A program made the position numbers and the translations under genes. Below, one piece after another: positions 1 to 64,000 of a DNA stretch of 64,000 bases (its first letter is position 1; the number at the start of each line of letters is the position of its first letter). The notes under the pieces were generated by a model. It had not been told where the DNA came from and did not search any database. It saw only the letters and a list, made by a program, of their open reading frames with translations. This stretch comes from a virus, in the IMG/VR virus record IMGVR_UViG_3300045988_175656. The stretch is one strand, 5' to 3'.

Positions 1-232
1 AACGAACAATCATATCATTAAAAAACATCTCAACATTATTAGTAAAATGCACAGGAATTTTAAAATGATATAAAAATTCTAAATCGTTATTAATATAACG
101 AACATAAGGCTTCATATCCCTAAACTTTATATGTTTAAGAATATCCTTAATACAAGAAACATAACAATCATTAAATTTCTCTAATTCATCACAAATTGGG
201 GCAGAATTGAAATCATAACAAACATAAACCAT
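1..232 (-). CDS. hypothetical protein, 3' end beyond window
   Basis: Own translation from ATG at 232 (MVYVCYDFNSAPICDELEKFNDCYVSC...) stays open to nt 1. TAtaTTTG -7 box lies upstream at 274-281 (minus). Confidence 0.4.
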   Translation of the reverse strand, partial: MVYVCYDFNSAPICDELEKFNDCYVSCIKDILKHIKFRDMKPYVRYINNDLEFLYHFKIPVHFTNNVEMFFNDMIVR

Positions 233-273
233 ATATTTTAAATTAATAAATAAACTACTCTGCTAATAATAAG

Positions 274-281
274 CAAATATA
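274..281 (-). promoter_or_regulatory. -7 box TAtaTTTG (Bacteroidota sigma-A type)
   Basis: caaatata on plus strand = TATATTTG on minus, about 40 nt upstream of ATG at 232. Confidence 0.45.
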
Positions 282-290
282 CAAATTTAT

Positions 291-306
291 GTACTCATTT
301 GAGTAC
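291..306. repeat. palindrome GTACTCAtTTGAGTAC (copy 1 of 3)
   Basis: Inverted repeat read directly. Lies just after the stop of 315..914. Related copies at 8095-8111 and 8601-8616. Confidence 0.6.
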
Positions 307-314
307 ATATTATG

Positions 315-914
315 TTAAATAATGCTATATCTAAACACACAACCATAATTTAAACCATTTTCAATATTATTAAAATCATTTAAGAATTGCTTCTTTATAT
401 CCTCACCATTAGTAATAGGATAAACCAATTCACCAAATGTTTTAATAAATTTATTGAATATTTCACATATATTAATATAAGATTGAGTTATGTTTTCTCT
501 ATACCTTAATGTAGGTATAACCCTATAACCGCAATCTTTACCATTTTCGTAAACTTTATTTACAATGTAAGTGTAATGTTCAAACGTACCATAATACATA
601 CGATAAGGAATATTTACTTTCGTTTCAAGATGAAAATGTAACTCCACATAATCACAAGGAGTTGTAAATACACCTTTTTCATACATAGACGTTATACCCT
701 CATAAGTAATAAGGTCAGAACCTTTTACTCCCTCAAAACTATTATCACAATGCCATAAGTGATAAACATCCCTTACATTATCATAAATCATAAGTTCATT
801 AAACAAATTGCTATCTGCTTTAATTCCACAACCATTAACATTATAATACACAACTTTACCTCTGTTAACAAAGTCCTTGAACTCATTAACAGTATTTAAC
901 TTTTTTAAATTCAT
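315..914 (-). CDS. hypothetical early protein
   Basis: ORF track 315..920 starts on TTG; first ATG is at 914 (MNLKKLNTVNEFKDFVNRGKVVYY). N-terminus resembles that of 999..1241. Confidence 0.6.
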   Translation of the reverse strand: MNLKKLNTVNEFKDFVNRGKVVYYNVNGCGIKADSNLFNELMIYDNVRDVYHLWHCDNSFEGVKGSDLITYEGITSMYEKGVFTTPCDYVELHFHLETKVNIPYRMYYGTFEHYTYIVNKVYENGKDCGYRVIPTLRYRENITQSYINICEIFNKFIKTFGELVYPITNGEDIKKQFLNDFNNIENGLNYGCVFRYSII

Positions 915-998
915 ATACAATAATTTACTGTTCTTAACATAAAATGTTAAGAAATATTAAAATACACCACACCCTATAAAAAGAGTGTAGCGTACATT

Positions 999-1241
999 TT
1001 ATTTAACAAAATATTCATCTAAGTTAAATTCGGGTGAATAGACTATTCTGTTATGATAGTCGTAAATAAGCGTATTTAAACGCAAATTTGTACCCGTACA
1101 ATAAATGTAGTATCTATCACAAAATTTGTCTGTATTGTCAAATTTGACAATGTAATCACTGTCAGACCAATAAACAGTTTTACCATTTTTAACACTTTCA
1201 CAAAATTCTTTTACACTTTTAAACTTACTAATTTTCTCCAT
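999..1241 (-). CDS. hypothetical early protein (N-terminal paralog of 315..914)
   Basis: ORF track. KFKSVKEFCESVKNGKTVYW matches KLNTVNEFKDFVNRGKVVYY of the neighbour. TAccTTTG box at 1268-1275 upstream. Confidence 0.6.
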   Translation of the reverse strand: MEKISKFKSVKEFCESVKNGKTVYWSDSDYIVKFDNTDKFCDRYYIYCTGTNLRLNTLIYDYHNRIVYSPEFNLDEYFVK

Positions 1242-1267
1242 ATAGTTATACTTTTTATTATCTCAAA

Positions 1268-1275
1268 CAAAGGTA
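1268..1275 (-). promoter_or_regulatory. -7 box TAccTTTG
   Basis: caaaggta on plus strand, with TTTG about 20 nt further upstream on the minus strand. Confidence 0.5.
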
Positions 1276-2065
1276 AGAACTTAATTCCATATATACAAAT
1301 TATTTGAGTTAAATTATGTAAAAATTTAGATAAAGTACTGATTATTAAGCAAGTACAGTAATAAATATAAAATACCTCGTTTTAAAGCCTTATTTTGATA
1401 GATAAACCGTTTTAATACAGAGTATTAGATGATAGGGTGAAATGGTCTGAAAACGGCTTAAAATAGCCTTATTTGGCGTGTGAAGTGATTGAGTAGTAAG
1501 GAGTTTAGAAAATGAATGAAAAGTAGTAATATAATATAACTTAAAAACAAATATATTAAGAGAGATTAATTGGGATTAATATAAATTAAGAAGAAAGAGG
1601 GGATAAGGCTTAAATAAACTAAAATATAGCTTAAATTGATAGGAATTAACAAAAACAAGTAAAAACAAACTGTGTGCTGTGTAAATTTTAACAATTTTTT
1701 AGAAAATTTTGAAATTAGTTAAAATATTTTAACATTAATATTAATTAACTAAAATTATTTGCAAATATTAAATTGTCATTTTGTCAGTAAAATATAATAA
1801 AAGTTAATCATTTAGTTATCTTAACTGAAAATATTTGGTAAATAATTATCATCTAATATTTTAAAAATACCCATAGAGAAAATTTAAAATTATGTTAAAA
1901 TTGCTATATAGAGTTAGCAATTTACATATTTTATATCATATATCATATTATTAGTAAAAATGTTAATAATGATTACAAAATGATATTTTTAAATTTATTT
2001 AAGTAAAAAATTTTGGTCATTAATATTTGTTAAATTTAAGTTTATTTAACAAATGGAAAGGTTCA

Positions 2066-2152
2066 TTAACAATTTTAGTTTTTATATATTGGAGACTATA
2101 CTTTAGAATATTACTCCTACCTCTTTATCTCTTTTTGTATAGTACAAAGATA
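2066..2152 (-). repeat. promoter-coupled conserved element, copy A (candidate sRNA unit)
   Basis: Read on minus strand: -7 box (caaagata 2145-2152), core GGAGACTATACTTT 2091-2104, TTAAC 2066-2070 after an exact 20-nt spacer. Confidence 0.75.
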
Positions 2153-2185
2153 GGGAAATTTTCGTTCCCTACCAAATTATTTTAG

Positions 2186-2407
2186 TTAATAAATGTCAAA
2201 TTTATACCCTAATTTATCTGCAAGTTTCTTTATATATTTTGCTGTTGGGTGCGGTGGATAATAGCCATGTACGGGTGTGACTGTTTTATTATGTTCATTT
2301 ACTAAACAAACTGAATAACCGCTATAATCTTCCATGAAATAACAATCTATCACATCATTTCCTTTGTATGAATATTCACTTCCTTTCACTTTTTTCAATG
2401 CTGCCAT
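2186..2407 (-). CDS. hypothetical early protein
   Basis: ORF track; ATG confirmed; TAccTTTG box at 2453-2460 upstream. Confidence 0.6.
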   Translation of the reverse strand: MAALKKVKGSEYSYKGNDVIDCYFMEDYSGYSVCLVNEHNKTVTPVHGYYPPHPTAKYIKKLADKLGYKFDIY

Positions 2408-2452
2408 AATTTATTTAATTTTTAATTGTTAGTATTCTTATTTTGATATATA

Positions 2453-2460
2453 CAAAGGTA
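2453..2460 (-). promoter_or_regulatory. -7 box TAccTTTG with hairpin between -33 and -7
   Basis: Minus strand reads TTTGgtaggtatcgggaaaatacctaccTTTG. The GGTAGGTAT/ATACCTACC stem is embedded in the promoter. Confidence 0.55.
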
Positions 2461-2503
2461 GGTATTTTCCCGATACCTACCAAATATTTTGAGTTAATAA
2501 AAG

Positions 2504-2809
2504 TTAATCTTCTTTGTTAAATTCTTCACTATCGTATATATCACCACATATAGACCACAATACCCAAACGGATAATTCTTCTTTATTCCATTTTTGTAGC
2601 TCTGTTTTCTCATGGCAACCATATTCAAGAATGTGGTTAATTAGTCTTTCTTTTGGTATTTTATCAAATTGCTTTTTGATTTCGGGTATTTCTATCCACC
2701 TTTGACAATCTTCTTCACAATCTCCACTATGGCAGCAATTTTCTACACATTCTCTACTTAGTTCAATTTCAAAGCTGTTATCTACATAGCCATAAAATAA
2801 ATTTTCCAT
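2504..2809 (-). CDS. Cys-rich hypothetical early protein (paralog of 3435..3734)
   Basis: ORF track. Shares the pattern E..EC..(E/N)C...W...(I/V)(K/L)KQF...E.L with the 3435 gene. Confidence 0.65.
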   Translation of the reverse strand: MENLFYGYVDNSFEIELSRECVENCCHSGDCEEDCQRWIEIPEIKKQFDKIPKERLINHILEYGCHEKTELQKWNKEELSVWVLWSICGDIYDSEEFNKED

Positions 2810-2911
2810 ATCTGTTATTTTTAATTGTTAGTACTTTAATTTTGATACAACAAAGGTAAATAAAAAAGGTGAACTATGCAAATAATTCACCTTATATTTT
2901 CTTCCTTTTAA

Positions 2912-3355
2912 CTATTTTTTAATAATCTCGTATCTATCTTTGTCCCACCTACTATTAAACCATTCATCCGCATTTTTATACAGACGTAAAGTATCAACGT
3001 TTAAGTTTCTATTAACGCATAATAGTTGGTGAATTGACTTGATAGATAAAAATTTCTTAATCATATCAACTGTTAGTGTATAATCGTCTCTATCAAGCAA
3101 ACAACACCCCGAACCGTTATTTTTTGTTGGAACATATTCAAAGCTACAACTCCATGAATAAAAGTCGTTTCTACCAATATAAAGTATTGTAGTTCCGTCT
3201 GTTACAAAAAACCACATACGATGATACATAGTATTAACTACACTTTCTTTTTCTTCTTCGGTTAATACCTTATGGAAATAAACAGTTAAACCTTCATCTA
3301 CACATTGATTTAAAAGGTTTACCAATTCTTTTTTAAATTCTTCTTTCATGCTCAT
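2912..3355 (-). CDS. hypothetical early protein
   Basis: ORF track; AGTTATG start context. Confidence 0.65.
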   Translation of the reverse strand: MSMKEEFKKELVNLLNQCVDEGLTVYFHKVLTEEEKESVVNTMYHRMWFFVTDGTTILYIGRNDFYSWSCSFEYVPTKNNGSGCCLLDRDDYTLTVDMIKKFLSIKSIHQLLCVNRNLNVDTLRLYKNADEWFNSRWDKDRYEIIKK

Positions 3356-3434
3356 AACTTATATTCTTTAATTGTTTATGCAAATGTAGGTATTTAATCA
3401 ATATGAACCAAATTATTTTAGTTAATAAATGTTG

Positions 3435-3734
3435 TTATATATCAGCCAATTCATCACTTACTTTAATACAACATTCGTACAATGCCCATTGAATTAATTC
3501 TCTACGTCCTAATTTTTTAACTTCTTCAAAAGATAATTCACATGGCATATCATAAACAAAAGTAGCTAATGTTTCATCTTTAATGAATTGAAATTGTTTC
3601 AATACCTTTTCATTCTTCATCCATTTTTCAACATTATCAGAATTAAATTCAATAGTACCACATTCCTTAATACATTCAAAAGGAAGTTCTACAAATATAC
3701 TATCATCTATACCAACTTTAATTAATACTTTCAT
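3435..3734 (-). CDS. Cys-rich hypothetical early protein (paralog of 2504..2809)
   Basis: ORF track 3435..3788 trimmed. A TAccTTTG box (3766-3773) lies inside the long ORF, so the ATG at 3734 (MKVLIKVG...) is the likely start. This gives 100 aa, similar to its 101-aa paralog. Confidence 0.6.
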   Translation of the reverse strand: MKVLIKVGIDDSIFVELPFECIKECGTIEFNSDNVEKWMKNEKVLKQFQFIKDETLATFVYDMPCELSFEEVKKLGRRELIQWALYECCIKVSDELADI

Positions 3735-3765
3735 ATTGTTTAATTTATTATTAATTTTACTATTG

Positions 3766-3773
3766 CAAAGGTA
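3766..3773 (-). promoter_or_regulatory. -7 box TAccTTTG
   Basis: caaaggta on plus strand, 32 nt upstream of ATG 3734. Confidence 0.5.
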
Positions 3774-3845
3774 TAAATTAGTTTTCATATATGCAAATAT
3801 AACATGAATTATTTATGTTAATAGTTCTTAATTTATTTATATTTT

Positions 3846-3929
3846 TTAACTAAAAATTATTATATCTATTGGAGACTATACTTTATATTGTTACATATAC
3901 CTCTTTGTTTTTCTTATAGTACAAAGATA
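3846..3929 (-). repeat. promoter-coupled conserved element, copy B
   Basis: -7 box caaagata 3922-3929, core GGAGACTATACTTT 3871-3884, TTAAC 3846-3850 (20-nt spacer). Confidence 0.75.
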
Positions 3930-3984
3930 AGAAAAAGGTATGACACTACCAAATAATATCATACCTTTAACATTATATTAACAT

Positions 3985-4209
3985 TTACTTATTTCCCACC
4001 ACTTCAATATATACATTGCATTTAGGATAGCATTTTTGTAACTTCCTTTGTGTTATTTCAGCCCTACTAAATGAATTATAATACTTTGGTGGGCGTGTGT
4101 CTGTATAAAACATGGTAGGTGGATTAAGGATAGGTTTATGTTTCCTATCCCACCTAACAAACACATAAGGAGTATAATTATAATTGACAAAAACCAAATA
4201 TTGTTTCAT
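3985..4209 (-). CDS. hypothetical early protein
   Basis: ORF track; 4-nt ATGA overlap with the upstream gene. Confidence 0.55.
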   Translation of the reverse strand: MKQYLVFVNYNYTPYVFVRWDRKHKPILNPPTMFYTDTRPPKYYNSFSRAEITQRKLQKCYPKCNVYIEVVGNK

Positions 4210-4784
4210 ACTGCATAATATTTACCGTTTTCTAAAAATTCATATAAATTAGCTTCGCAAATTTCGTTTAAATCTTCTTCTGATATTTCATAAAAGAAAG
4301 CATATCCATAATTTTCAAATTCTTTACATTTAGCAAAATACCATGCTTTTACATTTTCTTCAACTTTTTGTAAAATTTGTTCATGTTTAGGATTTTCATA
4401 ATTATCCTCAATTTCTATACTAACTGTATGTGCATGGCAATAATGATAATCAAACTTTGTGAATTTAATTTTTGAAATATCGTCACCTGCAATTTCTTTT
4501 TGTCTCTTTGTCAAACCTTGTGTAAAGATTTTCCAAATACGTTCATCAATACCATAGGTAGGAATTTCACCATACATACAAAAGCCGTCTCCTTGACAAT
4601 AGTCCAAAGAGAAACTTACTTTTAAAGTTTCAATGCCATATTCAGACTTTAATTCTTCTAAACAATCTCTTTCAAATTCAGACGGTTCTAAATTATTAAG
4701 CCACCATTGTTTCACAACTTCTTTTGCTTCACTTGACAGTTCATTAAATTTGTAAACCTTAATTTCTTTAATTTCTGTTCTCAT
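4206..4784 (-). CDS. hypothetical early protein
   Basis: ORF track, 192 aa; AGTTATG start context. Confidence 0.7.
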   Translation of the reverse strand: MRTEIKEIKVYKFNELSSEAKEVVKQWWLNNLEPSEFERDCLEELKSEYGIETLKVSFSLDYCQGDGFCMYGEIPTYGIDERIWKIFTQGLTKRQKEIAGDDISKIKFTKFDYHYCHAHTVSIEIEDNYENPKHEQILQKVEENVKAWYFAKCKEFENYGYAFFYEISEEDLNEICEANLYEFLENGKYYAV

Positions 4785-4908
4785 AACTCATATAATTTTT
4801 AATTGTTACTATCTTTATTTCTCTGTGACAAAGATAAGGCTTTTATTTGAATTGGCAAAATATATTAGAATATTTTTATGTTAATGATTATTAAATTTTT
4901 CACATTAA

Positions 4909-4987
4909 TTAACAAATTAAAATTAAATATATTGGAGACTATACTTTAAGATATTACTCTTACCTTTTTTCTTATACAACAAAGGTA
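4909..4987 (-). repeat. promoter-coupled conserved element, copy C
   Basis: -7 box caaaggta 4980-4987, core 4934-4947, TTAAC 4909-4913 (20-nt spacer). Confidence 0.75.
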
Positions 4988-5030
4988 CGAAATAAATCCG
5001 TACCTTACAAATTATTATGGTTAAAAGATG

Positions 5031-5192
5031 TTACCAAATACAATAATAATAGTTACCACTTCTCACAATCTCACTTGCTTTATCCCAACCGTAAAGTTTT
5101 TTCATACCTTTTAAACTCCCTGTCGTTGAGCAACTTGTATATCTCTTATCACTTAAATAAGATGATATTTTCTTTGTACTAATATATTTCAT
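5031..5192 (-). CDS. small hypothetical protein (53 aa)
   Basis: Own translation MKYISTKKISSYLSDKRYTSCSTTGSLKGMKKLYGWDKASEIVRSGNYYYCIW. AGTTATG context, 4 nt after the stop of 5197..5394. Below the ORF-track cutoff. Confidence 0.35.
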   Translation of the reverse strand: MKYISTKKISSYLSDKRYTSCSTTGSLKGMKKLYGWDKASEIVRSGNYYYCIW

Positions 5193-5196
5193 AACT

Positions 5197-5394
5197 TTAA
5201 TATTTTTCGTTACATATATTTTCTATCTCTTTAATTATGTTTTCTGTACTTATACCCGTTAATACTGTTATATCAGATAACAATTTCATAAGTTTATTGT
5301 AGTTCCTACTACCTTTTACGGACAAGTCACCATTTTTCTTAAACATTTGACTTTTATTATATCCTAAAGTTTTTAAGAGTTTTTCTAAATCCAT
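5197..5394 (-). CDS. hypothetical early protein
   Basis: ORF track; promoter hairpin/TAccTTTG upstream (about 5420-5450). Confidence 0.5.
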   Translation of the reverse strand: MDLEKLLKTLGYNKSQMFKKNGDLSVKGSRNYNKLMKLLSDITVLTGISTENIIKEIENICNEKY

Positions 5395-5471
5395 ATTTTT
5401 AATTGTTATTTCTTATGATACAAAGGTAGGGAAATTTCTATTCCCTACCAAATATTTTATGTTAATAAGAA

Positions 5472-6191
5472 TTAATATTCTTCACTTGCTTTCATAATTC
5501 CTTCAAGAAGTGATATTTCCTTAATATCAAAAAGATAGTATTCGTCCTGTGTATCATACGAATAATCACAATTATTACATATTTGTCCTTTTGCGTTAAG
5601 ATAAATCATTGTATCAACATTAATATAATCTTCAAGTTCTTCAATACTAATTTCTTTGGTGTAGTCTAATGTTTTCCAACCGCCTAATTCATATCCTCTG
5701 CCCTCTGAAATGATATTACGCACATTATATTCATCATTTCTAAGTGAGAAGAAAGAAAGCATGGAAAGAAATTGAATACTTTCTTTTTGTTCTTTTGGGT
5801 ATGTGTGGTAACTATCATTTGATAATTGTATCATTGATAAACATTCATCTTTATAATTTTGATACATATACATTTCAATCAATAAATGTATAAATTCTAA
5901 TGATTGGCAAGATTTTCTACCATTAACAACTATGTAAAAATTACTTACAGATATTTTTAATCTCTTCAATTCCTCTAATATAAAACGTATTGCAGGAATA
6001 TTTAGAGTAGGTTCACCACCTGTAATTGTAAGGCTACCAATTGAACTAATATCTTGTAATGCTTTTGTAATATATGCTTTATGTATATTTCTTTTTTGTG
6101 CTTCACCTCTTAAACAATGCGCACATTTCATATTACATTTGCGTGTTACTTCAATTGCCAATTCATTTAAAATTAATTTCTTCTTTTCCAT
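5472..6191 (-). CDS. radical SAM enzyme (short, twitch/SPASM-like C-terminal Cys motif)
   Basis: CNMKCAHC (CX3CX2C) near the N-terminus, LTITGGEPTL SAM-binding motif, C-terminal GQICNNCDYSY. Confidence 0.85.
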   Translation of the reverse strand: MEKKKLILNELAIEVTRKCNMKCAHCLRGEAQKRNIHKAYITKALQDISSIGSLTITGGEPTLNIPAIRFILEELKRLKISVSNFYIVVNGRKSCQSLEFIHLLIEMYMYQNYKDECLSMIQLSNDSYHTYPKEQKESIQFLSMLSFFSLRNDEYNVRNIISEGRGYELGGWKTLDYTKEISIEELEDYINVDTMIYLNAKGQICNNCDYSYDTQDEYYLFDIKEISLLEGIMKASEEY

Positions 6192-6310
6192 AACTTATTA
6201 TCTTTAATTGTTTGATACAAAGGTATGGTTTTTATTTGAATTATGCAAGCATTTATCATATTATTTTGTGTTAATAAAAGTTAATAGATTATAGTTAAAA
6301 TTATATAAAA

Positions 6311-6395
6311 TTAACAAAAATGCTACTGATATGTTGGAGACTATACTCTAATATTTTACTATTACCTATCATTTATTTCTGATAATACAAAGATA
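6311..6395 (-). repeat. promoter-coupled conserved element, copy D
   Basis: -7 box caaagata 6388-6395, core GGAGACTATACTCT 6336-6349, TTAAC 6311-6315 (20-nt spacer). Confidence 0.75.
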
Positions 6396-6443
6396 AGGAT
6401 AATAAATGGAATTACCAAATTATTATCCTTATTAAATGTTAAT

Positions 6444-6701
6444 TTATTTTTTATATATGTGTTCTTCCATAATTAGGCGACCATTTAAATCGTATGTGCG
6501 TTTAATGACTTCATCACTGTGAAATATTTCAGCAATTGAAATTGCTTTATCATCACTTTTACATTTTATTTGTGTGAAGTTTTCGCATAATACTTGTGTT
6601 CTGCCCCAATTGATTAGCCCAACATATCTATTATTTGGAATAAAACCTTTAGCACGTGTTTTAATTGCATAATAAACACCTTTAAAAACTCTTTTACTCA
6701 T
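6444..6701 (-). CDS. hypothetical early protein
   Basis: ORF track; AGTTATG start context. Confidence 0.6.
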   Translation of the reverse strand: MSKRVFKGVYYAIKTRAKGFIPNNRYVGLINWGRTQVLCENFTQIKCKSDDKAISIAEIFHSDEVIKRTYDLNGRLIMEEHIYKK

Positions 6702-6728
6702 AACTATACATTTTTAATTGTTACAAAT

Positions 6729-6941
6729 TTACCATATTCTTATGTTATAATCATTGAAATAGTTTTCAAGTTCTTTCAAGCCCTCTAAACTATGAATACC
6801 ACCATTTTTATCTTTTACTTCAATATCAATAGTTTCGCCATAGTCATTTGTTAATGCTATTTCAGAAGTAGAGAAAACCTCTTTTACAATGTTTACTACT
6901 TCATCATTATTCTTTTTCCCTTTTACGATATTTAATTTCAT
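6729..6941 (-). CDS. hypothetical early protein
   Basis: ORF track; AGTTATG start context. Confidence 0.55.
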   Translation of the reverse strand: MKLNIVKGKKNNDEVVNIVKEVFSTSEIALTNDYGETIDIEVKDKNGGIHSLEGLKELENYFNDYNIRIW

Positions 6942-7086
6942 AACTTAAAACTTTTAATTGTTAATACTATATGTTCTTTTTCTATATTACAAAGATACAA
7001 TAATCATTTGATATATGAAAGTATTTTGTGTTAATGAATATAAATTAATTCTTAAAAAATGTTAACTACTACTTGCGTTGAGGCTT

Positions 7087-7127
7087 ATAAAAATAGGGCT
7101 ATCTATTCATCACGAACTGATAACCCT
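7087..7127 (-). terminator. rho-independent terminator after 7159..7881
   Basis: Stem AGGGCTATC (7095-7103) / GATAACCCT (7119-7127), followed by a T-run on the minus strand. Confidence 0.5.
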
Positions 7128-7158
7128 TTCTAACAATTAAAAATATTAGTTATGAAAA

Positions 7159-7881
7159 CTAAATTATATTTTCCGTTAAGAATTTTTCCCCTTTTAAGTG
7201 TCTTATGTGCCCCTCATTATAAGTCATTGGTTTGGGATTAATAAAACAACTTTCAAAAGTAAATCTCGTATGTTTTCTATTATCTTGATTTTTATCAATG
7301 TTTTGTGTTTTAATGAATGAAGAGAAATACTGTTGAGTTAAATCATTTATTTTTACATCACCATTAAATTCCATATCAACATTACCATTTTGTGTAATAT
7401 ATTGTGGCATTCCGTTTGGTGCTTTTACCAATACACTATCTTGATTATACTTCTTACATAGATTAATTGCAAGATTTTTTAAAGCGTTAAAATCCTTTTC
7501 ATTTCCATTTCTATCGAAATTTAACACAATGTAAGAAGTTTCATATACTTGTTTTTCATTTTCAGTTCCTTTGTTTTCAATAAAACCACCAAAAACAGGT
7601 ACAAATGAAAATCCAGAATTTTTAATATCATTTAATAATTGTTTAGATAATTTATTATTGGTTTGATTATCATTTTCTCCACGAGAAGCTGATATGATTA
7701 TAAAACCGTTATTATAATGTTTACCTAACAATCTATCAACCGTCATTTCATTTAAAGGCTGTAAAGGAAATGTATTGGTATCACCTACTTCCATATATTC
7801 TTTGATAAGATTATATTGTTTAGCTAAATTAGTATTACATAACTTATCAAATTGTTCATTTATATTTTTTAAAATAGTCAT
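7159..7881 (-). CDS. hypothetical protein
   Basis: ORF track, 240 aa; no motif recognised. Confidence 0.7.
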   Translation of the reverse strand: MTILKNINEQFDKLCNTNLAKQYNLIKEYMEVGDTNTFPLQPLNEMTVDRLLGKHYNNGFIIISASRGENDNQTNNKLSKQLLNDIKNSGFSFVPVFGGFIENKGTENEKQVYETSYIVLNFDRNGNEKDFNALKNLAINLCKKYNQDSVLVKAPNGMPQYITQNGNVDMEFNGDVKINDLTQQYFSSFIKTQNIDKNQDNRKHTRFTFESCFINPKPMTYNEGHIRHLKGEKFLTENII

Positions 7882-7909
7882 AATTTATCTAATTTTATTA
7901 TATAAATAG

Positions 7910-7994
7910 TAGCTCTGATGGGAGTCGAACCCACACGTCTATAAAGACCTCAGTGTTTGAGACTGATGCGTACTACCAATTTCGCCACAGAGCC
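7910..7994 (-). tRNA. tRNA-Leu (anticodon CAA)
   Basis: Reverse complement is GGCTCTGTGGCGAAATTGGTAGTACGCATCAGTCTCAAACACTGAGGTCTTTATAGACGTGTGGGTTCGACTCCCATCAGAGCTA. It has a 7-bp acceptor stem, anticodon loop CTCAAAC, long variable arm (GTCT/AGAC) and T-loop TTCGACT. Confidence 0.9.
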
Positions 7995-8000
7995 ATTTTA

Positions 8001-8086
8001 AATAAGGGAAGAAGCGATGATTGTATTTGCTGATTATCAATCGGATTAGACATTAAAAGTTATTAAAATGCTTATCTTCCCTTATT
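8001..8086 (-). other. long stem-loop immediately upstream (minus sense) of the tRNA
   Basis: AATAAGGGAAGA (8001-8012) pairs perfectly with TCTTCCCTTATT (8075-8086) around a loop of about 62 nt. Confidence 0.5.
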
Positions 8087-8094
8087 ATATTTTA

Positions 8095-8111
8095 GATACT
8101 CAATTGAGTAC
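8095..8111. repeat. palindrome GATACTCAATTGAGTAC (copy 2 of 3)
   Basis: TACTCAATTGAGTA is a perfect palindrome, directly after the stop of 8113..8562. Confidence 0.6.
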
Positions 8112-8112
8112 T

Positions 8113-8562
8113 TTAAATCTTTTTATGCTCATTATACTTGTTAAGTATCTGTTTTGCACGTGAAGTTGTGAAACCTTTTTCATTGTATGTTTCAGCCATA
8201 ATAGCCACACACTGATTAAAGATACTTTCAACATTGGCAGCACAAACATTTACTTTCGGTGTGGAAAGCTGTTCTTTCAACTTTTGAATTTCAAGTTTAA
8301 GCTCTTTATTTTCAAGAGACAATTCCTTGTTTTTCTTTGCCAAAAGTTGTGCATTTTCTCCGTCTGCAATGTGCGACAAGATGTTCATAATACTTTCTTT
8401 CTGTTGGATAAGACGCTTGTTAATTTCGTCTTTATTCCAAATGTTACACATTGGAAGTTTGATAACAAGGTTATCATTGTACTTAACATCTACACTGTTT
8501 CCGTTCTTTTCAACTGTAAAGAATGCGAAACTTGTCTGAAATGGAAATTTTTCTGTTGCCAT
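8113..8562 (-). CDS. hypothetical protein with coiled-coil segment
   Basis: ORF track; heptad-like LSLENKELKLEIQKLKEQL. Confidence 0.65.
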   Translation of the reverse strand: MATEKFPFQTSFAFFTVEKNGNSVDVKYNDNLVIKLPMCNIWNKDEINKRLIQQKESIMNILSHIADGENAQLLAKKNKELSLENKELKLEIQKLKEQLSTPKVNVCAANVESIFNQCVAIMAETYNEKGFTTSRAKQILNKYNEHKKI

Positions 8563-8600
8563 AATCTAATACTTTTAAAATTGTTTTTAATATATTACCT

Positions 8601-8616
8601 AACTCATTTGAGTACG
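8601..8616. repeat. palindrome-like AACTCATTTGAGTACG (copy 3 of 3)
   Basis: Lies in the 5' leader of 8113..8562, downstream of its TAccTTTG box. Confidence 0.5.
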
Positions 8617-8672
8617 TCTATCTCTTATTTTGATATTACAAAGGTAAGAACTTTCTCTGACATATCCAAATT

Positions 8673-8909
8673 TTATTTGTTAATTTTTTCCCAAAGTTCG
8701 TTAAAGGAATTAAACTTTATCATTTGTCCGTCTTTTTCAAAAGCAAGTGCAGTTTCTTTTCTTTCTTGATAGGTATCTCCATACCCTTGAAACGCATCCA
8801 CACATATAGAACAATTGTTATCAATTGTTAAAATGGCTCGTCCTTGTTTACCAATTGATTTCAAACCTTTTCCTTTTACGCCCTCATGTTCTATTAATAA
8901 ATTTGCCAT
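8673..8909 (-). CDS. hypothetical early protein
   Basis: ORF track. Confidence 0.55.
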   Translation of the reverse strand: MANLLIEHEGVKGKGLKSIGKQGRAILTIDNNCSICVDAFQGYGDTYQERKETALAFEKDGQMIKFNSFNELWEKINK

Positions 8910-8918
8910 GATACAGTA

Positions 8919-9095
8919 TTATTTAGATGAAACATCAATTAAGAATGTACCTTTACTAATTGTAGTCGTATTGGTAATGCGGAAATTTCTTTTTTCGCAA
9001 TAGTCCTCTACTTCTTCATAAGAAGAAAAACGCTTACCATTTACAATGTACTTTTCTCTCTGTTTTGAACTTTTCATTTTCTCAAAATTTTTCAT
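8919..9095 (-). CDS. small hypothetical protein (58 aa)
   Basis: Own translation MKNFEKMKSSKQREKYIVNGKRFSSYEEVEDYCEKRNFRITNTTTISKGTFLIDVSSK. Below the ORF-track cutoff. Confidence 0.35.
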   Translation of the reverse strand: MKNFEKMKSSKQREKYIVNGKRFSSYEEVEDYCEKRNFRITNTTTISKGTFLIDVSSK

Positions 9096-9167
9096 ATCAT
9101 ATAATCTTTAATTGTTTAATGCAAAGGTAAGCATTTAAAACTTACCTTGCAAATTTTCAGTGATTAT

Positions 9168-9821
9168 TTAACTTTTTAATGCTTGCTTTAACAGATATTT
9201 GTTAATGTAAGGAAATGTTTTGTTTAATTCCATTTCTTCCATAAAAAGTTTTAAAATATCATAATAAGTTTCATATTGTTTTGCGGCTTCTTTACAAGTG
9301 TCATTTATACCGTTAATAGCGTTTGTTGTGTACACATTTGAGTACATGATAACGCTTTTTACCTTGTTAAAGTTTTCTTCATCAAAATAATACACATCTT
9401 TTTCATTTGTTTGGTGTTTCACCTCAATAAATGAAATATCAAAACATGACATCAATTCAGTTAAAAAATAGCCACATCTTTCAAGTTTGATAGTACGCTT
9501 TTTACTATCAATTTTTTCAATGATGTTATAAAATCTATTTACCATATAAATTTCGGGATTGCAGATAGCAAATAACATCACATCAGGTATATTAATAACT
9601 TTTAACAAAGGCAAAGTCCTTTTCCATGTTGGTTCATTGTACATATAATTTACCACAGGGTGTATTTTTCTTAATTCAGATTGAAAACGGTTGTTAAACT
9701 CTTCATCTAAATTAATAGAATAGCCTAAACTTTTTGCATAGGCTTCAATACATTCTTTATCCATTATCATTTTGTTTGATAACTCTGATAAACTATTAAT
9801 TACTTCTTCTCGATTTTTCAT
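9168..9821 (-). CDS. hypothetical early protein
   Basis: ORF track, 217 aa; TAcaTTTG box and AACAATTAAA leader upstream. Confidence 0.7.
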   Translation of the reverse strand: MKNREEVINSLSELSNKMIMDKECIEAYAKSLGYSINLDEEFNNRFQSELRKIHPVVNYMYNEPTWKRTLPLLKVINIPDVMLFAICNPEIYMVNRFYNIIEKIDSKKRTIKLERCGYFLTELMSCFDISFIEVKHQTNEKDVYYFDEENFNKVKSVIMYSNVYTTNAINGINDTCKEAAKQYETYYDILKLFMEEMELNKTFPYINKYLLKQALKS

Positions 9822-10047
9822 AAACTTATATGTTTTAATTGTTTAGTGCAAATGTAGGGCATTTTTTTGAAACTACCAAATTTTAGACCTTTTTTTAACT
9901 TACTTTCACACATAATTCATTTTTAGTTAAATTCACATAAAGTATGTCTATTGTTAATAAATCTTAACAACAGTCTATCTCTACATAGGTGCGAAGTTAC
10001 AAAATACTTTTCATATAAGCAAGTGTTTTAACATTTTTTAGTGTTTA

Positions 10048-10127
10048 TTAACTATTAATGTTAAAATATATTGGAGACTATACTTTAGTATTTTACTACT
10101 ACCTTTTCTTTTTCTATATCAAAGATA
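10048..10127 (-). repeat. promoter-coupled conserved element, copy E
   Basis: -7 box caaagata 10120-10127, core 10073-10086, TTAAC 10048-10052 (20-nt spacer). Confidence 0.75.
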
Positions 10128-10260
10128 AGGGAAATAATTGATATATACAAGTGTTTAACAGAGATTAACGTAATGTATTTTTATATGGCTTATATCAATG
10201 CTAAAAATGTATTTTAATGTTAATGAATGTAATTTGCTTGCGTATGTCAATTATAAATCT

Positions 10261-10268
10261 TACATTTG
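10261..10268 (+). promoter_or_regulatory. -7 box TAcaTTTG, first plus-strand early promoter
   Basis: Followed by the conserved leader ATCAAAATTAAAGAAGTACTAACAATTAAAGATTTAAAGTTATG. Confidence 0.55.
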
Positions 10269-10312
10269 CATATCAAAATTAAAGAAGTACTAACAATTAA
10301 AGATTTAAAGTT

Positions 10313-10579
10313 ATGGATAGTTATAAAACAATTGAGAGCAGAGTTTTTGAAACGGTTGAAAATGCCATCAAAAATGATATAAGATATAAAGACTATTTTA
10401 TAATAGTTCGTAGTGATAATTCTTATTATGTAGTTGGCAAAGATATAATTACATTAAATCTTATTTTAGATAAGGCTGTTAAAAATATATTTCGTTTTGA
10501 TAATAGCGAGCTTGACTATATTTTATCATCACTTGTTCGTAGTGGTTTTAGAGTAGCAATTATCGAGAGTGAAAAATAA
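10313..10579 (+). CDS. hypothetical early protein (weak MutS domain-I-like pattern)
   Basis: ORF track; AAAGTTATG start. The C-terminal LDYILSSLVRSGFRVAIIES resembles the MutS [20 protein letters not shown] motif. Confidence 0.65.
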   Translation: MDSYKTIESRVFETVENAIKNDIRYKDYFIIVRSDNSYYVVGKDIITLNLILDKAVKNIFRFDNSELDYILSSLVRSGFRVAIIESEK

Positions 10580-10595
10580 TGTTCCACGTGAAACA
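10580..10595. promoter_or_regulatory. parS site TGTTCCACGTGAAACA
   Basis: Exact match to the chromosomal parS consensus TGTTNCACGTGAAACA. Sits in the 24-nt gap between two early genes. Confidence 0.8.
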
Positions 10596-10603
10596 ATTTA
10601 GTT

Positions 10604-10867
10604 ATGGAAAATAGAGAAGTTAAAGATATTGCAATAATCGCAAATTTATTAGACGGAAAAGTTAAATTCCGTAAAATCGAATGGTCTCAAATATTAATGG
10701 GTAAACATGGAGAAAGTTTTAATGATTTGTACTTTATTGGGAAAAAACATGGAGTATATTTTTATACAAGTAGAGCGAGTTTAGATAGATTATGTTATCT
10801 TAACAATAAAGATATGCCTACTTATGTGGTTTGTGAAGAAAGTAAAAATGTTTTTAAAATAGAATAA
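10604..10867 (+). CDS. hypothetical early protein
   Basis: ORF track; TAGTTATG start 8 nt after parS. Confidence 0.6.
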   Translation: MENREVKDIAIIANLLDGKVKFRKIEWSQILMGKHGESFNDLYFIGKKHGVYFYTSRASLDRLCYLNNKDMPTYVVCEESKNVFKIE

Positions 10868-10916
10868 AAAAAAAATTAACTTGTTTTCAATTGCTATTGA
10901 TTTTAAATTAATACAT

Positions 10917-10953
10917 AATAGTTAGGGCTTGTGAAAGTCTTAACTATTTTTTT
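10917..10953 (+). terminator. bidirectional-looking terminator hairpin
   Basis: AATAGTTAGGGCT/AGTCTTAACTATT stem (2 G-U pairs) plus a T-run; an A-run lies on the other side. Confidence 0.6.
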
Positions 10954-10959
10954 AATTTT

Positions 10960-11042
10960 TTAACTAAAAAAGTTAATATCTGTTGGAGACTATACTCTAT
11001 ATTATTACATATACCTTTTTATTTTTTCTTTATACAAATGTA
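10960..11042 (-). repeat. promoter-coupled conserved element, copy F (opposes flanking genes)
   Basis: -7 box caaatgta 11035-11042, core 10985-10998, TTAAC 10960-10964 (20-nt spacer). Confidence 0.75.
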
Positions 11043-11240
11043 AGCATTATATTTGATATATGCAAATTATTATCTAATTATTTTCTCTAAATTAAGTTTT
11101 ATTAATACAAAAATTGTTTTGTGTTAATGAATAATAAAAGAAAGTGCAAATGTATTGTAGTCTCAAATAAAGTTCTTATATTTGCAGTGTTGAAAGACAA
11201 AAGAATAAATTATATAATCAAACATTTAAAAATTATAGTT

Positions 11241-11921
11241 ATGAAAGAAGTAAATTTTGTATTGTATTTTGGAGCAAACAGAGGTAAAAATGCTTTGAAT
11301 AATCCTCAAACTGTGACAACTCATGCTAATTGTGATGCGGTTACACGTGAAAAAGAAAATCTTTTTAAAGCGATTTATGGCTACTTAGTTGAATTGTCTG
11401 ATATGGGTATCAGTTATGCAGATACGTTTTATCATCCTTCGCAAACTTGTTTTACAGTGTATCAAACAACCTTAGTAGAACCTACTGTTTATGTGAAATC
11501 TTTGGAAAATAACCAAGTAGGAATTTTTGTCAAAGGTTTGGAAAGAAAAACCGATATTGAGTTTAACTTTTTGCTTGATATGGAAATACATATCACCACA
11601 TTAAGAAACCTTTCAAAAGCGGTTTATTTTGCTCTTTTACACGCAAAGAAAGATGCTGCAAATAAAGCTCGTGAAGAAGAAGAAAAACGTCAAAAAGAAG
11701 AAAAAGAACTTTTTGAAATGTTTGTAAATAATTCTCCTTACATACAAATGAACTTGAAAAGTCGTGATGAATTGTTATCACAGATTATTCAGTTGGAACA
11801 ACTTTTGAACAAAAGAGACAGAGAGTTTTTAACTAATTTAAGTGAACACATGGAAAAGTTAAGCGGAAAAGAAACAGCGGAACGTTTTGTTAAGTTCATG
11901 CAAGAAAAGCTAAATTCATAA
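11241..11921 (+). CDS. hypothetical early protein with Glu/Lys-rich coiled-coil
   Basis: ORF track 11121..11921 starts on GTG and contains a TAtaTTTG box. The ATG at 11241 has the ATAGTTATG context. Confidence 0.65.
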   Translation: MKEVNFVLYFGANRGKNALNNPQTVTTHANCDAVTREKENLFKAIYGYLVELSDMGISYADTFYHPSQTCFTVYQTTLVEPTVYVKSLENNQVGIFVKGLERKTDIEFNFLLDMEIHITTLRNLSKAVYFALLHAKKDAANKAREEEEKRQKEEKELFEMFVNNSPYIQMNLKSRDELLSQIIQLEQLLNKRDREFLTNLSEHMEKLSGKETAERFVKFMQEKLNS

Positions 11922-11943
11922 CTTTAAATATTGTTAATTAATT

Positions 11944-11987
11944 AAAGAAAGTCTGCTATCTGTTTGGATATGTCAGACTTTCTTTTT
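11944..11987 (+). terminator. rho-independent terminator
   Basis: AAAGAAAGTCTG (11944-11955) / CAGACTTTCTTT (11974-11985) plus T-run. Confidence 0.7.
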
Positions 11988-12067
11988 ATCTTTGTATATC
12001 GAAAATAAAAAAGTAATAGTAAAATATTAGAGTATAGTCTCCAACAGGTAAAATATAAAACTGTTAA
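11987..12067 (+). repeat. promoter-coupled conserved element, copy G
   Basis: -7 box TATCTTTG 11987-11994, core AGAGTATAGTCTCC 12029-12042, GTTAA 12063-12067 (20-nt spacer). Confidence 0.75.
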
Positions 12068-12139
12068 TGAATGTGAATTTTTTAATAATCATTAACACAA
12101 AAATATATCAAAAAATTAGGTTCGTATTGAAATAAGCCT

Positions 12140-12147
12140 TATCTTTG
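12140..12147 (+). promoter_or_regulatory. -7 box TAtcTTTG
   Basis: Followed by leader ATCAAAATTAAAAACAATAAAGTTATG. Confidence 0.55.
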
Positions 12148-12176
12148 CACATATCAAAATTAAAAACAATAAAGTT

Positions 12177-12428
12177 ATGAAAACAATTCAAGAAGTATTA
12201 AATATTATTGCTACATCTGATTTAATAATGTATGCAGTTAATTACATTGATTTGATAGATGAAAATGTACCTAATACGAATGCAAGTATCGTTTTAAATT
12301 TTAGGTATAGTAATATAAGTTTGTTATTAATGAATGAAATTTTGAATATCATTCTTACAAACGGTTTATCTTATAATATGGATATTGATAATAAGATAAT
12401 GTATATATACTATAAAATAGAAAAATAA
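12177..12428 (+). CDS. hypothetical early protein
   Basis: ORF track; AAAGTTATG start. Confidence 0.55.
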   Translation: MKTIQEVLNIIATSDLIMYAVNYIDLIDENVPNTNASIVLNFRYSNISLLLMNEILNIILTNGLSYNMDIDNKIMYIYYKIEK

Positions 12429-12480
12429 ATTAATTAATATTCTTTAACACAAAATATTTGGTGGCTATAAAAAAAGTCCT

Positions 12481-12488
12481 TATCTTTG
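12481..12488 (+). promoter_or_regulatory. -7 box TAtcTTTG
   Basis: TATCTTTGTAACATCAAAATAAGAG... leader to ATG 12555. Confidence 0.55.
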
Positions 12489-12554
12489 TAACATCAAAAT
12501 AAGAGAAACCAAAACAATTAAAAATATAAATTTAACAATTAAAAATTTGAAGTT

Positions 12555-13469
12555 ATGAAAAAGAATGAACTTAAAGTTAGCGTGATTATCGAAAATGGTA
12601 TGGTAAGAAAAGAAATGGTAGAAATCTTTTACAGTGAAGATTATGATTTGTTAAACAATTTCGATGGCAACCGTTTAGGTAGTGACGAACAAAAAGAAAG
12701 CGGAAATTATTCTGCAAACGAAATAAAGGCTTTTGATAGTCGTGTTAATAAACTTGTTGCATCTATGCAAAAACGTATTGCAGACGGAAAAGAGGGTTTT
12801 GACAAAAATTTTCCTATACTTGTTGCAGTCATAGACGGTAAAAAAGTAAACATAGACGGACAAGGTAGAAAAGCTGCTTGTAAAAGGTTAGGTATCGGTT
12901 TTTGGTATCGTATATTAGACCAAAAGTTTGATACAATGAAAGATTTGATTAATTATACTATCTCAATAAATACCACTGCATCAAGCTGGAAAATTACTGA
13001 CAAATATAAGGCTTGGGCGATTGCAAATGACCGCAAAGACTTGTTAGAAATTATGCTTGATTGTACAAAAAAATTTGACATTGCAGAAAATTTAACATTA
13101 ATGGTTCTGTTCAAAAATCAGAATGTTTGCAAAAAGAATAATTTCAACATTGACAATATTAAAATTAAAACATATACAGAACAAGCAAAAATCGACTTGT
13201 ACGAAATTTTGAATTTCAGACAAGAATTGATTAACGCAATAAAAGGTTTGAGAGATAGTGAAGGACACAAAGTAGCTATCAAGAAAGAAGAATGTTTGCA
13301 CGCTATTGTAAATTTTTATTGCCAAAATAGCAAACTTAATCGCACAATTGCGGTAAAATATGTGGCTGAATATTATCAAAAAAGCGATATGAAAATTTTT
13401 ACCGCCAATACTACATTATTTGAAAAATTTTTAAATCGCTGTGCGCTTAATCATGATGAAAAGATTTAA
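12555..13469 (+). CDS. ParB/sulfiredoxin-fold protein (DGQHR/DndB-like variant)
   Basis: ILVAVIDGKKVNIDGQGRKAACKRLG resembles the ParB N-domain GERRxRAAxxAG / DGQHR motif. Confidence 0.7.
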   Translation: MKKNELKVSVIIENGMVRKEMVEIFYSEDYDLLNNFDGNRLGSDEQKESGNYSANEIKAFDSRVNKLVASMQKRIADGKEGFDKNFPILVAVIDGKKVNIDGQGRKAACKRLGIGFWYRILDQKFDTMKDLINYTISINTTASSWKITDKYKAWAIANDRKDLLEIMLDCTKKFDIAENLTLMVLFKNQNVCKKNNFNIDNIKIKTYTEQAKIDLYEILNFRQELINAIKGLRDSEGHKVAIKKEECLHAIVNFYCQNSKLNRTIAVKYVAEYYQKSDMKIFTANTTLFEKFLNRCALNHDEKI

Positions 13470-13576
13470 ACTTCATAACTTTAATTTTTGATTGAAAAAG
13501 GGAGTACTAATAAAAAAAGTACTTCCTTTTTTACATTTATTAACACAAAATATTTGGTTCGTATTGATAAAAGCAT

Positions 13577-13584
13577 TATCTTTG
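13577..13584 (+). promoter_or_regulatory. -7 box TAtcTTTG
   Basis: Preceded by TTATTAACACAAAATATTTGG and followed by the ATCAAAATAAGAG leader. Confidence 0.55.
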
Positions 13585-13633
13585 TCATATCAAAATAAGA
13601 GATAATAAGTTTAACAATTTAAAAACTAAAGTT

Positions 13634-13828
13634 ATGAATAGAATTAAATTTTTTGGTAGTGTTGGTATGGTAATGTTTATCATGTGGTTGTGCTTTTGGA
13701 TGTTTGGCGGTTGGTATGTGAAAGGTAGTTTTGAAACATTCTCCTATATTTGGTTAGGTGTTTGTGTGGCTGTTTTAGTCGCTGTTAATAGCAAATTAAC
13801 TAAGATACATAAAGAGATAAGCAAATAA
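13634..13828 (+). CDS. small membrane protein (2 predicted TM)
   Basis: ORF track; hydrophobic stretches VGMVMFIMWLCFWMFGGWY and IWLGVCVAVLVAV. Confidence 0.6.
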   Translation: MNRIKFFGSVGMVMFIMWLCFWMFGGWYVKGSFETFSYIWLGVCVAVLVAVNSKLTKIHKEISK

Positions 13829-13884
13829 GTAGATAATTCAAGGTAGGGCAAATAAATAAGCCCTACCAATAAAATATAAAAGTT

Positions 13885-14235
13885 ATGAGTAAAAAATTCA
13901 AGTTATATGCAACAATAAAAGAAAATGTAGGCTATCAGTCTAATTTGAATAATAATAGAGACAGTTATAACAATGCGCTTTTCTTACTTCGTGGAAAAGA
14001 AATTGAGATAGAGACAGACTATTTGTTTCTTAATCAGTTAAACACTGCACCAATTAAAGATATTAGTAAGAACGGTTTAAGATTATATTTTAATGATATT
14101 AAGTCTTTAAGAATAGAAAACCGTACTTTTCGCACTATTAAAATGAGAGTGAAAAAGTTTTATAAAAGTGCTTGGGATGTTGATATTAAAGAACAACAAC
14201 TTAAAGGATATAAACTTTTATTAGGAATTAATTAA
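13885..14235 (+). CDS. hypothetical early protein
   Basis: ORF track; AAAGTTATG start. Confidence 0.6.
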   Translation: MSKKFKLYATIKENVGYQSNLNNNRDSYNNALFLLRGKEIEIETDYLFLNQLNTAPIKDISKNGLRLYFNDIKSLRIENRTFRTIKMRVKKFYKSAWDVDIKEQQLKGYKLLLGIN

Positions 14236-14278
14236 TTCTTATTAACACAAAATATTTGGTAGGTATTGAAAAAATACC

Positions 14279-14356
14279 TACCTTTGTTGTGTAAGAAAAA
14301 AGTAGGGGTAATATTCTAAAGTATAGTCTCCAACAGGTAAAATATAAAATTGTTAA
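14279..14356 (+). repeat. promoter-coupled conserved element, copy H
   Basis: -7 box TACCTTTG 14279-14286 (hairpin 14258-14282 embedded), core AAAGTATAGTCTCC 14318-14331, GTTAA 14352-14356 (20-nt spacer). Confidence 0.75.
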
Positions 14357-14428
14357 TAAATGCAAAAATTTTAATATTATTTAACATAAAAAAGTATTGA
14401 AATGTTTTGGTGTATCGAATATTATTCG

Positions 14429-14436
14429 TACATTTG
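14429..14436 (+). promoter_or_regulatory. -7 box TAcaTTTG
   Basis: Upstream of the parS-containing leader of 14504. Confidence 0.5.
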
Positions 14437-14470
14437 CATATCGGAAATACAGAAATAAGTTATTAACCAT

Positions 14471-14486
14471 TGTTTCACGTGGAACA
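14471..14486. promoter_or_regulatory. parS site TGTTTCACGTGGAACA
   Basis: Exact reverse complement of the 10580 site; lies inside the 5' leader of 14504..15034. Confidence 0.8.
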
Positions 14487-14503
14487 ATTAAAAATTTAAA
14501 GTT

Positions 14504-15034
14504 ATGGGTAATGTTTATTACATGGATAAAGAAACATTTGTTTTGAAAAGCAAACAACAAATTTTGGTTTATAATTACATGATTGAAGATTTAAAAAACA
14601 TTCTTCCAATTGTGCAAAAATTTGACCAAAGGTTTTTAACCAAAAGATTAACTACTGCAATAGAAAAAGTTTTGAAACATTGCATAGTTAGTTTACACGC
14701 TGATAAAATAAAAATCAGCATACAAGGAGAGTTAAGATACGTTAAAGGTGGTGGCTATATTGAATGGGACAGTTACGATATAGATTTAGATGTTAATAGA
14801 CTTGGTTGGTTGTTAAATTCTGAAAAAAGTATTGAAAACATTCAATCGACTATTAATTACTTTGAAAAACAGATTAACGAATACCAACTATGTATCACTA
14901 ACTATGATGAATTTGTTAATAAACGTTTAGAAATTGAAAAACAAATTGAAGAATACCAAAAACTTGTGCCTTATTGTATGCGAACAGGTTTTAGTGTATA
15001 TGGTACTAAATATTATATAGATGAAATAAAATAA
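14504..15034 (+). CDS. hypothetical early protein
   Basis: ORF track; AAAGTTATG start. Confidence 0.65.
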   Translation: MGNVYYMDKETFVLKSKQQILVYNYMIEDLKNILPIVQKFDQRFLTKRLTTAIEKVLKHCIVSLHADKIKISIQGELRYVKGGGYIEWDSYDIDLDVNRLGWLLNSEKSIENIQSTINYFEKQINEYQLCITNYDEFVNKRLEIEKQIEEYQKLVPYCMRTGFSVYGTKYYIDEIK

Positions 15035-15069
15035 AAGTTAAAATATTTGCAAAGGTAGATTTTATTTTC

Positions 15070-15077
15070 TACCTTTG
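15070..15077 (+). promoter_or_regulatory. -7 box TAccTTTG with embedded hairpin
   Basis: AAAGGTAGAttttattttCTACCTTTG. Confidence 0.5.
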
Positions 15078-15123
15078 CATAAACAATAAAAAACTAAAGT
15101 TTTATTTTAAAGCGTTTTAAAAC

Positions 15124-15507
15124 ATGAAAAAATTATTATTTAATACATTATCAAGACAAACAAAAGAGCTTGAAAAAACGGCTAAAAATGCTATTTTAGC
15201 CTTATTAAATGAGATACCAAACAAAACATATCAGACTGATAAAATAGACGAAGAAAGAAATATAACAACCTATGATAATGAAAAATTTGCTTTTGTAGGC
15301 TGTTATATTGATAAAACAAAAGGCACATTTACATATAATCTACATGATGGGTTAAAGTTATTAGGCTATAAAATAATAAATGATAATGATATGATAAGCG
15401 AAATATTATACAATAAACTGTATGAAATAGAGCTTTTTAATATTGATAATATTCAACTATTAAACGTTATAAAATACATCAATGAGATAGAATTTTCTGA
15501 GGATTAA
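15124..15507 (+). CDS. hypothetical early protein
   Basis: ORF track. Confidence 0.6.
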   Translation: MKKLLFNTLSRQTKELEKTAKNAILALLNEIPNKTYQTDKIDEERNITTYDNEKFAFVGCYIDKTKGTFTYNLHDGLKLLGYKIINDNDMISEILYNKLYEIELFNIDNIQLLNVIKYINEIEFSED

Positions 15508-15550
15508 GATTTATTAACTCAAATAATTTGCAAGGTACGGATGTTCTTCG

Positions 15551-15558
15551 TACCTTTG
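15551..15558 (+). promoter_or_regulatory. -7 box TAccTTTG with embedded hairpin
   Basis: TTTGcaaGGTACGgatgttcttCGTACCTTTG, then the canonical leader. Confidence 0.55.
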
Positions 15559-15600
15559 TTGTATCAAAATTAAAGTACTAACAATTAAAAAATTAAAGTT

Positions 15601-15765
15601 ATGAAAAAGTTAAAATCTATTGAGCTTTACAGAAATTTTCCAGTTATAGACCAAAAACAAAATTCTAATTTTATTTTAAAATTATTTCCTTTTTTCTTTC
15701 AGAAATTAAAAAAAACAATGTGGATAGAAATACCTTTTGTTGGCGTTAAAATAGTAATTAATTAA
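15601..15765 (+). CDS. small hypothetical protein (54 aa)
   Basis: Own translation MKKLKSIELYRNFPVIDQKQNSNFILKLFPFFFQKLKKTMWIEIPFVGVKIVIN. Full canonical promoter, leader and AAAGTTATG start. Confidence 0.45.
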   Translation: MKKLKSIELYRNFPVIDQKQNSNFILKLFPFFFQKLKKTMWIEIPFVGVKIVIN

Positions 15766-15817
15766 TATTATTAACGAATAATAACATAGAATATTTGGTA
15801 GGGAACGGAAATTTCCC

Positions 15818-15825
15818 TACCTTTG
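15818..15825 (+). promoter_or_regulatory. -7 box TAccTTTG with embedded hairpin
   Basis: TTTGGTAGGGAAcggaaaTTTCCCTACCTTTG. Confidence 0.55.
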
Positions 15826-15868
15826 TATTATAAGAAATAAGAAGTACTAACAATTAAATTTTAAAGTT

Positions 15869-16084
15869 ATGGGATGTTTAAATGTTAAAAAGTATAACGC
15901 TATGCAAGCGGAACGGGAACAAGAATTTTTAAACAAGTTAGACCGTACAGGATTAACAGAAACAGATATTAAAAAAATGTGTGAAAGCTACTTTCCACGT
16001 ATTAACAAAAATTATGGCTTTGTTACGTTTGATAACAGAACTTGTGCAACTGAAATTCATTGGCACAAAAGAAAACCTTATTAA
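15869..16084 (+). CDS. hypothetical early protein
   Basis: ORF track; AAAGTTATG start. Confidence 0.6.
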   Translation: MGCLNVKKYNAMQAEREQEFLNKLDRTGLTETDIKKMCESYFPRINKNYGFVTFDNRTCATEIHWHKRKPY

Positions 16085-16127
16085 CAACAATTAACTCAAA
16101 TAATTTGGTGGGGAAAGAAATTTCCCC

Positions 16128-16212
16128 TATCTTTGTAATACAGAAAAGGAAACAAAGGTATAAGTAACATTATAGAGTATAGTCTCCAACATATTTAATA
16201 TAAAATAGTTAA
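16128..16212 (+). repeat. promoter-coupled conserved element, copy I
   Basis: -7 box TATCTTTG 16128-16135, core AGAGTATAGTCTCC 16174-16187, GTTAA 16208-16212 (20-nt spacer). Confidence 0.75.
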
Positions 16213-16286
16213 AAAATACTAATTAAATTAATAATTTTTAATACAAAATAATTTGTAAAATACTTGCATAATTGAAATATTATCTA

Positions 16287-16294
16287 TATCTTTG
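16287..16294 (+). promoter_or_regulatory. -7 box TAtcTTTG
   Basis: Followed by ATCAAAATTAAGAAGATTACTAACAATTAAATTTTAAAGTTATG. Confidence 0.55.
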
Positions 16295-16339
16295 TATTAT
16301 CAAAATTAAGAAGATTACTAACAATTAAATTTTAAAGTT

Positions 16340-16624
16340 ATGGCAAATTTCATTTTTCTTAAAAACGACTCTTATAATAGTCCCGTAGTTGCAAAATTGG
16401 CTGTTATTGAAATAGAAGGTGACTATGATTGGTGGCACATTAAAACACGCCCTATCAAGGCTACTAAACGAAATATAGAGCTTTTAAAACTCTATGCAAG
16501 AGAGAACACAACAGATTATATGTGTTGTGAATACGATTGCACAGGTAGCACTAAAAGAACATATAAAGTAAAAGTTAAAAAAGGTAAATGTTGGTTAATT
16601 GAATATGGTAGTGTAGATTGCTAA
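16340..16624 (+). CDS. hypothetical early protein
   Basis: ORF track; AAAGTTATG start. Confidence 0.6.
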   Translation: MANFIFLKNDSYNSPVVAKLAVIEIEGDYDWWHIKTRPIKATKRNIELLKLYARENTTDYMCCEYDCTGSTKRTYKVKVKKGKCWLIEYGSVDC

Positions 16625-16667
16625 CATTTATTAACATAAATAATTTGGTAGGTATCAGAGAAATACC

Positions 16668-16675
16668 TACCTTTG
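16668..16675 (+). promoter_or_regulatory. -7 box TAccTTTG with embedded hairpin
   Basis: TTTGGTAGGTATcagagaaATACCTACCTTTG. Confidence 0.55.
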
Positions 16676-16700
16676 TTTCAAACAATTAAAAAGAATAGTT

Positions 16701-16976
16701 ATGGAAGAAAAAATTAAACAATTTGTTAAACAGCTAAATGAAAAATATCCCGAATATGTAACATCATACACACAAGGGAAAAAGTTTTACAAAATATGGA
16801 GAACATTTGGCGTGCAGAAATGTATCTATTGTTTTGTAGATATGGACGGAAATATTTACAAAGCTGCAAGTATTAACGCACCCGCAAAACATATTAGAGG
16901 GCACATTTCAGAACCTTTTAAAGACAATTGTTGCGGACGTTACGGAATTAAGTATTTAAAAGGTCCTAACTTCTAA
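16701..16976 (+). CDS. hypothetical early protein
   Basis: ORF track. Confidence 0.6.
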   Translation: MEEKIKQFVKQLNEKYPEYVTSYTQGKKFYKIWRTFGVQKCIYCFVDMDGNIYKAASINAPAKHIRGHISEPFKDNCCGRYGIKYLKGPNF

Positions 16977-16987
16977 TTAAGTTTATT

Positions 16988-17027
16988 AACATTTGGTGAA
17001 GTGTAGTAGCCAAATGTTAATTTTTTT
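16988..17027 (+). terminator. bidirectional-looking terminator hairpin
   Basis: AACATTTGG (16988-16996) / CCAAATGTT (17010-17018) plus T-run. Confidence 0.65.
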
Positions 17028-17035
17028 AATATTTT

Positions 17036-17114
17036 TTAACTAAAAAAATATAGATGTGTTGGAGACTATACTCTAAGATATTACTCTTACCTTTTTTATT
17101 ACATTACAAAGATA
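17036..17114 (-). repeat. promoter-coupled conserved element, copy J (opposes flanking genes)
   Basis: -7 box caaagata 17107-17114, core 17061-17074, TTAAC 17036-17040 (20-nt spacer). Confidence 0.75.
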
Positions 17115-17273
17115 AGAATAATTTCTTTAAGTACCAAATATTTGATTAATTTTTATTGTTCATTAACACAATATAGTTTTAAAGTTAATTTTGTGTTAAA
17201 GATAGAAAAATACTTGTTTGGTATTGATATAATTCATACTTTTGTGCATATCAAAATTAAAAGCAATAAAGTT

Positions 17274-17546
17274 ATGAAAGCAAAAAATTACATTCCGCAA
17301 ATTTCTGTTTATTACAGTGAGAGAAACTATAATGACTATAATAACGCTATACAACAAGCTATAAAGCGTTTTAAAGAGTTTTATTCCCGTTTTGATAAAA
17401 GACTACTCACAACAAAGAAAAAAGTTAATGTGAACATAAAAGGGCACATTTTAAATGTGAATATTGACTTTAATAAAGTACATTATTCACAATGTTATGA
17501 GATAGTAAACTATAACGAAATAAAAGGGCTACAAATCAATTATTAA
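17274..17546 (+). CDS. hypothetical early protein
   Basis: ORF track 17142..17546 starts on TTG and spans a TActTTTG box (17237-17244). The ATG at 17274 has the AAAGTTATG context. Confidence 0.6.
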   Translation: MKAKNYIPQISVYYSERNYNDYNNAIQQAIKRFKEFYSRFDKRLLTTKKKVNVNIKGHILNVNIDFNKVHYSQCYEIVNYNEIKGLQINY

Positions 17547-17550
17547 AGAT

Positions 17551-17799
17551 ATGGCACGAAATATAAGTCTTTCAACCGTAGAGAAAATTTTTAATAATTT
17601 AGGTGATGTTAAATTAGAACCTAAAGTTTATAAACAAATTGAAAAAGAATTACGATTTGAGGGGAGAGATAAAAGGTTTGATTTATTTGTTGAGGCTGGC
17701 ACAAATAAATCTATGCTCTTTAAGTTTATGAAAAAAAGATACTATGTTTACTATGATTACAGTATTAATAAGTGGAAAGCTGAATATAATATAAGATAA
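17551..17799 (+). CDS. hypothetical early protein
   Basis: ORF track; begins 4 nt after the previous stop. Confidence 0.6.
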   Translation: MARNISLSTVEKIFNNLGDVKLEPKVYKQIEKELRFEGRDKRFDLFVEAGTNKSMLFKFMKKRYYVYYDYSINKWKAEYNIR

Positions 17800-17917
17800 A
17801 ATAATACTATGTTAATTTATAGTTAAATATAGGAAAATATTTGTTTGGTATTAATTTAATTCTTATCTTTGTACTATCAAAATTAAGGAAATTATTAACA
17901 ATTAAAAAATAAAAGTT

Positions 17918-18424
17918 ATGGCAATATTCGGAAATTTCGTAGGTAAAAAAGATTTAGAATTAACAAACGAAGAAAAAGAAATGTTTATGAATTTCTTCAA
18001 AATGAAACTTTTTAACTATCATAATTGCAATTTTGAAAAGGTATTAACAATTCAAAATGTAAAAGAAGAGTGTTATACAACTTTTACAGATTTTAAATCA
18101 TATTACTTTATTTTCAAGCCAAAAGAAAGTTTAAATGGGAGAAACGTTAAAAGAGATAGAGTTATTGATTTTTCGGGTATTTCTTTTATAATTCGCAAAG
18201 AAAGCGGTTTTTTAGAGATAAAAAATAAAGAAGAAAATATAAATACGCCCGAATTTCAATATTCTTTAAATATCCTTATTCAAGGAAAACAAATAAGGTA
18301 TAAATGTAGAAATATAGAAAGTATTTCTTTAAAAAATTCGTTTCAATTTGGTACTGAATTAAGCGATTTCGATTTTTCAGCTACTTTCTATGACTTATAT
18401 AGAACACTTTATGGCTTATATTAA
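17918..18424 (+). CDS. hypothetical early protein
   Basis: ORF track; AAAGTTATG start. Confidence 0.65.
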   Translation: MAIFGNFVGKKDLELTNEEKEMFMNFFKMKLFNYHNCNFEKVLTIQNVKEECYTTFTDFKSYYFIFKPKESLNGRNVKRDRVIDFSGISFIIRKESGFLEIKNKEENINTPEFQYSLNILIQGKQIRYKCRNIESISLKNSFQFGTELSDFDFSATFYDLYRTLYGLY

Positions 18425-18441
18425 TTAAAAATAAAATAGTT

Positions 18442-18636
18442 ATGAAAGAAAAATATTTTATAGTTGTAAACGAAACAAAGAAAGAAATATACTTTGCGTC
18501 TAAAAATCAATTCAGAGCACAACATTTTACAAAATTCATTTACCAAAAATATGATAAACATGTTTCCTGTGTGCCACGTTATTTGACGCAAAAAGAAATT
18601 GAAATGTATAAAGATATAATCAGTAAGAGAGGTTAA
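18442..18636 (+). CDS. hypothetical early protein
   Basis: ORF track. Confidence 0.55.
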   Translation: MKEKYFIVVNETKKEIYFASKNQFRAQHFTKFIYQKYDKHVSCVPRYLTQKEIEMYKDIISKRG

Positions 18637-18648
18637 AATAAATAAAAT

Positions 18649-18679
18649 GTTAAGAATTTGACTGTTCTTAACATTTTTT
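18649..18679 (+). terminator. bidirectional-looking terminator hairpin
   Basis: GTTAAGAA (18649-18656) / TTCTTAAC (18665-18672) plus T-run; A/T-rich on the other side. Confidence 0.65.
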
Positions 18680-18774
18680 AACTTATTTTTATATATAAAA
18701 AATAAAGCATAACGGAGACTATACTTTAGAATATTACTTCTACTTTTTCCCCCTTTTGGAACACTACAAAGATA
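18678..18774 (-). repeat. promoter-coupled conserved element, copy K (opposes flanking genes; 31-nt spacer variant)
   Basis: -7 box caaagata 18767-18774, core 18714-18727. The nearest TTAAC is 18678-18682 (31-nt spacer). CCG replaces CCAA after the core. Confidence 0.7.
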
Positions 18775-18931
18775 AGAAGAATATTTGAAACTAACAAATT
18801 TATTCCAATGATTAACATTTAATTAACTCTTAAAACGTATTGTGTTAATCAATATTAATAAATCACGTTTTATTTGGTAGATATAAAATTAATTCATATA
18901 TTTGCAATATCAAAATTAAAACAAAGAAGTT

Positions 18932-19402
18932 ATGGAAAAGAATTTAGAGTATTACAGAGAACAATGTCAAGAAATTGCAAACATGATTGCAAATGAAGTT
19001 ACGGACGCAAAAAGTGTTAAAGTTGATTGTGGCGGCTTTTGTCCTTACTTGTGCTTTATTAGAATAGACGCACTTGACAAAAAAGATTATATAAATAATA
19101 TATCAAATAATAGTATCTTTATAGATATTAAAATAGACTTTCAAGAAAATAAATTTGAACTGTTTAGAGATGGACACATTTACCTATCACCAAAGGATAA
19201 AAAAACACCACAATTTAAATATTTAGCTATGCGTGGTATGATTAATATTGCAGAAGAAAAAGGAGTTAAAAAAATGCGTAAAACAAAGCATAAAGACAAT
19301 AAAACAACCGCTAATAAAATAGCTCTTTACTTCAATGAAGTTATGAAAGCTGTAAAAGAATATACAGGCGGTTATCCTTACAGACAAGGAATCGAAGAGT
19401 AA
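18932..19402 (+). CDS. hypothetical early protein
   Basis: ORF track. Confidence 0.65.
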   Translation: MEKNLEYYREQCQEIANMIANEVTDAKSVKVDCGGFCPYLCFIRIDALDKKDYINNISNNSIFIDIKIDFQENKFELFRDGHIYLSPKDKKTPQFKYLAMRGMINIAEEKGVKKMRKTKHKDNKTTANKIALYFNEVMKAVKEYTGGYPYRQGIEE

Positions 19403-19483
19403 TTAACATTTATTAATACAAAAAATTTGGTAGGAATGAAATAATTTCCTACCTTTGTATCAAACAATTAAAGATAACAAGTT

Positions 19484-19702
19484 ATGGATAAAGAAAAAAT
19501 TATTAATAGTATTTGTATAGCTTGCAGAGCTACACAAGGCGGTACTTTAAAGTTTGGTACAGGCGGTTTTGTAGATTTTTCTGTAAGTTGGGATTATCAA
19601 TGTAATTTTGACATTTTTAATCTTAAAACAAAAAAACATCACTTTTGTAGCACTTTAGGCACAGCCGTTGAAATTGTTGAAAAATTATTAACAGAAATAT
19701 AA
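19484..19702 (+). CDS. hypothetical early protein
   Basis: ORF track. Confidence 0.55.
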   Translation: MDKEKIINSICIACRATQGGTLKFGTGGFVDFSVSWDYQCNFDIFNLKTKKHHFCSTLGTAVEIVEKLLTEI

Positions 19703-19745
19703 CATTTATTAACTCTAAAAATTTGGTGATATGAGATAAAAGTCG

Positions 19746-19753
19746 TACATTTG
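19746..19753 (+). promoter_or_regulatory. -7 box TAcaTTTG driving an ORF-free unit
   Basis: Preceded by TTATTAACTCTAAAAATTTGG, the usual upstream element. Confidence 0.55.
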
Positions 19754-19759
19754 TAATAA

Positions 19760-20176
19760 AGAAATACAACTAACAGAAAAAGAGATTAAGTATTAATTTT
19801 AATAATGTCTAAAAATGGAAACAAATAAGCCACCGCCCTAAAAAGGTTATTTAAATTTGATAATATAAGATAGAATAATTTAATAGCTACGAAAACTAAC
19901 AAGGTACGCAAGTTTAAAGAGTAAAAAGTTTTAGAACGTACTGCATTAAGCGAAAAAGCTATGCCACCACAGTATTAAGTTTATAACATTATAATATATA
20001 GAGTAATTTAATTTATATTTAATTTTAACTTTCCGCTGTTTGCGGACTAAAAACATAAGTATGCACTTAATTAGAGATAAGACCATATAAAAATTATATG
20101 TAATATAGAATGAATTTATAGATTAAGAAAATAAGGCAAAAGCTCTGATAATACCGTCATTTATCAGAGCTTTTTT
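19760..20176 (+). ncRNA. candidate non-coding RNA of about 420 nt (function unknown)
   Basis: Canonical promoter at 19746-19753 and terminator at 20141-20176. The longest plus-strand ATG ORFs I found encode no more than 9 aa. Nested complementary segments: ATAGCT 19883-19888/AGCTAT 19957-19962, GTACG 19904-19908/CGTAC 19937-19941, TCCGC 20032-20036/GCGGA 20042-20046. Confidence 0.4.
20141..20176 (+). terminator. bidirectional-looking terminator hairpin
   Basis: AGCTCTGATAA (20141-20151) / TTATCAGAGCT (20161-20171), flanked by an A-run and a T-run. Confidence 0.75.
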
Positions 20177-20187
20177 AATTACAGTTT

Positions 20188-20271
20188 TTAACATTTTTTA
20201 TAAGTACGTGACGGAGACTATACTTTAAAGTTTTAACCTTACCTCTTTGTTTTTCTTACACTACAAAGATA
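20188..20271 (-). repeat. promoter-coupled conserved element, copy L (opposes flanking genes)
   Basis: -7 box caaagata 20264-20271, core 20213-20226, TTAAC 20188-20192 (20-nt spacer). Confidence 0.75.
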
Positions 20272-20428
20272 AGGATAATAATTCAATCTACCAAACATTA
20301 TTTCAGTTTTAACATTACTTTAACACAAAATACTTAATATGTTAATATTGTGTTAAAGATATGATATTACTTGCATATATGAAAAATAACATATATATTT
20401 GCAATATCAAAATTAAAGTAATAAAGTT

Positions 20429-20869
20429 ATGATTGGAAAAGATAAAAGTTACATTAAAAGTAACGAGATTACAGAAATAAAACTAAAAGCGTTTAGAAGC
20501 TCTTTTTCAAAGGATATTATTCTTTGTGGGGAAAGTATTACAGATAGACAAAAAGTATCTCAAAAGTGCTTAGATTATCTCTGTGATAAATTTAAAATTG
20601 AAAAGGTGAAACTAACAGTTTTAAATAAGCCACAAAGAAAAAAAGCAAATGGCAAAACTTTAGGTTTTTATACTGTTGGGAGAAATCATATCACAATATA
20701 TAATCTAACAGCCACCACACAAAAAACTGTATCTATAAAAACTTTTTACGATACATTATTACATGAATTTATGCACCACTATGACTATAAAGTTTTAAAA
20801 CTTGAAAACAGTCTGCATACAAGCGGTTTTTATCAAAGAATAAGCGACTTAAAAAATAAATTGCAATAA
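20429..20869 (+). CDS. putative SprT-like zinc metallopeptidase
   Basis: HExxH motif in TLLHEFMHHYDY; AAAGTTATG start. Confidence 0.55.
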   Translation: MIGKDKSYIKSNEITEIKLKAFRSSFSKDIILCGESITDRQKVSQKCLDYLCDKFKIEKVKLTVLNKPQRKKANGKTLGFYTVGRNHITIYNLTATTQKTVSIKTFYDTLLHEFMHHYDYKVLKLENSLHTSGFYQRISDLKNKLQ

Positions 20870-20965
20870 AAACATTTATTAACACAAAAAATTTGATTAT
20901 TAAAGAAAAACACCTTATCTTTGTAACATCAAAATAAGAGAATTAACAATTTAAAAATTAAAGTT

Positions 20966-21091
20966 ATGGAAATAGAATTATTAAAGAAAGCAATTTATAT
21001 CAGAACTAAAAAGTTTTCAATTTGGTTCGGATGGCTATCATTCTCAAAAAATGATTGTTTTATACCAACATTCTATTTTAATAAGTTGTAA
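20966..21091 (+). CDS. small hypothetical protein (41 aa)
   Basis: Own translation MEIELLKKAIYIRTKKFSIWFGWLSFSKNDCFIPTFYFNKL; full canonical promoter, leader and AAAGTTATG start. Confidence 0.4.
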   Translation: MEIELLKKAIYIRTKKFSIWFGWLSFSKNDCFIPTFYFNKL

Positions 21092-21110
21092 CATTTTAAA
21101 TTTTAAAGTT

Positions 21111-21425
21111 ATGTTATATAGTGGTGAAACCGTTTTTTTAAAAAGTACTGATAATGCAAAAGCAAATGTACTCTGCAAGCAAGTTAATAAACTGACAGCA
21201 AAAAAATTATATGATAAGGGAGTTAAAATTTGGTTACATCCTTGCAATTTAACGCTTAATAACGTTTGGCAAGTGCCTTATCATTTCCAAAAAAGCGAAA
21301 CAAATACTGAATGTTTTGATAGCCTTGTTAATTCTTTTAGGTGGTATAATTGTGACAGACAGAGAGGTAAAAGAATTATTTTCTTTGCCGAATGTGATAA
21401 AATGGGAAAATTACTTCATTCTTAA
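21111..21425 (+). CDS. hypothetical early protein
   Basis: ORF track 21051..21425 trimmed to the ATG with the AAAGTTATG context (MLYSGETVFL...). Confidence 0.55.
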   Translation: MLYSGETVFLKSTDNAKANVLCKQVNKLTAKKLYDKGVKIWLHPCNLTLNNVWQVPYHFQKSETNTECFDSLVNSFRWYNCDRQRGKRIIFFAECDKMGKLLHS

Positions 21426-21436
21426 AAACTGACAGT

Positions 21437-21583
21437 ATGACAAACATATTATATATAGGGCTATTTACAGCCCTTTTAATAGCACTTTTTTTCTTTGCAA
21501 TGAAAGTATTATCTAAGCAAAGAAAAGCTAACAGAGAGGAAAAAACTCGCTTTATTTGGGCGAATATAAGATATAAAACATAA
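21437..21583 (+). CDS. small membrane protein (48 aa)
   Basis: Own translation MTNILYIGLFTALLIALFFFAMKVLSKQRKANREEKTRFIWANIRYKT; one TM helix. Confidence 0.35.
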   Translation: MTNILYIGLFTALLIALFFFAMKVLSKQRKANREEKTRFIWANIRYKT

Positions 21584-21742
21584 CTTTAGATTTATAGAAC
21601 TTAATTTTGATGAAAAAATGCACCCGTTTGTGAAAATAGGTGCATTTTGCTTTTATTAACACAAATAATTTGTATATGATAAATAAATCGCTTATCTTTG
21701 TAATATCAAAATAAGAGTACTAATAATTAAAATTTTAAAGTT

Positions 21743-21928
21743 ATGATACATTTTAATTCTCATCCAGAAGTAATAAATATTACAGCAGCCACTAATGCTA
21801 ATCAGATAACAAAAGAATACTATGATTTTTTAGTAGGAGAAATTAATAGAGGTACAATAAAAAAAGCTGTTTGTCGTATTGAGAATGAAGTATTTGGTAC
21901 AGTATCTTATCATTTAATATCATATTAA
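21743..21928 (+). CDS. hypothetical early protein
   Basis: ORF track; AAAGTTATG start. Confidence 0.5.
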   Translation: MIHFNSHPEVINITAATNANQITKEYYDFLVGEINRGTIKKAVCRIENEVFGTVSYHLISY

Positions 21929-21978
21929 CATTCATTAGTGATAATAATTTGTATATTCAAAATTAAAAATTTAAAGTT

Positions 21979-22251
21979 ATGGATAATAATTTACAAGAAT
22001 TTAGATTTAATACAGGTGTAAAAGTATATAGTTTTTGTCCTCCAGTTCCTTGTGTGGGTGAATATCAAATTGTAGACGGAAACGGAGTTAAAATAATTTT
22101 GTTTTATTGTACTGATGTTCCGAAAAATGCTACTTTCTTATTTGCTTGCGATACGCCTAATTTAGACAAAGCAAAAGAAAATAATGTGATAGTAAGGGAA
22201 ATTATAAAAGGTGGCTTATGTTCCAAATATGCTTATTTTAAAACTTATTAA
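21979..22251 (+). CDS. hypothetical early protein
   Basis: ORF track; AAAGTTATG start. Confidence 0.6.
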   Translation: MDNNLQEFRFNTGVKVYSFCPPVPCVGEYQIVDGNGVKIILFYCTDVPKNATFLFACDTPNLDKAKENNVIVREIIKGGLCSKYAYFKTY

Positions 22252-22338
22252 CACAAAATATTTGGAACATATCAAAAAAATACCTATCTTTGTAATATCA
22301 AAATTAAAGAAGTTACTAACAATTAAAAATTTAAAGTT

Positions 22339-22539
22339 ATGAAAAAATTTCAATTAAGTTTTCAAGCAAGAAAGATTAATGCAATCGGAATTGTTTACAA
22401 TAACTCTGCAACTGTGGTTGCAGATAATTTACAAGAAGCAACAAATTATCTTTACACAATCTTTGAGCATATAAAAGATATAAAAATTGTGAAAAAAACT
22501 AAAACAAATATGGAAAAGGGAATTGTTAAACATAGTTAA
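22339..22539 (+). CDS. hypothetical early protein (last gene of plus early arm)
   Basis: ORF track; AAAGTTATG start. Confidence 0.55.
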   Translation: MKKFQLSFQARKINAIGIVYNNSATVVADNLQEATNYLYTIFEHIKDIKIVKKTKTNMEKGIVKHS

Positions 22540-22545
22540 AAAAAT

Positions 22546-22561
22546 TGTTCCACGTGGAACA
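22546..22561. promoter_or_regulatory. parS site TGTTCCACGTGGAACA (perfect palindrome)
   Basis: Matches the parS consensus half-sites on both arms. Lies 7 nt after the stop of 22339..22539 and abuts the GC-rich island. Confidence 0.75.
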
Positions 22562-22639
22562 CCCCCTACATGGGGGCTACCCCCGTAACCCCCCACTCCG
22601 TTCCCCCTACCTTGAAGGGGTGGGTAAAACAGGGAACGG
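22562..22639 (+). other. GC-rich structured island (C-runs on plus / G-runs on minus)
   Basis: Hairpin CCCCC (22562-22566)/GGGGG (22572-22576). An 8-bp stem CCGTTCCC (22598-22605)/GGGAACGG (22632-22639) encloses CCCTACC..GGGTGGG. The minus strand carries four runs of at least 5 G. Confidence 0.6.
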
Positions 22640-22820
22640 TCTGGAAAATGAAATTTTTTTGGTCCAGAAAATTTTTATTTTTCGTAAATGCCTAAAAATC
22701 TAATTTTAAATTTCACATTTTTTAAAATAAAAAATGGCTTTTCAAAAAAATTTTCCAGAAAATTTTTTAGCTTTTTAAAAAAGGTATTATTTTATTTTTG
22801 CTAATTTATAAAAAAAAACG

Positions 22821-22828
22821 TATATTTG
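22821..22828 (+). promoter_or_regulatory. -7 box TAtaTTTG (class II, CGTATATTTGCA type)
   Basis: acgTATATTTGCAaaaa, 24 nt upstream of ATG 22852. Confidence 0.55.
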
Positions 22829-22851
22829 CAAAAAAAAAATGAGATTATATT

Positions 22852-24729
22852 ATGATAAGAATATTTGAGCATATAAAAAGTGATTATACCTATTACATAG
22901 ATGAAAATACATTTAGTATTTTTAAAAAAAGAAAAAATGGGTCATTAAAAGAAATTGGAACTAAAAAAAGTAAATATGGTTTAACTGTACAATTACATAT
23001 TTTTTATGACGAAAAAATAAAAAGATGCCGTAATAGGAATGTTTATCTGCATACTATTGTTGGGGATTATATTTTTAAAGCAAGAAAGAAATATGTTATA
23101 AATTATAAAGATAATGATATATATAACTGCACAAAAGAGAATATATACATTACATATTTGTGTGATTTAAACAGAAAATGGAATAAGTTAAAGAATAAAG
23201 AATCTACTTATTTATCTGATAATGGTGATGTTTATTATGAACCTTATAAATGTTTTCTTTCGCCATCATTTGATATTACTGGTTATGCATATTTCTATAT
23301 TAATGGTGAAAACATAAAACGTTCCCATCTTGTATGGAAATATTTTGGTAATGAACCATTTAAAGATGGCTATGTTGTTGACCATATTGATAATAATCCA
23401 TCTAATGATGACATTAATAATTTGCAGTTAATAACAATTAGGGAAAATATTATTAAGGATTTGCACAAAAAATCAAATTTGCCAACTGGTGTGCGTAAAG
23501 AAGGTAACAAGTATAAATCTTATATTGGCTATACTATGGATGGGGTATATCATGAAAATATATACTTAGGTGTATTTGATACAATCGAGTTAGCAAGTGA
23601 TTGTTATCAAAGGGCATTATCTTTAGTTGAGAATGGTATTAATCCCATAAAAAGTGGTGACAATAAAGATATTAAGTATAAATTTTCTGTTGATAAATGG
23701 TATTATAGATTGCCATCAAATAATGGTAGAGACAAATATTTTGGTGATTTTGATTCTTACGACAAGGCATTAGAAAGTTATAACAGTCACATTGATATAT
23801 TTAAACAATTTTTTAATGAGACAGATGAAGAAAAAGCAATAAGGAAAGGTAATTTTTCTTTCAAATATAATGGTGTATCATATATGATATGCAAACGCAA
23901 ATATGGTGATATTGAATTTATTAATGCACTCAATTATTATAAAAAATGCAAAAAGAATTGTAATGTTCAAGAATTTATAAACAGCATTCCATTGATAAGA
24001 GAGAAAATATATAATGAGCACAATAAAATTTATGAGTCATTAAAGAAGAAAAAGAAAGAAGAAGCAGCCATTAAATATGCTAAACTTTTAAGAGAAAAAA
24101 AGATTGAAAAGTTAAAGAAAGAATCTTTTAAAGATATAAAAGATGAATTAGATTCTATTAATGAGTTTTTAAAAGAGTCGAAAATGATTGAATTTATGAA
24201 TAAACCTAATTATATTCAAAATTCTTATAATGATTGTTATACAATAAATGTCCCATACAAAGATGGTAAATATTACTATTTACACAGTTTCAAAAACAAA
24301 GAAATAGTAGATGAAATAGATAATATAATGAATGAATATAAACAATCAGATAATTTCATAAATTTATTCAATGATTTTAAAAGTAATAAACTTCTATCAT
24401 ATATAGAAAAAGACAATGTTTATAGGCAACAAATTGAATCTCAAAAGAAGAACAAATTAGGTTATTATTATTTGCCAAAAAAAGATTTATATAGAGTTAA
24501 AAAACATTTAAATAACAAAGAATATGTATTAGGTTATTATAAAGATGAAAGATGTTGTAAATATATTTTAGATGAATGTAATAATGCAATAAAATTGGGT
24601 ATATTTTCTACATGGTATAAAGATATAGAAAAACATAAACTTCGTGTTAGAAATATGTTTAATGATTTAACTTTAGTCAGAAGCAGGAACATAGCATCTA
24701 ATAATAAAAAATATTTAGAATTACCTTAA
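22852..24729 (+). CDS. HNH homing endonuclease with AP2-type DNA-binding domain
   Basis: HNH_3-like VVDHIDNNPSNDDINNLQLITIRENI; AP2-like TGVRKEGNKYKSYIGY...IYLGVFDTIELASDCYQRA. Confidence 0.85.
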   Translation: MIRIFEHIKSDYTYYIDENTFSIFKKRKNGSLKEIGTKKSKYGLTVQLHIFYDEKIKRCRNRNVYLHTIVGDYIFKARKKYVINYKDNDIYNCTKENIYITYLCDLNRKWNKLKNKESTYLSDNGDVYYEPYKCFLSPSFDITGYAYFYINGENIKRSHLVWKYFGNEPFKDGYVVDHIDNNPSNDDINNLQLITIRENIIKDLHKKSNLPTGVRKEGNKYKSYIGYTMDGVYHENIYLGVFDTIELASDCYQRALSLVENGINPIKSGDNKDIKYKFSVDKWYYRLPSNNGRDKYFGDFDSYDKALESYNSHIDIFKQFFNETDEEKAIRKGNFSFKYNGVSYMICKRKYGDIEFINALNYYKKCKKNCNVQEFINSIPLIREKIYNEHNKIYESLKKKKKEEAAIKYAKLLREKKIEKLKKESFKDIKDELDSINEFLKESKMIEFMNKPNYIQNSYNDCYTINVPYKDGKYYYLHSFKNKEIVDEIDNIMNEYKQSDNFINLFNDFKSNKLLSYIEKDNVYRQQIESQKKNKLGYYYLPKKDLYRVKKHLNNKEYVLGYYKDERCCKYILDECNNAIKLGIFSTWYKDIEKHKLRVRNMFNDLTLVRSRNIASNNKKYLELP

Positions 24730-24747
24730 AATATTGTTGAGAACTAA

Positions 24748-24775
24748 AAAGACACTACTTAGTGTCTTTTATCTT
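24748..24775 (+). terminator. terminator between convergent genes
   Basis: AAAGACACT (24748-24756) / AGTGTCTTT (24761-24769) plus T-run. Confidence 0.65.
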
Positions 24776-24776
24776 T

Positions 24777-25322
24777 TTATAATATTGGCATTATTTTTTC
24801 ATTTATGAAATTTGTAAAAGTTAGTTTTGATTCTTTATATTGTTTATATAATTGTTTCTTTTGTTTGAGTGTTAACTTTTTGAATATTTTCCATTCATCT
24901 GTGCCATCTTTATGAATTATATTATAATTGTTATCATATTGATGTGCATATGCTTCCAGTTCAAATTCAATAAATTTATATGGCATTTTAATTCCGTTTA
25001 TAATTGGTAAGTTTTTAAGGTATAGCCAAATATAATGAAGATAATATAATATCCATGAATTATGGCATTTAATTGCTTGTTTAACGTGTGTCATTTCATG
25101 ATTTTTATCATCTTCATTTCTTCCTTTTTCTTCATCTTTTACCCATCTATCATACGTTTTCTTTCTAATGTATATATTTCCAAAGAAACACATTAATTTA
25201 CTATTATTAAATGGGATGAAATTATTCACTATTAATTTCATTTCCGTTATTTGACTAGGCTTTTTCATGTTAATTACAATTTTATCATAAATATTTGTGT
25301 TATGATTAATATAAATTAACAT
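24777..25322 (-). CDS. putative zincin-like metallopeptidase (DUF4157-like HExxHVxQ)
   Basis: NHEMTHVKQA motif. Alternative start at 25268 (MKKPSQ...). It is the only minus-strand gene in the 22.8-28.8 kb module. Confidence 0.55.
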   Translation of the reverse strand: MLIYINHNTNIYDKIVINMKKPSQITEMKLIVNNFIPFNNSKLMCFFGNIYIRKKTYDRWVKDEEKGRNEDDKNHEMTHVKQAIKCHNSWILYYLHYIWLYLKNLPIINGIKMPYKFIEFELEAYAHQYDNNYNIIHKDGTDEWKIFKKLTLKQKKQLYKQYKESKLTFTNFINEKIMPIL

Positions 25323-25352
25323 TGATTATTTGTGGCTTTTATTTTTTGTTTA

Positions 25353-25360
25353 TATCTTTG
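25353..25360 (+). promoter_or_regulatory. -7 box TAtcTTTG
   Basis: 27 nt upstream of ATG 25388. Confidence 0.5.
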
Positions 25361-25387
25361 TGTCATAATTAAAAAATATATAATTAT

Positions 25388-25630
25388 ATGGACGAAAAAT
25401 TAAAGAGATGTATTGAGGTGTTAGTACATTATGTATATGACACATATGACGGTAATGAATCTGAAATATACACATTATCTTATTATTACATGTATATTAA
25501 TAAAGTTAATGATATTGAAGGTTTATTGGCTTGTTTTGTACAAGCTATAATAGATGTAACAGATAAAGAGTTTTCTGATGTATATAAGAAAATAGTTAAT
25601 CATCCACAAATTAAAAAAGTATTATTTTAG
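25388..25630 (+). CDS. hypothetical protein
   Basis: ORF track. Confidence 0.55.
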   Translation: MDEKLKRCIEVLVHYVYDTYDGNESEIYTLSYYYMYINKVNDIEGLLACFVQAIIDVTDKEFSDVYKKIVNHPQIKKVLF

Positions 25631-25677
25631 TTAACATTTTTTATAGAAATAAATTTTGTATATTAAAAAAATAGTTT

Positions 25678-25685
25678 TATATTTG
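25678..25685 (+). promoter_or_regulatory. -7 box TAtaTTTG (class II)
   Basis: ttTATATTTGCAcaat upstream of ATG 25712. Confidence 0.5.
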
Positions 25686-25711
25686 CACAATAAATTTAAA
25701 AAAGGTATAAC

Positions 25712-26131
25712 ATGGAAAAAATTTTCATATTGAGTCAGATTGTTTCTGTATCTCTTTACAAGACAGTGAACCGTAGTGATTTATTTAAATGGGTAAAGAA
25801 AGAGAAATACAAAGGTTTTCTTTTTTGGAGAAAAAAGATTGAGTATTATGAATGGAATGATGGTACCAGTAGTGATTTTCTTAGTGAAAGATATGCTACT
25901 GATGAAGAATTATTGAATTATTTTAAAACTTATATCGGAAGGGATGATTTATTCATTAAGGATAAGGTATTATATCAGAAACCTTATGTGAAGTTAATTT
26001 TATCTAATGACACACATTTGAATAAGGTATTTGAAGATGATATTCTTGCAGAGCAGTATTATGTTTCTGTTCAGGCTGAATTAAGTCGTTGTGGTATTCC
26101 TTATAGAGATTTATCAAAAGATTTGTTTTAA
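25712..26131 (+). CDS. hypothetical protein
   Basis: ORF track. Confidence 0.6.
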   Translation: MEKIFILSQIVSVSLYKTVNRSDLFKWVKKEKYKGFLFWRKKIEYYEWNDGTSSDFLSERYATDEELLNYFKTYIGRDDLFIKDKVLYQKPYVKLILSNDTHLNKVFEDDILAEQYYVSVQAELSRCGIPYRDLSKDLF

Positions 26132-26149
26132 AATATAAATAGAAATATT

Positions 26150-26644
26150 ATGATTGATTTGTTATTATTATCTTTATCCATATTCATTGTTTATTTGTCA
26201 TATACGTTGTTTAGTATTAAGATGATGCCAATTAGTTTATCTGATACATATTATCAATTAGAAAAAGTTGGTAAACCGAAATGGTTATTTCAATTATGTA
26301 TGTTTTTGATAAGTGCTTTATTGTTACCTTGTTGGCTTGTCATATCTCCTGAGAATATACAATTTTTAGCATTTTTAGGTTGTGGTGGTTTATTATTTGT
26401 TAGTGTTGCTCCTGCATTTAAATTACCATTAGAAGGTCCTGTTCATTATGTTTCTGCATACATTAGTGGTGGTTGTGCAGTATTATGGGTTTTATGGGTG
26501 GGTTTATGGTATATTCCTGTGTCTTTATTAGTTGTTGCATTATTGCTTACGTTTATAAAGTATAAAAAGCAGGTAGCATTTTTATTGGAATTGGTAGCAA
26601 TTATCAGCGTATTTATTAGTTTATTAATGATGTATTATAAATAA
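26150..26644 (+). CDS. multi-pass membrane protein
   Basis: ORF track; at least five long hydrophobic segments. Confidence 0.7.
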   Translation: MIDLLLLSLSIFIVYLSYTLFSIKMMPISLSDTYYQLEKVGKPKWLFQLCMFLISALLLPCWLVISPENIQFLAFLGCGGLLFVSVAPAFKLPLEGPVHYVSAYISGGCAVLWVLWVGLWYIPVSLLVVALLLTFIKYKKQVAFLLELVAIISVFISLLMMYYK

Positions 26645-26646
26645 TT

Positions 26647-27096
26647 ATGGAAAATATTGAAAATAGCACAGCGACTCTTAGAGATACTAATTGCATTATT
26701 TTAAAGAAGCGTGAATATGATGATTTAGTAGATGCTGCTGACAAGGGTATAATGCTTCACATAGGTGTTTCCAATAGTGATAATTATGATGTTGATATTA
26801 AGGCGCATAAAAGCTGTATTATTGTTGGTACTGATAAGATAGCTATTTCCCCAGGTATAAGTAGTCAAATATATCGTATTGCTAAATATATTAAAGAAGA
26901 ATTTGATACCATTATTAAAAGTAATGATAGTATAATAAGAAAAAATCACATTGATAATTTAGAATCTCTTCAAGATGATTTATTAGATGAATTTAGTCAA
27001 TTATCTTGGTGGGAAAGGTTATTTTTTAACCCTGATAAGATTAAGAAGAATATAAATGATTATAATACGATAGATGAAGATTTATCTAAAGAATAG
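26647..27096 (+). CDS. hypothetical protein
   Basis: ORF track; tightly packed with neighbours. Confidence 0.65.
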   Translation: MENIENSTATLRDTNCIILKKREYDDLVDAADKGIMLHIGVSNSDNYDVDIKAHKSCIIVGTDKIAISPGISSQIYRIAKYIKEEFDTIIKSNDSIIRKNHIDNLESLQDDLLDEFSQLSWWERLFFNPDKIKKNINDYNTIDEDLSKE

Positions 27097-27101
27097 AATT
27101 T

Positions 27102-27539
27102 ATGGCAAGTAGTGTTTCAGAAAGAAATTTATTAAGTGTAATTAAGTCTCATTATTCGGATGCTGTATCACAGAAACGTTTTGATTGGTTAGGCAATCAA
27201 AGTTTAGATATATACATTCCCTCAAAGAATGTTGCTATTGAGTATCAGGGTGAGCAACATTACAAGCCTGTTCACATTTATGGTGGTAAAAAGGGTTTTA
27301 GGCAGCAACAGAGATTTGATAAAAAGAAAATCAATTTATGTAAAAAACATGGGGTAAATTTATATTATTTCACTTTTGTAGAAGATGCTCCTAATAAGTT
27401 ACATGGGAAAGTAATGTATAAGAATACTCGTAAATTATTGCGTAGTATTAAATATCCTTGGTTAAAGTGGACAAAGTTTATTATTGAAGGGATATTTTGG
27501 TTAATTGTTATATTTTATATGATTTTATTTTTCATTTAA
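27102..27539 (+). CDS. PD-(D/E)XK-like (Vsr/DUF559-type) nuclease-fold protein with C-terminal TM
   Basis: LDIYIPSKNVAIEYQGEQHY motif; C-terminal FIIEGIFWLIVIFYMILFFI. Confidence 0.5.
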   Translation: MASSVSERNLLSVIKSHYSDAVSQKRFDWLGNQSLDIYIPSKNVAIEYQGEQHYKPVHIYGGKKGFRQQQRFDKKKINLCKKHGVNLYYFTFVEDAPNKLHGKVMYKNTRKLLRSIKYPWLKWTKFIIEGIFWLIVIFYMILFFI

Positions 27540-27552
27540 TTAAAAAAATATT

Positions 27553-27927
27553 ATGTTAGTAAAAATAGAAAATGAATATTATGAAGCATCTCGTGTTCAA
27601 AAGGTAGAGAAGCCCTATTTGTTTATTAAAGTAACTAAATTATCAGATGGCAGTTATAAACTTATTCAAGTAATAGATGATTTAAGTTTACAAGAGGATT
27701 GTGGTTTGACTGATGTCATAATTCGTTATGATAAAAACTTATGTAAGGTTGATTTAACTAAATATGATTATGTCATATCATATGGTTTTTCAGTTCATGT
27801 TGATGGTAAAGGCTTAAACATGTTTGATAGTAATTACAAAATATTAGTAAGTGGTTTTAAAACCATGCTTGAAGCAGCCGAAAATAGAGAAAAGTTTGTT
27901 AAAGAAGTTAATGAAAAAAAAAAATAA
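27553..27927 (+). CDS. hypothetical protein
   Basis: ORF track. Confidence 0.6.
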   Translation: MLVKIENEYYEASRVQKVEKPYLFIKVTKLSDGSYKLIQVIDDLSLQEDCGLTDVIIRYDKNLCKVDLTKYDYVISYGFSVHVDGKGLNMFDSNYKILVSGFKTMLEAAENREKFVKEVNEKKK

Positions 27928-27935
27928 AAAATAAT

Positions 27936-28130
27936 ATGAATAAGAAAGAAGTTATTGAAATGTCTAAAAAGTATTCTAAGAATAAACAATATCAGGATGC
28001 TTATAAAGCAGGTTTTCAAGCCGCATGTAACATTGTCAGATGTAAGATTAATACTTGTGATAATGGTGAATTTTGTGATGAAATGGAAGAGTTAGCTAAT
28101 GTTTCATTTATGGATTTAGATGATGAATGA
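27936..28130 (+). CDS. hypothetical protein
   Basis: ORF track. Confidence 0.5.
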   Translation: MNKKEVIEMSKKYSKNKQYQDAYKAGFQAACNIVRCKINTCDNGEFCDEMEELANVSFMDLDDE

Positions 28131-28425
28131 AGATAAAATAAAAGGAATAAAAGCTATTGTATCTTATTACAATAAGGTTGAATTATTGAAAGAAGAAATT
28201 AATAAATTAAAAAGTATCAGAGAAAGCAATACATTTATAATGACAATATTTCTTGCAGGTGAAAATTCTGTTGACAATTATACCATGAGCATTACATCAG
28301 ATAATATGATGCAAAACGATTATGGGGTACTTTATCAGGACTTTATTGATAAACTGATTGAAGGGAAAGAGAAAGAATTGGCAAGTTATAATATGGTATT
28401 AGAAAAATTTTCTGAAAAAATCTAA
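28120..28425 (+). CDS. hypothetical protein
   Basis: ORF track; 11-nt overlap with the previous gene. Confidence 0.55.
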   Translation: MMNEDKIKGIKAIVSYYNKVELLKEEINKLKSIRESNTFIMTIFLAGENSVDNYTMSITSDNMMQNDYGVLYQDFIDKLIEGKEKELASYNMVLEKFSEKI

Positions 28426-28471
28426 GTATTTTTTGATTTAGTTTGATAATAATTATCAAACTAAACAAATT

Positions 28472-28828
28472 ATGGCGAGCACATTCAAAATTATACAAGC
28501 AGGAAAAGCTCAAATGGTATTAAGAATAATCTTTGGACAATGTTTAGGGCAAATAAAAGATGAAGTTTTTACCACAGGTACAGCTTATATAGGCAATAAA
28601 ACTTATGATTTTTTTTATCAGAAATTAGCAGGTCAAGAATTACAAGGTAATTATCCTTTAGACGAATCTTATGAAAGTGAGATTGGTAAACCTTTTTCTG
28701 TGCAGATTAATGATGTTTCATTTAATGGTGAGTCTATAATGGATAATCCTAATCTTCATTTCACAGATTATAATACAGTTGTTGAAATGGATAATGTATA
28801 TGGTATAGCATATGATTGTAGAACTTAA
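28472..28828 (+). CDS. hypothetical protein
   Basis: ORF track. Confidence 0.6.
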   Translation: MASTFKIIQAGKAQMVLRIIFGQCLGQIKDEVFTTGTAYIGNKTYDFFYQKLAGQELQGNYPLDESYESEIGKPFSVQINDVSFNGESIMDNPNLHFTDYNTVVEMDNVYGIAYDCRT

Positions 28829-28833
28829 TAAAA

Positions 28834-28862
28834 AAGCCTGATATTATTCAGGCTTTTCTTTT
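28834..28862 (+). terminator. terminator between convergent modules
   Basis: AAGCCTGA (28834-28841) / TCAGGCTT (28848-28855) plus T-run. Confidence 0.7.
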
Positions 28863-28990
28863 TTATCTTTGTCTAATAAATCTAATACATGTCTTTTTAG
28901 ACATTCAGGAGTATTATATATGCTTCTCCAATTATTTTTTACAAGTTCATAGAACATTTGTATAATATCTTTATCAATTTCTGGTATCAT
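28847..28990 (-). CDS. small hypothetical protein (47 aa)
   Basis: Own translation MIPEIDKDIIQMFYELVKNNWRSIYNTPECLKRHVLDLLDKDKKEKPE. Starts 9 nt after the stop of 28999..30489. Its 3' end overlaps the terminator hairpin. Confidence 0.3.
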
Positions 28991-28998
28991 AATTTTAA

Positions 28999-30489
28999 TT
29001 ATTTTAAATAATATTTTCTTATTTGGTTTTTATTGTTGATACTATCTTTTCCATGATAGAAATCTTGACTATTAACAAACTGTGGCAATCTATATGATGC
29101 TGCTTGGAAGAATTTAAGGTTTTCATATTGAAATGAACCAAAATCAAATAATTCTCTTTTTTCTTCATCACCAATTCCCAATTTATTTACAATGTCAAGC
29201 ATTTGTAATACTGAAATATTATTTTTAGCAAGATGCTGTAAATAATAGTAAAAGTGATTATCATCTTTACTTTTATGTTTACCTTCAGCCATGCCATAAA
29301 GATTATTTATAAAACGTTCTCTATCAGGTATAATATCCCAAAATGATGTTTTATTTGGATTAGGTATTATTATTTCATTAAAATTACGTCCTTTATAAGT
29401 TAAGAATTGGATTTGTTTTTCTTTATCTGTTAATTGGTCACTATCATAATCGGAAACAGTTCCTAATTCAGTTTTATATTTTAACGCATCTCTATAACTT
29501 TTTAATCCATGTTTTCTAAAATAGTCAGTTAGCAATTTAACAACTTTTTGTGATTCTTCGTTTGGTTGTCTTGACAATCCACTAATTTCATTAGAAATTT
29601 CATCCATAATTCCACGCATCCCACCATAATATCCGCTATTGATATTACTGATAAGTTGACCATTTAGATATTTTTCAAGACCATATTGTTTAAGTAGGTT
29701 TGCAGCTTCTCTTCCACTATCTTTTTCTGAAACCTCACCTGCAAACATAAACTTTAATATTTTAGCCAATACATTAGCATAAGTTTTTCTATCTGCTTTG
29801 TCGTTAGGTTTTGTATCATAATATCTACTATAATTTTCATAGTCATCATTAATTTGTTTATTCAATGTATTGTCACTTTGTTTGTTAAAATCATTTTCAT
29901 TGTCATAAACAAATATCCACCTATTTAATTTTGACATTAGCATATGATAAACATATTGATATTGGTTTTTATCTTGTGGATTAAAAATTACATCAATTCT
30001 TTTAATATACTTATGCGCATCGTATAGAGTTGGTTCATTAGAAAACATTCTATCTTCAGACTCATTACTTGTATGGTGGGCTTTTGAATCCAAATCAGTA
30101 TCTCTATTACCATTATAATAGCTCATTTTACCCATTGATGAACCCCAGTAGTCAATTGCTTTTCCTTTGAATCTTTGTGAAAGTTTTCTGCCATCAAATT
30201 CAATTCTCACACCTGCTGTTCTAAACTTATATGAATAGCCAAAATTAACATTTCTTTGTCTTGTTAGAGACAAATAATACAATTCTTTTCTGTTTGTATT
30301 ATCAGCACTACCACCTAATGCAGATTGAAGATATATTGTATCAGTATTGGCAATTTTTAAGCCTGTGTTAAGTGATGTATAATGAAACACTTCATCAGAC
30401 AGTGCTTCTGATAACAAAGCTAACTTAGATTCAGGAATAATAATTTTCTTCTTTTCTCTTATATTATTTAAATTTGTATATAGTATCAT
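28999..30489 (-). CDS. hypothetical protein (496 aa)
   Basis: ORF track; no motif recognised. Confidence 0.75.
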   Translation of the reverse strand: MILYTNLNNIREKKKIIIPESKLALLSEALSDEVFHYTSLNTGLKIANTDTIYLQSALGGSADNTNRKELYYLSLTRQRNVNFGYSYKFRTAGVRIEFDGRKLSQRFKGKAIDYWGSSMGKMSYYNGNRDTDLDSKAHHTSNESEDRMFSNEPTLYDAHKYIKRIDVIFNPQDKNQYQYVYHMLMSKLNRWIFVYDNENDFNKQSDNTLNKQINDDYENYSRYYDTKPNDKADRKTYANVLAKILKFMFAGEVSEKDSGREAANLLKQYGLEKYLNGQLISNINSGYYGGMRGIMDEISNEISGLSRQPNEESQKVVKLLTDYFRKHGLKSYRDALKYKTELGTVSDYDSDQLTDKEKQIQFLTYKGRNFNEIIIPNPNKTSFWDIIPDRERFINNLYGMAEGKHKSKDDNHFYYYLQHLAKNNISVLQMLDIVNKLGIGDEEKRELFDFGSFQYENLKFFQAASYRLPQFVNSQDFYHGKDSINNKNQIRKYYLK

Positions 30490-30490
30490 A

Positions 30491-31051
30491 TTACTTTGCT
30501 TGTTTTAAATTTTCTAAAGGTTTTGGTTTAAGAATATTCCATGTTCTTCCATTATCAAGTGAGAACTCCCAGAATGTATCAATCATCCATCCTGATTTTT
30601 TTGCTTTATCAACTGATTTATCTAATGTAATAGTTCTATACATTACATATTTTCCATTTCTTTTAGCCCCACCATTTAAAAGGTCAATTGCGGTTCTAAG
30701 ATTATTTGTACCATAAGCTCCAGAGCCAAATAATGACATTGTTGAAGGAATTGCATCATTACCAAAATTTTTTATCTTATATATTGTAAATTTATTTTGA
30801 TTTACAATTCTTCTATTATCATCTGTTGCTTGAAAAGTTTCACCATTATAATCATAGGTTGAAGGTTGACTTACAACATCATTACTAGCATGACCACCAT
30901 TGTCAACAGCTAATGGGTTATAGCCAAGATTTCTATTGGCTACTGTTCTACTATTATCAGGTGTAATACTATCTTTATATCTATCTTCATTTAAAATTTC
31001 TCGTATTGTAGATTCAATTAAAGAGATAAAATTATTTTTACTTATTTTCAT
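30491..31051 (-). CDS. hypothetical protein
   Basis: ORF track; 1-nt spacing to the downstream gene. Confidence 0.7.
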   Translation of the reverse strand: MKISKNNFISLIESTIREILNEDRYKDSITPDNSRTVANRNLGYNPLAVDNGGHASNDVVSQPSTYDYNGETFQATDDNRRIVNQNKFTIYKIKNFGNDAIPSTMSLFGSGAYGTNNLRTAIDLLNGGAKRNGKYVMYRTITLDKSVDKAKKSGWMIDTFWEFSLDNGRTWNILKPKPLENLKQAK

Positions 31052-31126
31052 ATTGTTATATGTTATTATATATGATAAATATGATTAAAAATTACTATTT
31101 ATTGGTATATAAAATATAAATAAACG

Positions 31127-31417
31127 ATGGATAAAGATAAAGTTATATTTCTAAATTCTAGGTTTATAGATGGAAGTGATGCTCGTGTGCCAAATGCTTC
31201 AGCAATTGATTATGGTGAAATAGCCATCAATTACAAAGCCAAATATGAGACAATATCTTTTAAAAACGACAATGAAGAACTTGTTCGTTTAAAACCTATG
31301 TATTTAGTTGATAATAAATTAAATGAAATCAGAAGAACTATTTTTTATCAAGTAGTCATTCCTGATTCACCTAAGAATGGAGATATGTGGATTGTACCAC
31401 CGCCAACGATTAAATAA
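31127..31417 (+). CDS. fibre-associated protein sharing the N-terminal module of the 32983 fibre
   Basis: VIFLNSRFIDGSDARVPNASAIDYGEIAINYKAKYETISFKNDNEELV aligns with ITLLNDRGIMGDNNPRLPDPSKIDYGQLAINYSKSKETLAIKNDNDEIV. Confidence 0.6.
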   Translation: MDKDKVIFLNSRFIDGSDARVPNASAIDYGEIAINYKAKYETISFKNDNEELVRLKPMYLVDNKLNEIRRTIFYQVVIPDSPKNGDMWIVPPPTIK

Positions 31418-31438
31418 AAAACTATTATAAAAAGAAAG

Positions 31439-31786
31439 ATGAAACAAGAAATTTACAATGATTATGGCTTCATAGAAAGTGATTATTTATACACTCTACC
31501 TGAAGAAAGAAGAGATTGGAGAATAAAGATAGAAAACGAGATTGAAGAAGCCAAAGAAAGTATTAATACAAATGTGGATGAAGCTGAAGATAAATTATCT
31601 ACGGATATTACAGAAGCAAAGGTTGAGATAAATAACAACATTGAATCATCAAAAGATGAAATTATAAATGAATTACATACAACAGTTAATTCATATGTAG
31701 TTAATGCTAAAAATGAAGTAATATCTAATGATAATGCTAATAAGGAAACTATATTAACAACTATTAAAGGTTGGCTTAAAATTTAG
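31439..31786 (+). CDS. acidic repeat protein (fibre-associated?)
   Basis: ORF track; repeated xSK(D/N)E(I/V)I motifs shared with 31834..32616. Confidence 0.6.
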   Translation: MKQEIYNDYGFIESDYLYTLPEERRDWRIKIENEIEEAKESINTNVDEAEDKLSTDITEAKVEINNNIESSKDEIINELHTTVNSYVVNAKNEVISNDNANKETILTTIKGWLKI

Positions 31787-31833
31787 GCTACCTTTCAAAT
31801 AATAAATTAATATTTATAGTAAAACAATATATA

Positions 31834-32616
31834 ATGGAAAATTACGCATATTATATAGATAAATATTGTGATAACCGTCCCTTAGTTGGTTATGGAACTC
31901 AATTTAAACAATACTTAGATGAAGCGTTAAGTGGCAATACAATTAACATCTCTAAGATTAGTGAAGAATTGAAAGAAGTTGATGAACATTTAACAGATGT
32001 AGTTATTAATGTTGAAGGTAATTTAGCAAGTGTTGCTCAACAAGTACAAACTAATTTGGCTGGTGTTATGGTCAATGTTGAATCTAATTTAAGTTGTCAG
32101 ATGTCTAATTCCACTTCTTCTATTAATGCTAATGTTGAAAAAGCCAAAGAAGAAATCATTGAGAAAATTGATGATATTGAATGTAGTGGTGGTTGCAGTG
32201 TTACTAAAGAAGATTTAGAAAATGCTGTTACAGCGATTAATTGGCATAGTGATGAAAATCGAAACGCTATCATAGATAATGCTGAATCTAAAAAAGAAGA
32301 AATTATTACTAGTGTTGTAGCTAACAAAGAAGATGCTGTTGTTAGAATTACTGCAAGTGTTAAGACTGAATCTGAAAAGGCTAAAGAACGTTTGGAACAA
32401 ATTCGTTTAGAATTAATTGAAGCCATTAATAAGACTGGTCAATTAGTTGAACTTGGTTTTGGTAATCTAAATGAACAGATTATTGATAGTAAAGATGAAA
32501 TAATTAGTGAAGTTAAAAATAATAGTGGTTTACCAATAACAGGTGGTGATGTTGAAGATGGTACAATCATTAATGATAATATGTCTTTACCTATTTTTGG
32601 TAATGATATTGAATAA
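31834..32616 (+). CDS. acidic repeat protein (fibre-associated?)
   Basis: ORF track; repeats KAKEEIIEKI, SKKEEIITSV, SKDEIISEV. Confidence 0.65.
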   Translation: MENYAYYIDKYCDNRPLVGYGTQFKQYLDEALSGNTINISKISEELKEVDEHLTDVVINVEGNLASVAQQVQTNLAGVMVNVESNLSCQMSNSTSSINANVEKAKEEIIEKIDDIECSGGCSVTKEDLENAVTAINWHSDENRNAIIDNAESKKEEIITSVVANKEDAVVRITASVKTESEKAKERLEQIRLELIEAINKTGQLVELGFGNLNEQIIDSKDEIISEVKNNSGLPITGGDVEDGTIINDNMSLPIFGNDIE

Positions 32617-32640
32617 TAATAAAATAATATTAAAATAAAA

Positions 32641-32862
32641 ATGAATAGAGTTAATCCGTTTACTTGGGGTTATGATGAATTTGATAGATTTGAATCAATT
32701 CCAAATCAATTTAATGCAACATACAAAGAAGTACCAGACAATGTTTTTGATAAAACTGAAAGAGAAGTATTTTTCAATGAAGATACTATTTTAGTTAGTC
32801 CAAATATAGCTGCTGTGTGCGATATGGACAGTATATGTGATGCAGACCTTGCAATCGTATAA
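32641..32862 (+). CDS. hypothetical protein
   Basis: ORF track. Confidence 0.5.
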   Translation: MNRVNPFTWGYDEFDRFESIPNQFNATYKEVPDNVFDKTEREVFFNEDTILVSPNIAAVCDMDSICDADLAIV

Positions 32863-32888
32863 TTAAGGAATTAAATATTAATAAGATG

Positions 32889-32925
32889 GGCTTTATTGAA
32901 TAAATTTTCAGTAAAGCCTTTTTTT
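32889..32925 (+). terminator. rho-independent terminator
   Basis: GGCTTTA (32889-32895) / TAAAGCC (32912-32918) plus a T7 run. Confidence 0.65.
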
Positions 32926-32982
32926 GTTATAAATGAGCTTTTTAAAAGAATATTTATATCTAAAAGACATATAATATAGATT

Positions 32983-35900
32983 ATGGCAAATAGAACACAA
33001 AAAATAACCCTATTGAATGATAGGGGAATAATGGGAGATAACAATCCAAGATTGCCAGACCCATCAAAGATTGACTATGGTCAGTTAGCCATTAATTATT
33101 CTAAAAGTAAAGAAACTTTAGCTATTAAGAATGATAATGATGAAATTGTTCAATTCAAAGATATTAAATACATTGAAAGTATAATTAACAATACTGTTGG
33201 TTCAATACAAGGTGGAGAAACTGATTCAATAAAGACTGTTATAACTGATAAAGTTATCACATCTGATTTGAAACTTTCATCTACGATTGATAATATGGTT
33301 GTAATCAATCCAGATGGTGTATATGTAACTCTTGATTTAACATATAATCAAGGTGAATTAGTTATTTCAGGTTCAAATGGATTGAAAAAAAGTGTTAATT
33401 TACCTTTAGAATCATTTTTATCTGATGGTCAATATTATGAATCATATACATATAATGGTGTAGTTTATAAACAAGTAATTGTTTTAACTGTTAGAAATGA
33501 AGCAGGTGAAGAACACCCAATCATTATTCCAGCTGGTTCATTGGTTAATGTTTACACATTTTATGGCGATGGTAAAGGTTTGGTAGTTACTGTTACTCCT
33601 TCAGGTAGTGGCGATTCAAACGATTATGATGTACAAATCACATTAAAAATTAACCCTTCTTCAAGTAATATATTAGTAAATGATGTTAATGGTTTATATG
33701 TAGAAGATTTCCGTCCATATATCGCAAAAGCAAAACAGGAAGCAATTGATACTGCTCACCAAGACGCAGTAAATATGGATAACATTGTAATTAAACATTG
33801 TGAAAAATTTGCAACACAAGAAGCCCAAGATGCTTACGATAGAGCAACACAATTTTTCTTAGAATGGTCAAATCAAATATTACATATTACAGGCGGTACA
33901 ATGTTAGGACCAATTGTATTTGTTAATAGTGGTTCAACTGTTGGTGGTACAATTTATCATGATGGTACAATTAACCAATATCTAAGTGGAGCAACTACTG
34001 AATATAACAGTGGTTCAACTCTTCATATTAAAGATGGTACTAATGTTATTTTTGATTGTGGAGTTGAAATAGAATGGTGTGGCGAAATTATTGATAAAGA
34101 TACAATTGACCAATGGAATGATATGATGCCAAAATCAGGTGGCACATTTTATGGACCTGTTATTTATGGAGAAAGAACGATTGATGGTGTTAAACATGTT
34201 TCATCAAATACTTTTGCAAGTGGAACAACTAATACATTTGCAAATGGTTCTGTTGAAAATTATAATAATGGTTCTCAAATAAATCATAATAATAATTCAA
34301 ATGAGAATTATAAATCGGGTGCTACTGTAACATATGAAAGTGGTTCTCAAATTGACCATGCTAATGGTTCAAATGAAAATCACAAAAGTGGTTCTATTGA
34401 CACTTATGAAGCTGGCTCAATCGTTAATTTTAGCGGTTCAACTAATTTTAAAAGTGGTTCTACAACAACATTTGAAAGCGGTTCTATATTAAATCATAAT
34501 AGTGGAGCAACCGAAAATTATGCTTCAGGTTCTACAACAAACCATAATAGTGGTTCAAATGACAACTATAAAAGTGGTTCAACATTAACACATGAAAGTG
34601 GTTCAAATGAAAATCATAATAGTGGTTCTACTGACACTTATTTAAGTGGTTCAAGTTTAGTTCATGCAGGTGGTTCTACTGAAGATTATAATAGTGGTGC
34701 AATTGAAAATTATAATACAGGTTCTCAGATAAATCATAACAGTGGTTCAAATGACAATTATAAAAATGGTTCAACACTAACACACGAAAGTGGCTCTACT
34801 GAAAACTATGGTGCTGGTTCAACAACTAATGTCAGTGGTAGCACAAATTACAAAAGTGGCTCAACACTAACACATGAAAGTGGCTCTACTGAAAATTATA
34901 ATGCTGGTTCTATTACAAATATAAGCGGTTCAACTAATTTTAAAAGTGGTTCTACAACAACATTTGAAAGTGGTTCAACAATAAACCATAATAGTGGAGC
35001 AACTGATACTTTCAAACAAGGTTCTACTGTTAATTTTCAAGGCGCATCAGTTCATAACAATACATCTACTGATGTGTATGGAACTGGTTCTCAATTGACA
35101 CATCAAAATGGTTCTGTTGAAAGTTATGAAAGTGGCTCTCAATTAACGCATAAAGATGGCACTAAAGAGAATCATGAAAGTGGTTCAACTGATACTTATG
35201 AACCTGGCTCAATTGTTAATTTTAGTGGAAATACAATTAATAACAATGACACCTCAATTAATAATGTTGATGTCACCGAGACTTATAATAGTGGTTCTAC
35301 AATAAGCAATAGTGGTGTTACAAATTATCAAAGTGGTTCAACAATAAACCATAATAATGGTTCAACTGAAACATTTAATAGTGGTTCTACATTACATGTT
35401 AAATCAGGAACAACGGTTACATTTGATTGTGGAGTTGATATTAATTGGTGTAGTGAAACTCTTGATGAAAACAAAATTAAGAAATGGGACACAACAACTC
35501 AATCAGCAGGTTTCAATACAACTAATGGTGCTTACATACCATCTTCTGAAAGGTTTACATCTGGTGCGACTACTGTATTAAGTGCGACTACTTTACTTGA
35601 TAAAGCTATTCAAACAGTTATTACATCAGCAGGTTTCAACAATGATGGAACTTATAATAAACCAAATTCTGGTAAAACAGGTTCTTATGTATCTGGTTCA
35701 ACATCTGTTAAAGGAGCATTAGAAGGATTAGATAATCATGCTGTAAATGTAAATAATTCAATTGGATTGAATCAAAATGGCACAATGCCATCATTTACAG
35801 GTAATTACACTTCAGGAGCAACTAACATTATTGATGCTATTAATAAACTTGATACTGAAATAAAACGTTTTGAAACAGAAGCAGGTAATAAATACATGCC

Positions 35901-36420
35901 ATATTCAGGTGGTACATTTGTAGGTGGAGTAACAGCAAGTACAGCAGCCCCATTTGTATTTAGTGGAACAGTGACTACACAAAATACTGTTACAATCAAT
36001 TCAGGTGAAACAGTAAACGGAACAATTACTGCTAATGGCACATTAAACTTCCCAAATACAGGGAATAACATTACAGGTAAAGGTAGTGCACATTTTGAAC
36101 AAGGTGGTTTCCAAGATTATTCTGACATCAGATTAAAGGAAAACATAAAAGATTTGGATATTACATTAGACCAAATTCAATCACTTTCATTAATATATTT
36201 TAATTATATTGGTAAAGAGAAAGAAAACATTGGCGTAATTGCTCAACAAGTAAAAGAAATTTGTCCTCAAATTGTATATGAAGATGAAAACGGTATGTTT
36301 GCTGTTGATTATAAATTCTTATCTGTAATTGCATTAAAAGGTGTTCAGTTGTTAACTTCTAAGTTAATGGAACAAGAAAATGATATTAAACAAATAAAAG
36401 AGTTATTAAAAATAAAATAA
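32983..36420 (+). CDS. tail fibre/spike with octad-repeat beta-helix region and C-terminal intramolecular chaperone
   Basis: Dozens of 8-residue xGSxxxxx repeats (SGSTENYN AGSITNIS GSTNFK SGSTTTFE...), similar to the T4 gp5 VxGxxxxx triple beta-helix. C-terminal SDIRLKENIKDL...GVIAQQVKEI...AVDYKFLSVIALKGVQ matches a peptidase S74-type chaperone. Confidence 0.85.
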   Translation: MANRTQKITLLNDRGIMGDNNPRLPDPSKIDYGQLAINYSKSKETLAIKNDNDEIVQFKDIKYIESIINNTVGSIQGGETDSIKTVITDKVITSDLKLSSTIDNMVVINPDGVYVTLDLTYNQGELVISGSNGLKKSVNLPLESFLSDGQYYESYTYNGVVYKQVIVLTVRNEAGEEHPIIIPAGSLVNVYTFYGDGKGLVVTVTPSGSGDSNDYDVQITLKINPSSSNILVNDVNGLYVEDFRPYIAKAKQEAIDTAHQDAVNMDNIVIKHCEKFATQEAQDAYDRATQFFLEWSNQILHITGGTMLGPIVFVNSGSTVGGTIYHDGTINQYLSGATTEYNSGSTLHIKDGTNVIFDCGVEIEWCGEIIDKDTIDQWNDMMPKSGGTFYGPVIYGERTIDGVKHVSSNTFASGTTNTFANGSVENYNNGSQINHNNNSNENYKSGATVTYESGSQIDHANGSNENHKSGSIDTYEAGSIVNFSGSTNFKSGSTTTFESGSILNHNSGATENYASGSTTNHNSGSNDNYKSGSTLTHESGSNENHNSGSTDTYLSGSSLVHAGGSTEDYNSGAIENYNTGSQINHNSGSNDNYKNGSTLTHESGSTENYGAGSTTNVSGSTNYKSGSTLTHESGSTENYNAGSITNISGSTNFKSGSTTTFESGSTINHNSGATDTFKQGSTVNFQGASVHNNTSTDVYGTGSQLTHQNGSVESYESGSQLTHKDGTKENHESGSTDTYEPGSIVNFSGNTINNNDTSINNVDVTETYNSGSTISNSGVTNYQSGSTINHNNGSTETFNSGSTLHVKSGTTVTFDCGVDINWCSETLDENKIKKWDTTTQSAGFNTTNGAYIPSSERFTSGATTVLSATTLLDKAIQTVITSAGFNNDGTYNKPNSGKTGSYVSGSTSVKGALEGLDNHAVNVNNSIGLNQNGTMPSFTGNYTSGATNIIDAINKLDTEIKRFETEAGNKYMPYSGGTFVGGVTASTAAPFVFSGTVTTQNTVTINSGETVNGTITANGTLNFPNTGNNITGKGSAHFEQGGFQDYSDIRLKENIKDLDITLDQIQSLSLIYFNYIGKEKENIGVIAQQVKEICPQIVYEDENGMFAVDYKFLSVIALKGVQLLTSKLMEQENDIKQIKELLKIK
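36121..36417 (+). other. S74-type auto-cleaving intramolecular chaperone domain of the fibre
   Basis: Begins at Ser1047 (TCT at 36121) in DYS-DIRLKEN, the usual autoproteolysis context. Confidence 0.7.
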
Positions 36421-36421
36421 C

Positions 36422-39400
36422 ATGGCATATATAACACCAACGAATCCCAAATGGGCTACCTGGTATGATGTATCACAAGCCTTACAAGAGCGTACTGGAG
36501 ATTATACACAAGCTAATACTCAGTACGCTACAAAGGCGTATATAATTGCTAATTTTGATAATATTCATTTGGAAAAACTGAATACAACAAATAATTCAAT
36601 TGGTATTTCATACTTGAACACTCAATTTGTAAAATGGGCTGATGTTGAAGCAATCGAATATGTTTTTTATATAGATACAGTTGGTAATACTGCACAAACT
36701 GTAACTAAAGATTATTATGCTTATAGTCAAACATTTGTTATATATTCCTACAAAAATATATACAAAAATGGTACTTTAGTTACGAGTAATATTCCTGTTG
36801 CATGGCATTATAATTCATCTCAAACAGGATGGACTACTAATTCACCAACAGGCGGTACAGCTAGTGCAACAACTATTACACTTGCAATACCTGAGAATAA
36901 GACAACAGCACAAATCAATTATAATTGGAGTGCTATTCAAAATGAAGGTAGAACATCAGGGGCAAAATCTATTTCAATTCAATTTCAACATAAAGCCAAA
37001 TATGGTATAATTGCTTGGAATCCTTCAGGAGATATTTCAGTTGTATCTACTGCAACAACTGTTGATAAAGGAATTGTTGTAACAGGTAATTTCAATGATA
37101 ATATATCAGATAGCCAAGGTACTGATGCAGCAAACATATTAACTGCTGTAACAATTACAACAAGTGAAACATGGGTTACAGGTATTACATTCTCATTAAC
37201 CAATTCAAATTATAAGTTCCCAATGTGGACATCTGAAACGGCTGATAGAGTAACAACAATAACATTAACTGTAAATGACCCACGATTAACATTGAGTGGA
37301 CCGTCAACATTTAAAATAACACAAAAAATGCGTGTTGTTACATTTGATAATTTCAATTTTGAATTTTTACTAAATAATCCTTTATTTGGATGTATGGGTG
37401 GAACTAAAAATTATAAGATTATATCAACAGCTAATATGTATTATGATGGTACATTGCAAAATGTTGTGAATATGAAATATATTTTCCTTAATTATGATTC
37501 TTGGATAACAATTAATGACACACAAGAGTCTGAGAGAAGTGTGTTTAATGGTGCTAATTCTGGTAGTGGTACTGTAACAATTGGTGAAAACCCATATGAA
37601 GGTGTTGATAGATATGGTTATATTAATTTGAGACAAATCAATTCAGAAGGTCAACAGTTGAAGGAAGTAATTGTACAAGATATACCTTGCATGGTATATC
37701 ATTTTGATATATCTCCAACATCAATAACTGTACCTGGTCCAACAAGTGGAACCAGTGGAATAACAGTTACATCATATAAAATTATGAATGGTCATACAGA
37801 AAGCCCTATTCCTGTTGGTTATAAAGTCTCAACAGGTTCAAGTTGGCTAACAGTAACAGGAAATTCTTCACCAAGTGCAAGTGCAACAACTAATACAATT
37901 ACATATGCACAAAATCCAAGTACAGCAAGAAGTGCAATTGTTACATATACACAAGATGAAATAAATGAAGATGACTATGAATACAATAAACAATTAACTG
38001 TAAATCAAGAAGATGGTTTCATATATGTTTATAAATTTAGTATAAATGGCACTGAAGGAGCAACAACAACTCCAAGTCCTACTATTAATTTATCACAATT
38101 TGCATTTGGTGGTGGAAGTCAAACTGTGAGTCTTAAATCATATGCTGAAGTGCATATCGGTTCAGCAACAGGTACAATAGACCATTATGAAGCTATTAAT
38201 TGGAGTGAAACGACTTGTAATTGGCTAACTGTATCACCATCATCAGGTAATGGTACATCAAGTCCTACTGATAACACAACTGTTACAACAACTGCAAGTG
38301 CTCAATCAGATTCAAGTAGTGATAATAGTAGATGTTGTGATATTACATTTACACAAGCAACTAGTGGTAAAAAAGTAATTGTTCATGGATGTCAAGAAAA
38401 GAGTCAAACAGGCTATACTTATACATTTACAATTGATACAAGTAGTTTAAGTTTTGAAGCATGTTCTTCAACTTCAAAATCAGCTAATATTACATCATAT
38501 AGAGAAACTACAAGAAATGGCAGTATAATTTCTGGAAGTAGAGTTAATATTGGTTACAGTGTTAATACAGTATCATGGGCAACAGCTACTTCAAATAGTA
38601 GCCCAAGCGCAAATGTTACAAGTACAACTATTACAGCTAATTCTAACTCAAATAACACTTCATCAAGAAGTGGTACATTTACTTATACACAAAGTGGAAG
38701 TAATAGAACTGTTACTCTTGGGGTAAGTCAAGATGGTGCAACTTGTGCTGTTTATGACAGAGGACCTTTACAAGTGAATATTGGTGGTGGTTTTACAACT
38801 GCTGCAAGTACAAATGTAGCAAGTGGTTCAACTACAATTAATGTTAGTTTTAGTTCGCCACAATATTTAAGTCTTTGTGGTATTAGTACTAATACTAAAT
38901 GTTCTGATGGTATAGAAAGTTATAAAGTAGAGTCTAAACCATCATGGATTACAAGTAATATTGGTGACAATTATTCAACAGGTAATGATGTATTAACTGT
39001 TTCAAGTAGTGATGTTTCTTCAGAAAGAACTGGAACTGTTGTATATACAAATGGATATACAACTGCATCTGTAACAGTAACACAAGCACAAGGTTTAAGT
39101 TATACTTATTATTTCAAAGTAAATAATAAGGAATCAAGTAAAATTAATCCTGACCATGAAACAAGTAGTACATTATCATTTAGTAATACAGGTTCTTCAA
39201 CAACATTTACTGTTGAATCATATAGAGTAAACAGTATATCAGGAGCTAAAGAATATGTTGTTTCTGACACTATTCAAGGTCTTTTACCATCATACATTAG
39301 TTTAGTTGGTAGTGGTCCTGTTAATTACATAATGACTTACACAGTAACATTAACTGAAAATACTGATACAATTGGTCGTAACTATACATTACAATTTGTA

Positions 39401-40027
39401 CAAAACAATTCAGGTTATAGAGTTGATGTTCCATTAACTCAAAATGCTGCAACAATTGATTGTTTTATGGGTGTATGGAGACCTACTGTGGGTAGTATTC
39501 CAACATCAGGTGGTACAATAGAGTTTAAAATTGACTCTTATCAAACAGTTAATGGTAAACAAGGTGCTAATTCATCATGGACTGCAAGTGTATCAGGTTG
39601 TAGTGGAACATTAAATAGAACAAGTGGACCTGGTGGTACTGCTGATAATGATAGCAGTAATATAGTTATATTAACTGTTCCTTCAGGAGCTTCAAGATGT
39701 GATGGTACTGTAACAATAATAAATGCTTGTGGTCAAAGACTTGACTACCCATATTTCAGAATTGCTGGTGATGTTAAGTGGTCTGACCCTGCTGAAAATA
39801 CAACCAAATCAGTTAGTGCAGATGGTATTACATTTACTGCTTATGCTGATACAACAGGATTAACAGCAAGTGATTGTGAAGTAACTAAAAATCCGACATC
39901 TAATATTACTGTTGGTACGCCACAAGGAACTGGTACAGGAGCAAAAGCTGTGTGGGTTGAAATTACAGTTCCAGCTAACACTTCAACAGATAGTAGAAGT
40001 TGGGATATAACAATTGCCCCTAAATAA
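36422..40027 (+). CDS. Ser/Thr-rich adhesin-like protein with multiple BACON-like Ig-fold repeats
   Basis: At least six repeats end in the pattern W(L/A)T(V/A)...N...R(S/T)..(V/F)TYTQ....(V/L)T(V/L).Q, e.g. RSAIVTYTQDE..QLTVNQED and RSGTFTYTQSGSNRTVTLGVSQDG. Start is 1 nt after the fibre stop. Confidence 0.8.
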   Translation: MAYITPTNPKWATWYDVSQALQERTGDYTQANTQYATKAYIIANFDNIHLEKLNTTNNSIGISYLNTQFVKWADVEAIEYVFYIDTVGNTAQTVTKDYYAYSQTFVIYSYKNIYKNGTLVTSNIPVAWHYNSSQTGWTTNSPTGGTASATTITLAIPENKTTAQINYNWSAIQNEGRTSGAKSISIQFQHKAKYGIIAWNPSGDISVVSTATTVDKGIVVTGNFNDNISDSQGTDAANILTAVTITTSETWVTGITFSLTNSNYKFPMWTSETADRVTTITLTVNDPRLTLSGPSTFKITQKMRVVTFDNFNFEFLLNNPLFGCMGGTKNYKIISTANMYYDGTLQNVVNMKYIFLNYDSWITINDTQESERSVFNGANSGSGTVTIGENPYEGVDRYGYINLRQINSEGQQLKEVIVQDIPCMVYHFDISPTSITVPGPTSGTSGITVTSYKIMNGHTESPIPVGYKVSTGSSWLTVTGNSSPSASATTNTITYAQNPSTARSAIVTYTQDEINEDDYEYNKQLTVNQEDGFIYVYKFSINGTEGATTTPSPTINLSQFAFGGGSQTVSLKSYAEVHIGSATGTIDHYEAINWSETTCNWLTVSPSSGNGTSSPTDNTTVTTTASAQSDSSSDNSRCCDITFTQATSGKKVIVHGCQEKSQTGYTYTFTIDTSSLSFEACSSTSKSANITSYRETTRNGSIISGSRVNIGYSVNTVSWATATSNSSPSANVTSTTITANSNSNNTSSRSGTFTYTQSGSNRTVTLGVSQDGATCAVYDRGPLQVNIGGGFTTAASTNVASGSTTINVSFSSPQYLSLCGISTNTKCSDGIESYKVESKPSWITSNIGDNYSTGNDVLTVSSSDVSSERTGTVVYTNGYTTASVTVTQAQGLSYTYYFKVNNKESSKINPDHETSSTLSFSNTGSSTTFTVESYRVNSISGAKEYVVSDTIQGLLPSYISLVGSGPVNYIMTYTVTLTENTDTIGRNYTLQFVQNNSGYRVDVPLTQNAATIDCFMGVWRPTVGSIPTSGGTIEFKIDSYQTVNGKQGANSSWTASVSGCSGTLNRTSGPGGTADNDSSNIVILTVPSGASRCDGTVTIINACGQRLDYPYFRIAGDVKWSDPAENTTKSVSADGITFTAYADTTGLTASDCEVTKNPTSNITVGTPQGTGTGAKAVWVEITVPANTSTDSRSWDITIAPK

Positions 40028-40040
40028 TTTATATAAAAAA

Positions 40041-40062
40041 AGGTGAAGAAAATTCTTCACCT
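40041..40062. terminator. bidirectional terminator between convergent modules
   Basis: AGGTGAAGAA / TTCTTCACCT stem flanked by an A-run and a T-run. Confidence 0.75.
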
Positions 40063-40070
40063 TTTTATTT

Positions 40071-43000
40071 TTATTGTTCAAGAAATTTTTCAAATTTCTC
40101 AATTCCACCTTTTTTCTTAACTAATTCAAGAAGTTTTTTCATTGTTTCGCTATCACTATCTTCATTATTATTTGAAGATATTTCAGCATGATTAGTTTCT
40201 TTTTCTTCAATTATTGTTGCACTTTTCAAATTATATTGCGCAACTTCAGTTGCATCCATTATAACTTGTGGTGTTTTATTTAACAATTTACAAATTTTAT
40301 TTTCAATATAGTTAAGTTCTGTTAACGCTGCTGATGGGTCAATCATACCTGCTGATGGAGAAATTTCAGTTTCAGATACAAATCCTAATTTATATTTTGC
40401 TCGTGTATAAGCAACATACATTAAATTTTGTTCTTGTTCTTTCTCCCAATCTTGGGTTGCAAGTCTGCTTGGCATTAATGTCTTGCATAAAATATAAACA
40501 TTATTTGCTTCAAGTCCTTTTGCTTTATGGATTGTTGATAAACAAACACCATCTGCACTTTCAGCAAACACATTTTCAATTCTATCATGTAAATCTCTTG
40601 CTGATGTTAAACCTTCAGCAAGAATTTCAAGAGCTTTAATTGAATCATATTTGTTCATAATTTGATTAGAAAGGGTTGCATCTTCTAAATCCATTCCTCT
40701 TTTAATCATAAGGCGGTTTCTTTCTTCAAATAAGTCATCATAAAGTCTTGCAAATACGCCATCTTTTTGTAAACTAACATTCAACACTATTTGTTCAGTC
40801 TTATCAACCATTCTTAGCAGATTTAAGCCAATATCTTGTCCTCTGACATAGGATTTAACACCCATGCGAAGATAACGCATATAAAGCTTTATAAGTGGCA
40901 TTTTTGTGCGACATAAGACCATATCTCCATCATGTATATCTTTTATTGATACATTATGAACAATTTCTCCATCAGGTGCTCCTTCTCTACATTCCATTGT
41001 GTCAACAAACTGATTAGCCAAGTTAACAACTTTTTTAGGGCAACGATAGGAAATTGGTAAAGGTAATGTTGTGGTATTAGGTAAATTTTGTAATTTCGCA
41101 AAACTTTCAGCATCCGCTCCAGCGAAAGAATAGATGGATTGCTTTTTGTCGCCGACAGCAATAAACCTAGTGCCACGTCTAAAACATCTTAAAAATAATT
41201 CTCGTTGTGCTGCATTTAAATCTTGGCAATTATGTACAATAAATCCTTCATTATTAGTTTCACACTTTGTATTCCAACTACCACTTGTTATAATAAAATT
41301 ATGATTATCTTCAACTTCAATATCATAAACAATTTCTTTTTTTGATAACATTTTCATTGAGGTAATTGGCATACCACCAAGTTCACTTGAAGTATTATCC
41401 CATTTATAAGTGTTTACTAAATGTTTAAAATCATCATGTATTTTATATTGTAAGCATTTGTTAATATATGGGGCAAACATTTCACTTAATTTATAAGAAT
41501 CTTTGACACCAATACTAATATAAAAATACTCTTTATTTGAAGTGGATGATTTAGATAGATGTTTAGAAACGCATTCAATACCAAAAAATTTAATTCTTTT
41601 TATTAATAAATCAATCAATTCTTCGTTATGTACACATGAGTATAATCTCATAGTACCATTTTTATCATAGCTTCCATTATCTTGGTAATTAATTGCTAAC
41701 TGTTTAATAGTTAAATTATTAATAATTTCTTTTTTATCTAAATCATTGTTAGGAATACAATATCCTAATGTTGAAAATGCATATGCATTTTTTTCACTAA
41801 AGCCATTTTTTTCAATGTGTCTTATTTCACTAATATCCTGATTAAACATATTGCATTTCCATTCAATATATTCTTTTTGTTCTTCTCCATGAATAAATTT
41901 GCATCTAAAAACCCCATTTGACAATTTATTCAGCGAACCATCTCCTATGACTGATGCTTTAAATAAATCCAATTGGTATGGATTCAGAAACCCATGATAA
42001 GGCTGGTGTTTAGTTGATGATAATATATAATCGCCAACTGTTAACTCAGAAATATATTGATAACCATTTAATGTTAAAAAACGTTCATTTGGTGTACATT
42101 TGATTTTTCTTTTTCCACCTACAATAATTTCTATTAAATCACGCTCTCCCTTATTAAAGACGTTTAATATTTTTTTATCTTCAAATTTTTGTGTTTTCTC
42201 ATTAAATGATTTAACTAATGGTAATGGTTTATTATTAATAAATCTATTATATAAATCACCAATTTTTAATTTGCCATAAGTTGTAGAAATCCTTTGTTCA
42301 TATGGAAAGCACTCGTCAATAAAAATATAATCATATTGTAAACCAATTGGATTTAGTGTTAATTCATATGGTAGCCATACCATATCCGTAAAATCAATTG
42401 AGGTTGTATTTTCTCTCCCCCATTTCATTACATTAAGAACTGCATTACACTCATCATCTATAATTGGAATATCATGTCTTGCTGATACTTGTAGTAAATC
42501 TTTTTCACATTGTGCAAGGTTATATCTTCCCAAATCACATAATTGAATCACATTATCAGTATATTGTTGCATCAATTTTGTAGTCATTTTATCAAAATCA
42601 GCAGAAGATAATTGTTTTATATTCTTCTTGATAAAAGTGCGATATTTGTATTCATCAATCTCAATATTAGTACCAAGATTTCTTCGTATCATTAAGAATC
42701 CAAGACTATGTAATGTTTTTACTTGAACATTTTTGACACCTTCAAGTTTCTTTTCCAATTCTTTAACAATTTCTTTATTAAAGGCAATAAACAATGCATT
42801 GCAAGTGGGTGGTATAAGTTTTACTGCATTTACAATTGTAGATGTGTTATGTGTGATTGTGAAATCAGATAGCAAAAAACGTCCATTACCATCCAATGTA
42901 AACCCATAATAATCACCCTCACCAATTTTATCAATTCTAAAACCAACATGGCAAACATTTTTATTTATTAAACGTTTGTCAGCTTTTTTATAATCAGTTA

Positions 43001-44054
43001 CAACTGGTATTTTTTCTATATCACCACTAATTGTTATATTATGATATGATTTAATAACACCATTATTATGACATTTTTTATTTTTTATTTTATCATAAGC
43101 TGAAAAACCTAAACTACGGCACAGAAATAAAATATCTTTGGCTAACATGTCAAATTTAGTTGAAATAAAATAATTTTTCTTTTTATAATAGCCATCAGAA
43201 TCAATTAAGCCAGCTAAAAGTTTTAATCTAACTTCTTCCGTGTTTATTAAATAATTTTTTAAAATGAATTTTTCATTGTTAATTGAACTACTCCTAACAA
43301 ATCGTCTAAACGAATTATATTTATGTTTATTATTAGTTAAAATATTTATTTTTGGGCATTTGTTTCTATATTTTTTAATATCAATATAATTTTCATTTGG
43401 TATTGTTTTTTCAATTTCATTTATAACATTTTCATTAATGTTAGTTATTAATGATTGATTAGTAGTGCCATCTCCAAGCCACATACCATATAACCAAGGG
43501 TCAATATCAATTGCATTCTCCCTAAATTTAACTCCTGTTTTTAGCAGTTTATACATTCTAAAATCACCATCAGTATGATGTGTATTCCCAATAATATTAT
43601 TGTTTTCTAACTCATTAATAGGTATATCAACAGTAATAAATTTACCTTTATTATGTTTATTACCAGAAATATATTTTGATAAAGTTAAAATATGAGCATC
43701 ATTACACACCCAAGCATCTCCTTTTTTTGGTTGTATTTTTCTTAATTGTCCATAACCTTTAGTTACAGACAATACAGTTCTTGGAGTTGAGTCATCACCC
43801 ATCAATTTATCGCCAACAATAATATCTTGTACTTTTTTTATAGAGCCATCATACATTAATATCTCAGTATCTACACCAAGACATTTTCCTGAACCAGCAA
43901 GAGCATTAATAACCGAATTTCCATTTCCATGTTGAATAAAGTCAAAAATATCTTGTTGATATTTACTTGGAATAAATCCAGACATTATTTGTGCAGGTTC
44001 TACTATTTTCGTTTTTCTTCCTCTTTTCTTCTTTGGTAATTCTTCTTCTTTCAT
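40071..44054 (-). CDS. UvrD/PcrA-type SF1 helicase interrupted by two inteins
   Basis: Walker A GSGK|...|TST is split by intein 1 and motif II FIDE|...|CQD by intein 2. Also GDKKQSIYSFAGA, TIHKAKGLE and YVAYTRAK. The spliced product would be 620 aa. Confidence 0.9.
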   Translation of the reverse strand: MKEEELPKKKRGRKTKIVEPAQIMSGFIPSKYQQDIFDFIQHGNGNSVINALAGSGKCLGVDTEILMYDGSIKKVQDIIVGDKLMGDDSTPRTVLSVTKGYGQLRKIQPKKGDAWVCNDAHILTLSKYISGNKHNKGKFITVDIPINELENNNIIGNTHHTDGDFRMYKLLKTGVKFRENAIDIDPWLYGMWLGDGTTNQSLITNINENVINEIEKTIPNENYIDIKKYRNKCPKINILTNNKHKYNSFRRFVRSSSINNEKFILKNYLINTEEVRLKLLAGLIDSDGYYKKKNYFISTKFDMLAKDILFLCRSLGFSAYDKIKNKKCHNNGVIKSYHNITISGDIEKIPVVTDYKKADKRLINKNVCHVGFRIDKIGEGDYYGFTLDGNGRFLLSDFTITHNTSTIVNAVKLIPPTCNALFIAFNKEIVKELEKKLEGVKNVQVKTLHSLGFLMIRRNLGTNIEIDEYKYRTFIKKNIKQLSSADFDKMTTKLMQQYTDNVIQLCDLGRYNLAQCEKDLLQVSARHDIPIIDDECNAVLNVMKWGRENTTSIDFTDMVWLPYELTLNPIGLQYDYIFIDECFPYEQRISTTYGKLKIGDLYNRFINNKPLPLVKSFNEKTQKFEDKKILNVFNKGERDLIEIIVGGKRKIKCTPNERFLTLNGYQYISELTVGDYILSSTKHQPYHGFLNPYQLDLFKASVIGDGSLNKLSNGVFRCKFIHGEEQKEYIEWKCNMFNQDISEIRHIEKNGFSEKNAYAFSTLGYCIPNNDLDKKEIINNLTIKQLAINYQDNGSYDKNGTMRLYSCVHNEELIDLLIKRIKFFGIECVSKHLSKSSTSNKEYFYISIGVKDSYKLSEMFAPYINKCLQYKIHDDFKHLVNTYKWDNTSSELGGMPITSMKMLSKKEIVYDIEVEDNHNFIITSGSWNTKCETNNEGFIVHNCQDLNAAQRELFLRCFRRGTRFIAVGDKKQSIYSFAGADAESFAKLQNLPNTTTLPLPISYRCPKKVVNLANQFVDTMECREGAPDGEIVHNVSIKDIHDGDMVLCRTKMPLIKLYMRYLRMGVKSYVRGQDIGLNLLRMVDKTEQIVLNVSLQKDGVFARLYDDLFEERNRLMIKRGMDLEDATLSNQIMNKYDSIKALEILAEGLTSARDLHDRIENVFAESADGVCLSTIHKAKGLEANNVYILCKTLMPSRLATQDWEKEQEQNLMYVAYTRAKYKLGFVSETEISPSAGMIDPSAALTELNYIENKICKLLNKTPQVIMDATEVAQYNLKSATIIEEKETNHAEISSNNNEDSDSETMKKLLELVKKKGGIEKFEKFLEQ
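41229..42311 (-). mobile_element. intein 2 (361 aa) with LAGLIDADG-type endonuclease, in helicase motif II
   Basis: Starts at Cys582 (CFPYEQ...) after FIDE and ends ...GFIVHN followed by +1 Cys (CQDLN). Internal FKASVIGDGSL and LAINYQDNGSY. Confidence 0.85.
42846..43883 (-). mobile_element. intein 1 (346 aa) with LAGLIDADG homing endonuclease, in helicase P-loop
   Basis: Starts at Cys58 (CLGVDTEIL) after GSGK and ends ...FTITHN followed by +1 Thr. Internal LYGMWLGDGT and LLAGLIDSDGY. Confidence 0.9.
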
Positions 44055-44088
44055 TTTATCAAAATTTAAATTACAAATATATTTTATG

Positions 44089-44096
44089 CAAATATA
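44089..44096 (-). promoter_or_regulatory. -7 box TAtaTTTG (class II, CGTATATTTGCA)
   Basis: Minus strand reads tcgTATATTTGCAtaaaat upstream of the helicase ATG. Confidence 0.55.
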
Positions 44097-44188
44097 CGAT
44101 TTTTTTGTATAATATACAATTAAAAAAGGTTAAGAATTTCACAACCCCTAACCTTTAAGAACCATAGAATTCACAAGAATAATTATTT

Positions 44189-44677
44189 TTAGTTTTTACT
44201 AAAAAGTTTCATAAACGAATCAATTGCTTCAGGGTTAGTGTCAAACATATTGACAAAGATTTCCAAAGCTTCTTTCAATCTTGGATTATCTGAAATAATA
44301 ATTCCGCACCCAAAAGATTCATTATCATTTTCCTCTTTTTCTTGTTTTTCATTTTCAATTTGTCTAGCTTCAGTAAGTAGATTTTCTTCTGATGTACCAG
44401 AACCTAAATGAAGCGGAGAAACACTAGCAGGAATTACTTGTACTGCTAAATCAAGTGCAATAATAATTGCTGACAGTTCATCCATTGTAATCATATCTGA
44501 TTTTCCTGACATAATATCTTCAAGAATATCTTCTTCAATAGGCATAATCTTGCATAATGTTTGGAAACTAATATCATTTTTAGTCATGAAATCTTCCAAA
44601 ATCATAGCAATACTTTCTTTTGCTTTATTAGCCCATTCATGGGCAATAACAGCTAATTCAAAACTATTTTTTACCAT
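44189..44677 (-). CDS. hypothetical acidic protein
   Basis: ORF track. Confidence 0.65.
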   Translation of the reverse strand: MVKNSFELAVIAHEWANKAKESIAMILEDFMTKNDISFQTLCKIMPIEEDILEDIMSGKSDMITMDELSAIIIALDLAVQVIPASVSPLHLGSGTSEENLLTEARQIENEKQEKEENDNESFGCGIIISDNPRLKEALEIFVNMFDTNPEAIDSFMKLFSKN

Positions 44678-44714
44678 TTTATATTTTATTAATTAGTTAA
44701 TACTATTTCTAATG

Positions 44715-44722
44715 CAAATATA
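44715..44722 (-). promoter_or_regulatory. -7 box TAtaTTTG (class II)
   Basis: Minus strand reads ttcgTATATTTGCAttag. Confidence 0.55.
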
Positions 44723-44770
44723 CGAATAATCTAATATATTCGCAAAATATAATCCTTAAAATAACTTAAA

Positions 44771-45442
44771 TTATTCTAATTCTTTCCAGTTATTAGGATA
44801 TTTTTCTTTTAATTTATTTATCCACCAATTAGTTTTCACTTTAACCATTGGCAATCGTTGACCTTTAAGCATAGTAGTTCTTTTACAAACCACACCTTCT
44901 TTTACTGTTGGATATAAACAATCAGGTTTAGTCCAATCATTTTCATTAATAGATTGAATAAATTCTTGGGTGAGAGAACCTTTATAAATTATTTCGGGCA
45001 ATTTAATTCCTGTATTATCAAATAATTCATAAAATGTTTTTGGTTCAAGATAGCCTTTCTTTTTTAAAAATACATCAATTAAGGTTAATGTCATTTCATC
45101 ACCTTCTTGATGGAAGCCACAAAATGAATTTTCTCCACTGTATTCAAAATAGAAATGGATTTCATCAATACTATTAAAGACACCTTTCTTTTTAGAATTT
45201 TCTTTAATAATATTTTTGATTATTTCTTCATATTTTTCTTTAAATATTTTAACGCAATTACCAAACTGTTCATGTGTTTCATCAACAATCATCTTTTTTG
45301 AACCAAATGCAATAAATTCTTTAGTTCTAGCATTATATCTTGCAACAAAATTTTGTCCATCAATTTTATTTTCAGCGATAATCATATCATTATCTAATGT
45401 ATGGTCATACTTCTGATTTTCGAAGCTCGGATAATGTCTCAT
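44771..45442 (-). CDS. ATP-dependent RNA-ligase-family nucleotidyltransferase
   Basis: Motif I ENKIDGQN, motif III FYFEYSGE, motif IV EGVVCK, motif V MVKVKT. Confidence 0.7.
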   Translation of the reverse strand: MRHYPSFENQKYDHTLDNDMIIAENKIDGQNFVARYNARTKEFIAFGSKKMIVDETHEQFGNCVKIFKEKYEEIIKNIIKENSKKKGVFNSIDEIHFYFEYSGENSFCGFHQEGDEMTLTLIDVFLKKKGYLEPKTFYELFDNTGIKLPEIIYKGSLTQEFIQSINENDWTKPDCLYPTVKEGVVCKRTTMLKGQRLPMVKVKTNWWINKLKEKYPNNWKELE

Positions 45443-45707
45443 TATTTTTTTGTTTTATTAAGTTTAAATAATATTCTTTAGCATCGTAATATGTTTTATC
45501 ATATATTTCTTCAAGACCTTTATCACATTTTTTATTAGAGAAATCCATTACATTAAATATTATATAAGCACTTCTCAAAAATTTATCTAACACTTCAATG
45601 TCATCAATAAAAACATGATGTAAACATAAAAGATTTCTAAATGCAAGTAATTCTTGTTTACTATATTTTAATTCTTCCATATTATTCAAAAGTATTATAA
45701 TATTCAC
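45405..45707 (-). CDS. hypothetical protein
   Basis: ORF track; overlaps both neighbours by 26-38 nt. Confidence 0.45.
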   Translation of the reverse strand: MNIIILLNNMEELKYSKQELLAFRNLLCLHHVFIDDIEVLDKFLRSAYIIFNVMDFSNKKCDKGLEEIYDKTYYDAKEYYLNLIKQKNNETLSELRKSEV

Positions 45708-46224
45708 TCATGTCTAAAATATTATATCCTTTAGGAAATAATGACATAGCTTCTTCTTCTTTTATATTTTTAAGAAGTTCTCTTACAATTGTTGAGGATG
45801 CTATAATTGATGGGTCATTCATCAAAAATAATGTTTCAATTTTGCCAAATTTTTTGTTGAAATCTGCAATAGATTTTTCATACTCAAAATCTATTGTATT
45901 TCTAATCCCTCTTAAAATAAAATCAGCTTTTATTTTATTTGCATAGTCATATGTCAAATTATCATAAGTACATATATTAAATTTACACATATTACATATT
46001 TCAGGATGAAATTGTGGAAATAATCGTGCCCATTTTTTCAATGCTTCATATCTTTCTTCTACTGGGAAGTAGCCTTTTTTATTTGGATTTATTGCCACAG
46101 CTATATCAAATTCAATCTTTTCATTGGTAGAAATTGCATTCTTAAAAATATTAATTGTCCTTAAAATTAAATTTTCATGACCAATTGTAAAAGGGTCAAA
46201 TGACCCAGGAAAAAATATCTTCAT
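45682..46224 (-). CDS. coaD: phosphopantetheine adenylyltransferase-like cytidylyltransferase
   Basis: FFPGSFDPFTIGH (TxGH motif), AINPNKKGYFPVEER, ILRGIRNTIDFEYE, ASSTIVRE. These match the CoaD signature blocks as I recall them. Confidence 0.75.
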   Translation of the reverse strand: MKIFFPGSFDPFTIGHENLILRTINIFKNAISTNEKIEFDIAVAINPNKKGYFPVEERYEALKKWARLFPQFHPEICNMCKFNICTYDNLTYDYANKIKADFILRGIRNTIDFEYEKSIADFNKKFGKIETLFLMNDPSIIASSTIVRELLKNIKEEEAMSLFPKGYNILDMSEYYNTFE

Positions 46225-46226
46225 AA

Positions 46227-46574
46227 TTATTCAAAATTTATTGGTCTCCAAGCAACCACTTTATATTCTTCATCATCATTAAGTCCATATACATATAAAC
46301 CACTACGCCATAAAAACACTTCTTCATCTGTATTATAGAAATGGTCTTTGCAATATCTTCCTATTTTTGCTATATGTTTATTAGGTTTTTTAACATTTTC
46401 AAGTACCATAATAACAAATTTATTAAAGAATCCATTTTCTTCTGAAGGAGGTTCATCTTTGACTTCTGTAAAATCATTACAGAAGTCAAAAGTGGCATTC
46501 ATCGCTTCTTCGACATTAGTGTTATTCAAATTATTTTTAATATATTCTTTAATAAAATCTTTTCTATTTTTCAT
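46227..46574 (-). CDS. hypothetical protein
   Basis: ORF track. Confidence 0.6.
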   Translation of the reverse strand: MKNRKDFIKEYIKNNLNNTNVEEAMNATFDFCNDFTEVKDEPPSEENGFFNKFVIMVLENVKKPNKHIAKIGRYCKDHFYNTDEEVFLWRSGLYVYGLNDDEEYKVVAWRPINFE

Positions 46575-47208
46575 CTATTTCCCATGAATAAGGTTGTTTA
46601 ATTCTTAGCTCTCTTAATTTATCCCTCACTGAAAGATAAAACTTACGATTTATTTTAGCTGAATAGCCAATTTTGAAATAAGGTGAACATACATTATAAA
46701 ATCTTGACATAAACGTATTATAATTACCTTTGTCTTTTAATTTGGAAATAAATTCGTTAATGGCACTAACCAATGATGTTGAAATTGATAACTTATATTT
46801 GCTTTTATCTAAAACAGATAAAATCATTGCTTTAGTAATATAATATTGAGTTTCTTCAAAATCATCACCTTCTTTATCATACCAATATTCACAACATGGG
46901 CTTCTTCTACCTTTTTCATCCAAACGTTCATAATAAAAAGAATCAGACATACGTTCTCTTGTACCTAAATCTTCTATTTTAATATCTTCATCTGTTTCCC
47001 ATGCTTTATCATACACTTCTTTTGACCACCAAATAAGATTATTAGTGGTTTTAGGTTCTCCATCAAAACTTAAATCATGTAAATTACATGTACAACCACG
47101 ATTAACACAATCATCGCAATACCATCTTTGACCATCACCAGATGGCATATATGTCCATGTTGCAAGTTTTCCACACTTACAACATTTTCTATATCTTTTT
47201 TTCATCAT
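46564..47208 (-). CDS. Cys-rich (zinc-ribbon-like) hypothetical protein
   Basis: CCKCGK...WYCDDCVNRGCTCN. Confidence 0.65.
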   Translation of the reverse strand: MMKKRYRKCCKCGKLATWTYMPSGDGQRWYCDDCVNRGCTCNLHDLSFDGEPKTTNNLIWWSKEVYDKAWETDEDIKIEDLGTRERMSDSFYYERLDEKGRRSPCCEYWYDKEGDDFEETQYYITKAMILSVLDKSKYKLSISTSLVSAINEFISKLKDKGNYNTFMSRFYNVCSPYFKIGYSAKINRKFYLSVRDKLRELRIKQPYSWEIDEK

Positions 47209-47398
47209 TATTAAAACCTATTGTTGGGGCTTCATTAATTACTTGCCAAGGCATATAAATCATATTTGGCAAAGGTATATCTTCAGCCTTGTTTAACACT
47301 ATAATTTCTTCAGTCACCTCTTCTTCAATCATTGGGTAACTATCAGGGATAAAATATTTTTCTGCATTGTTCATGACATTATATTTTTGGTTATACAT
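47189..47398 (-). CDS. hypothetical protein
   Basis: ORF track; class II promoter at 47412-47419. Confidence 0.5.
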   Translation of the reverse strand: MYNQKYNVMNNAEKYFIPDSYPMIEEEVTEEIIVLNKAEDIPLPNMIYMPWQVINEAPTIGFNNDEKKI

Positions 47399-47411
47399 TA
47401 GTTTTACAATG

Positions 47412-47419
47412 CAAATATA
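47412..47419 (-). promoter_or_regulatory. -7 box TAtaTTTG (class II)
   Basis: Minus strand reads ttcgTATATTTGCAttgt. Confidence 0.55.
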
Positions 47420-47420
47420 C

Positions 47421-47453
47421 GAATAAAAAACGAGAACTCCAAAAGAATTCTCG
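47421..47453 (-). terminator. rho-independent terminator after thyA
   Basis: CGAGAA (47431-47436) / TTCTCG (47448-47453), followed on the minus strand by a T6 run. Confidence 0.65.
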
Positions 47454-47479
47454 TTAATTTATGTTATTTATAAGATATT

Positions 47480-48643
47480 TTATAAACCAGTTGATAATGG
47501 TGCTTTTAAAACGCCTTGTGATACATAATTTTCTATTTTAATATCCTCAAATTCAAATTCATTAATAGTTTTGACTTTAGGATTTAAGTATAATGTTGGT
47601 GAATCAAGTACATCTCTTGAAATTAATTCTTTGGCTTGTTCTAAATGATTTAAATATAAATGAGTGTCACCACCATTAAATATTAAATCACCAACAGACA
47701 TATTACAAACATGGGCAATCATATGTGTTAGTAATGCATATGAAGCGATATTAAATGGTAAGCCTAAAAATGAATCAACACTTCTTTGATACCATGAGCA
47801 TGATAATTCTCTTGTTGGTATATTTTCCTCTTCTAAAAGATAGTCATATTCACCATTATAAGTATGTTGATTTGTTTGACCATAAACATCAAGATGTGGG
47901 TAAGAGAAATTATCATTATCAATTTCTTCATCTTTAAATTTATTATAGTATAACTCCCAACGTTCAGTATTTGACAATTCTCTTGTATAGAATTGGAAAA
48001 GTATATGACAAGGTGGTAATGCCACTTCATTTAATACATCAGGATTATACGCAATACATAACATTCTTCTATCATCAGGATTGGTTTTTAATGTATCAAT
48101 AATGTTTTGAATTTGGTCAGTATTACTACTGCCAAATCGTCTCCATTGTTTACCATATACATCTCCTAAATCTCCATATTCATAAAATTTTATTAAAGAA
48201 TCATTCTCTATATATTTAAATTTATGCCCATTTTTACATCTTGATAAAAAAACATTCTTATTCGCTTTTTCCATATAATTATAAAAATGTTCAACACCAT
48301 TATAATCCACAACTGTTAAAATACCACTTGTACCAATAATAGAATTATGTTTATCTATTAATTCACAATACCATCTATAAGCATCATCATTCCAAATATT
48401 AACTTCATTATCAACAAGATATTTAATATTTGTATCTCCACTCAGAAACCAAAGCAATTCGTGTATAATTCCTTTAGTGAACATTTTTTTTGTTGTTAAG
48501 AGTGGAAATCCTTTTCGTAAATCAATTTTCATATGTGTTCCAAAAATTGATTTAGTTCCTGTTCCTGTACGGTCTTTTTTTACATTTCCGTTTTCAAGAA
48601 TGTTTTTCAACAAATCTTGATATTGTTTATCTACACTATTCAT
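47480..48643 (-). CDS. thyA: thymidylate synthase (ThyA family) with two large insertions
   Basis: DRTGTGT, ALPPCH, WYQRSVDSFLGLPFNIASY (Asn, so dUMP-type) and GDTHLY. It is 387 aa, versus the E. coli enzyme, which I recall as 264 aa. Confidence 0.9.
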   Translation of the reverse strand: MNSVDKQYQDLLKNILENGNVKKDRTGTGTKSIFGTHMKIDLRKGFPLLTTKKMFTKGIIHELLWFLSGDTNIKYLVDNEVNIWNDDAYRWYCELIDKHNSIIGTSGILTVVDYNGVEHFYNYMEKANKNVFLSRCKNGHKFKYIENDSLIKFYEYGDLGDVYGKQWRRFGSSNTDQIQNIIDTLKTNPDDRRMLCIAYNPDVLNEVALPPCHILFQFYTRELSNTERWELYYNKFKDEEIDNDNFSYPHLDVYGQTNQHTYNGEYDYLLEEENIPTRELSCSWYQRSVDSFLGLPFNIASYALLTHMIAHVCNMSVGDLIFNGGDTHLYLNHLEQAKELISRDVLDSPTLYLNPKVKTINEFEFEDIKIENYVSQGVLKAPLSTGL

Positions 48644-48936
48644 TATTCAGCTTTGATATAAGTTTTATTAAAAATATCACTTCGGCATGGATAAAATTCT
48701 CCTTCAACACCTTTTATAATATAATCACCAAATGATGCTTTCATATTCCCTTCTAATGTAGGAATTTCAAAACCACCTTTAGCTTTAACATCGTTAATGG
48801 TTGCCATCTGTCCAAACATAGAGGTTTCCATTCCAATATTAAAAACAAATTCAATACATTCTTTAATTGAATCATCATTATCTAATAACTGTACAGCTTC
48901 AATTGTTACTGGTCTTTTTGTATATTTTTCAATCAT
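48643..48936 (-). CDS. PGDYG-like domain protein
   Basis: GDYIIKGVEGEFYPCRSDIFNKTY. Confidence 0.55.
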   Translation of the reverse strand: MIEKYTKRPVTIEAVQLLDNDDSIKECIEFVFNIGMETSMFGQMATINDVKAKGGFEIPTLEGNMKASFGDYIIKGVEGEFYPCRSDIFNKTYIKAE

Positions 48937-49403
48937 TTTATTTTAAAATTAAGTTTAAGTAATGTTTCAAAATTGGCATCATTCATAATAAAATCATTTT
49001 CATTTTCAAGAATAATTTTATTATATTCAGTTTCTTCATTTATATCATTAATAAAACGTTCAAAACTATTATTAACAAATTCAATAAATTTATCTGAGTT
49101 ACCTCTATCTTTGTATATTTTAAGAAATTCTTTTTTCCTTTTTTTAGATGGATAATATAAAGTAAAATGGATTTTATTTTCAACTAACGCATTTCTAACA
49201 CTTTGTTGTGATGATACGAATATAATATCAGCTTTATCCATGTTTTCTTTTATATATTCAATATAATTAGAAGGAAAATCAGCTTTATCAAAACTAGAAC
49301 AATCTAAATCCAGAATTGTCAATTTTTTGTTAAGTAATGTATAAGTAGTGGATTTCCCTACACCTGGGAAACCACTAATTATAATAGCTTTTTTCTTATC
49401 CAT
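48933..49403 (-). CDS. P-loop kinase-like protein
   Basis: Walker A ISGFPGVGKST at the N-terminus; size is typical of nucleotide kinases. Confidence 0.7.
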   Translation of the reverse strand: MDKKKAIIISGFPGVGKSTTYTLLNKKLTILDLDCSSFDKADFPSNYIEYIKENMDKADIIFVSSQQSVRNALVENKIHFTLYYPSKKRKKEFLKIYKDRGNSDKFIEFVNNSFERFINDINEETEYNKIILENENDFIMNDANFETLLKLNFKIK

Positions 49404-49414
49404 CTTGTTTTTAT

Positions 49415-49879
49415 TTAAAAGTTAATTTTAGATAAAATTGATTCAATTAATATTTGGTCTTTTTTATCTTGTGAATATAATGGCTCTAATGTTTTCTTAT
49501 ATTCAGTAAGTTCTTTAACTCTTTGTGTATAAAGAATTTTTCTTATAAAATACATAAGGTCATCCTGCCAATCACTTATTGAAAACCCATTCCATGTAAA
49601 TGGAACAATCTTAAAGTCTGGAATTGAAGCAGCAACGATTTTTGTTGCATTTTCATAATCTTCAGATTTACGATTAACAAATGCAATCATTTTTACAAGC
49701 TCACTAATATCATTAATGATTCGTATGTTAATACCTTCACCTGTTGAAGTTCTATCTTGATAACTGAATCTACAATTTGTCTTAGGAGTATAAGCAGATG
49801 GTTTTAACTCTTTTTCAATTCGTGCTAATTCTTTTTCAATTTTATCTGTTGCAGTTGAAATTATTAAATCTTTTTCCAT
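49415..49879 (-). CDS. hypothetical protein
   Basis: ORF track. Confidence 0.65.
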   Translation of the reverse strand: MEKDLIISTATDKIEKELARIEKELKPSAYTPKTNCRFSYQDRTSTGEGINIRIINDISELVKMIAFVNRKSEDYENATKIVAASIPDFKIVPFTWNGFSISDWQDDLMYFIRKILYTQRVKELTEYKKTLEPLYSQDKKDQILIESILSKINF

Positions 49880-49898
49880 ATTTTATTATATTATTTTA

Positions 49899-51167
49899 TT
49901 ATTTAAAATTTTCGATTAATGAAAAATTTCTATAATCATATTGCATTGGAAATTCATCACCATTTTTCATTTTAACCCATATACTATATTGATATTTCAT
50001 TCTTTCAATTATTAAATTTGTTTTTTCTTCAGGAAAAACAAATTCTTGAAAACCATCATTATAATTACCCCATGTTGATTTTCTTTGTGAGTATTTATAT
50101 TGGTATTCAAATTCTTTATTATTATTTGTTAGCCGATTTACTTTAGTTATATAAAATTTATATTTTTTGGTCGCTTTTTCTTGAAATTCATCATATGTCA
50201 TATTTACTTTTTCAACATATGATAATTGACTCCACGTTTTATTGTTCAATAGTCTTTCTATATCAACTCGTACATCAATAATTTCGCCATTTTCGGTCTC
50301 ATATAAAATATTACATTGCCCATAAACATCCCAATAACGATTTTTTTCACCTTTTACTATGAATAATTTATCTATTTGGTCTGCTTCACCATGAAATGTA
50401 TGTAAAAATTTTTCTTTATAATCTTCCACTTCAGATAGTGATAAAATATTTTCATCTACTAAATGATATAAAGATGTTAAAGATGAATAACCATAAAAAT
50501 GTTTTTTATTAATATCAACAAAAGTTGGTACTACTTTACTAACAAGTTTATAGTTGTAATTATTACCTTTACAATCAATTGCCATACCAGCAAAACCATG
50601 CCATGTCATTTTTCCAATATATACTAAATTGTCTGAAATATCTTTACTATTTGGCACTTTGCCTTTGTATGAAGCTCCAATTTTTAAGGATTTCATAGTT
50701 ATTTTTTCAGTACTATCAATTAATTGTTTTGACATTTTATAATCAAGTGAATCAACAGGAAGCAATACTAAATCTTTGCCTGACCATGCATATACAAATT
50801 TACCTTCTAATCCTTTACCTTTACTTGATGTACATTCTTGAAGAATATATAAAAGATTTTCAATATTGATTTCAAATTCAAAATCTCGTGGGTCATAAAC
50901 ACGACAATATGTTTGTCTATGATTCCAACCAGTTGAATATCCACCAGCTTTTTTGTTGAGAACAAATCCTTCAGTTGGTACATTATCAAGTTCAAGTGGA
51001 GTGATTTTTTTATCTCTCCACCCTTCCCATGATGTTTCTTTAGCTAATTGTCCTTTTTTATTAATATATGTAACATATGATAATTTACCTGTGTAAGTAT
51101 CACCTCTTTTTTGAAACCCAACTTTAATTTTATCGGGTATATTTAATTTTTGATTTATTTCTGCCAT
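49899..51167 (-). CDS. hypothetical protein (422 aa)
   Basis: ORF track. Confidence 0.75.
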   Translation of the reverse strand: MAEINQKLNIPDKIKVGFQKRGDTYTGKLSYVTYINKKGQLAKETSWEGWRDKKITPLELDNVPTEGFVLNKKAGGYSTGWNHRQTYCRVYDPRDFEFEINIENLLYILQECTSSKGKGLEGKFVYAWSGKDLVLLPVDSLDYKMSKQLIDSTEKITMKSLKIGASYKGKVPNSKDISDNLVYIGKMTWHGFAGMAIDCKGNNYNYKLVSKVVPTFVDINKKHFYGYSSLTSLYHLVDENILSLSEVEDYKEKFLHTFHGEADQIDKLFIVKGEKNRYWDVYGQCNILYETENGEIIDVRVDIERLLNNKTWSQLSYVEKVNMTYDEFQEKATKKYKFYITKVNRLTNNNKEFEYQYKYSQRKSTWGNYNDGFQEFVFPEEKTNLIIERMKYQYSIWVKMKNGDEFPMQYDYRNFSLIENFK

Positions 51168-51172
51168 AAAAT

Positions 51173-51937
51173 TTATACTACTGTTTTAATAATTAAATTA
51201 TCTCTTTCATCTTTAGTTTTAGTTCCACCCCAAAAAGCTTCACCTGATGAAATTATATAACTATCATTATATTCATCTTTGAAACATAATGTATCTTCAT
51301 AGAGAAATAATCCATGTGGATATTCCCCAAGATACATCTCCTTACCATTCTTAAAATTTAATTTAATTTCATCATGCCAACAATCTTCTTTTTTAAGTTC
51401 TTCAACAGCATCTTTTATTTTTTTGAAAATTGAAAAAATATCTAAATCACTAGTATTAACAACTACAAAACTAAATGCTCTTTGAGTAAAAGAATCATAT
51501 CCAAGAAGTTTATCCCATTTTTTACGTCTATTATTCCATTCCCTATTTGAAATATTATCAGGTTTATCACATTGATTTTGGTAATGATAATCTTCAACAA
51601 ATGGTTCTATCATTTCAAAATATTCTTTCTGATGGTCAGCAAAATAATAGCCATAAACATAACCATTTTTCTCTGGTATTAGCGAAATTGTAAAATTGAA
51701 ATTAATACTTAATAATGTTCTACAATCAGAGTTTAAATCAGTTACTAACGCTTTGTATATCTTATGACAATCAGCACCAATAAGATTATTTAGAATAATA
51801 AATGATTTTATTTCTTCAATAGTTAAAAGCTCATTAGCTATTTTAACAGCATCTTTTCTAATTGAAATTAATTGTTGTAATATGTCGCCCATATTACGGG
51901 ATTTAAAACGAATCCCATTATATAATTTTGTACTCAT
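51173..51937 (-). CDS. hypothetical protein
   Basis: ORF track. Confidence 0.7.
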   Translation of the reverse strand: MSTKLYNGIRFKSRNMGDILQQLISIRKDAVKIANELLTIEEIKSFIILNNLIGADCHKIYKALVTDLNSDCRTLLSINFNFTISLIPEKNGYVYGYYFADHQKEYFEMIEPFVEDYHYQNQCDKPDNISNREWNNRRKKWDKLLGYDSFTQRAFSFVVVNTSDLDIFSIFKKIKDAVEELKKEDCWHDEIKLNFKNGKEMYLGEYPHGLFLYEDTLCFKDEYNDSYIISSGEAFWGGTKTKDERDNLIIKTVV

Positions 51938-51939
51938 AT

Positions 51940-53910
51940 CTAATTAAAATAATCATAAGTTACTATTTGTTTGTTTAACTTTTTGGCTGTTGTTGTCTTA
52001 GATGATTTGCTTTCAATATCATCAGTAACCAAATAATCACAATCTTTTACTGATACTTCATCAACAACATATTCTTTATTTTCCAAGAATTTAATAAATT
52101 CCCCCTTAGATGAAAAATTGAATTTTTTTGGTGAACCAGTTAAACATAATTTAATTATATTACCTTCTCTTTTTTTAACAAATTCAATAGGAAGTCCATG
52201 CATTACAATATCTTCACATAAATTGTTAAATGTTGTTAATTTAGAGTGGTCATTATCATTTTTATCCCATCCATACACAACTTTCTTTTCCAACCCAGTA
52301 AAAGAATAATCAACTCCTGATAACTTCTTGGCGATTTCTTTAACAGTTTTCCCACCAATAGACATACCATCTAAAGACATGAAACTAATCACTTGTTCAA
52401 CAGTTAATTTTTTAAGATTATTTAATTGTTTAACAAAGTTTTCAAGTATTTTTCCTTCTTTCATTCCACAATCAATTAAATAATCAGTTGTAACATCGCC
52501 ATCATCATGATTTGTTATATAAAATGAAGCAGGTTCTTTAACTTTATTAAATAATTCTTCTAAAAAAGCATCTCCAACCCCATCCAATTCAAGAACATTC
52601 ATTGAGTTAATGAATTTAAATAATTTTTTACCTTCACAATCATCATTAGGACAATGTAAATGAGTATTATTAACAATTTCTAATTGAGAACCACAATGAG
52701 GGCATACAGTTGGCATCTCAAACGTTTCAATTGCTGGGACATCAACTGATGTAATCTGTGGAATAATATCACCTGATTTAACTAATGTTACAATTGCGCC
52801 TACACCAATTTTATTATCAATAATATATTTGTAATTATAACCACTAGTTTTTGATACTATTGACCCATCAAGTTCTACTGGTTTAAGCAAAACAACAGGT
52901 GTAAAATTTCCTGTTTTCCCCATTTTAATTTCAAAGCCTTCAACAGATGTTGAAGCATTTTCAGGTTTAAACTTAATTGCTAACGCCCATTTAGGGTGAT
53001 GTGCAGTTTCTCCAACATAATCACGTTGTGAAGAATTTATTTTAGCCACCATACCATCTAAACGATATGGACTTTCATTATGTTTAAAATCTTCATATTC
53101 TTTAAAGACTCTTTCAAACTTTTCTTTACTCATACTAAGATGTTCATAATTTAAACATAAATCTTTGTAATGAGCAAATCCCCAGTTTCTAATATCATTA
53201 ATATCCCAATAAATTATTTTACCATTTGATAACACTTCATGCATTTCAACAGGTATCAAATGAATTTCTGATATTTGTTCTAAAGTTGCGTCATCATTAT
53301 TTAACAATCCAGCAACATAGTTTCTTTCATTAGAAAATCTTTTAGCATTTTCTTCTTCAGTCAATTCAGGCAAACGGGCATATTTTTCAGCAAATATTCT
53401 TTTTTCAATAACAGCTTCACATCTTACTTCTACAATATTATCAGTAATAGGTATTGATAAAGGAATTTGTGTTTTATCTATTCTTGATAAATAATCTCTA
53501 CCAAGAATACCATCACCTCGTGATAACGCCTTTGTTAAAATACCATTTTCATATACTAAATTAACAGCATTTCCATCAAGTTTTTGAGACCATTCAATTG
53601 TCACTAAATCTTTACCAATAACAGATTTGATATTATCATACCAAGCTTTAAATAATTCCCAAGGTGCTTCACCTGTTGATTTGTCAGCCTGTATTTTTTC
53701 CAATGAACCCATTTTAGATGGATGTGGAAACTTAGCTTTTCTATCCCAAGAACCAACTTTCTTGACAACTTCTGAACCATTATCTTTTAACCATTGTTCA
53801 AGTTCATCAAATGCACTATCTTCCATTATTGGTTCTTCATTATAATACATCTCCTTCGCTTTAATATATAAAGCTTCTCTTTCTGCTAATTTATCAATAT
53901 TCATCATCAC
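51940..53910 (-). CDS. ligA: NAD-dependent DNA ligase
   Basis: Adenylation motif SQKLDGNAV, Cys4 zinc finger CPHCGSQLE...HCPNDDC, C-terminal BRCT-like segment. Confidence 0.9.
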   Translation of the reverse strand: MMMNIDKLAEREALYIKAKEMYYNEEPIMEDSAFDELEQWLKDNGSEVVKKVGSWDRKAKFPHPSKMGSLEKIQADKSTGEAPWELFKAWYDNIKSVIGKDLVTIEWSQKLDGNAVNLVYENGILTKALSRGDGILGRDYLSRIDKTQIPLSIPITDNIVEVRCEAVIEKRIFAEKYARLPELTEEENAKRFSNERNYVAGLLNNDDATLEQISEIHLIPVEMHEVLSNGKIIYWDINDIRNWGFAHYKDLCLNYEHLSMSKEKFERVFKEYEDFKHNESPYRLDGMVAKINSSQRDYVGETAHHPKWALAIKFKPENASTSVEGFEIKMGKTGNFTPVVLLKPVELDGSIVSKTSGYNYKYIIDNKIGVGAIVTLVKSGDIIPQITSVDVPAIETFEMPTVCPHCGSQLEIVNNTHLHCPNDDCEGKKLFKFINSMNVLELDGVGDAFLEELFNKVKEPASFYITNHDDGDVTTDYLIDCGMKEGKILENFVKQLNNLKKLTVEQVISFMSLDGMSIGGKTVKEIAKKLSGVDYSFTGLEKKVVYGWDKNDNDHSKLTTFNNLCEDIVMHGLPIEFVKKREGNIIKLCLTGSPKKFNFSSKGEFIKFLENKEYVVDEVSVKDCDYLVTDDIESKSSKTTTAKKLNKQIVTYDYFN

Positions 53911-54430
53911 TATTTAAATTTGGTATTTCTATTTTAGTAATATCGGCTCTTATGTTCAAAGCTTTTAATAATTGGAAGATTGAAATCTTATTTTCAACAC
54001 CTTCAAATACAACTTTATCTTCAAACAACAATTTAACATTACCATTTGATTCATCTAATTCAACATGATAAATGGTATTGTTGGTTTCTTCAACAGGTTT
54101 ATTTCTTTCTTCTATAATCATCAAACGACTATTCTCCAATTCATTCAAATCAGTATCAGGTAAACGAACTACATTGTGTTTAGGATTACCATTTACATCT
54201 TTAACAATAATATATTTGTTTAATGCTTTACCTTGTGACAAATCACTCCTAAACATCAAATAATCATTTACATCTATTTTTTCATAAAGATAGCTTCTTC
54301 CACCTTTGAATACTATTTTCAAATCCTTCAAATCATTATCTTTATCATAACACTCTGAATATAAGACATTTGAACTATCATACCATGTATAATCTACATT
54401 ATCTTTATATATGTTTAAAATTGCACTCAT
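53894..54430 (-). CDS. KTSC-domain-like protein
   Basis: LKIVFKGGRSYLYEKIDVNDYLMFRSDLSQGKALNKYI resembles the KTSC signature. Confidence 0.55.
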   Translation of the reverse strand: MSAILNIYKDNVDYTWYDSSNVLYSECYDKDNDLKDLKIVFKGGRSYLYEKIDVNDYLMFRSDLSQGKALNKYIIVKDVNGNPKHNVVRLPDTDLNELENSRLMIIEERNKPVEETNNTIYHVELDESNGNVKLLFEDKVVFEGVENKISIFQLLKALNIRADITKIEIPNLNSDDEY

Positions 54431-54450
54431 ATTTTATTCTTTAGTCAATG

Positions 54451-54458
54451 CAAATATA
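54451..54458 (-). promoter_or_regulatory. -7 box TAtaTTTG (class II)
   Basis: Minus strand reads gtcgTATATTTGCAttgac. Confidence 0.55.
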
Positions 54459-54555
54459 CGACTTATTTTTTATATTTCCCACATAATTCAATATTTTAGG
54501 TCATTATCTTTACTTTTTAACCATTTTTATGTATATTGTAATAAAAAATTAGAAT

Positions 54556-57027
54556 ATGAATCCAATAAACAAATCTTTCTCAGATGATTTGACTAATATT
54601 TTAAAATATATAGAAACCACATTAATCAATGAGTTTCCCTCAAAAAACATAGTATCTGAATATTTCATTGTAGGAGTATTAGAAAATAAAAATTGTCTTG
54701 CTTATGCTGCATTAGAAGAATGCTTAATGACAGAAATCATCAAAAGTATTGTTGATGAATATAGTTACTATTTAAGCCAAAATCCGACTCCATTAAACCA
54801 GTTTGATATACCAAGATTTAGTGAAAATTTTAATGAATATATAATTCAGGCTAATGTTGAAAGAGTAAAACACAATCATGAAAAGGTCAATACATTACAT
54901 ATGATATTATCTATGTTATTTATTGATGGAAAAATAAAAGAAATGTTTAGTAAAGTTGGCTTAACATATGATATGTTTGAAAATTATATTATGAACAATA
55001 ACCTTGTTGAAGAAGTTGAAACAAAGCCAAAACAACTACCAGCAAAGGTTAAAAGTATAAGTTCATCTCAAATATTGAAAGCGAGAAAAGCACAAAAAAC
55101 CACATTAATTGATACATATTCACAAAATCTTAATGATTTGGCTTCAAAAGGCAAAATTGATAAAATTGTTGGAAGAGAAAAAGAAATTGGACAAATGTTT
55201 AATATTCTTGGTCGAAGAAATAAAAACAACTTAATATTAGTTGGAAATGGCGGTGTTGGTAAAACAGCTATTTGTCGCCATTTGGCTAATTTGATTGTTG
55301 AGAAAAAAGCTCCTGTGGCTTATCATAAGAAAAAAATTGTTCAAATGGATATTTCAGCAATGATTGCAGGTGCTAATTTCAGAGGAATGTTTGAAGAACG
55401 CTTGAAAGGGTTTTTAGAAGAAGTAAAAAATGATAAAAATTACATAATTTTTATTGATGATATTCATAATGCTTTAAGTGAAAAAAACCAAGCAGGAGAT
55501 GTAAATGTCGCATCTATGTTAAACAATGTATTAATTGATGGTGATATTCAAGTAATTGGAACGACTAATTTTAAAGATTATAAAAACACAATAGAAAATA
55601 ACAGTTCATTATCAAGACGTTTTCAGAAAATTGTTATTGAGCCATCATCTATTAACGAATCTATAACTATTCTTAATGGTTGTAAAGAGTATTATGAAAC
55701 ATATCATAATGTAAAATATACCAATGAAGCTATTAAATCATGTGTATTATTAGCAAACAGATATATTTCAGATAGAAACCTTCCTGATTCTGCAATAGAT
55801 TTACTTGATGAATCAGCATCTAGGGTTGTTCTGAAAATTAAAGACACACCTGAAATAACTAATATTAAAGAAGAATTATTAAGAATTAAAGATGAAAAAA
55901 GAAAAATTCTTAGTAATGAAACTTATGAAGGTATTTCTGATTTAAATGCTAAAGAAAACACACTAAAAATTAAATTGTCATTATTAGAAAAAAATAATCG
56001 TTATAATACAGAACAAAGAACTGTATATGATAATGATGTTTGTGAATTAGTATCAGAAAAAACATCAATACCTATCACTAAATTAAGCACAACAGAAAAA
56101 TCATCATTGAAAAATATTAATGAAATATTAAAAAGTAGCATTATTGGACAAGATGATGCTATTGATAAAATTTGTCAAGTTGTTAAAAGAAATAGAGTTG
56201 GATTGTCAAATAAAAATAAGCCTATTGTAATGTTTTTAGGTGGTCCTACTGGTGTTGGAAAAACATTAATAGCTAAAAAACTATCTAAAGAAGTTTTTGG
56301 TGATGAAAAATATTTGGTTAGACTTGATATGTCTGAATATGCTGAAAAAAGTTCTATTACTAAATTGATTGGTTCTGCACCTGGATATGTTGGTTATGAT
56401 AACGGTGGTCAACTGACTGAAATCATTAAAAATAAAAAATATTGTGTGCTATTATTAGATGAAATTGAAAAAGCAAATCAAGAAATCTATAATGTATTTT
56501 TACAATTGTTTGATGAAGGTTGTTTAACAGATAATACAGGGGCTAAAATTGATTTTAAAAATGTAATAATTCTATTAACATCAAATACAGGAGCAAAACA
56601 AGTATCAGATTTTGGTGGTGGCTTAGGGTTAGTAAGAAATGAACAAATTAATACAAAAACAATCATTCAAAAAGAATTAAAAAAGAAATTCCCACCTGAA
56701 TTTATTAATCGTATTGACGATATTATTTATTTCAATAAATTAACAGATGATAATATTAAAGACATTATTCGTTTGGAATTACATAATCTTGATAATAGAT
56801 TAATTGAAATCGGATTTTCATTAGAAAATGAATTTTATAACGAAACATTTGTGAATTTTTTGTTTGATAAAATAAAAGACCAATCAGAATATGGTGCTAG
56901 ACCTGTATTAAGAATTATTCAAGAGTTTCTTGAAAATCCTATTACTGATTTAATGTTAGACATGGATGATGATGAAGTTAATGGCGATAATGTAATAATA
57001 TTAAAAACTGAAAATTTTATTAAATAA
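54556..57027 (+). CDS. ClpA/ClpC-like two-ring AAA+ unfoldase
   Basis: NBD1 GNGGVGKTA with Walker B IIFIDDIH. NBD2 GGPTGVGKT with Walker B VLLLDEIEKA. Short coiled-coil linker. GGGLGLVRN loop sits where ClpA has its IGL ClpP-docking loop. PEFINRID also present. Confidence 0.9.
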   Translation: MNPINKSFSDDLTNILKYIETTLINEFPSKNIVSEYFIVGVLENKNCLAYAALEECLMTEIIKSIVDEYSYYLSQNPTPLNQFDIPRFSENFNEYIIQANVERVKHNHEKVNTLHMILSMLFIDGKIKEMFSKVGLTYDMFENYIMNNNLVEEVETKPKQLPAKVKSISSSQILKARKAQKTTLIDTYSQNLNDLASKGKIDKIVGREKEIGQMFNILGRRNKNNLILVGNGGVGKTAICRHLANLIVEKKAPVAYHKKKIVQMDISAMIAGANFRGMFEERLKGFLEEVKNDKNYIIFIDDIHNALSEKNQAGDVNVASMLNNVLIDGDIQVIGTTNFKDYKNTIENNSSLSRRFQKIVIEPSSINESITILNGCKEYYETYHNVKYTNEAIKSCVLLANRYISDRNLPDSAIDLLDESASRVVLKIKDTPEITNIKEELLRIKDEKRKILSNETYEGISDLNAKENTLKIKLSLLEKNNRYNTEQRTVYDNDVCELVSEKTSIPITKLSTTEKSSLKNINEILKSSIIGQDDAIDKICQVVKRNRVGLSNKNKPIVMFLGGPTGVGKTLIAKKLSKEVFGDEKYLVRLDMSEYAEKSSITKLIGSAPGYVGYDNGGQLTEIIKNKKYCVLLLDEIEKANQEIYNVFLQLFDEGCLTDNTGAKIDFKNVIILLTSNTGAKQVSDFGGGLGLVRNEQINTKTIIQKELKKKFPPEFINRIDDIIYFNKLTDDNIKDIIRLELHNLDNRLIEIGFSLENEFYNETFVNFLFDKIKDQSEYGARPVLRIIQEFLENPITDLMLDMDDDEVNGDNVIILKTENFIK

Positions 57028-57033
57028 TAATGA

Positions 57034-57066
57034 AAAACGAGAAATAGTTGGCATTTCTCGTTTTTT
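57034..57066 (+). terminator. rho-independent terminator
   Basis: CGAGAAAT (57038-57045) / ATTTCTCG (57053-57060) plus a T6 run. Confidence 0.75.
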
Positions 57067-57071
57067 AATTG

Positions 57072-57079
57072 TATATTTG
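57072..57079 (+). promoter_or_regulatory. -7 box TAtaTTTG (class II)
   Basis: ttgTATATTTGCAagg. Confidence 0.5.
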
Positions 57080-57150
57080 CAAGGTTTTAAAAGTAAAATG
57101 GCACAAAGAGTCATTAAATAATATTTATATTTAATAGAAAATATATAATA

Positions 57151-57528
57151 ATGGGTAAAAAAATAATAATTTCTGAAAATATTGAGAACTTATTCATTCA
57201 ATTAGCTTTGAATGAAGCGTTTTATCCAGAAGCTAATAAAGTGCTTATAATTAAAAATTATTTAGATAAAAACTTTATTAAATCCACTATTGATGATATA
57301 GATAACAATGGTTATCCAATCAAGACAAGAGTAGTTAGTATGAAAAATAGTAATGGAGATGCATTAAATACAATGACAACATCTCAGTTATTTTATTTGA
57401 TACAAGATAAATTTAAAAATATTTATCACAACAAAGAACAAAGAGATAAGTTAATCAAACAAGTTATCAAAGATTGGTGTGATGGGAAAATAAGTCGAGA
57501 AGGTATGCTATCAGTAAATTCTTATTAA
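57151..57528 (+). CDS. hypothetical protein
   Basis: ORF track. Confidence 0.65.
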   Translation: MGKKIIISENIENLFIQLALNEAFYPEANKVLIIKNYLDKNFIKSTIDDIDNNGYPIKTRVVSMKNSNGDALNTMTTSQLFYLIQDKFKNIYHNKEQRDKLIKQVIKDWCDGKISREGMLSVNSY

Positions 57529-57613
57529 TAATAAGGAAGTTTTGGCTGCTCTCCCAAAGAAAGCAGCCATTGTTATGTTTACACATGACATCTTCCACAC
57601 TAAATATAAATTA

Positions 57614-58048
57614 ATGCAAAAACTAAAACACATTTTATTAATTACTTTAATTGTTACTTGTTGTTCTTTAAAAGGACAATGTATTGAAAAAAATTTCGAT
57701 TGGAATAATGTAATATCAGCAATCGCTTATACAGAAAGTCGTTATGACCCTAATGCGGTATCAAAAACAGGAAATCATGTTGGATATTTACAAATATCAA
57801 AAATAATGATACGAGATTGCAATCGAATACTTGGTTATAACAAATATACTTATAAAGACAGATATAGTATTGAAAAATCCAAAGAAATTTTCCACTTAAT
57901 ACAAAAAACTTATAATCCGACAAATAATGTTGAAAAAGCTATAAGAATGTGGAATGGGGGTACTGGTTTTACCAAAGATGGTACTGAAGCGTATTATCAA
58001 AGAGTAAAAAGAAAATTAAATGCGTTAGAAAAGAGCAGGGATGAATAA
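57614..58048 (+). CDS. lytic transglycosylase (SLT-domain) with N-terminal signal/anchor
   Basis: AYTESRYDPNAVSKTGNHVGYLQIS. ORF track start 57542 is a TTG inside a hairpin (GGCTGCT/AGCAGCC), so the ATG at 57614 (MQKLKHILLITLIVTCCSL) is preferred. Confidence 0.75.
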   Translation: MQKLKHILLITLIVTCCSLKGQCIEKNFDWNNVISAIAYTESRYDPNAVSKTGNHVGYLQISKIMIRDCNRILGYNKYTYKDRYSIEKSKEIFHLIQKTYNPTNNVEKAIRMWNGGTGFTKDGTEAYYQRVKRKLNALEKSRDE

Positions 58049-58107
58049 TCCTTGCTTTTTTTTATTTATTTGCACCATTTTTTTGATATTTATAATAAAC
58101 AGAAATC

Positions 58108-58272
58108 ATGGAAAAAACTTTTAATGAAATTGAACAAATTGCAGAAGAAAAAGGTATCTTATTGGATGGGTGTGGTACAGATGTAAGATATTATACTTTT
58201 GGTGTATTTGTTGATTTGTGTGATTTAGATTATAAGGAACCAGAAATCCCTGATGATATGTTTACTAATTAA
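58108..58272 (+). CDS. small hypothetical protein (54 aa)
   Basis: Own translation MEKTFNEIEQIAEEKGILLDGCGTDVRYYTFGVFVDLCDLDYKEPEIPDDMFTN. Confidence 0.35.
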   Translation: MEKTFNEIEQIAEEKGILLDGCGTDVRYYTFGVFVDLCDLDYKEPEIPDDMFTN

Positions 58273-58295
58273 TAAATATTAAAAAATAATATACA

Positions 58296-61262
58296 ATGAT
58301 TGAAACAACTGAAAAACTTGTCGGTATAAAACAAGTATTACTACCTGAGTTTAAAGCAGCCGAAGAAGCTGGCACAACCAAAGGTTATATGTGGTTTGTT
58401 AGAGATAACAATATTACATTACATAACTATATCTATTTAGGCTCTCGTTTATATGGAGAAGCTGAAATTGAAGTTCCATTTGATAGTGTAATAACAAACA
58501 TTTTATCAGACAATTCAATAGTTGTAACAAAAACTTCTTCAGAAGAAGGAACAACAGTCGAATTGAAAATTAATTTAGACCCTAATGGTGGATTAACTCT
58601 TACTGAAAATGGTTTGCAAGTAGATATGTCTAAATTTATTTCTCAATCTGAATTAGACAAAGTAAAAGACGATATTAAAACTGTTAATGACAATTTAGTA
58701 ACTTCAATAAATACAATCAACCAAAATGTAGCTGATGGTTTCAACACTATTAATGGTGGTATTGAAAATGAAATTAAACCTGCAATAGCAGAAGCTAAGA
58801 AATTAACAGTTGATGAAACTGAAAGAGCACTTACTGCTGAAACTAATTTACAAACTAACATCAATGTTGAAACTACTGAAAGAAAAATTGATGTAGCAAA
58901 TTTACAAGGAAATATCAATATTGAGACTGAAAGGGCACTTGCTGCTGAAGCTGCATTAGCTGAAAAAGTAAAAGAAGTTGATGTTGATGAAATTAAAGCT
59001 GATATTAAAACAGTTAATGATAATTTAGTGACTGCTGTTAATACAATTAATCAAAATATGGCTGATGGTTTCAATACTATTAATGGTGGTATTGATAATG
59101 AAATAAGACCTGAATTAGCAAAAGCTGTTAAATATCAAGAATTTGATACTAATAGAAAAACTATTCAATTAGCTAACTTTGATACACTTTCAGGTATCAT
59201 GACTGATGGTGAGGGTGTGAATTTAGCAATGGTATCTAAATGGGATAAAGCTGACTTTGGTTCTACCAAACTTCCATTTAATATGAATGGTTCAGAAGAA
59301 AGACCAACATATAATGATACAAAAGAAGTTGCATTAATGGATGATATTAATAGTGAAATAACAAATGAATCTGACCGTGTTAATGCAATGATTGATGTTA
59401 TCAATGAAAGTATTAAAACAGTTAACGATAATTTGGTAGATGCTGTTAATACTATCAATGGCGGTATTGATAATGAAATAAGACCTGCTATTGAAGATTT
59501 AAAAGAAAACAAAGTTTCTTATGTAGAAGCCGAAAAAGAAGGTAAAAAATATAAAGTTATTCAATTGGATAATTATGCTAATTTAGTTGGTGAAGGTACT
59601 GATGAATTATCTGGTCAAACATTCAACATTGGTATGGTTTCTAAATGGAATAAAATTGATTTAGGTAGTGCATCATTAGAAATTAATTTAAATGGTAAAG
59701 CTAATAGACCAACATATAATGATACAAAAGAAATTGCATTAATAGAAGATGTTAATGGAAAAATTTCTTCTGTTGAATTAGTTCAAGATGTTGATAATCA
59801 ATTACATTATGAATTAATGGTTGATGGAGTTGTAAAAGGAGATATTAACATTCCTAAAGACCAATTCTTAAAAAATGTTGAATATGATGATACAACTAAA
59901 GAATTAGTATTTACATTTGATACAACTGATGGCGAAAAAGTGACAAAAGTTAATATTGGAGAATTAGTTGATACATACGAAGCAGGAAATGGTTTAGAAT
60001 TAAATGGAAACATATTTTCAATAAAATTAGACCCATCATCTCAATCATATATACAAGTAACTTCAGATGGTATTAAAATTATCGCTATTGATGAAGCAAT
60101 TTCAGAAATAAATGGAAAAATTACTGCTGAAGAAACACGTGCAAGTGGTGTTGAAGCTAAGTTAAGAACTGATGTTGATTATGAACATGAGAGAGCATTA
60201 GAAGCTGAAGCAAATATTAATAATGCTTTGGAAACAAAAGTAACTTGGGATGAAAGTAAATCTAAAATTGTATTACCTTCAGGTGGTCAAATAGTTGGTA
60301 CTAAATATGGCACAGATGGTAGTAATCCTGCTGATGGTGCAACTATTGCTCAATTAAGTCAATATGATATAATGGATTTTGGTTCTTCAAAATATCCATT
60401 AAACTTAAATGTACCAGCTGGTGTTAGAGTAACAGTTCAAGAACAAGGTCAATCAGGTGAAAATGCTAACAAAGTAGCTTATTTAAGTGATGTTGAGATT
60501 AAAGTTGATAAAGTAGATGGTAAAGGTTTATCAGAAGAAGATTTTACAACTGCATTAAAAACAAAACTTGAAGGTTTAAGTAATTATGATGATACAGATA
60601 TTAAAAATGATATAACATCATTAGATACTGCATATAAAACGGCTGATACAGCATTAGAAGAGAAAATCACTGCTAATGAACAAGCAATTGCAACTAAAGT
60701 TGATAAAGTAGATGGTATGGGTCTTTCGCAAGAAAGCTTCACAACTGTTGAAAAAACTAAACTTGAAGGGTTAAGTAATTATGATGATACTGCAATTAAA
60801 GCAAGTGTTGAAGAAAATAAAACTAACATTGCAGGCGTTAGAAGTGATTTAACTGCTGAAACAACTTTACAAGCCCAAAATTATGCAACTTTAACCAGAG
60901 ATTTAGGTTCTGAAATAACAAGAGCAACAAATAGAGAAAATACTATTGAAACAGCCGTTAATAACATAATAAACAATGGTTTAGCTTTACAAAATGGTAA
61001 ATCTATTACTGCATATCCAAATCCATCAGGTTCTAGCTCTCCTGTTGAAATATTAACAATTACATCTGGAAATGTTGTTAATGTTGGTTCTAATATTGGA
61101 ATTTTAGAGTTGGAAAGTAAAGGTGATATTGTAGCTATTTTAGATGGCGAAAGAAAAACAGTTGCAATTAAAGAAGATGTAGATAATTTAATTACTACCT
61201 TACAAACTACTATTGCTGCATTAACTACAAGAGTAGAAGCTTTAGAAGCTAAAAATCCTTAA
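58296..61262 (+). CDS. tail fibre with internally repeated modules
   Basis: Three copies of IKTVNDNLV..(I/V)NTIN...GGI(E/D)NEI(K/R)P, two copies of KVDKVDG(K/M)GLS.E.FTT..KTKLEGLSNYDDT.IK, and ERAL(T/A)AE coiled-coil repeats. Confidence 0.8.
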   Translation: MIETTEKLVGIKQVLLPEFKAAEEAGTTKGYMWFVRDNNITLHNYIYLGSRLYGEAEIEVPFDSVITNILSDNSIVVTKTSSEEGTTVELKINLDPNGGLTLTENGLQVDMSKFISQSELDKVKDDIKTVNDNLVTSINTINQNVADGFNTINGGIENEIKPAIAEAKKLTVDETERALTAETNLQTNINVETTERKIDVANLQGNINIETERALAAEAALAEKVKEVDVDEIKADIKTVNDNLVTAVNTINQNMADGFNTINGGIDNEIRPELAKAVKYQEFDTNRKTIQLANFDTLSGIMTDGEGVNLAMVSKWDKADFGSTKLPFNMNGSEERPTYNDTKEVALMDDINSEITNESDRVNAMIDVINESIKTVNDNLVDAVNTINGGIDNEIRPAIEDLKENKVSYVEAEKEGKKYKVIQLDNYANLVGEGTDELSGQTFNIGMVSKWNKIDLGSASLEINLNGKANRPTYNDTKEIALIEDVNGKISSVELVQDVDNQLHYELMVDGVVKGDINIPKDQFLKNVEYDDTTKELVFTFDTTDGEKVTKVNIGELVDTYEAGNGLELNGNIFSIKLDPSSQSYIQVTSDGIKIIAIDEAISEINGKITAEETRASGVEAKLRTDVDYEHERALEAEANINNALETKVTWDESKSKIVLPSGGQIVGTKYGTDGSNPADGATIAQLSQYDIMDFGSSKYPLNLNVPAGVRVTVQEQGQSGENANKVAYLSDVEIKVDKVDGKGLSEEDFTTALKTKLEGLSNYDDTDIKNDITSLDTAYKTADTALEEKITANEQAIATKVDKVDGMGLSQESFTTVEKTKLEGLSNYDDTAIKASVEENKTNIAGVRSDLTAETTLQAQNYATLTRDLGSEITRATNRENTIETAVNNIINNGLALQNGKSITAYPNPSGSSSPVEILTITSGNVVNVGSNIGILELESKGDIVAILDGERKTVAIKEDVDNLITTLQTTIAALTTRVEALEAKNP

Positions 61263-61462
61263 TTAAGATTATATAAATAATAAAGAGGGTAATCGAAACT
61301 AATTCTTTTACCCTCTTTTCTATTATACGCCTTTTTATTTTTATGGGGACGGTCTTTTGCTACCCACCGTCCACCATTTCTTTCTAGTTCTTCTTCTCTT
61401 GAAGCTTTTCTGTTAGCTTTAACATAATCTTCAATAGTTCCAATTTTAGTTTTTGCTTTCAT
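61259..61462 (-). CDS. small basic protein
   Basis: ORF track; Lys/Arg-rich. Confidence 0.5.
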   Translation of the reverse strand: MKAKTKIGTIEDYVKANRKASREEELERNGGRWVAKDRPHKNKKAYNRKEGKRISFDYPLYYLYNLN

Positions 61463-61489
61463 ATTAATAGTTTTATATCATATAAATAA

Positions 61490-62098
61490 TTATATTTTTA
61501 CTTTATAAAACTTTGAAAGATAATCATCAAGTCTTAAATGATGACTAAATGCCCATTTATGCGAATAAAACCAATCAAAATCAGATGTTAATGTTTTACG
61601 TTTATCTTTTTTAAAGATTTTTTCCCACCATTTTAGACCTGTAATTTTTCCAATATACATCCAATTAACAAGTTCAATTTCATCTTTTTCGCCACCAATA
61701 GCTTTCTCCAAAGAAAAATCTTCTTTGTCATCTGCAAAATAACCAAAATGTGCACTAACATTTTGTCTATTTTCTGCTGGGTCAGAATTAACTTTCAACA
61801 ATATAAGTTTTTTCTTATCACCAATAAAGCCTGTTTCTTCTTTTAATTCTCTAAGAACAGCATCTTCCAAAGTTTCATTAAAATCAAGATAGCCACATGG
61901 TACACAGAAATGACCAACATAATCTGCTGCGCCTTTTCCACGTTTTTCAGTTAACACAAATAGTTTGCCATCAACCTCTTTAAACACATACCCAACTACC
62001 GCCATTGCACGAGAAATCCAATAAATTTTACCTTCAACTTTAACTGGAAAATTTTGGTTTTCTGACAATGTTTTTTCAATTCTTGTTCCTTCTTTCAT
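61490..62098 (-). CDS. Nudix hydrolase
   Basis: Nudix box GYLDFNETLEDAVLRELKEETGF (GX5EX7REUXEEXGU). Confidence 0.85.
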   Translation of the reverse strand: MKEGTRIEKTLSENQNFPVKVEGKIYWISRAMAVVGYVFKEVDGKLFVLTEKRGKGAADYVGHFCVPCGYLDFNETLEDAVLRELKEETGFIGDKKKLILLKVNSDPAENRQNVSAHFGYFADDKEDFSLEKAIGGEKDEIELVNWMYIGKITGLKWWEKIFKKDKRKTLTSDFDWFYSHKWAFSHHLRLDDYLSKFYKVKI

Positions 62099-62099
62099 G

Positions 62100-62222
62100 T
62101 TAATATTTATTAATTAATGTTTCTAATATTTCAAACCAATAGCATTTATTAGTTTTTTCATCCATTATCAGAAATGGCATCATTCCAATAACAGTTATTA
62201 CCATAATAATTGTGATAAGCAT
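62100..62222 (-). CDS. small membrane protein (40 aa)
   Basis: Own translation MLITIIMVITVIGMMPFLIMDEKTNKCYWFEILETLINKY. Fills the gap between the channel and Nudix genes. Confidence 0.3.
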   Translation of the reverse strand: MLITIIMVITVIGMMPFLIMDEKTNKCYWFEILETLINKY

Positions 62223-62235
62223 CCATAAAGCAATA

Positions 62236-63039
62236 CTAATCGTTATTCCCAAACTTCTCATTTTGCTTTTTAATCATTTCTTTTAATTCTTGTAATTCTT
62301 TCATTACATTGTCATTATTATCAACAGCTAATTCATCTGTAAATGACGATGTAACAAAACTCATGCCAAACATGCCACCAATCAACACTATCAAACAAAA
62401 TGCAATTTTACTAATTGTTCCTATTAGTGGCGATGTGTTGTCAGCAATTGCGTTAGGTATATCATACCACCCTTCAATTGTAAACATTCTAAATACAGTA
62501 TATATGGATTCAATTGGATTACCAAAATATTCAGGAGCAATTTTAGAATATAAACTTGATAATATAATTGATATAATAAATATTAGTATGAATATTCCAA
62601 CAATTACACCAATACTAGCTCTAAACGCAATTTTAAGATTCAATAATAATCTTTCATAATTCGGTATTGCTCTGAATAATCTTGTACATTTAAAAATCCT
62701 AACTGTTCTTAATACCAAGAGATAATCCATTCTTTCTAAATAAGAACCAAAAAACAATGGTAATAAACTAATAACAACCAATATAAAATCAAATGTGTTT
62801 ATATGTTTTTTAAAAAACCGTTTTCCATATATTTTTACTTTAATAGCAATTTCGATTCCAAATATTATTGTTAAAATCAAATCAATAGTAACCATTCTAT
62901 CGTGTAACCACAATGGAATACTACTGAATGCCAATAAAAATGTAACAAAACAGTTAATAACTATTAACCATGTTATATTATTATCATTCAGAAAAAACGA
63001 ATATATATTCTTTATTATTTTTAGTTTCATATTTGTCAT
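62236..63039 (-). CDS. voltage-gated cation channel, NaChBac/BacNav family
   Basis: S4 LRTVRIFKCTRLFR (basic residue every third position). Pore APEYFGNPIESIYTVFRMFTIEGWYD compares with NaChBac SPEYFGNLQLSLLTLFQVVTLESWAS. IDLILTIIFGIEIAIKV and NTFDFILVV also match. C-terminal coiled coil. Confidence 0.85.
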   Translation of the reverse strand: MTNMKLKIIKNIYSFFLNDNNITWLIVINCFVTFLLAFSSIPLWLHDRMVTIDLILTIIFGIEIAIKVKIYGKRFFKKHINTFDFILVVISLLPLFFGSYLERMDYLLVLRTVRIFKCTRLFRAIPNYERLLLNLKIAFRASIGVIVGIFILIFIISIILSSLYSKIAPEYFGNPIESIYTVFRMFTIEGWYDIPNAIADNTSPLIGTISKIAFCLIVLIGGMFGMSFVTSSFTDELAVDNNDNVMKELQELKEMIKKQNEKFGNND

Positions 63040-63052
63040 TATTAAAACAATG

Positions 63053-63060
63053 CAAATATA
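63053..63060 (-). promoter_or_regulatory. -7 box TAtaTTTG (class II)
   Basis: Minus strand reads TATATTTGCAttg, 14 nt upstream of the channel ATG. Confidence 0.5.
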
Positions 63061-63103
63061 ATACTAATTTCTATAAAACCAAAAAATTAATATCTAATAA
63101 ATG

Positions 63104-64000
63104 TTAATCCATAAACATTTTAAGATTTTCAACAATATATGGATTATATAATTCAATATCAGGCATTTCTTCTTTTGTTCTTGTCACGCCATATAATGTA
63201 GTGTGTATAATATCATATAAATGTTGATTATTACTATGATAATGAATGAAACCATTTGTCTTATCAATAGCTCCATATTCCAAAAGAATACCTGCTGCCA
63301 TAGCAGTCTTACACTTTTCCGTAGTAAAAGCATAATTAAAACCCATAAATATACGACTATCCCCCATAATTGGGTTTTCAATCGCATCAAGACATGGAGA
63401 TAAACCTAAAACCTTGACCATTTCAATTCTCCAATATTCTCTTAACTTATTTATTTCCATATCATTGATTATAATTCTATTATAATCAAAATCATACCAT
63501 TTTAATCCTGTTTCAGAATCATGGTTTGAAATATTCATATTAGTTGGTCTTAGTATGAAATAAACATCCGCACCAAGTTCTTCCAATGCTTTCTTTTCGT
63601 TTGGAAAACGGCAATCATCAACAATTATTATTTTATCAGTTGATTGGTATTCTTTAATTTCGTTAACTAATGTATCAACATGCCAATTAGGTTCAAATTT
63701 TCTAATAAGATTAGTTCCAATTATTTGAAGCATCATTCTAACTGATGTAAAAGTTGTACCATTAATTATTTCTCTTATTGATTTTTCATCAATATTTGTT
63801 CTTTTATTGATTATTCTAATCCACCTTATATCAGGAACTATTGAAAACTTATTAGGAATATTCTTTATTTCATTTAATTCATCATATGTTATGTTTAACA
63901 GTTCAGCACATAAGTTCTTCAACGCATTACCAAAACTAAAAACACTTACATTTTCAAAATTTTCTATACATACAGAAGCTAACTCTGATTTTCCAGACTG
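63104..64000 (-). CDS. P-loop protein (possibly dNMP-kinase-like), 5' end beyond window
   Basis: The ORF track start at 63922 is a TTG. The frame stays open to nt 64000 and reads QSGKSELASVCIENF..., the tail of a Walker A motif. Confidence 0.6.
   Translation of the reverse strand, partial: QSGKSELASVCIENFENVSVFSFGNALKNLCAELLNITYDELNEIKNIPNKFSIVPDIRWIRIINKRTNIDEKSIREIINGTTFTSVRMMLQIIGTNLIRKFEPNWHVDTLVNEIKEYQSTDKIIIVDDCRFPNEKKALEELGADVYFILRPTNMNISNHDSETGLKWYDFDYNRIIINDMEINKLREYWRIEMVKVLGLSPCLDAIENPIMGDSRIFMGFNYAFTTEKCKTAMAAGILLEYGAIDKTNGFIHYHSNNQHLYDIIHTTLYGVTRTKEEMPDIELYNPYIVENLKMFMD

Follow-up and report, generated by a model that had tools for sequence, protein, structure and literature searches.

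Twelve early-region copies of a promoter-coupled hairpin cassette in an uncultured gut megaphage

Organization of the twelve cassettes

The window analysed here is a 64,000-nucleotide stretch of DNA from an uncultured gut megaphage (IMG/VR record IMGVR_UViG_3300045988_175656). It contains 12 exact copies of ARAGTATAGTCTCC, against 0 expected from dinucleotide-preserving shuffles. The preliminary description had reported nine of these cores on one strand and three on the other, and all 12 were recovered with exactly the same coordinates and strands. Each core belongs to a cassette, the parts of which follow one another in the order of its own promoter (P1), a covarying hairpin, a near-invariant stretch of 12-13 nt and a DNA site, GTTAA, exactly 20 bp further on. 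P2 denotes the gene promoter next to a cassette.

2066-2175, minus strand: cassette 1; P1 2145-2175, hairpin 2104-2119, core 2091-2104, 20-nt spacer, GTTAA 2066-2070; co-oriented with minus-strand genes
3846-3952, minus strand: cassette 2; P1 3922-3952, hairpin 3884-3899, core 3871-3884, GTTAA 3846-3850; P2 at about 3766-3797, in tandem with the P1 unit
4909-5010, minus strand: cassette 3; P1 4980-5010 (spacer containing a terminator-like hairpin), hairpin 4947-4962, core 4934-4947, GTTAA 4909-4913; P2 at about 4829-4860
6311-6418, minus strand: cassette 4; P1 6388-6418, hairpin 6349-6364, core 6336-6349, GTTAA 6311-6315; P2 at about 6218-6248
10048-10150, minus strand: cassette 5, first unit of the leftward arm; P1 10120-10150, hairpin 10086-10101, core 10073-10086, GTTAA 10048-10052
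10960-11065, minus strand: cassette 6; P1 11035-11065, hairpin 10998-11013, core 10985-10998, GTTAA 10960-10964; opposed to plus-strand neighbours, leading into a bidirectional hairpin at 10917-10948
11964-12067, plus strand: cassette 7; P1 11964-11994, hairpin 12014-12029, core 12029-12042, GTTAA 12063-12067; arranged in tandem with gene 12177's promoter
14256-14356, plus strand: cassette 8; P1 14256-14286 (spacer containing an extra hairpin, 14258-14282), hairpin 14303-14318, core 14318-14331, GTTAA 14352-14356; P2 14405-14436
16105-16212, plus strand: cassette 9; P1 16105-16135, hairpin 16159-16174, core 16174-16187, GTTAA 16208-16212; P2 16264-16294
17036-17137, minus strand: cassette 10; P1 17107-17137, hairpin 17074-17089, core 17061-17074, GTTAA 17036-17040; opposed, leading into the convergent terminator hairpin that belongs to gene 16701-16976
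18678-18797, minus strand: cassette 11; P1 18767-18797, hairpin 18727-18742, core 18714-18727, 31-nt spacer, GTTAA 18678-18682; opposed, followed by a terminator hairpin and divergent from the promoter of gene 18932
20188-20294, minus strand: cassette 12; P1 20264-20294, hairpin 20226-20241 (loop UUAAAA), core 20213-20226, GTTAA 20188-20192; opposed, followed by a GC-rich terminator hairpin and divergent from the promoter of gene 20429

All copies lie within 2.07-20.3 kb, the early region. With all filters switched off, a covariance model gives the 12 cassettes 55-66 bits; the next match falls below 10 bits and none lies beyond 2.07-20.3 kb, in line with the earlier view that they are confined to the early arms. 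The counts of 8 cassettes co-oriented with the flanking genes and 4 opposed were obtained again. The early region is rich in terminator hairpins, and the opposed copies lead straight into strong bidirectional ones, which would give RNAs of about 100-130 nt. The statement that no copy overlaps an ORF has to be corrected: two cassettes are overlapped by short TTG-start ORFs of 45-52 aa (2027-2185, plus strand; 14228-14365, minus strand). These ORFs are probably not genes.

Every copy in this genome is preceded by a Bacteroidota-type promoter (TTTG...TAnnTTTG), as had been noted; the distance to the core, given earlier as 33-45 nt, is 31-40 nt in the 12 copies when recomputed from the end of the -7 box.

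Relatives and sequence conservation

Gut metagenomes yielded more than 200 distinct copies, on contigs of 215-400 kb that come from uncultured phages or mobile elements. The near-invariant block reads GTATAnTCTCC, with a conserved ARAGG and conserved loop letters upstream of the core, and the base after the block is a purine in 91% of copies. The core is thus invariant, as first described, within this genome but not in relatives, where position +8 is G in 181, A in 20 and T in 12 copies and the first base changes from A to G, covarying with its stem partner.

In 156 of 165 copies the hairpin is preceded, at a distance of 12-35 nt, by a -7 box, and the leader between P1 and the hairpin is purine-rich and 11-20 nt long. 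In one related clade, sigma54-like promoters drive the element instead. Because the -7 box is near-universal yet replaceable by a sigma54 promoter, transcription appears to be required, without a particular promoter or a fixed distance.

Orthologous genes have the cassette upstream in either orientation, and about one-third of all copies are directed away from genes. In the commonest layout (99 of 190 copies), the next promoter is reached without an intervening terminator. One copy, from a Muribaculaceae MAG, combines a promoter of its own with a strong intrinsic terminator; its predicted RNA is about 125 nt long, with a folding z-score of -4.3, and the copies of L196, L251 and L258 resemble it. 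GTTAA at +20 is absent from the copies of L141, L196 and L251 and of the sigma54 clade, all of which end in terminators or U-runs and look more like small RNA genes.

A hairpin on the promoter-sense strand

The 20 nt before the core had been called semi-conserved. They are conserved, but as a 5-bp stem with a hexaloop, G-U-R-A-n-A, and the first A of the 14-mer closes the stem. Loop positions G1 and A6 are conserved and the fifth base is free. Pairing is complete in all of 25 diverse copies. Of 192 distinct motif matches, 165 are hairpin-intact with every pair formed; most of the remaining 27 are chance matches. The variable stem pairs occur as three to four pair types each, and the outermost pair alternates between U-A and C-G. 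The hairpin is established by this covariation. By itself the stem has marginal stability, at +0.1 to -2.2 kcal/mol for the copies of the window and -2.8 on average for 213 copies, and no other conserved structure was found across the copies.

Counted on the strand transcribed from the promoter, G.U/U.G pairs number at least 31 and A.C pairs 1. Because wobbles are tolerated and A.C is almost absent on this strand, the functional form is single-stranded and promoter-sense. Such covariation supports the options on the RNA side, either a small-RNA family or a nut/put-like leader acting on RNA polymerase, both proposed at the outset. The proposal of a phage-RNAP promoter read from the opposite strand is not supported, as the wobbles become mismatches there and no fitting promoter geometry is seen.

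Rigid spacing and phased arrays

As first reported, GTTAA stands at a fixed 20 nt in 11 of the 12 copies and at 31 nt in the 18.7-kb copy. Among 165 copies, the offset is +20 in 114, +21 in 8 and +31 in 11, so that the downstream spacing is rigid, unlike the variable upstream distance to the promoter. Since GTTAA occurs only about once per 120 bp, both strands counted, its fixed placement is not due to chance. The 20-nt spacer is homologous between orthologous copies, AT-rich and drifting by point mutation, with its length constrained and its sequence free.

Between GTTAA and the TTAAC that follows it, the gap takes discrete values of 12-13, 23-25 or 32-34 nt, and no complementarity between the two was found outside the pentamers. 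Of 707 promoters, 318 have TTAAC at -13 relative to the -33 box, 164 have it at -23 and 134 at -34, and TTAAC/GTTAA arrays with 10-11-bp phasing flank nearly half of the promoters in these phages. Judged by this pattern, GTTAA is a DNA-level site within helically phased arrays. The earlier idea of a binding-site array for a DNA-binding protein may suit the GTTAA part but fails to account for the covariation of the hairpin.

Possible modes of action

We tentatively favour, at somewhat less than an even chance, an opsX-like role in which the cassette would be a promoter-proximal, hairpin-stabilised pause or capture signal read by the transcribing host RNA polymerase. P1, mostly sigmaA-type and sigma54-type in one clade, would start transcription, and after the purine-rich leader the nascent RNA would fold the 5-bp hairpin in the RNA exit channel. 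The polymerase would stop at the CC closing the core, with the hairpin ending 13-14 nt behind the RNA 3' end. In the bubble (-11 to -1), the exposed non-template strand would then be GTATAnTCTCC. ARAGG, together with the loop letters, would form the upstream duplex and the spacer the downstream duplex gripped by the enzyme (+2 to +20), and GTTAA, the first site of the phased protein-binding array, would lie at its front edge. Once halted, the complex might load a factor or release a short RNA, or it might be held there, roadblocked or poised. We infer the pause, its position and any loaded factor from the hairpin, strand, promoter coupling, invariance, spacing and arrays described above. The invariant block of 11-12 nt has the size of a transcription bubble, and the marginal stem fits because it is expected of an exit-channel pause hairpin rather than of a self-standing structure. 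However, the elemental pause consensus is only partly matched (G falls at -11, or at -10 should the pause come one base sooner; -1 is Y; and +1 is a purine where the consensus has G). The loop sequence is conserved, and ordinary pause hairpins need no conserved loop sequence. The one-third of copies facing away from genes, like the occurrence of either orientation at orthologous genes, is odd for an operon-directed polymerase modifier; neither the window nor a set of 50 conserved neighbour families yielded a NusG/KOW or RNA-binding protein; and the copies of L141, L196, L251 and the sigma54 clade, with small-RNA-gene-like ends, lack the +20 site.

These last copies suit the main rival, which is possible but on balance unlikely: the cassettes would be genes for multicopy free-standing small RNAs, made early by the host polymerase, the hairpin and invariant tail serving as a protein-titrating or recruiting platform or as a seed for one conserved target RNA, with copy number giving dosage. 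Each unit has its own promoter irrespective of gene orientation, opposed copies, the MAG copy and the copies that resemble it would yield short terminated RNAs, the weak hairpin implies a bound partner, and a multicopy seed-type family, FopS, is known from Bacteroides in 14 copies (PMC11697453). The rigid 20-bp distance to a DNA-level site and the helical phasing are left over by this explanation, as are the 99 of 190 copies without a terminator ahead of the next promoter; moreover, the window offers no complementary target, E. coli rRNA is complementary only to the degree expected by chance, the single hairpin is the sole conserved structure, and no RNA-binding protein was found nearby. A nut-like antitermination site, at which a boxB-like hairpin and a boxA-like linear element would bind an RNA-binding antiterminator and Nus factors to make the polymerase terminator-resistant, is improbable, although the element stands just past early promoters in both divergent arms of a terminator-dense region. 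The lambda boxB loop has a GNRA-like fold; the hexaloop, with G1 and A6 conserved and the free fifth base extruded, may be compatible with such a fold, and the pyrimidine run followed by AACA is perhaps loosely rrn boxA-like. But 4 of the 12 copies here and about one-third overall face away from genes into terminators, the boxA consensus is unmatched, the early ORFs include no evident arginine-rich N-like protein, the fixed GTTAA distance is left over, and lambda has two nut sites rather than one per 1-2-kb unit.

The strand-specific, G.T-tolerant covariation would equally fit single-stranded non-template DNA, either an N4 virion-polymerase-type hairpin promoter or an R-loop origin or nick site that the host promoter merely unwinds. 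The purine-rich leader may favour RNA-DNA hybrids, AT-rich DNA with iteron-like phased pentamers follows the core, and by eye the core is like the T7-class TATAG start motif. This is nevertheless very improbable: five mostly A-T pairs around a 6-nt loop make too weak a stem for extrusion from duplex DNA, N4 promoters differ in their 3-nt loops and in needing no host promoter, 12 origins in 18 kb are implausible, TTAAC arrays occur at nearly half of all promoters and not just at cassettes, and the window showed no sign of a phage RNA polymerase. Solitary CRISPR repeat units are known from phages, and the order of hairpin, fixed handle and exactly 20 variable nt, with a promoter for each unit, recalls a crRNA-like guide or a CRISPR-repeat mimic acting as an RNA anti-CRISPR. 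The guide-like scaffold suggested earlier is extremely improbable, however, because the 20-nt segments are drifting homologues and not unrelated spacers, stems vary among copies of one genome, and the spacing is dictated by the DNA site. No tandem, CRISPR-like array of the motif appeared in scans of viral and metagenome sequences and of one genome per species for 185,579 species.

Comparison with known systems

Searches of Rfam families, the literature and deposited phage genomes returned no match to the cassette. It matches no described RNA family and, in our comparison, most resembles the polymerase pause-and-load sites of Bacteroides. With N4 virion-RNA-polymerase promoters it has in common a short hairpin followed by conserved bases, strand specificity and several copies in a phage early region, but N4 hairpins have 3-nt loops and GC-containing stems, no preceding host promoters, and are all directed at the genes that they serve. 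Like lambda nut sites and rrn leaders, the cassette has a 5-bp hairpin with a purine-rich loop and an adjoining conserved linear element just past early promoters in divergent arms, and the order of hairpin first and linear element second is that of rrn leaders. However, its sequences are unlike theirs, its loop has 6 bases, its copies are many, their orientation is independent of operons, and no lambda N-like protein was found here. FopS and GibS, multicopy small RNAs of Bacteroides (PMC11697453), resemble it as a multicopy short-RNA family with canonical sigmaA-type promoters and an invariant single-stranded segment. In contrast, FopS is present in Rfam, lacks a 5' hairpin, ends in a terminator in every case and is chromosomal rather than phage-borne.

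opsX elements are recruitment sites for UpxY/NusG paralogs in capsule-operon leaders of Bacteroides, with a multipartite signal of about 40 bp that comprises upstream duplex DNA, non-template bubble DNA and a pause hairpin, stabilised by NusA, that extends to -9 to -14 (Saba et al. 2024, PMC11685472). The phage cassette differs in its bubble sequence, which is unlike the opsX/ops YGCGNAGCR mini-hairpin, in its 12 copies per genome, all of them under promoters of their own, in the one-third directed away from genes, in having no adjoining NusG paralog gene, and in its DNA site at a fixed +20, which opsX lacks; pausing at the cassette is only predicted. Nevertheless, the two share host phylum and polymerase and a position in a transcribed leader soon after a sigmaA-type promoter. 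In both, a small nascent-RNA hairpin ends about 9-14 nt ahead of a fixed point and is followed by about 12 nt of highly conserved, bubble-sized sequence, and about 40 bp are conserved in total, including the hairpin-encoding DNA.

Occurrence and layout of the cassette in the window

The cassette comprises its own promoter (P1), a purine-rich leader, a 5-bp hairpin, a core of 12-13 nt, a 20-nt spacer and the pentamer GTTAA. The preliminary description had assigned 12 occurrences of the 14-mer ARAGTATAGTCTCC to the window, and all are found exactly at the positions and on the strands it gave, whereas shuffled sequences yield none. Allowing up to three mismatches in ARAGTATAGTCTCC adds only matches at chance level within the window. 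When a covariance model is run on the window with filters off, the 12 copies score 55-66 bits and the next match less than 10 bits, and so the family is discrete and limited to 2.07-20.3 kb. As had been claimed, a TTTG...TAnnTTTG promoter precedes every one of the 12 copies; the distance from its -7 box to the start of the core is 31-40 nt rather than the roughly 33-45 nt first proposed. GTTAA, which has a background frequency of about one per 120 bp with both strands counted, does lie at +20 in 11 of the 12 copies and at +31 in the 18.7-kb copy, and eight copies do share the direction of the flanking genes, the remaining four being opposed. A tiny ORF in the cassette transcript was rejected, since neither a start codon nor a reading frame is conserved there. 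The finding is real and statistically unambiguous, and it is richer than was originally described.

The hairpin and the core

The 20 nt in front of the 14-mer, previously regarded as merely semi-conserved, form a hairpin, 5'-UAnnn / GURAnA / n'n'n'UA, whose last stem A is the first base of the 14-mer; the core is taken here without this base. At the level of sequence, the reality of the hairpin is proved by covariation. All 125 pair cells in 25 diverse copies hold standard pairs, compensatory changes occur at three pairs, and shuffled and slid controls are far lower; RNAalifold returns the same helix. In 165 distinct copies collected from public contigs, GC, AU, UA, GU, UG and CG all occur at the variable pairs, and mutual information reveals the three variable stem pairs alone and no further covarying pair. 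The outermost pair is U-A in 187 copies and C-G in 26, the switch being seen in GC-richer relatives. A pseudoknot or long-range pairing was rejected, since loop-to-downstream pairing fails, with A-C as the commonest combination.

Real elements contain at least 31 G.U or U.G pairs versus essentially one A.C pair. Because G.U and U.G are tolerated and A.C hardly at all, the strand that pairs is the one transcribed from the upstream promoter, and on this wobble asymmetry the earlier suggestion of a promoter read from the other strand was rejected. An opposite-strand promoter using GTTAA as its upstream element was also rejected, the aligned copies showing no fitting -33/-7 geometry. In 156 of the 165 copies, the hairpin follows a -7 box at a distance of 12-35 nt. 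The stem-only energy ranges from +0.1 to -2.2 kcal/mol in the window and averages -2.8 kcal/mol over 213 copies; the stem alone is marginal, and a partner or the co-transcriptional setting must stabilise the hairpin. In the hexaloop G-U-R-A-n-A, G1 and A6 are conserved and the fifth base is free.

Because the original scans demanded an exact core, the fetched loci were rescanned with a relaxed one. At position +8 of the core, 181 copies have G, 20 have A and 12 have T, and a few other single changes occur, so that the core, initially called invariant, is near-invariant. G3 and C12/C13 are invariant, and the following base is a purine in 91% of copies and G in only 33%. No covariation of +8 with any other position was found. 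The core is accompanied by a conserved A-R-A-G-G upstream and a semi-conserved R-W-C-A-Y-R-Y downstream.

The downstream DNA site and the promoter arrays

Of the 165 copies, 114 have GTTAA at +20; it also occurs at +21 (8 copies), +31 (11) and +40 (3), and the +31 copies keep a decayed TnTAA at +20. The gaps from GTTAA to the next TTAAC cluster at 12-13, 23-25 and 32-34 nt. These quantised gaps and the non-complementary flanks, together with the promoter arrays and the core-to-promoter distances described next, mark GTTAA as a site in DNA rather than one side of an RNA helix; GTTAAT...ATTAAC was likewise rejected as an RNA hairpin, complementarity ending at the pentamers. Across 707 distinct sigmaA-type promoters from the early region of the window and the fetched relative loci that carry the element (L001-L269), the start of TTAAC precedes the -33 TTTG by 13 nt in 318, by 23 nt in 164 and by 34-35 nt in 134. 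The TTAAC pentamers are thus a helically phased array upstream of promoters. GTTAA, the inverted form, is most frequent at -18, -29 and -52. The TTAAC array has the look of a UP-like element or of an array of activator sites.

Core-to-next-promoter distances are quantised as well (about 62, 73, 86, 108 and 119 nt). A tandem order, P1 > element > array > P2 > gene, where P2 is the promoter of the neighbouring gene, is seen in 99 of 190 evaluable copies, and a divergent order, element < P1 [array] P2 > gene, in 24, with 75-77 or 86-87 nt between the two -33 boxes. The others show both arrangements (12), neither (33), or no P1 under a strict regular expression (22). Orthologous genes in different phages have the cassette upstream in either orientation.

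GC-rich hairpins of the form TTTG-GTAGGn...nCCTAC-CTTTG are found within the spacer between -33 TTTG and -7 TAnnTTTG, an arrangement in which one gene's terminator seems to be merged with the promoter of the gene that follows. Terminator-like sites number 21 versus 3.9 expected.

Hairpins within promoter spacers of the window
2149-2173, minus strand, spacer hairpin
4982-5006, minus strand, spacer hairpin
14258-14282, plus strand, spacer hairpin
15797-15821, plus strand, spacer hairpin
5425-5449, both strands, spacer hairpin
16647-16671, both strands, spacer hairpin

Early genes also have a 5' leader, AACAATTAAA-N8-11-AGTTATG, at 18 sites between 2430 and 22318 of the window, and late genes are without it. 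It may be a translation or regulatory signal particular to the early class.

Examples of the early-gene leader in the window
10292, 14483, 16320 and 17897, plus strand, AACAATTAAA leader
6212, 4807 and 3376, minus strand, AACAATTAAA leader

Distribution in relatives

Pattern scans detected the element in IMG/VR contigs of 215-380 kb and in smaller ones, and more than 100 metagenome contigs carry it, two of them 382 and 399 kb long and some from human-gut assemblies. It is absent from deposited phages (50,697 records) and plasmids. No deposited phage resembles the window, and identity with Lak phages was rejected, the NAD-dependent ligase being just 29% identical. Rfam 15 covariance models run on the window and on L141, a locus of a Muribaculaceae MAG, overlap no copy at gathering score or E<=10. 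In the literature, the motif strings give unrelated primer or oligonucleotide matches only, and topic searches show no account of the element. The cassette is a conserved, hitherto undescribed, self-promoted hairpin-plus-core unit with a fixed downstream DNA site, distributed across a large group of uncultured gut phages. It ranks among the most conserved non-coding features of these widespread 215-400-kb gut phages or mobile elements.

The MAG contig is JAFYSL010000006.1 (L141 3125-3260, minus strand), and its copy is the sole one in a bacterial-looking context, next to aminotransferase and ABC-ATPase genes. Because it lies 221 nt from the contig end, an adjoining mobile element is possible. 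This copy has its own promoter, a UUCG-capped 5' hairpin, the element and a strong terminator, and its core UCUCCA is able to pair with a downstream UGGAGG. In a sub-clade at 37-42% G+C, the element stands under sigma54-like promoters (TGGCAC-N5-TTGC) and is followed by AACCTRCCC and a U-run. Sigma54-like promoters dominate the loci of this related phage or mobile-element clade (L152, L160, L179, L198, L223 and L246), each locus having 4-13 of them; the window and the main-clade loci checked (L024, L170 and L199) have 0-1.

Gene content and neighbouring proteins

The window has a G+C content of 26% and encodes a BACON-domain tail protein, a tail fibre, a UvrD-like helicase with intein inserts, a thymidylate synthase, a NAD-dependent ligase, a ClpB-like ATPase, a SAM lyase and an RNA ligase. 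Its early region has two divergent arms with about 40 small orphan genes in total, and the early-region proteins are orphans by our searches. Clustering of 1,808 ORFs near elements yields no family tied to the element. Searches of the 50 neighbour families and of the window proteins gave no NusG_N, KOW or RNA-binding domain; the window is 64 kb of a genome of at least 215 kb, and related contigs are up to about 400 kb long. The most widespread element neighbour (22 loci, 59 database homologues) is a 156-aa protein with a confidently predicted fold (pLDDT 92.7) that matches nothing significantly in the PDB and falls into no Pfam or PHROG family. The early arm contains tRNA-Leu(CAA) and a SAM-lyase-like protein, the latter probably anti-restriction.

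Selected genes of the window
7159-7881, minus strand, SAM-lyase-like protein
7909-7994, minus strand, tRNA-Leu(CAA)
18932-19402, plus strand, 156-aa element neighbour
20429-20869, plus strand, SprT-like protein
40071-44054, minus strand, UvrD-like helicase with two intein/homing-endonuclease inserts (Hint + LAGLIDADG)
44189-44677, minus strand, weak Cro/C1-type HTH protein
47480-48643, minus strand, thymidylate synthase match split by an insert of about 55 aa
61490-62098, minus strand, NUDIX hydrolase
62236-63039, minus strand, ion-transport-family protein

Possible functions of the cassette

The reading that we tentatively rank first, at somewhat less than an even chance, is a co-transcriptional pause or capture site. 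Transcription comes from any promoter over a variable distance; the hairpin is very weak but never broken; an invariant block of 11-12 nt starts a few bases past the hairpin; and a spacer of fixed length and free sequence runs up to a protein site at the DNA level. All five properties, namely strand-specific structure, the need for transcription, a weak unbroken hairpin, an invariant block and a fixed spacer, match the footprint of a halted elongation complex, and this fit, together with the architecture of opsX, the pause-and-load sites of Bacteroides capsule operons, is the reason for the ranking. If RNA polymerase stopped at the terminal CC of the core, the hairpin would end at -13 or -14, the invariant block would be the bubble from -11 to -1, +1 would be the base that is a purine in 91% of copies, the 20 bp would be the downstream duplex within the enzyme, and GTTAA would lie at its front edge. 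Against a pause site, no NusG-like or RNA-binding protein is found in the window or near elements, the commonest neighbouring protein is without a structural match, the bubble is unlike that of opsX, and one third of the copies face away from genes, which is unexpected of a site that modifies polymerase for an operon.

That orientation independence, and the terminators after opposed copies, would be accounted for by a free-standing multicopy small RNA, a possible but more doubtful reading for which the FopS family is a precedent and which also explains the terminator-ended copies in L141, L196 and L251; it leaves the 20-bp rule and the terminator-less tandem arrangement unexplained. No targets were found in the window, where core 8-mers are absent elsewhere (0 versus about 8 expected), a deficit that avoidance of TAG words may confound. 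Mimicry of or pairing with rRNA was rejected, the match to E. coli 16S, 23S and 5S being at chance (29 of 200 shuffles are as good). A lambda-type nut site is unlikely: it has the hairpin geometry in common, including the 5-bp stem of boxB, and the G-U-R-A-n-A loop is compatible with a putative GNRA-like fold, but the copies lack an CGCUCUUA-like boxA match, no N-like arginine-rich ORF is evident among the early ORFs, and the four of 12 opposed copies count against it. Still less probable are functions in single-stranded DNA, as an N4-type promoter or an R-loop origin, given the weak AT-rich stems and TTAAC arrays that are general to promoters; an N4-type promoter has a 3-nt loop and an extrudable stem of 5-7 bp and faces the early genes, whereas the loop here is 6 nt, the window stems are marginal, and four of the 12 copies are opposed to genes. 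A guide-like or CRISPR-mimic RNA is very improbable, because the 20 nt drift as ordinary intergenic sequence, stems vary between copies of one genome, and, in a check for CRISPR repeats across viral, metagenome and genome collections, the copies were always dispersed at intervals of 1-2 kb and never formed arrays.

It is conceivable, though we consider it doubtful, that the cassette is an undescribed self-promoted "poised polymerase" or nascent-RNA regulatory unit, or else a new abundant class of early phage RNA with a host target conserved across Bacteroidales. A poised-polymerase unit could stand in either orientation next to a gene promoter and would couple an RNA hairpin, a bubble-sized invariant DNA/RNA segment and a phased TTAAC-binding array, in effect forming a transcription-dependent enhancer or insulator for early megaphage genes. 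Should the cassette be a pause or capture site, control of Bacteroidota RNA polymerase in the manner of opsX would reach beyond eight chromosomal operons into the early transcription of phages, with the fixed downstream protein site as a new component; as a small RNA, the cassette would represent a new multicopy early phage transcript whose target is conserved across hosts. Either reading offers a compact, testable handle of about 60 bp on phage takeover of a host with poorly understood transcription, and the cassette also reveals a regular promoter architecture in the phased TTAAC arrays.

Comparison with opsX and other pause sites

An opsX site spans about 40 bp and combines a pause hairpin that reaches -9 to -14 and is stabilised by NusA, the non-template DNA of the bubble, and upstream duplex DNA of specific sequence (PMC11685472). 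Like opsX and ops, the cassette lies in a transcribed leader, tens of nt after a host promoter and on the promoter-sense strand. In opsX, 9-14 nt separate the end of the hairpin from the 3' end of the paused RNA downstream; the cassette hairpin would end at -13/-14, assuming a pause at CC. The elemental pause consensus (G at -10/-11, pyrimidine at -1, G at +1) is matched in part, +1 being G in only 33%. Unlike class 1 opsX and RfaH ops, the core GTATAnTCTCC is without a GCG..AGC-type mini-hairpin; class 2 opsX likewise has no non-template mini-hairpin (PMC11685472). The bubble sequence of the cassette is unrelated to that of opsX. An opsX site is encoded together with its NusG paralog and stands ahead of a long operon in the same direction, whereas no cognate NusG paralog was found in the window or the 50 neighbour families, and 4 of 12 copies are opposed to genes. 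In its anatomy the cassette is closest to opsX-type pause sites, and it is a candidate member of that family.

Follow-up and report, generated by a model that had tools for sequence, protein, structure and literature searches.

The early arm of a large gut phage and its parS-type sites

The window, by which we mean the whole 64-kb stretch of DNA analysed here, belongs to a tailed phage of ~380-400 kb and 26% GC recovered from human faecal metagenomes. Its place among the tailed phages is evident from ORF 32983, which has tail-fibre PHROG matches and an S74 chaperone domain, and from ORF 58296, which over 9-20% of its length is locally similar to genes for tail fibres in Campylobacter phages and crAss-like phages; no capsid, portal or terminase gene was seen within the 64 kb. 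The promoters are of the Bacteroidota type, with a TAnnTTTG box within 120 nt upstream of 41 of the 90 window ORFs (background, 0.17 per 120 nt), and Shine-Dalgarno sequences are absent. Judged by these promoter boxes, the missing Shine-Dalgarno sequences and a BACON-domain tail protein, the putative host is a member of the Bacteroidota.

Two early arms part at a divergent intergenic region (9822..10312, unstranded), where the GC skew also changes sign. The rightward arm (10313..22539, + strand) comprises ~30 small genes, of which many are preceded by a host-type promoter of their own, and carries all the sites described below; the leftward arm and its 10-kb extension contain no parS-type site. 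The skew switch lies just 270 bp from the first site. No origin features were recognised in the divergent region, and its role as a replication origin is only a guess.

The pattern TGTTNCACGTGNAACA has three exact matches in the window, with starts at 10580, 14471 and 22546, all intergenic and none assigned to a strand. Site 1 (TGTTCCACGTGAAACA; 10580-10595) begins at the base that follows the stop codon of ORF 10313-10579 and takes up 16 nt of the 24-nt gap that separates the first gene of the rightward arm from the second, ahead of the ATG at 10604. Site 2 (TGTTTCACGTGGAACA; 14471-14486) is the reverse complement of site 1 and lies in the 5' leader of ORF 14504, 17 nt upstream of its ATG and downstream of a Bacteroidota-type -7 promoter box (TACATTTG; 14429..14436, + strand). 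Site 3 (TGTTCCACGTGGAACA; 22546-22561), a perfect palindrome, lies 6 nt beyond the gene that closes the arm (ORF 22339-22539) and adjoins a GC-rich stretch. All three are 16-bp inverted repeats that match the chromosomal-type parS TGTTNCACGTGAAACA or its reverse complement, and every site found in the relatives is likewise an exact match to this type of parS.

None of 100 dinucleotide-preserving shuffles produced even one match to TGTTNCACGTGNAACA, and by our own arithmetic (base composition A/T 0.37, G/C 0.13) ~1e-4 matches are expected per window. Allowing up to three mismatches adds just two weak matches, at 11339 and 34212, and half-sites beyond those in the full sites show no enrichment in the window (7 observed versus 4.1 +/- 2 expected). 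The initial annotation had described three exact parS matches, one filling most of a 24-nt gap, one in the leader of the 14504 gene and one ending the early arm beside a GC-rich island, and had deemed their chance occurrence implausible; each part of this description was borne out. The sequences flanking the three sites are unlike one another, so the sites are not copies of one longer repeat. They are spaced 3.9 and 8.1 kb apart, and all fall inside 12 kb, a weakly supported clustering that three random points in 82 kb would attain with p ~0.06 (own arithmetic).

Directly abutting site 3 is a GC-rich element with a C-tract (22562..22630, + strand), the sole stretch of >=60% GC in the 64 kb. 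Its core is invariant across the relatives while its flanks diverge, and it probably forms one composite element with site 3. Its predicted hairpin is not conserved, it has no Rfam match, and it does not occur in 185k reference genomes; among viral contigs it is found in four relatives only.

Conservation of the sites and their substitution pattern

Relatives drawn from independent assemblies (IMG/VR, ENA and Logan) keep sites 1 and 3 at the syntenic position in every case in which the position is covered. This is so even though the neighbouring early proteins have diverged down to 32-70% identity and genes have been gained and lost around them. Site 1 occupies the same gene gap in L001-L003, L226, L230, L322, L323 and L327, with position 5 (C/T) as its sole variable position, and site 3 shows no variation among the ten relatives whose sequence extends over it. 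Site 2 is kept in L001-L003, L230, L326 and L228, with variants confined to positions 5 and 12, and persists in L228 although the downstream protein there is just 32% identical; it is missing in L226 and L327. Having been lost twice, site 2 is dispensable. Conservation in relatives, which the initial annotation had named beforehand as a test capable of refuting its claim, thus holds for sites 1 and 3; its count of three is right for this window but is not a fixed number, since site 2 is gone from two relatives.

The substitutions (at least three events) all fall at positions 5 and 12, with none at the 14 fixed positions, a pattern with a chance probability of ~(2/16)^3 = 2e-3 by our own arithmetic. 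The same two positions vary in chromosomal parS sites: our genome scan for parS near parB, in which the loci returned were all from Bacillota, gave T/A in 35, T/G in 11, C/A in seven and C/G in one at positions 5/12. The T/C and A/G degeneracy of the phage sites is that of the Bacillota chromosomal parS. Moreover, there is no co-variation between positions 5 and 12: the C/A and T/G combinations both occur, which fits recognition of half-sites by a protein and does not fit a hairpin. The positional conservation and the restriction of substitutions to tolerated positions indicate that the sites are maintained by selection.

Partition genes and the protein encoded between sites 1 and 2

Domain searches detected no ParA domain among the window ORFs, in agreement with the initial annotation, which had reported no ParA in the window. 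Matches to ParA/CbiA-type proteins in the window are spurious ones inside a ClpB-like AAA+ protein, with none in the flanking loci, and no ORF of the window or the flanking loci has a ParBc, ParB_N or ParA Pfam match. Hence, from -10 to +72 kb there is neither a ParA nor a canonical ParB, let alone the two adjacent as in a self-encoded ParABS cassette.

There is, nevertheless, one protein that calls for attention as a candidate partner or alternative ligand of the sites. ORF 12555 (12555..13469, + strand) lies between sites 1 and 2, and its N-terminal domain has the ParB/Srx fold and contains a DGQGR motif. In Foldseek searches its top 19 PDB matches are all ParB, Noc, Spo0J or sulfiredoxin, with probabilities up to 0.99 but E-values of only 2e-3 and TM-scores of 0.25-0.44; hhalign aligns residues 62-146 with residues 45-119 of Spo0J (probability 76%, E 2e-5). 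ORF 12555 itself has no Pfam match, while a few members of its family match ParB_N, GmrSD_N or DUF6551. In place of the Box II CTP motif GERRxRA the alignment has DGQGRKAA, of which DGQGR is invariant in six homologues and takes the form DGQHR in the wider family. The LG(R/K)GL motif for contact with ParA is absent from the translation. The hhalign alignment covers the N-terminal domain only, with no ParB-type helix-turn-helix, and residues 121-304, modelled alone, yielded no Foldseek match to a ParB/Noc DNA-binding domain (all E >1). Lacking GERRxRA, LG(R/K)GL and the ParB DNA-binding domain, ORF 12555 was rejected as a canonical, TIGR00180-type ParB; the hunch of the initial annotation about this protein was right in part, since the N-terminal domain has the fold although the whole is no canonical ParB.

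These features bear on an explanation in which the phage supplies its own binding protein, either ORF 12555 or a canonical ParB (perhaps with a ParA) elsewhere in the genome, of which ~82 of ~390 kb was inspected. It would make the locus a self-contained partition system or a regulatory network with dispersed sites, like those of KorB or N15 SopB. The co-occurrence of ORF 12555 with the sites in all relatives, along with its location and its fold, speaks for this explanation, as does the dispersal of the centromere sites of the plasmid prophage N15. In P1 (parABS) and N15 (sopAB), as here, centromere-like sites are carried by a phage genome. The N15 centromere sites are located among phage genes. 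There are four of them, each an inverted repeat standing by itself and not part of an array (PMC7205306), a dispersal similar to that seen here. The ParB-family KorB sites (OB) of RK2, too, are scattered over the replicon at or near promoters. However, P1 and N15 each bring a ParA and a ParB of their own together with sites of a private sequence, whereas the present sites have the host-chromosome consensus with no cognate ParA or ParB in the 82 kb, and a plasmid-like life style is only proposed for this phage. Likewise, no KorB or ParB with a matching DNA-binding domain was found here, and just one of the three phage sites, the dispensable one, is promoter-proximal.

Further, the ORF 12555 gene occurs as two alleles, only 36% identical, which have replaced one another between flanks of ~95% identity without any change in the sites, and parS is absent within +/-10 kb of eleven more distant family members from other phages. 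Also among the closest known systems are the atypical phage proteins with a ParB-CTPase fold (ParB_N/DUF6551 and DndB-like DGQHR proteins), which share the N-terminal fold and the DGQ(H/G)R motif with ORF 12555; the related ParB-fold/DUF6551 proteins bind ATP, not CTP (PMC12704722). They have no known link to parS, and the link of ORF 12555 to the sites is positional only. Finally, an exact pan-bacterial chromosomal consensus is what one would expect if a host protein is used, whereas a private system should avoid cross-talk with that of the host. On balance, we regard a phage-encoded system as rather unlikely.

Possible use of the host ParB by the phage

The explanation that we favour, if tentatively, is that the sites are orphan centromere mimics that are loaded with the host ParB and likely serve to position or partition an episomal phage genome. 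Both binding and function are inferred here from sequence. In the proposed mechanism, the incoming phage DNA would be recognised like the origin region of the host itself, with the host chromosomal ParB as the ligand of the sites. After nucleating at the sites, ParB would form closed, CTP-bound clamps that slide outwards, and the 3.9- and 8.1-kb spacing would allow one partition-complex-like domain to form across the ~12-kb arm. The host ParA would then position or partition the phage genome in the manner of a chromosome origin, either stabilising an extrachromosomal (carrier-state or plasmid-like) phase or placing replicating genomes in the cell, at the cost to the phage of the 16-bp sites only. 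The episomal phase is inferred; no integrase, repressor or replication initiator was recognised in the window, which thus offers no sign of a lysogenic or plasmid life style.

The components for such a mechanism have been described in the putative host phylum: two gut Bacteroidetes possess ParABS and consensus parS sites (with up to 2 mismatches) clustered in the origin domain, and no known condensin homologue was found in these two organisms (PMC10197239). Recruitment of SMC through ParB, one of the ideas of the initial annotation, is less likely in light of the latter. In comparison with the chromosomal ParABS of the B. subtilis Spo0J type, the phage sites are identical in their 16-bp sequence and in the variants tolerated at positions 5 and 12, and, with several of them within ~12 kb, they may parallel the origin-proximal parS clusters. 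They differ in lying on a phage genome rather than near oriC and in having no adjacent parAB operon. That extrachromosomal DNA can be partitioned by the host system is the principle of artificial parS plasmids: Lin and Grossman in 1998 reportedly found that an unstable plasmid becomes stable, dependent on Spo0J/Soj, once it carries a single parS. Those plasmids are laboratory constructs, whereas the phage would be a natural element using the mechanism. A potential complication is that the phage may have modified DNA, given its genes for a dNMP kinase, a ThyA-like enzyme, and radical-SAM and SAM-lyase enzymes; such modification could affect how ParB recognises the sites.

Instead of co-opting the host ParB for its own partitioning, the phage might use the multiplying sites as a sponge that titrates ParB off the host origin, thereby disturbing host segregation, ParA/DnaA control or division during takeover. 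As each genome has two or three of them, the sites would after replication exceed in number the 1-10 reported for gut bacteria (PMC10197239), they lie within the first-expressed DNA, and no phage partition genes are required, matching what is observed. Yet titration does not explain why the sites keep strictly to their positions in the non-coding gaps of one arm or why site 3 is always paired with the GC-rich element, and the gain for a host-killing phage is unclear; we hold it to be distinctly unlikely.

A still less probable role is in the control of transcription, with a host or phage ParB acting at the sites as a roadblock or spreading to damp or insulate early genes. Site 2 does sit between a promoter box and an ATG, the arm ends at site 3, and P1 ParB, F SopB and KorB are known to silence or regulate genes near their own sites; but B. 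subtilis ParB at native levels leaves parS-adjacent genes unsilenced (PMC7333895), which also weakens the early-gene silencing suggested by the initial annotation. Moreover, the host ParB would be there from time zero and repress the early genes when they are needed, the majority of the ~30 early promoters have no site, and site 2, the sole promoter-proximal one, is the one lost in two relatives. It is highly improbable that the likeness to parS is coincidental, the sites being instead an unrelated operator, a restriction or methylation target with a CACGTG core, or an RNA/DNA hairpin: the sites are palindromic and intergenic, and site 3 is a small hairpin in the predicted structure, but all 14 fixed positions equal the parS consensus in all sites of all relatives, variation falls exactly at the tolerated positions and lacks the co-variation that a hairpin needs, the conserved stretch is well longer than the hexamer, and the window has no further repeated palindrome that contains G or C.

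If host ParB use by the phage is correct, then centromere copying would be a cheap, 16-bp mechanism for the inheritance or positioning of a very large episome, and the hijack of the ParB CTP switch would be a new phage-host interface. It would also offer a molecular basis for the stable carrier-state persistence of huge gut phages; how non-lysogenic phages, including huge ones, persist for years beside their Bacteroidota hosts is an open question. A more encompassing view, possible but doubtful, is that a widespread Bacteroidota megaphage of the human gut, devoid of partition genes, mimics the host centromere, with the rapidly diversifying ORF 12555 perhaps modulating the hijacked host ParB, as an instance of a general, overlooked strategy that the many parS-type sites on other viral contigs would reflect.

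The point may indeed extend past this phage. The initial annotation was not aware of such sites in lytic-type phages, and our literature search likewise found no paper describing them on a phage; the sites themselves, however, are far from unique, as each of two scans of IMG/VR viral contigs returned at least 120 of the parS type. Among the matches listed, 96% are the functional T/C and A/G variants, and these matches suggest that parS-type sites are frequent on viral contigs, mostly without a Spo0J-like ParB nearby. Host ParB ChIP or Hi-C signals could hence help assign uncultured phages to their hosts.

Three parS-type sites in an early-gene arm

The rightward early-gene arm of this phage (10313..22539, + strand) carries three exact matches to the chromosomal parS consensus TGTTNCACGTGNAACA: site 1 at 10580-10595 (TGTTCCACGTGAAACA), site 2 at 14471-14486 (TGTTTCACGTGGAACA) and site 3 at 22546-22561 (TGTTCCACGTGGAACA), with 3.9 and 8.1 kb between neighbors. 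These are the only matches in the 64-kb window, against a chance expectation of ~1e-4 per window calculated from its composition (about 26% GC), and 100 dinucleotide-preserving shuffles of the window yielded none. Relaxation to three mismatches adds just two weak matches, and the window shows neither an enrichment of half-sites beyond the three full sites nor further GC-containing palindromes present as repeats. The gene context claimed in the initial annotation is also correct on the ORF map. Site 1 lies directly 3' of the stop codon that ends ORF 10313-10579, filling 16 of the 24 nt up to the next ATG, site 2 is 17 nt 5' of the ATG of ORF 14504, and site 3 is 6 nt past the final ORF of the arm, where it touches the sole stretch in the 64 kb that reaches 60% GC. 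A degenerate parS-like 16-mer with three mismatches (GGTTACACGTGAAAAA, 11339-11354), found within ORF 11121, is kept in the relative L226, likely through coding conservation.

Conservation in relatives had been named beforehand as a refutation test, and sites 1 and 3 are kept in every relative that covers them: site 1 in the related loci L001-L003, L226, L230, L322, L323 and L327, and site 3 in 10 of 10. Site 2 is present in L001-L003, L230, L326 and L228, and is absent from L226, which lacks the whole gene block, and from L327, which has a short intergenic region; on this distribution, we regard sites 1 and 3 as the core and site 2 as an accessory. The early proteins of these relatives show about 50-90% (L003) or 32-76% (L228) identity to those of the window, genes have been gained and lost between the sites, and the non-coding flanks of the sites have accumulated substitutions and indels. 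Within the sites, differences are confined to position 5 (T/C) or position 12 (A/G), the other 14 positions being unchanged. This degeneracy is the same as in Bacillota chromosomal parS, where exact sites beside parB genes have T/A (35), T/G (11), C/A (7) or C/G (1) at positions 5/12. The two positions would be partners in a hairpin; however, they do not co-vary, with both C/A and T/G combinations in existence, which argues for half-site recognition by a protein rather than for a hairpin of RNA or DNA. Given this pattern, the three sites are very probably parS-type binding sites maintained by selection.

The GC-rich element adjoining site 3 (22562-22630) contains four C5-6 tracts, and its core, GGCTACCCCCGTAACCCCCCACTCCGTT(C/A)CCCC(T/C)ACC, is unchanged in all relatives, with divergence on both flanks. 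Site 3 and this element probably constitute one composite locus, for which a boundary, an origin or a packaging signal are candidate roles. Because of the C tracts, its minus strand might fold into a G-quadruplex; the element matches no Rfam family, and the predicted hairpin is unconserved among the relatives. On the 3' side follows an AT-rich region with TCCAGAAAATTTTT repeats. Among viral contigs the element is restricted to the group of this phage, and it is absent from 185k reference genomes, so that an origin of the island from a host attB or by HGT is unsupported.

The phage and its probable host

Close relatives come from IMG/VR contigs of 215-380 kb in sample 3300045988, a co-assembly of human faecal samples (preprint 10.1101/2023.07.31.550844). 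Those in independent ENA assemblies lie on contigs of 379,891 to 401,320 bp, which implies a genome of about 390 kb, the window being about one-sixth of it. Megablast with two 13-14 kb stretches recovered no close relative among cultured phages, and protein searches against these gave only distant or partial matches to Lak, Bacillus, Campylobacter and crAss-like phages. Identity with the Hodor megaplasmids was excluded, as those are of 44-47% GC, occur in Bacillota and encode a ParAB of their own (PMC12934698).

The Bacteroidota -7 box TAnnTTTG occurs no more than 120 nt upstream of 41 of the 90 ORFs (background 0.17 per 120 nt), and a Shine-Dalgarno-like sequence is found at only one of the 90. 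Together with a BACON-domain protein encoded in the window, these features point to a host in the Bacteroidota and to transcription of the early genes by its RNA polymerase. Small genes make up positions 1-22,540, arranged as two divergent early arms whose strand and GC skew switch near 10 kb. A second motif, TTGGAGACTATACT, recurs 12 times between 2089 and 20224, with 10 copies exact, 2 near and both orientations represented (0.5 expected by chance), all confined to these arms (e.g. 10071-10084 and 14320-14333); other intergenic modules held in common are TTATTAACACAAAATATTTGG and the leader AACAATTAAAAATTTAAAGTTATG.

The window further encodes tail fibers (S74 chaperone domain and tail-fibre PHROGs), a NAD ligase, a ClpB-like ATPase, a UvrD-like helicase split by two intein/homing-endonuclease insertions with Hint, Intein_splicing and LAGLIDADG domains (40071-44054, - strand), and a protein with an Ion_trans domain of the voltage-gated cation channel type (62236-63039, - strand; E 2e-19). 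A ThyA homolog (47480-48643) is matched over two separate stretches and so may contain an internal insertion. Along with a dNMP kinase (63104-63922), a radical-SAM enzyme (5472-6191) and an S-AdoMet lyase (7159-7881), it hints that the phage modifies its DNA or counters restriction. The possibility of DNA modification raised by the kinase, the ThyA homolog and the radical-SAM enzyme is a caveat on every ParB model, as it could affect how ParB recognizes the sites.

Candidate ligands and uses of the sites

We tentatively favor the host chromosomal ParB as the ligand, with the sites acting as a centromere mimic, a reading we hold at somewhat short of even confidence. We infer it to be simpler than a phage-encoded binder because the sites copy the pan-bacterial consensus exactly. 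The observation in the initial annotation that the window has no ParA holds: a Pfam search found ParA or ParB domains in no window ORF, nor among the called genes of the flanks, which were covered for ~10 kb on the left and ~8 kb on the right. Gut Bacteroidetes have ParABS with consensus-type parS clustered at the origin domain (PMC10197239). The 80 genome loci with the ParB closest to Spo0J, the B. subtilis ParB, were all Bacillota-like, and none was a Bacteroidota parS source; three contigs labeled 'uncultured Muribaculaceae' (L302, L314, L316) are judged to be misbinned Bacilli contigs from their ~28-30% GC and a ParB ~48-50% identical to Spo0J.

The main rival, which we consider unlikely, is that the sites are bound by the product of ORF 12555 (12555-13469, + strand), or by a canonical ParB encoded in the remaining ~310 kb. 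The former had been proposed as a candidate parS binder; it sits between sites 1 and 2, and has a fold resembling ParB/Spo0J. The 19 top PDB matches of its AlphaFold model (pLDDT 73) were ParB, Noc, Spo0J and sulfiredoxin, all weak (E 2e-3 and worse; TM 0.25-0.44), and hhalign aligned its residues 62-146 with Spo0J 45-119 (probability 76%, E 2e-5), placing DGQGR of its invariant motif GFDKNFPILV...DGQGR..AC over GERRF. Against this, it lacks both the GERRxRA CTP motif and the LG(R/K)GL ParA-contact motif, no part of it aligns with the ParB helix-turn-helix domain, and separate modeling of residues 121-304 did not reveal a ParB/Noc DNA-binding domain. Its family (449 representatives, consensus motif DGQHR) occasionally matches ParB_N, GmrSD_N or DUF6551, and phage ParB-fold/DUF6551 proteins bind ATP according to a recent survey (PMC12704722); for 11 distant members from other phages, the surrounding +/-10 kb is free of parS. 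Moreover, the gene occurs as two alleles of only 36% identity, exchanged between flanks of ~95% identity, with no accompanying change in the sites. In L226, L228 and L230 the alleles are shuffled relative to flanking genes of 90-98% identity, and L003 shows the converse, with 93% identity in this gene and ~60-70% in the flanks, a pattern that suggests cassette exchange or diversifying selection. The protein is therefore of the ParB fold, though not a canonical ParB.

As to what host ParB might do at these sites, ParB clamps spread over ranges that cover spacings of 3.9-8.1 kb. Loading at the three sites would thus create a single ParB domain across the 12-kb arm, upon which the host ParA would partition or position the phage genome, with zero phage genes required for the mimicry. 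Lin and Grossman reportedly found in 1998 that one chromosomal parS renders an unstable plasmid heritable via Spo0J and Soj, the B. subtilis ParA. We favor partition or positioning as it fits the absence of parAB, the clustering of the sites and the long-term persistence of gut phages; the 64-kb window holds no evidence of an episomal phase. Alternatively, the sites might serve as a sponge titrating host ParB, which leaves unexplained their strict positions and the constant association of site 3 with the GC-rich element. Silencing of neighboring early genes by ParB spreading is weakened, since ParB at its native level leaves neighbors unsilenced in B. subtilis (PMC7333895), and the one site near a promoter, site 2, is dispensable. 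SMC loading via host ParB is doubtful, as a study of two Bacteroidetes detected no known condensin homolog in either (PMC10197239). The interpretation in the initial annotation is hence partly supported, its sites standing and its SMC and silencing ideas losing ground.

parS-type sites on other viral contigs

Neither chromosomal-type parS in phage genomes nor the use of host ParB by phages was the subject of any paper recovered by full-text searches, in keeping with the claim of novelty made for these sites; however, that claim is tempered by how common such sites seem on viral contigs. An IMG/VR motif scan returned at least 120 loci, and still at least 120 with an added AAT flank, in a database that includes prophage flanks and misfiled plasmids, as PMC12934698 illustrates. 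Among the matches listed (120 loci), 149 of 155 sites show the T/C and A/G variants at positions 5 and 12, respectively, where chance would give 25%; two or more sites are present at 20 loci, and a regex search found neither the GERRxRA nor the ENLQR motif. With Spo0J as the query, phmmer matched two ORFs across ~230 sequences (viral loci with flanks, the window and relatives). The frequency of listed sites and the presence of only two Spo0J-matching ORFs suggest that parS-type sites without a nearby canonical ParB are common on contigs classed as viral.

With respect to known systems, the site is identical to chromosomal parS; the replicon differs, this phage having no parAB nearby. Unlike it, the plasmid prophages P1 and N15 have their own ParAB and private sites, four separate ones in N15 (PMC7205306); KorB networks are also among the closest known systems. 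The host-ParB reading is open to direct testing. Four IMG/VR contigs of sample 3300045988 (L131, L141, L147, L184; ~11.3-11.8 kb, 44% GC, 92-95% mutual identity) carry parS-type sites near both ends, at a distance of about 10-270 bp and in inverted orientation; they may represent small linear elements whose terminal repeats each include a centromere-like site.

Follow-up and report, generated by a model that had tools for sequence, protein, structure and literature searches.

Why would a phage place copies of a short repeated unit, each behind its own promoter, against the direction of every neighbouring gene? The question is raised by the window, the whole 64,000-nucleotide stretch of IMG/VR virus record IMGVR_UViG_3300045988_175656, in which four of twelve related units lie on the minus strand within a block of plus-strand genes. 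The record is that of a large, Bacteroidota-type phage whose relatives occur in human-gut metagenome assemblies. An earlier note had described the four copies as closed promoter-to-terminator cassettes, and favoured either stand-alone sRNA genes or a DNA-level site whose orientation does not matter.

A repeated unit behind Bacteroidota-type promoters

The 12 units have TARAGTATAGTCTCC in common, for which 0.34 occurrences are expected by chance (11-mer with at most one mismatch, 64,000-nt window). The core in the window's 12 copies is GTATAGTCTCC, and all of them fit TARAGTATAGTCTCC. The 11-mer search also returned a thirteenth match, at position 36497, which has a single mismatch and does not represent a unit. 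Every unit is preceded by the promoter pattern TTTG-N20-TAnnTTTG, exact in 11 of the 12 (u10073 has CTTG); in the whole window this pattern has 37 matches against 1.38 expected. By their sequence, the unit promoters are of the Bacteroidota type, exactly or almost exactly. The gap between the -7 box and the stem of the unit varies (approximately 12-43 nt), with a purine-rich leader, and a GTTAA box lies exactly 20 nt 3' of the core, u18714 (31 nt) being the exception. Short inverted TTAAC/GTTAA boxes of 5-8 bp are found on either side of promoter plus unit, and the TTAAC box belongs to all promoters of the region. Each early gene ends in a terminator that is embedded in the next promoter.

The units that follow the direction of their genes were located by covariance-model matches. 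On the minus strand these are at 2044-2137 (u2091, promoter 2145-2176), 3826-3917 (u3871), 4889-4980 (u4934) and 6293-6382 (u6336), the last three also with promoter matches, and at 10028-10119 (u10073, -33 box CTTG), which heads the leftward gene block. The plus-strand units at 11996-12087 (u12032), 14285-14376 (u14321) and 16141-16232 (u16177) have promoter matches as well. The last of these and u17061 form a convergent pair that encloses two genes.

A 5-bp stem with a GNRA-like hexaloop sits 5' of the core. The loop has the consensus G/A-U-R-A-N-A and is followed by a conserved, unstructured tail (RAGUAUANUYUCC), with GUUAA 20 nt further on; the region 3' of the hairpin does not exceed shuffled sequence in structure. 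The stem sequences vary between copies, and the stem is 100% paired in the window's 12 sequences and at every one of the 285 stem positions that were scored in 57 distinct copies. Compensatory changes occur at four of the five stem pairs in the 57 distinct sequences. Mutual information among 140 distinct sequences singles out the four variable stem pairs alone; the stem wobbles in these sequences comprise 30 G·U or U·G and one A·C. The covariation and this asymmetry together indicate that the structure forms in RNA of the unit's own, transcribed strand.

Four copies against their neighbours

The four minus-strand cores, at 10985, 17061, 18714 and 20213, lie within a plus-strand gene block. As the earlier note had it, the flanking genes are all on the plus strand (every long ORF from 10313 to 24729) and the copies have minus-strand promoters: the only minus-strand TTTG-N20-TAnnTTTG sites within this block are the four that drive the reversed units. 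The promoter of u10985 (11035-11066; -33 TTTG, 20-nt spacer, -7 TAcaTTTG) matches exactly and is kept in relatives. The RNA element (10985-11013, minus strand, 72.4 bits) begins with the hairpin TATAT-GTAATA-ATATA at 10998-11013, followed by GA and GTATAGTCTCC, and the GTTAA box at 10960-10964 is exactly 20 nt past the core. Stem changes in orthologues are compensatory, with TAGAT/GTCTA in place of the TATAT/ATATA of the window. The second copy, u17061, has an exact promoter match at 17107-17138 and the best score of the window, 83.1 bits, for the element at 17061-17089 (hairpin 17074-17089 plus core, minus strand); a U7 run precedes its GTTAA box at 17036-17040. The remaining two also have exact minus-strand promoter matches. 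In u18714 the promoter at 18767-18798 is followed by the element at 18714-18742 (62.6 bits) and a 31-nt spacer to GTTAA at 18678-18682; in u20213 the promoter at 20264-20295 is followed by the element at 20213-20241 (75.9 bits, loop TTAAAA) and a GTTAA box at 20188-20192. The -7 boxes had been placed correctly, for example at 17107-17114 (minus) against 17237-17244 (plus).

The reversed copies score no lower than the co-oriented ones with the covariance model, and their orientation is unchanged in relatives down to approximately 77% identity. The sequence evidence supports the view that the reversed copies are real, promoter-driven and selected as RNA. Given their stem covariation, high scores and kept orientation, they are not 5' leaders of a downstream ORF, and the doubt already raised about a simple leader role is borne out. 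The module is thus independent of any downstream gene, for which the reversed copies are the clearest case. The RNAs of the four copies, put at roughly 90-130 nt before, have a predicted length of 114-122 nt and are essentially free of ORFs, the exception being a 23-codon, non-conserved frame in the 20.2 kb copy.

The note had also assigned to each copy a hairpin flanked by A and T runs on opposite sides that could terminate transcription in both directions, which holds for half of them. The terminator hairpin of gene 10604-10867 (10917-10948, plus strand) is predicted to be poor as a minus-strand terminator, since its two G·U pairs turn into C·A; it folds with -17.3 kcal/mol on the plus and -6.5 on the minus strand, where it has no U tail. 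The hairpin that ends gene 16701-16976 (16985-17021) has a symmetric stem that is kept on the minus strand (-13.3), followed there by UAAUAAAC instead of a U run. The other two, at 18644-18677 and 20138-20174, are terminator-like in both directions with U-rich tails on both strands; the latter (AAAAGCTCTGATAA...TTATCAGAGCTTTT) folds with -17.5 kcal/mol on the plus and -17.2 on the minus strand. By predicted folding, convincing two-way terminators are therefore limited to two of the four, at 18.65 and 20.14 kb, and a closed cassette can be demonstrated for only these two reversed copies.

The unit family beyond the window

Members of the unit family occur in 12 IMG/VR contigs, which are 42-380 kb long, and also in 120 or more metagenome stretches, human gut among them; 500 kb of these stretches contain 179 units. 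The family has no match among GenBank phages and matches no Rfam model. The sole Rfam match above the gathering threshold in the window is a tRNA-Leu, and no Rfam match overlaps a unit at E <= 5 between 10900 and 20450.

Among 243 distinct units, counts that are not phylogenetically independent, 159 are co-oriented with the downstream ORF, 45 are convergent and 39 have no assignable downstream ORF. Convergent units thus make up approximately 22% of the 204 assignable ones and co-oriented units 78%, and the orientation is identical among relatives that are 77-99% identical. A separate -7 box precedes the next ATG after 87% of the co-oriented units, so that transcription of the gene does not require the unit's promoter. 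A canonical terminator on the unit's own strand (hairpin plus U tail) was found in approximately 20% of convergent and 4% of co-oriented units, and U runs in the spacer in 61% and 24%, respectively. Such an enrichment in convergent units is expected where antisense read-through carries a cost and nothing beyond the 5' part is needed. These terminator frequencies do not support the defined 3' end that is typical of stand-alone sRNA genes. The earlier proposal of such genes is thus retained for the own promoter, the conserved structure and the scarcity of ORFs, and loses the Rho-independent terminator that would define the 3' end; bidirectional terminators bounding the RNAs are weakened as a general feature, with two of four here and approximately 20% of convergent units across the family.

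Candidate roles of the RNA and known systems

The reading that we tentatively prefer is that the units are autonomous early RNA modules and that the RNA is their product, a putative platform for protein binding. Each unit would be a self-contained early transcription module with a host-type Bacteroidota promoter, whose conserved hairpin and tail probably bind a protein of the host or the phage. With many copies, each behind a promoter of its own, the dose early in infection would be high, and the RNA could act as a decoy or as a component of a ribonucleoprotein irrespective of the downstream ORF. The reversed copies would yield ORF-free RNAs of approximately 115-120 nt that run into the terminator hairpin of the neighbouring gene. 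We infer the accumulation of these RNAs, their protein binding and the positions of their 3' ends. No partner protein was found, the early ORFs having no informative Pfam or PHROG matches, and no base-pairing target was found for the units. The co-orientation of 78% of the assignable units would be explicable by a cis role too, and a simple decoy does not account for the fixed 20-nt distance to GUUAA over an unstructured spacer.

If the RNAs are real, about one third of the early promoters in this clade of large Bacteroidota-type phages serve a single small structured RNA, which would be an uncommonly large outlay on a non-coding effector. Neither Rfam nor the sequenced phage isolates contain this RNA, and the reversed copies are a natural experiment in which the module does without a downstream gene. 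The motif of approximately 45 nt is a compact, testable handle on phage takeover of Bacteroidota transcription, and metagenomes could be screened with it for this phage clade.

A serious rival, possible and in our view less probable than an RNA product, is a promoter-proximal cis element of the nut/put or rrn-leader type, with the hairpin boxB-like, the linear box boxA-like and GUUAA boxC-like. A factor would assemble on the transcribing RNA polymerase and render it termination-resistant or paused. This would let transcription from unit promoters pass the terminator after every early gene, and the reversed copies would be closed until the factor appears, their antisense RNA then shutting off the upstream early genes. 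The anatomy and the position just past the promoter fit, the loop resembles the GNRA loop of boxB, and the tail GUCUCCAACA is patterned like boxA (G, a pyrimidine run, then AACA), a likeness of pattern only. Bacteroidales rrn leaders from the same metagenome have a hairpin UCG-UGAAA-CGA and, four nt on, GAUCUUUGAACAG. In enterobacterial rrn leaders, boxC lies at a fixed 18-19 nt past boxA (PMC10250234), which parallels the fixed 20 nt of the units, and only a cis role accounts for a spacing that is fixed over unstructured RNA. The prevalence of co-orientation and the terminators embedded in the next promoter also agree with it. However, such an element should always lie upstream of its genes and point along them, and 4 of the 12 units here and 45 of the 204 assignable units across the family are convergent, facing a gene's 3' end, conserved and under stem selection. 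Their enrichment in U runs and terminators is odd for a polymerase that ignores terminators, and the gene has its own promoter directly after most co-oriented units. The covariance model R1, with filters off, misses the sense-strand Bacteroidales rrn leader at E <= 10; RAGUAUA, the most conserved part of the tail, is without a counterpart in boxA; and the window yielded no protein resembling N, Q or NusG. That the units are a high-copy decoy of a host RNA used in transcription or translation, with the rrn antitermination leader as the best candidate, we consider unlikely; in that case mimics transcribed from a dozen strong early promoters would swamp the cell and sequester Nus-type factors or a defence protein of the host that targets RNA. 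The tail matches the anticodon arm of the phage's own tRNA-Leu at 11 of 12 positions, and a UCUCCAA that copies a tRNA anticodon loop as bait for an anticodon nuclease is a weaker lead.

Two further explanations leave the RNA without a function or set it aside. Mobile or recombinogenic cassettes like the PeSLs of T4-type phages, which shuffle early genes as modules or spread selfishly as promoters, seem improbable. The units are a repeated early promoter and stem-loop composite in hyperplastic regions, in an ORFan-rich early region of composite terminator/promoter motifs, which is the setting described for PeSLs (PMC2839356; PMC4122927), and they occur in both orientations. Of 48 clusters of breakpoints between relatives, 9 lie in or near units, approximately double the expected share of 9.1%, although the majority are at ordinary promoters without a unit; 5018 and 6447 are examples of breakpoints in or near units. 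The compensatory changes, the G·U asymmetry and a loop and tail that do not vary show selection on RNA structure and would not result from recombinational homogenisation, and the orientation is stable across diverged relatives. Least probable is a DNA-level element, whether an orientation-free protein-binding or origin-like site or a Bacteroides-type invertible promoter caught OFF. Both orientations of the unit and the inverted boxes around it would suit such a site; the reverse complement of the unit is promoter-like with an over-long spacer (TTGG, 26 nt, TACCTTT), and in host DNA the best model match, a non-significant one, falls on the antisense strand at an rrn P2 promoter. However, stem covariation with 30 G·U against one A·C demands a single strand of fixed polarity, which speaks against the orientation-free site of the earlier note, and the promoter-to-hairpin distance ranges from 12 to 43 nt. 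A Bacteroides inverton is not supported, as flipping is not seen among relatives that are 77-97% identical and the long flanking inverted repeats are absent, the 5-8 bp boxes including the TTAAC of all regional promoters. A CRISPR-like guide or mini-array was rejected, with stems that differ between copies and spacers without matching targets: none was found in the window beyond a spacer's own locus, and one spacer 17-mer had only chance-level matches in IMG/VR.

Phages are known to make discrete ORF-free transcripts from a strong promoter to a nearby terminator, such as the lambda 6S RNA (pR'-tR') and oop RNA. Some short transcripts of this kind are antisense to neighbouring genes, and they are single-copy with dedicated terminators. 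The units, in contrast, form a family of many copies that share one conserved structured motif, and a majority of them lack a terminator of their own. RNA decoys (RNA anti-CRISPRs, pseudo-ToxI) rely on copy number and a conserved protein-binding motif; the units resemble neither a CRISPR repeat nor the tandem repeats of type III antitoxins, and are dispersed, each with its own promoter. Like phage sRNAs and decoys, they would be phage-expressed non-coding RNAs proposed to act on host or phage factors (trans-acting phage sRNAs are reviewed in PMC12197685). With lambda nut sites and rrn leaders (boxB-boxA-boxC) they share the place just past a promoter, a variable stem with a conserved GNRA-like loop, and a linear pyrimidine-rich box with a second box at a fixed distance of approximately 18-20 nt. 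They differ in the lack of detectable homology to the host rrn leader, in having at least 12 copies per genome with no N-like protein identified, and in that about one fifth of assignable units are convergent with a gene, whose 3' end they face. The PeSLs of T4-type phages (PMC2839356; PMC4122927) are likewise short, repeated intergenic cassettes in which a stem-loop is joined to a strong early promoter of host type; they too cluster in hyperplastic early regions rich in ORFans, and the promoter-embedded terminators of the window are their direct analogues. The units, unlike PeSLs, have breakpoints that are only weakly enriched at them, stand against genes in approximately 22% of assignable cases, and carry past the promoter a transcribed module under RNA-level selection, in which a covarying hairpin and an invariant tail are followed, after a fixed spacer, by a second box.

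Promoter-driven units in the early region

The core sequence GTATAGTCTCC occurs 12 times in the window versus 0.34 expected for the search used, each time within a unit made of a promoter, a hairpin with a 5-bp stem, a conserved core and tail, and a GUUAA box. Nine units are on the minus strand (core positions 2091, 3871, 4934, 6336, 10073, 10985, 17061, 18714 and 20213) and three on the plus strand (12032, 14321 and 16177). Eight of the 12 are co-oriented with the surrounding genes; the other four (10985, 17061, 18714 and 20213, the reversed units) are antisense within a plus-strand block. All 12 are preceded by a promoter of the TTTG-N20-TAnnTTTG class, and those of the reversed units (11035-11066, 17107-17138, 18767-18798 and 20264-20295, minus strand) are the sole minus-strand promoter matches within the plus-strand block. 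The core count and the promoter matches thus bear out the earlier note, which described twelve units, four of them driven by minus-strand promoters against plus-strand neighbours. Its -7 boxes, and their back-to-back placement with the next plus-strand promoter, proved correct. The note also anticipated discrete ORF-free RNAs of roughly 90-130 nt; the RNAs we predict for the four reversed units are 114-122 nt long and ORF-free, with the exception of a non-conserved 23-codon frame in that of u20213. Apart from how the terminators were described, the observation is real and has solid statistical support.

That description gave all four hairpins downstream of the reversed units an A-run and a T-run, so that termination could occur in both directions. 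When the hairpins are folded on both strands, symmetry with U-rich tails both ways is confined to 18644-18677 and 20138-20174. The hairpin at 10917-10948 is a good terminator on the plus strand (-17.3 kcal/mol, U7 tail) but reaches only -6.5 kcal/mol on the minus strand, where two G·U pairs turn into C·A and the U tail is absent. At 16985-17021 the minus strand keeps the stem, but UAAUAAAC comes after it there. The note's description thus fits two of the four hairpins. In a 98%-identical relative (L373), the loop of the 20138-20174 hairpin is the exact reverse complement of that in the window, the segment between the stem arms being inverted.

The window is AT-rich phage DNA with two blocks of small genes, one leftward (~9.8 kb down to 0.3 kb) and one rightward (10.3 kb up to ~28.8 kb). 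Outside these blocks are tail-fibre-like proteins, a UvrD-type helicase (40071-44054, minus strand) with two inteins carrying homing-endonuclease domains, a thymidylate synthase, an NAD-dependent DNA ligase and a ClpB-like ATPase; a dNMP kinase is also encoded. An RNA ligase gene adjoins that of an NMNAT-like cytidylyltransferase (44771-46224), and a NUDIX hydrolase gene that of an ion-transport protein (61490-63039), all on the minus strand. A SAM lyase (7159-7881) and a radical-SAM protein (5472-6191), both on the minus strand, are within the early block. No DNA-level similarity to the window was found among GenBank phages, and the helicase shares ~37% identity with proteins of large Bacteroides phages. 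Two IMG/VR contigs of 215-220 kb share 96-98% identity with the window; for further ones, 221 kb and 380 kb long, the figure is 77-95%.

A unit family with a selected RNA hairpin

Each unit runs from the promoter through a purine-rich leader and A-R-R-G-G to the 5-bp stem, which begins with U-A or C-A 12-43 nt from the -7 box. The loop (G/A-U-R-A-N-A) and the closing stem strand are followed by the tail RAGUAUANUYUCC, a semi-conserved nWYAYRU and the GUUAA box, which is exactly 20 nt past UCC in ~70% of units. No Rfam model matches a unit, no unit was found in GenBank phages, and a literature search for the core sequence and comparable elements found none. With a degenerate pattern, a scan of the whole of IMG/VR detected 29 stretches, spread over 12 contigs (42-380 kb); a metagenome scan gave at least 120 matching stretches, some of them from human-gut assemblies and some on contigs as long as 398 kb. 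The covariance model identified 179 units in 500 kb of the listed metagenome stretches. A host-encoded copy may exist, but the matches listed from a 15-mer scan of bacterial genomes are all chance matches in coding DNA.

All stem positions are paired in the 12 window units, with compensatory changes in three pairs. Among 57 distinct sequences from IMG/VR relatives, pairing is complete (285 of 285 scored stem positions) and double changes occur in four of the five pairs. A mutual-information scan of 140 distinct sequences gave a signal only at the four variable stem pairs. Their wobbles comprise 30 G·U or U·G versus one A·C; therefore, selection on the structure acts in RNA, on the strand of the unit that is transcribed. 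The segment 3' of the hairpin does not exceed shuffled sequence in structure, and a second hairpin formed by core and spacer was rejected on the same comparison. A GTTAA...TTAAC hairpin was also rejected (flank complementarity 0.434 vs 0.435); the TTAAC near GTTAA is part of the phased arrays of the next promoter. The reversed units show no decay: u17061 has the top covariance-model score in the window, and orthologues of u10985 carry TAGAT/GTCTA in place of TATAT/ATATA. The orientation pattern is unchanged in relatives only ~77% identical, which argues against a flipping promoter.

Possible roles of the units

Units that are reversed, yet conserved and structurally constrained, cannot have an obligatory 5'-leader role for the downstream ORF, and strand-specific covariation rules out the orientation-free DNA site that the earlier note had offered beside stand-alone RNA genes. 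The latter is the better of the two options and extends to the whole family, although its mechanism is one we infer. Of 243 distinct units, which are not phylogenetically independent, 159 are co-directional with the downstream ORF, 45 are convergent on the 3' end of the next ORF and 39 are without assignment. A separate -7 box precedes the next start codon in 87% of co-oriented units, so the unit with its promoter is an extra module and not the sole promoter of the gene. The simplest single function covering all units is that the hairpin and tail RNA is itself the predicted product. We favour this tentatively, at somewhat below an even chance: the RNA is a predicted one, only a minority of copies have a defined 3' end, and the reading does not account for the fixed 20-nt spacing.

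The earlier note also judged the geometry hard to reconcile with a simple antitermination role. A nut- or rrn-leader-like element, with the units as counterparts of boxB-boxA-boxC, is the main alternative, somewhat less likely than the favoured reading. The order of parts mirrors those elements: first a hairpin whose loop is GNRA-like, next a linear box that is rich in pyrimidines and ends in AACA, and then, after a fixed spacer, a second box; boxA to boxC is 18-19 nt in enterobacterial rrn leaders (PMC10250234). Bacteroidales rrn leaders from the same metagenome read UCG-UGAAA-CGA and then GAUCUUUGAACAG, but the covariance model does not match them, and both the convergent units and the gene promoters directly after units fit this role poorly. 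The data also allow a hybrid idea, in which the unit RNA would be an rrn-leader-type decoy titrating Nus-type factors. Recombination cassettes resembling PeSLs (PMC2839356; PMC4122927) describe the surrounding architecture well, with its terminator hairpins within promoter spacers, but leave the RNA-level selection unaccounted for, and breakpoints at units are only ~2x expected.

Guide-RNA, antisense and rRNA-mimic roles were rejected. For a guide RNA, a 17-mer taken from the spacer of u6336, the most complex one, gave only chance-level IMG/VR matches, and none of the unit spacers finds a complement in the window away from its own locus; the single 19/20 match (at 1721) is a low-complexity stretch with a TTAAC box. 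For an antisense RNA, the energies of duplexes with the conserved early-gene 5' UTRs do not improve on those of shuffled sequence (z -1.4 to +0.6). Mimicry of the 16S 3' end (anti-Shine-Dalgarno) was dropped, the similarity being weak and the later genes being without SD sequences. The anticodon arm of the phage tRNA-Leu(CAA) (7909-7994, minus strand; AGTCTCAAACAC) and the unit tail AGTCTCCAACAC agree at all but one of 12 positions, a post hoc likeness of uncertain significance.

The best covariance-model match in host DNA is non-significant (E = 0.56; L417, 274-367, plus strand) and falls on a Bacteroidales rrn P2 promoter, in antisense. The reverse complement of this promoter, AAGTATATCCTCCAAATA, compares with AAGTATAGTCTCCAATA in the unit, whose own reverse complement resembles a promoter with a 26-nt spacer. 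This promoter-like sequence hints that the units may have arisen from an inverted promoter-terminator composite.

If the hairpin and tail RNA is the product, it would most likely be a platform for protein binding, produced early in infection and at high dose. Read-through from co-oriented units would then be harmless, and U runs or terminators would cut short that from convergent units. A U run is found in the spacer of 61% of convergent versus 24% of co-oriented units; canonical own-strand terminators are rare (20% and 4%, respectively). Pfam and PHROG scans of ~90 ORFs for a partner protein gave no RNA-related match in the early region. The sole early protein common to distant unit-bearing phages (18932-19402, plus strand; 59 homologue clusters) has no Pfam family, and its confident AlphaFold model (pLDDT 93) has no fold match in the PDB. 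This candidate was rejected; one homologue is in a phage without a unit within 10 kb. A convergent unit follows its homologues in five loci of distant phages, where the gene often lies between two units pointing towards it.

Other signals of the early region

The Bacteroidota-type promoter TTTG-N20-TAnnTTTG has 37 exact matches in the window versus 1.38 expected, nearly all within the first 25 kb. Most early genes have a near-invariant 5' UTR (..ATCAAAATTAAAG..ACTAACAATTAAAWWTTAAAGTTATG) 25-45 nt upstream of the start codon, for example at 15556-15600, 16295-16339 and 22294-22338. It is absent from later genes and may be a phage-specific translation-initiation signal. In the early blocks, TTAAC boxes occur at ~2x the expected frequency on the sense strand, as phased arrays (10-14 nt spacing) upstream of promoters and also downstream of co-oriented units. 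Palindromes of them, TTAACACAA...TTGTGTTAA, are located between divergent promoter pairs (11085-11125, 17163-17210 and 20316-20358). These boxes may be the site of a putative transcription factor.

Two stretches of ~700 bp are ORF-free (1300-2046 and 19703-20428). The second, which has its own promoter (19722-19753) and stops at the terminator 20138-20174, folds with a z-score of only -1.5 and has no Rfam match.

Finally, in eight composites (14255-14286, 15794-15825, 16104-16135, 16644-16675 and 19426-19457 on the plus strand; 2145-2176, 2453-2484 and 5421-5452 on the minus strand), the terminator hairpin of the upstream gene is nested in the 20-nt spacer that separates the -33 box of the next promoter from its -7 box, and the TTTG of that -7 box forms the U tail of the hairpin. 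These compact terminator/promoter composites are analogous to the PeSLs of T4.
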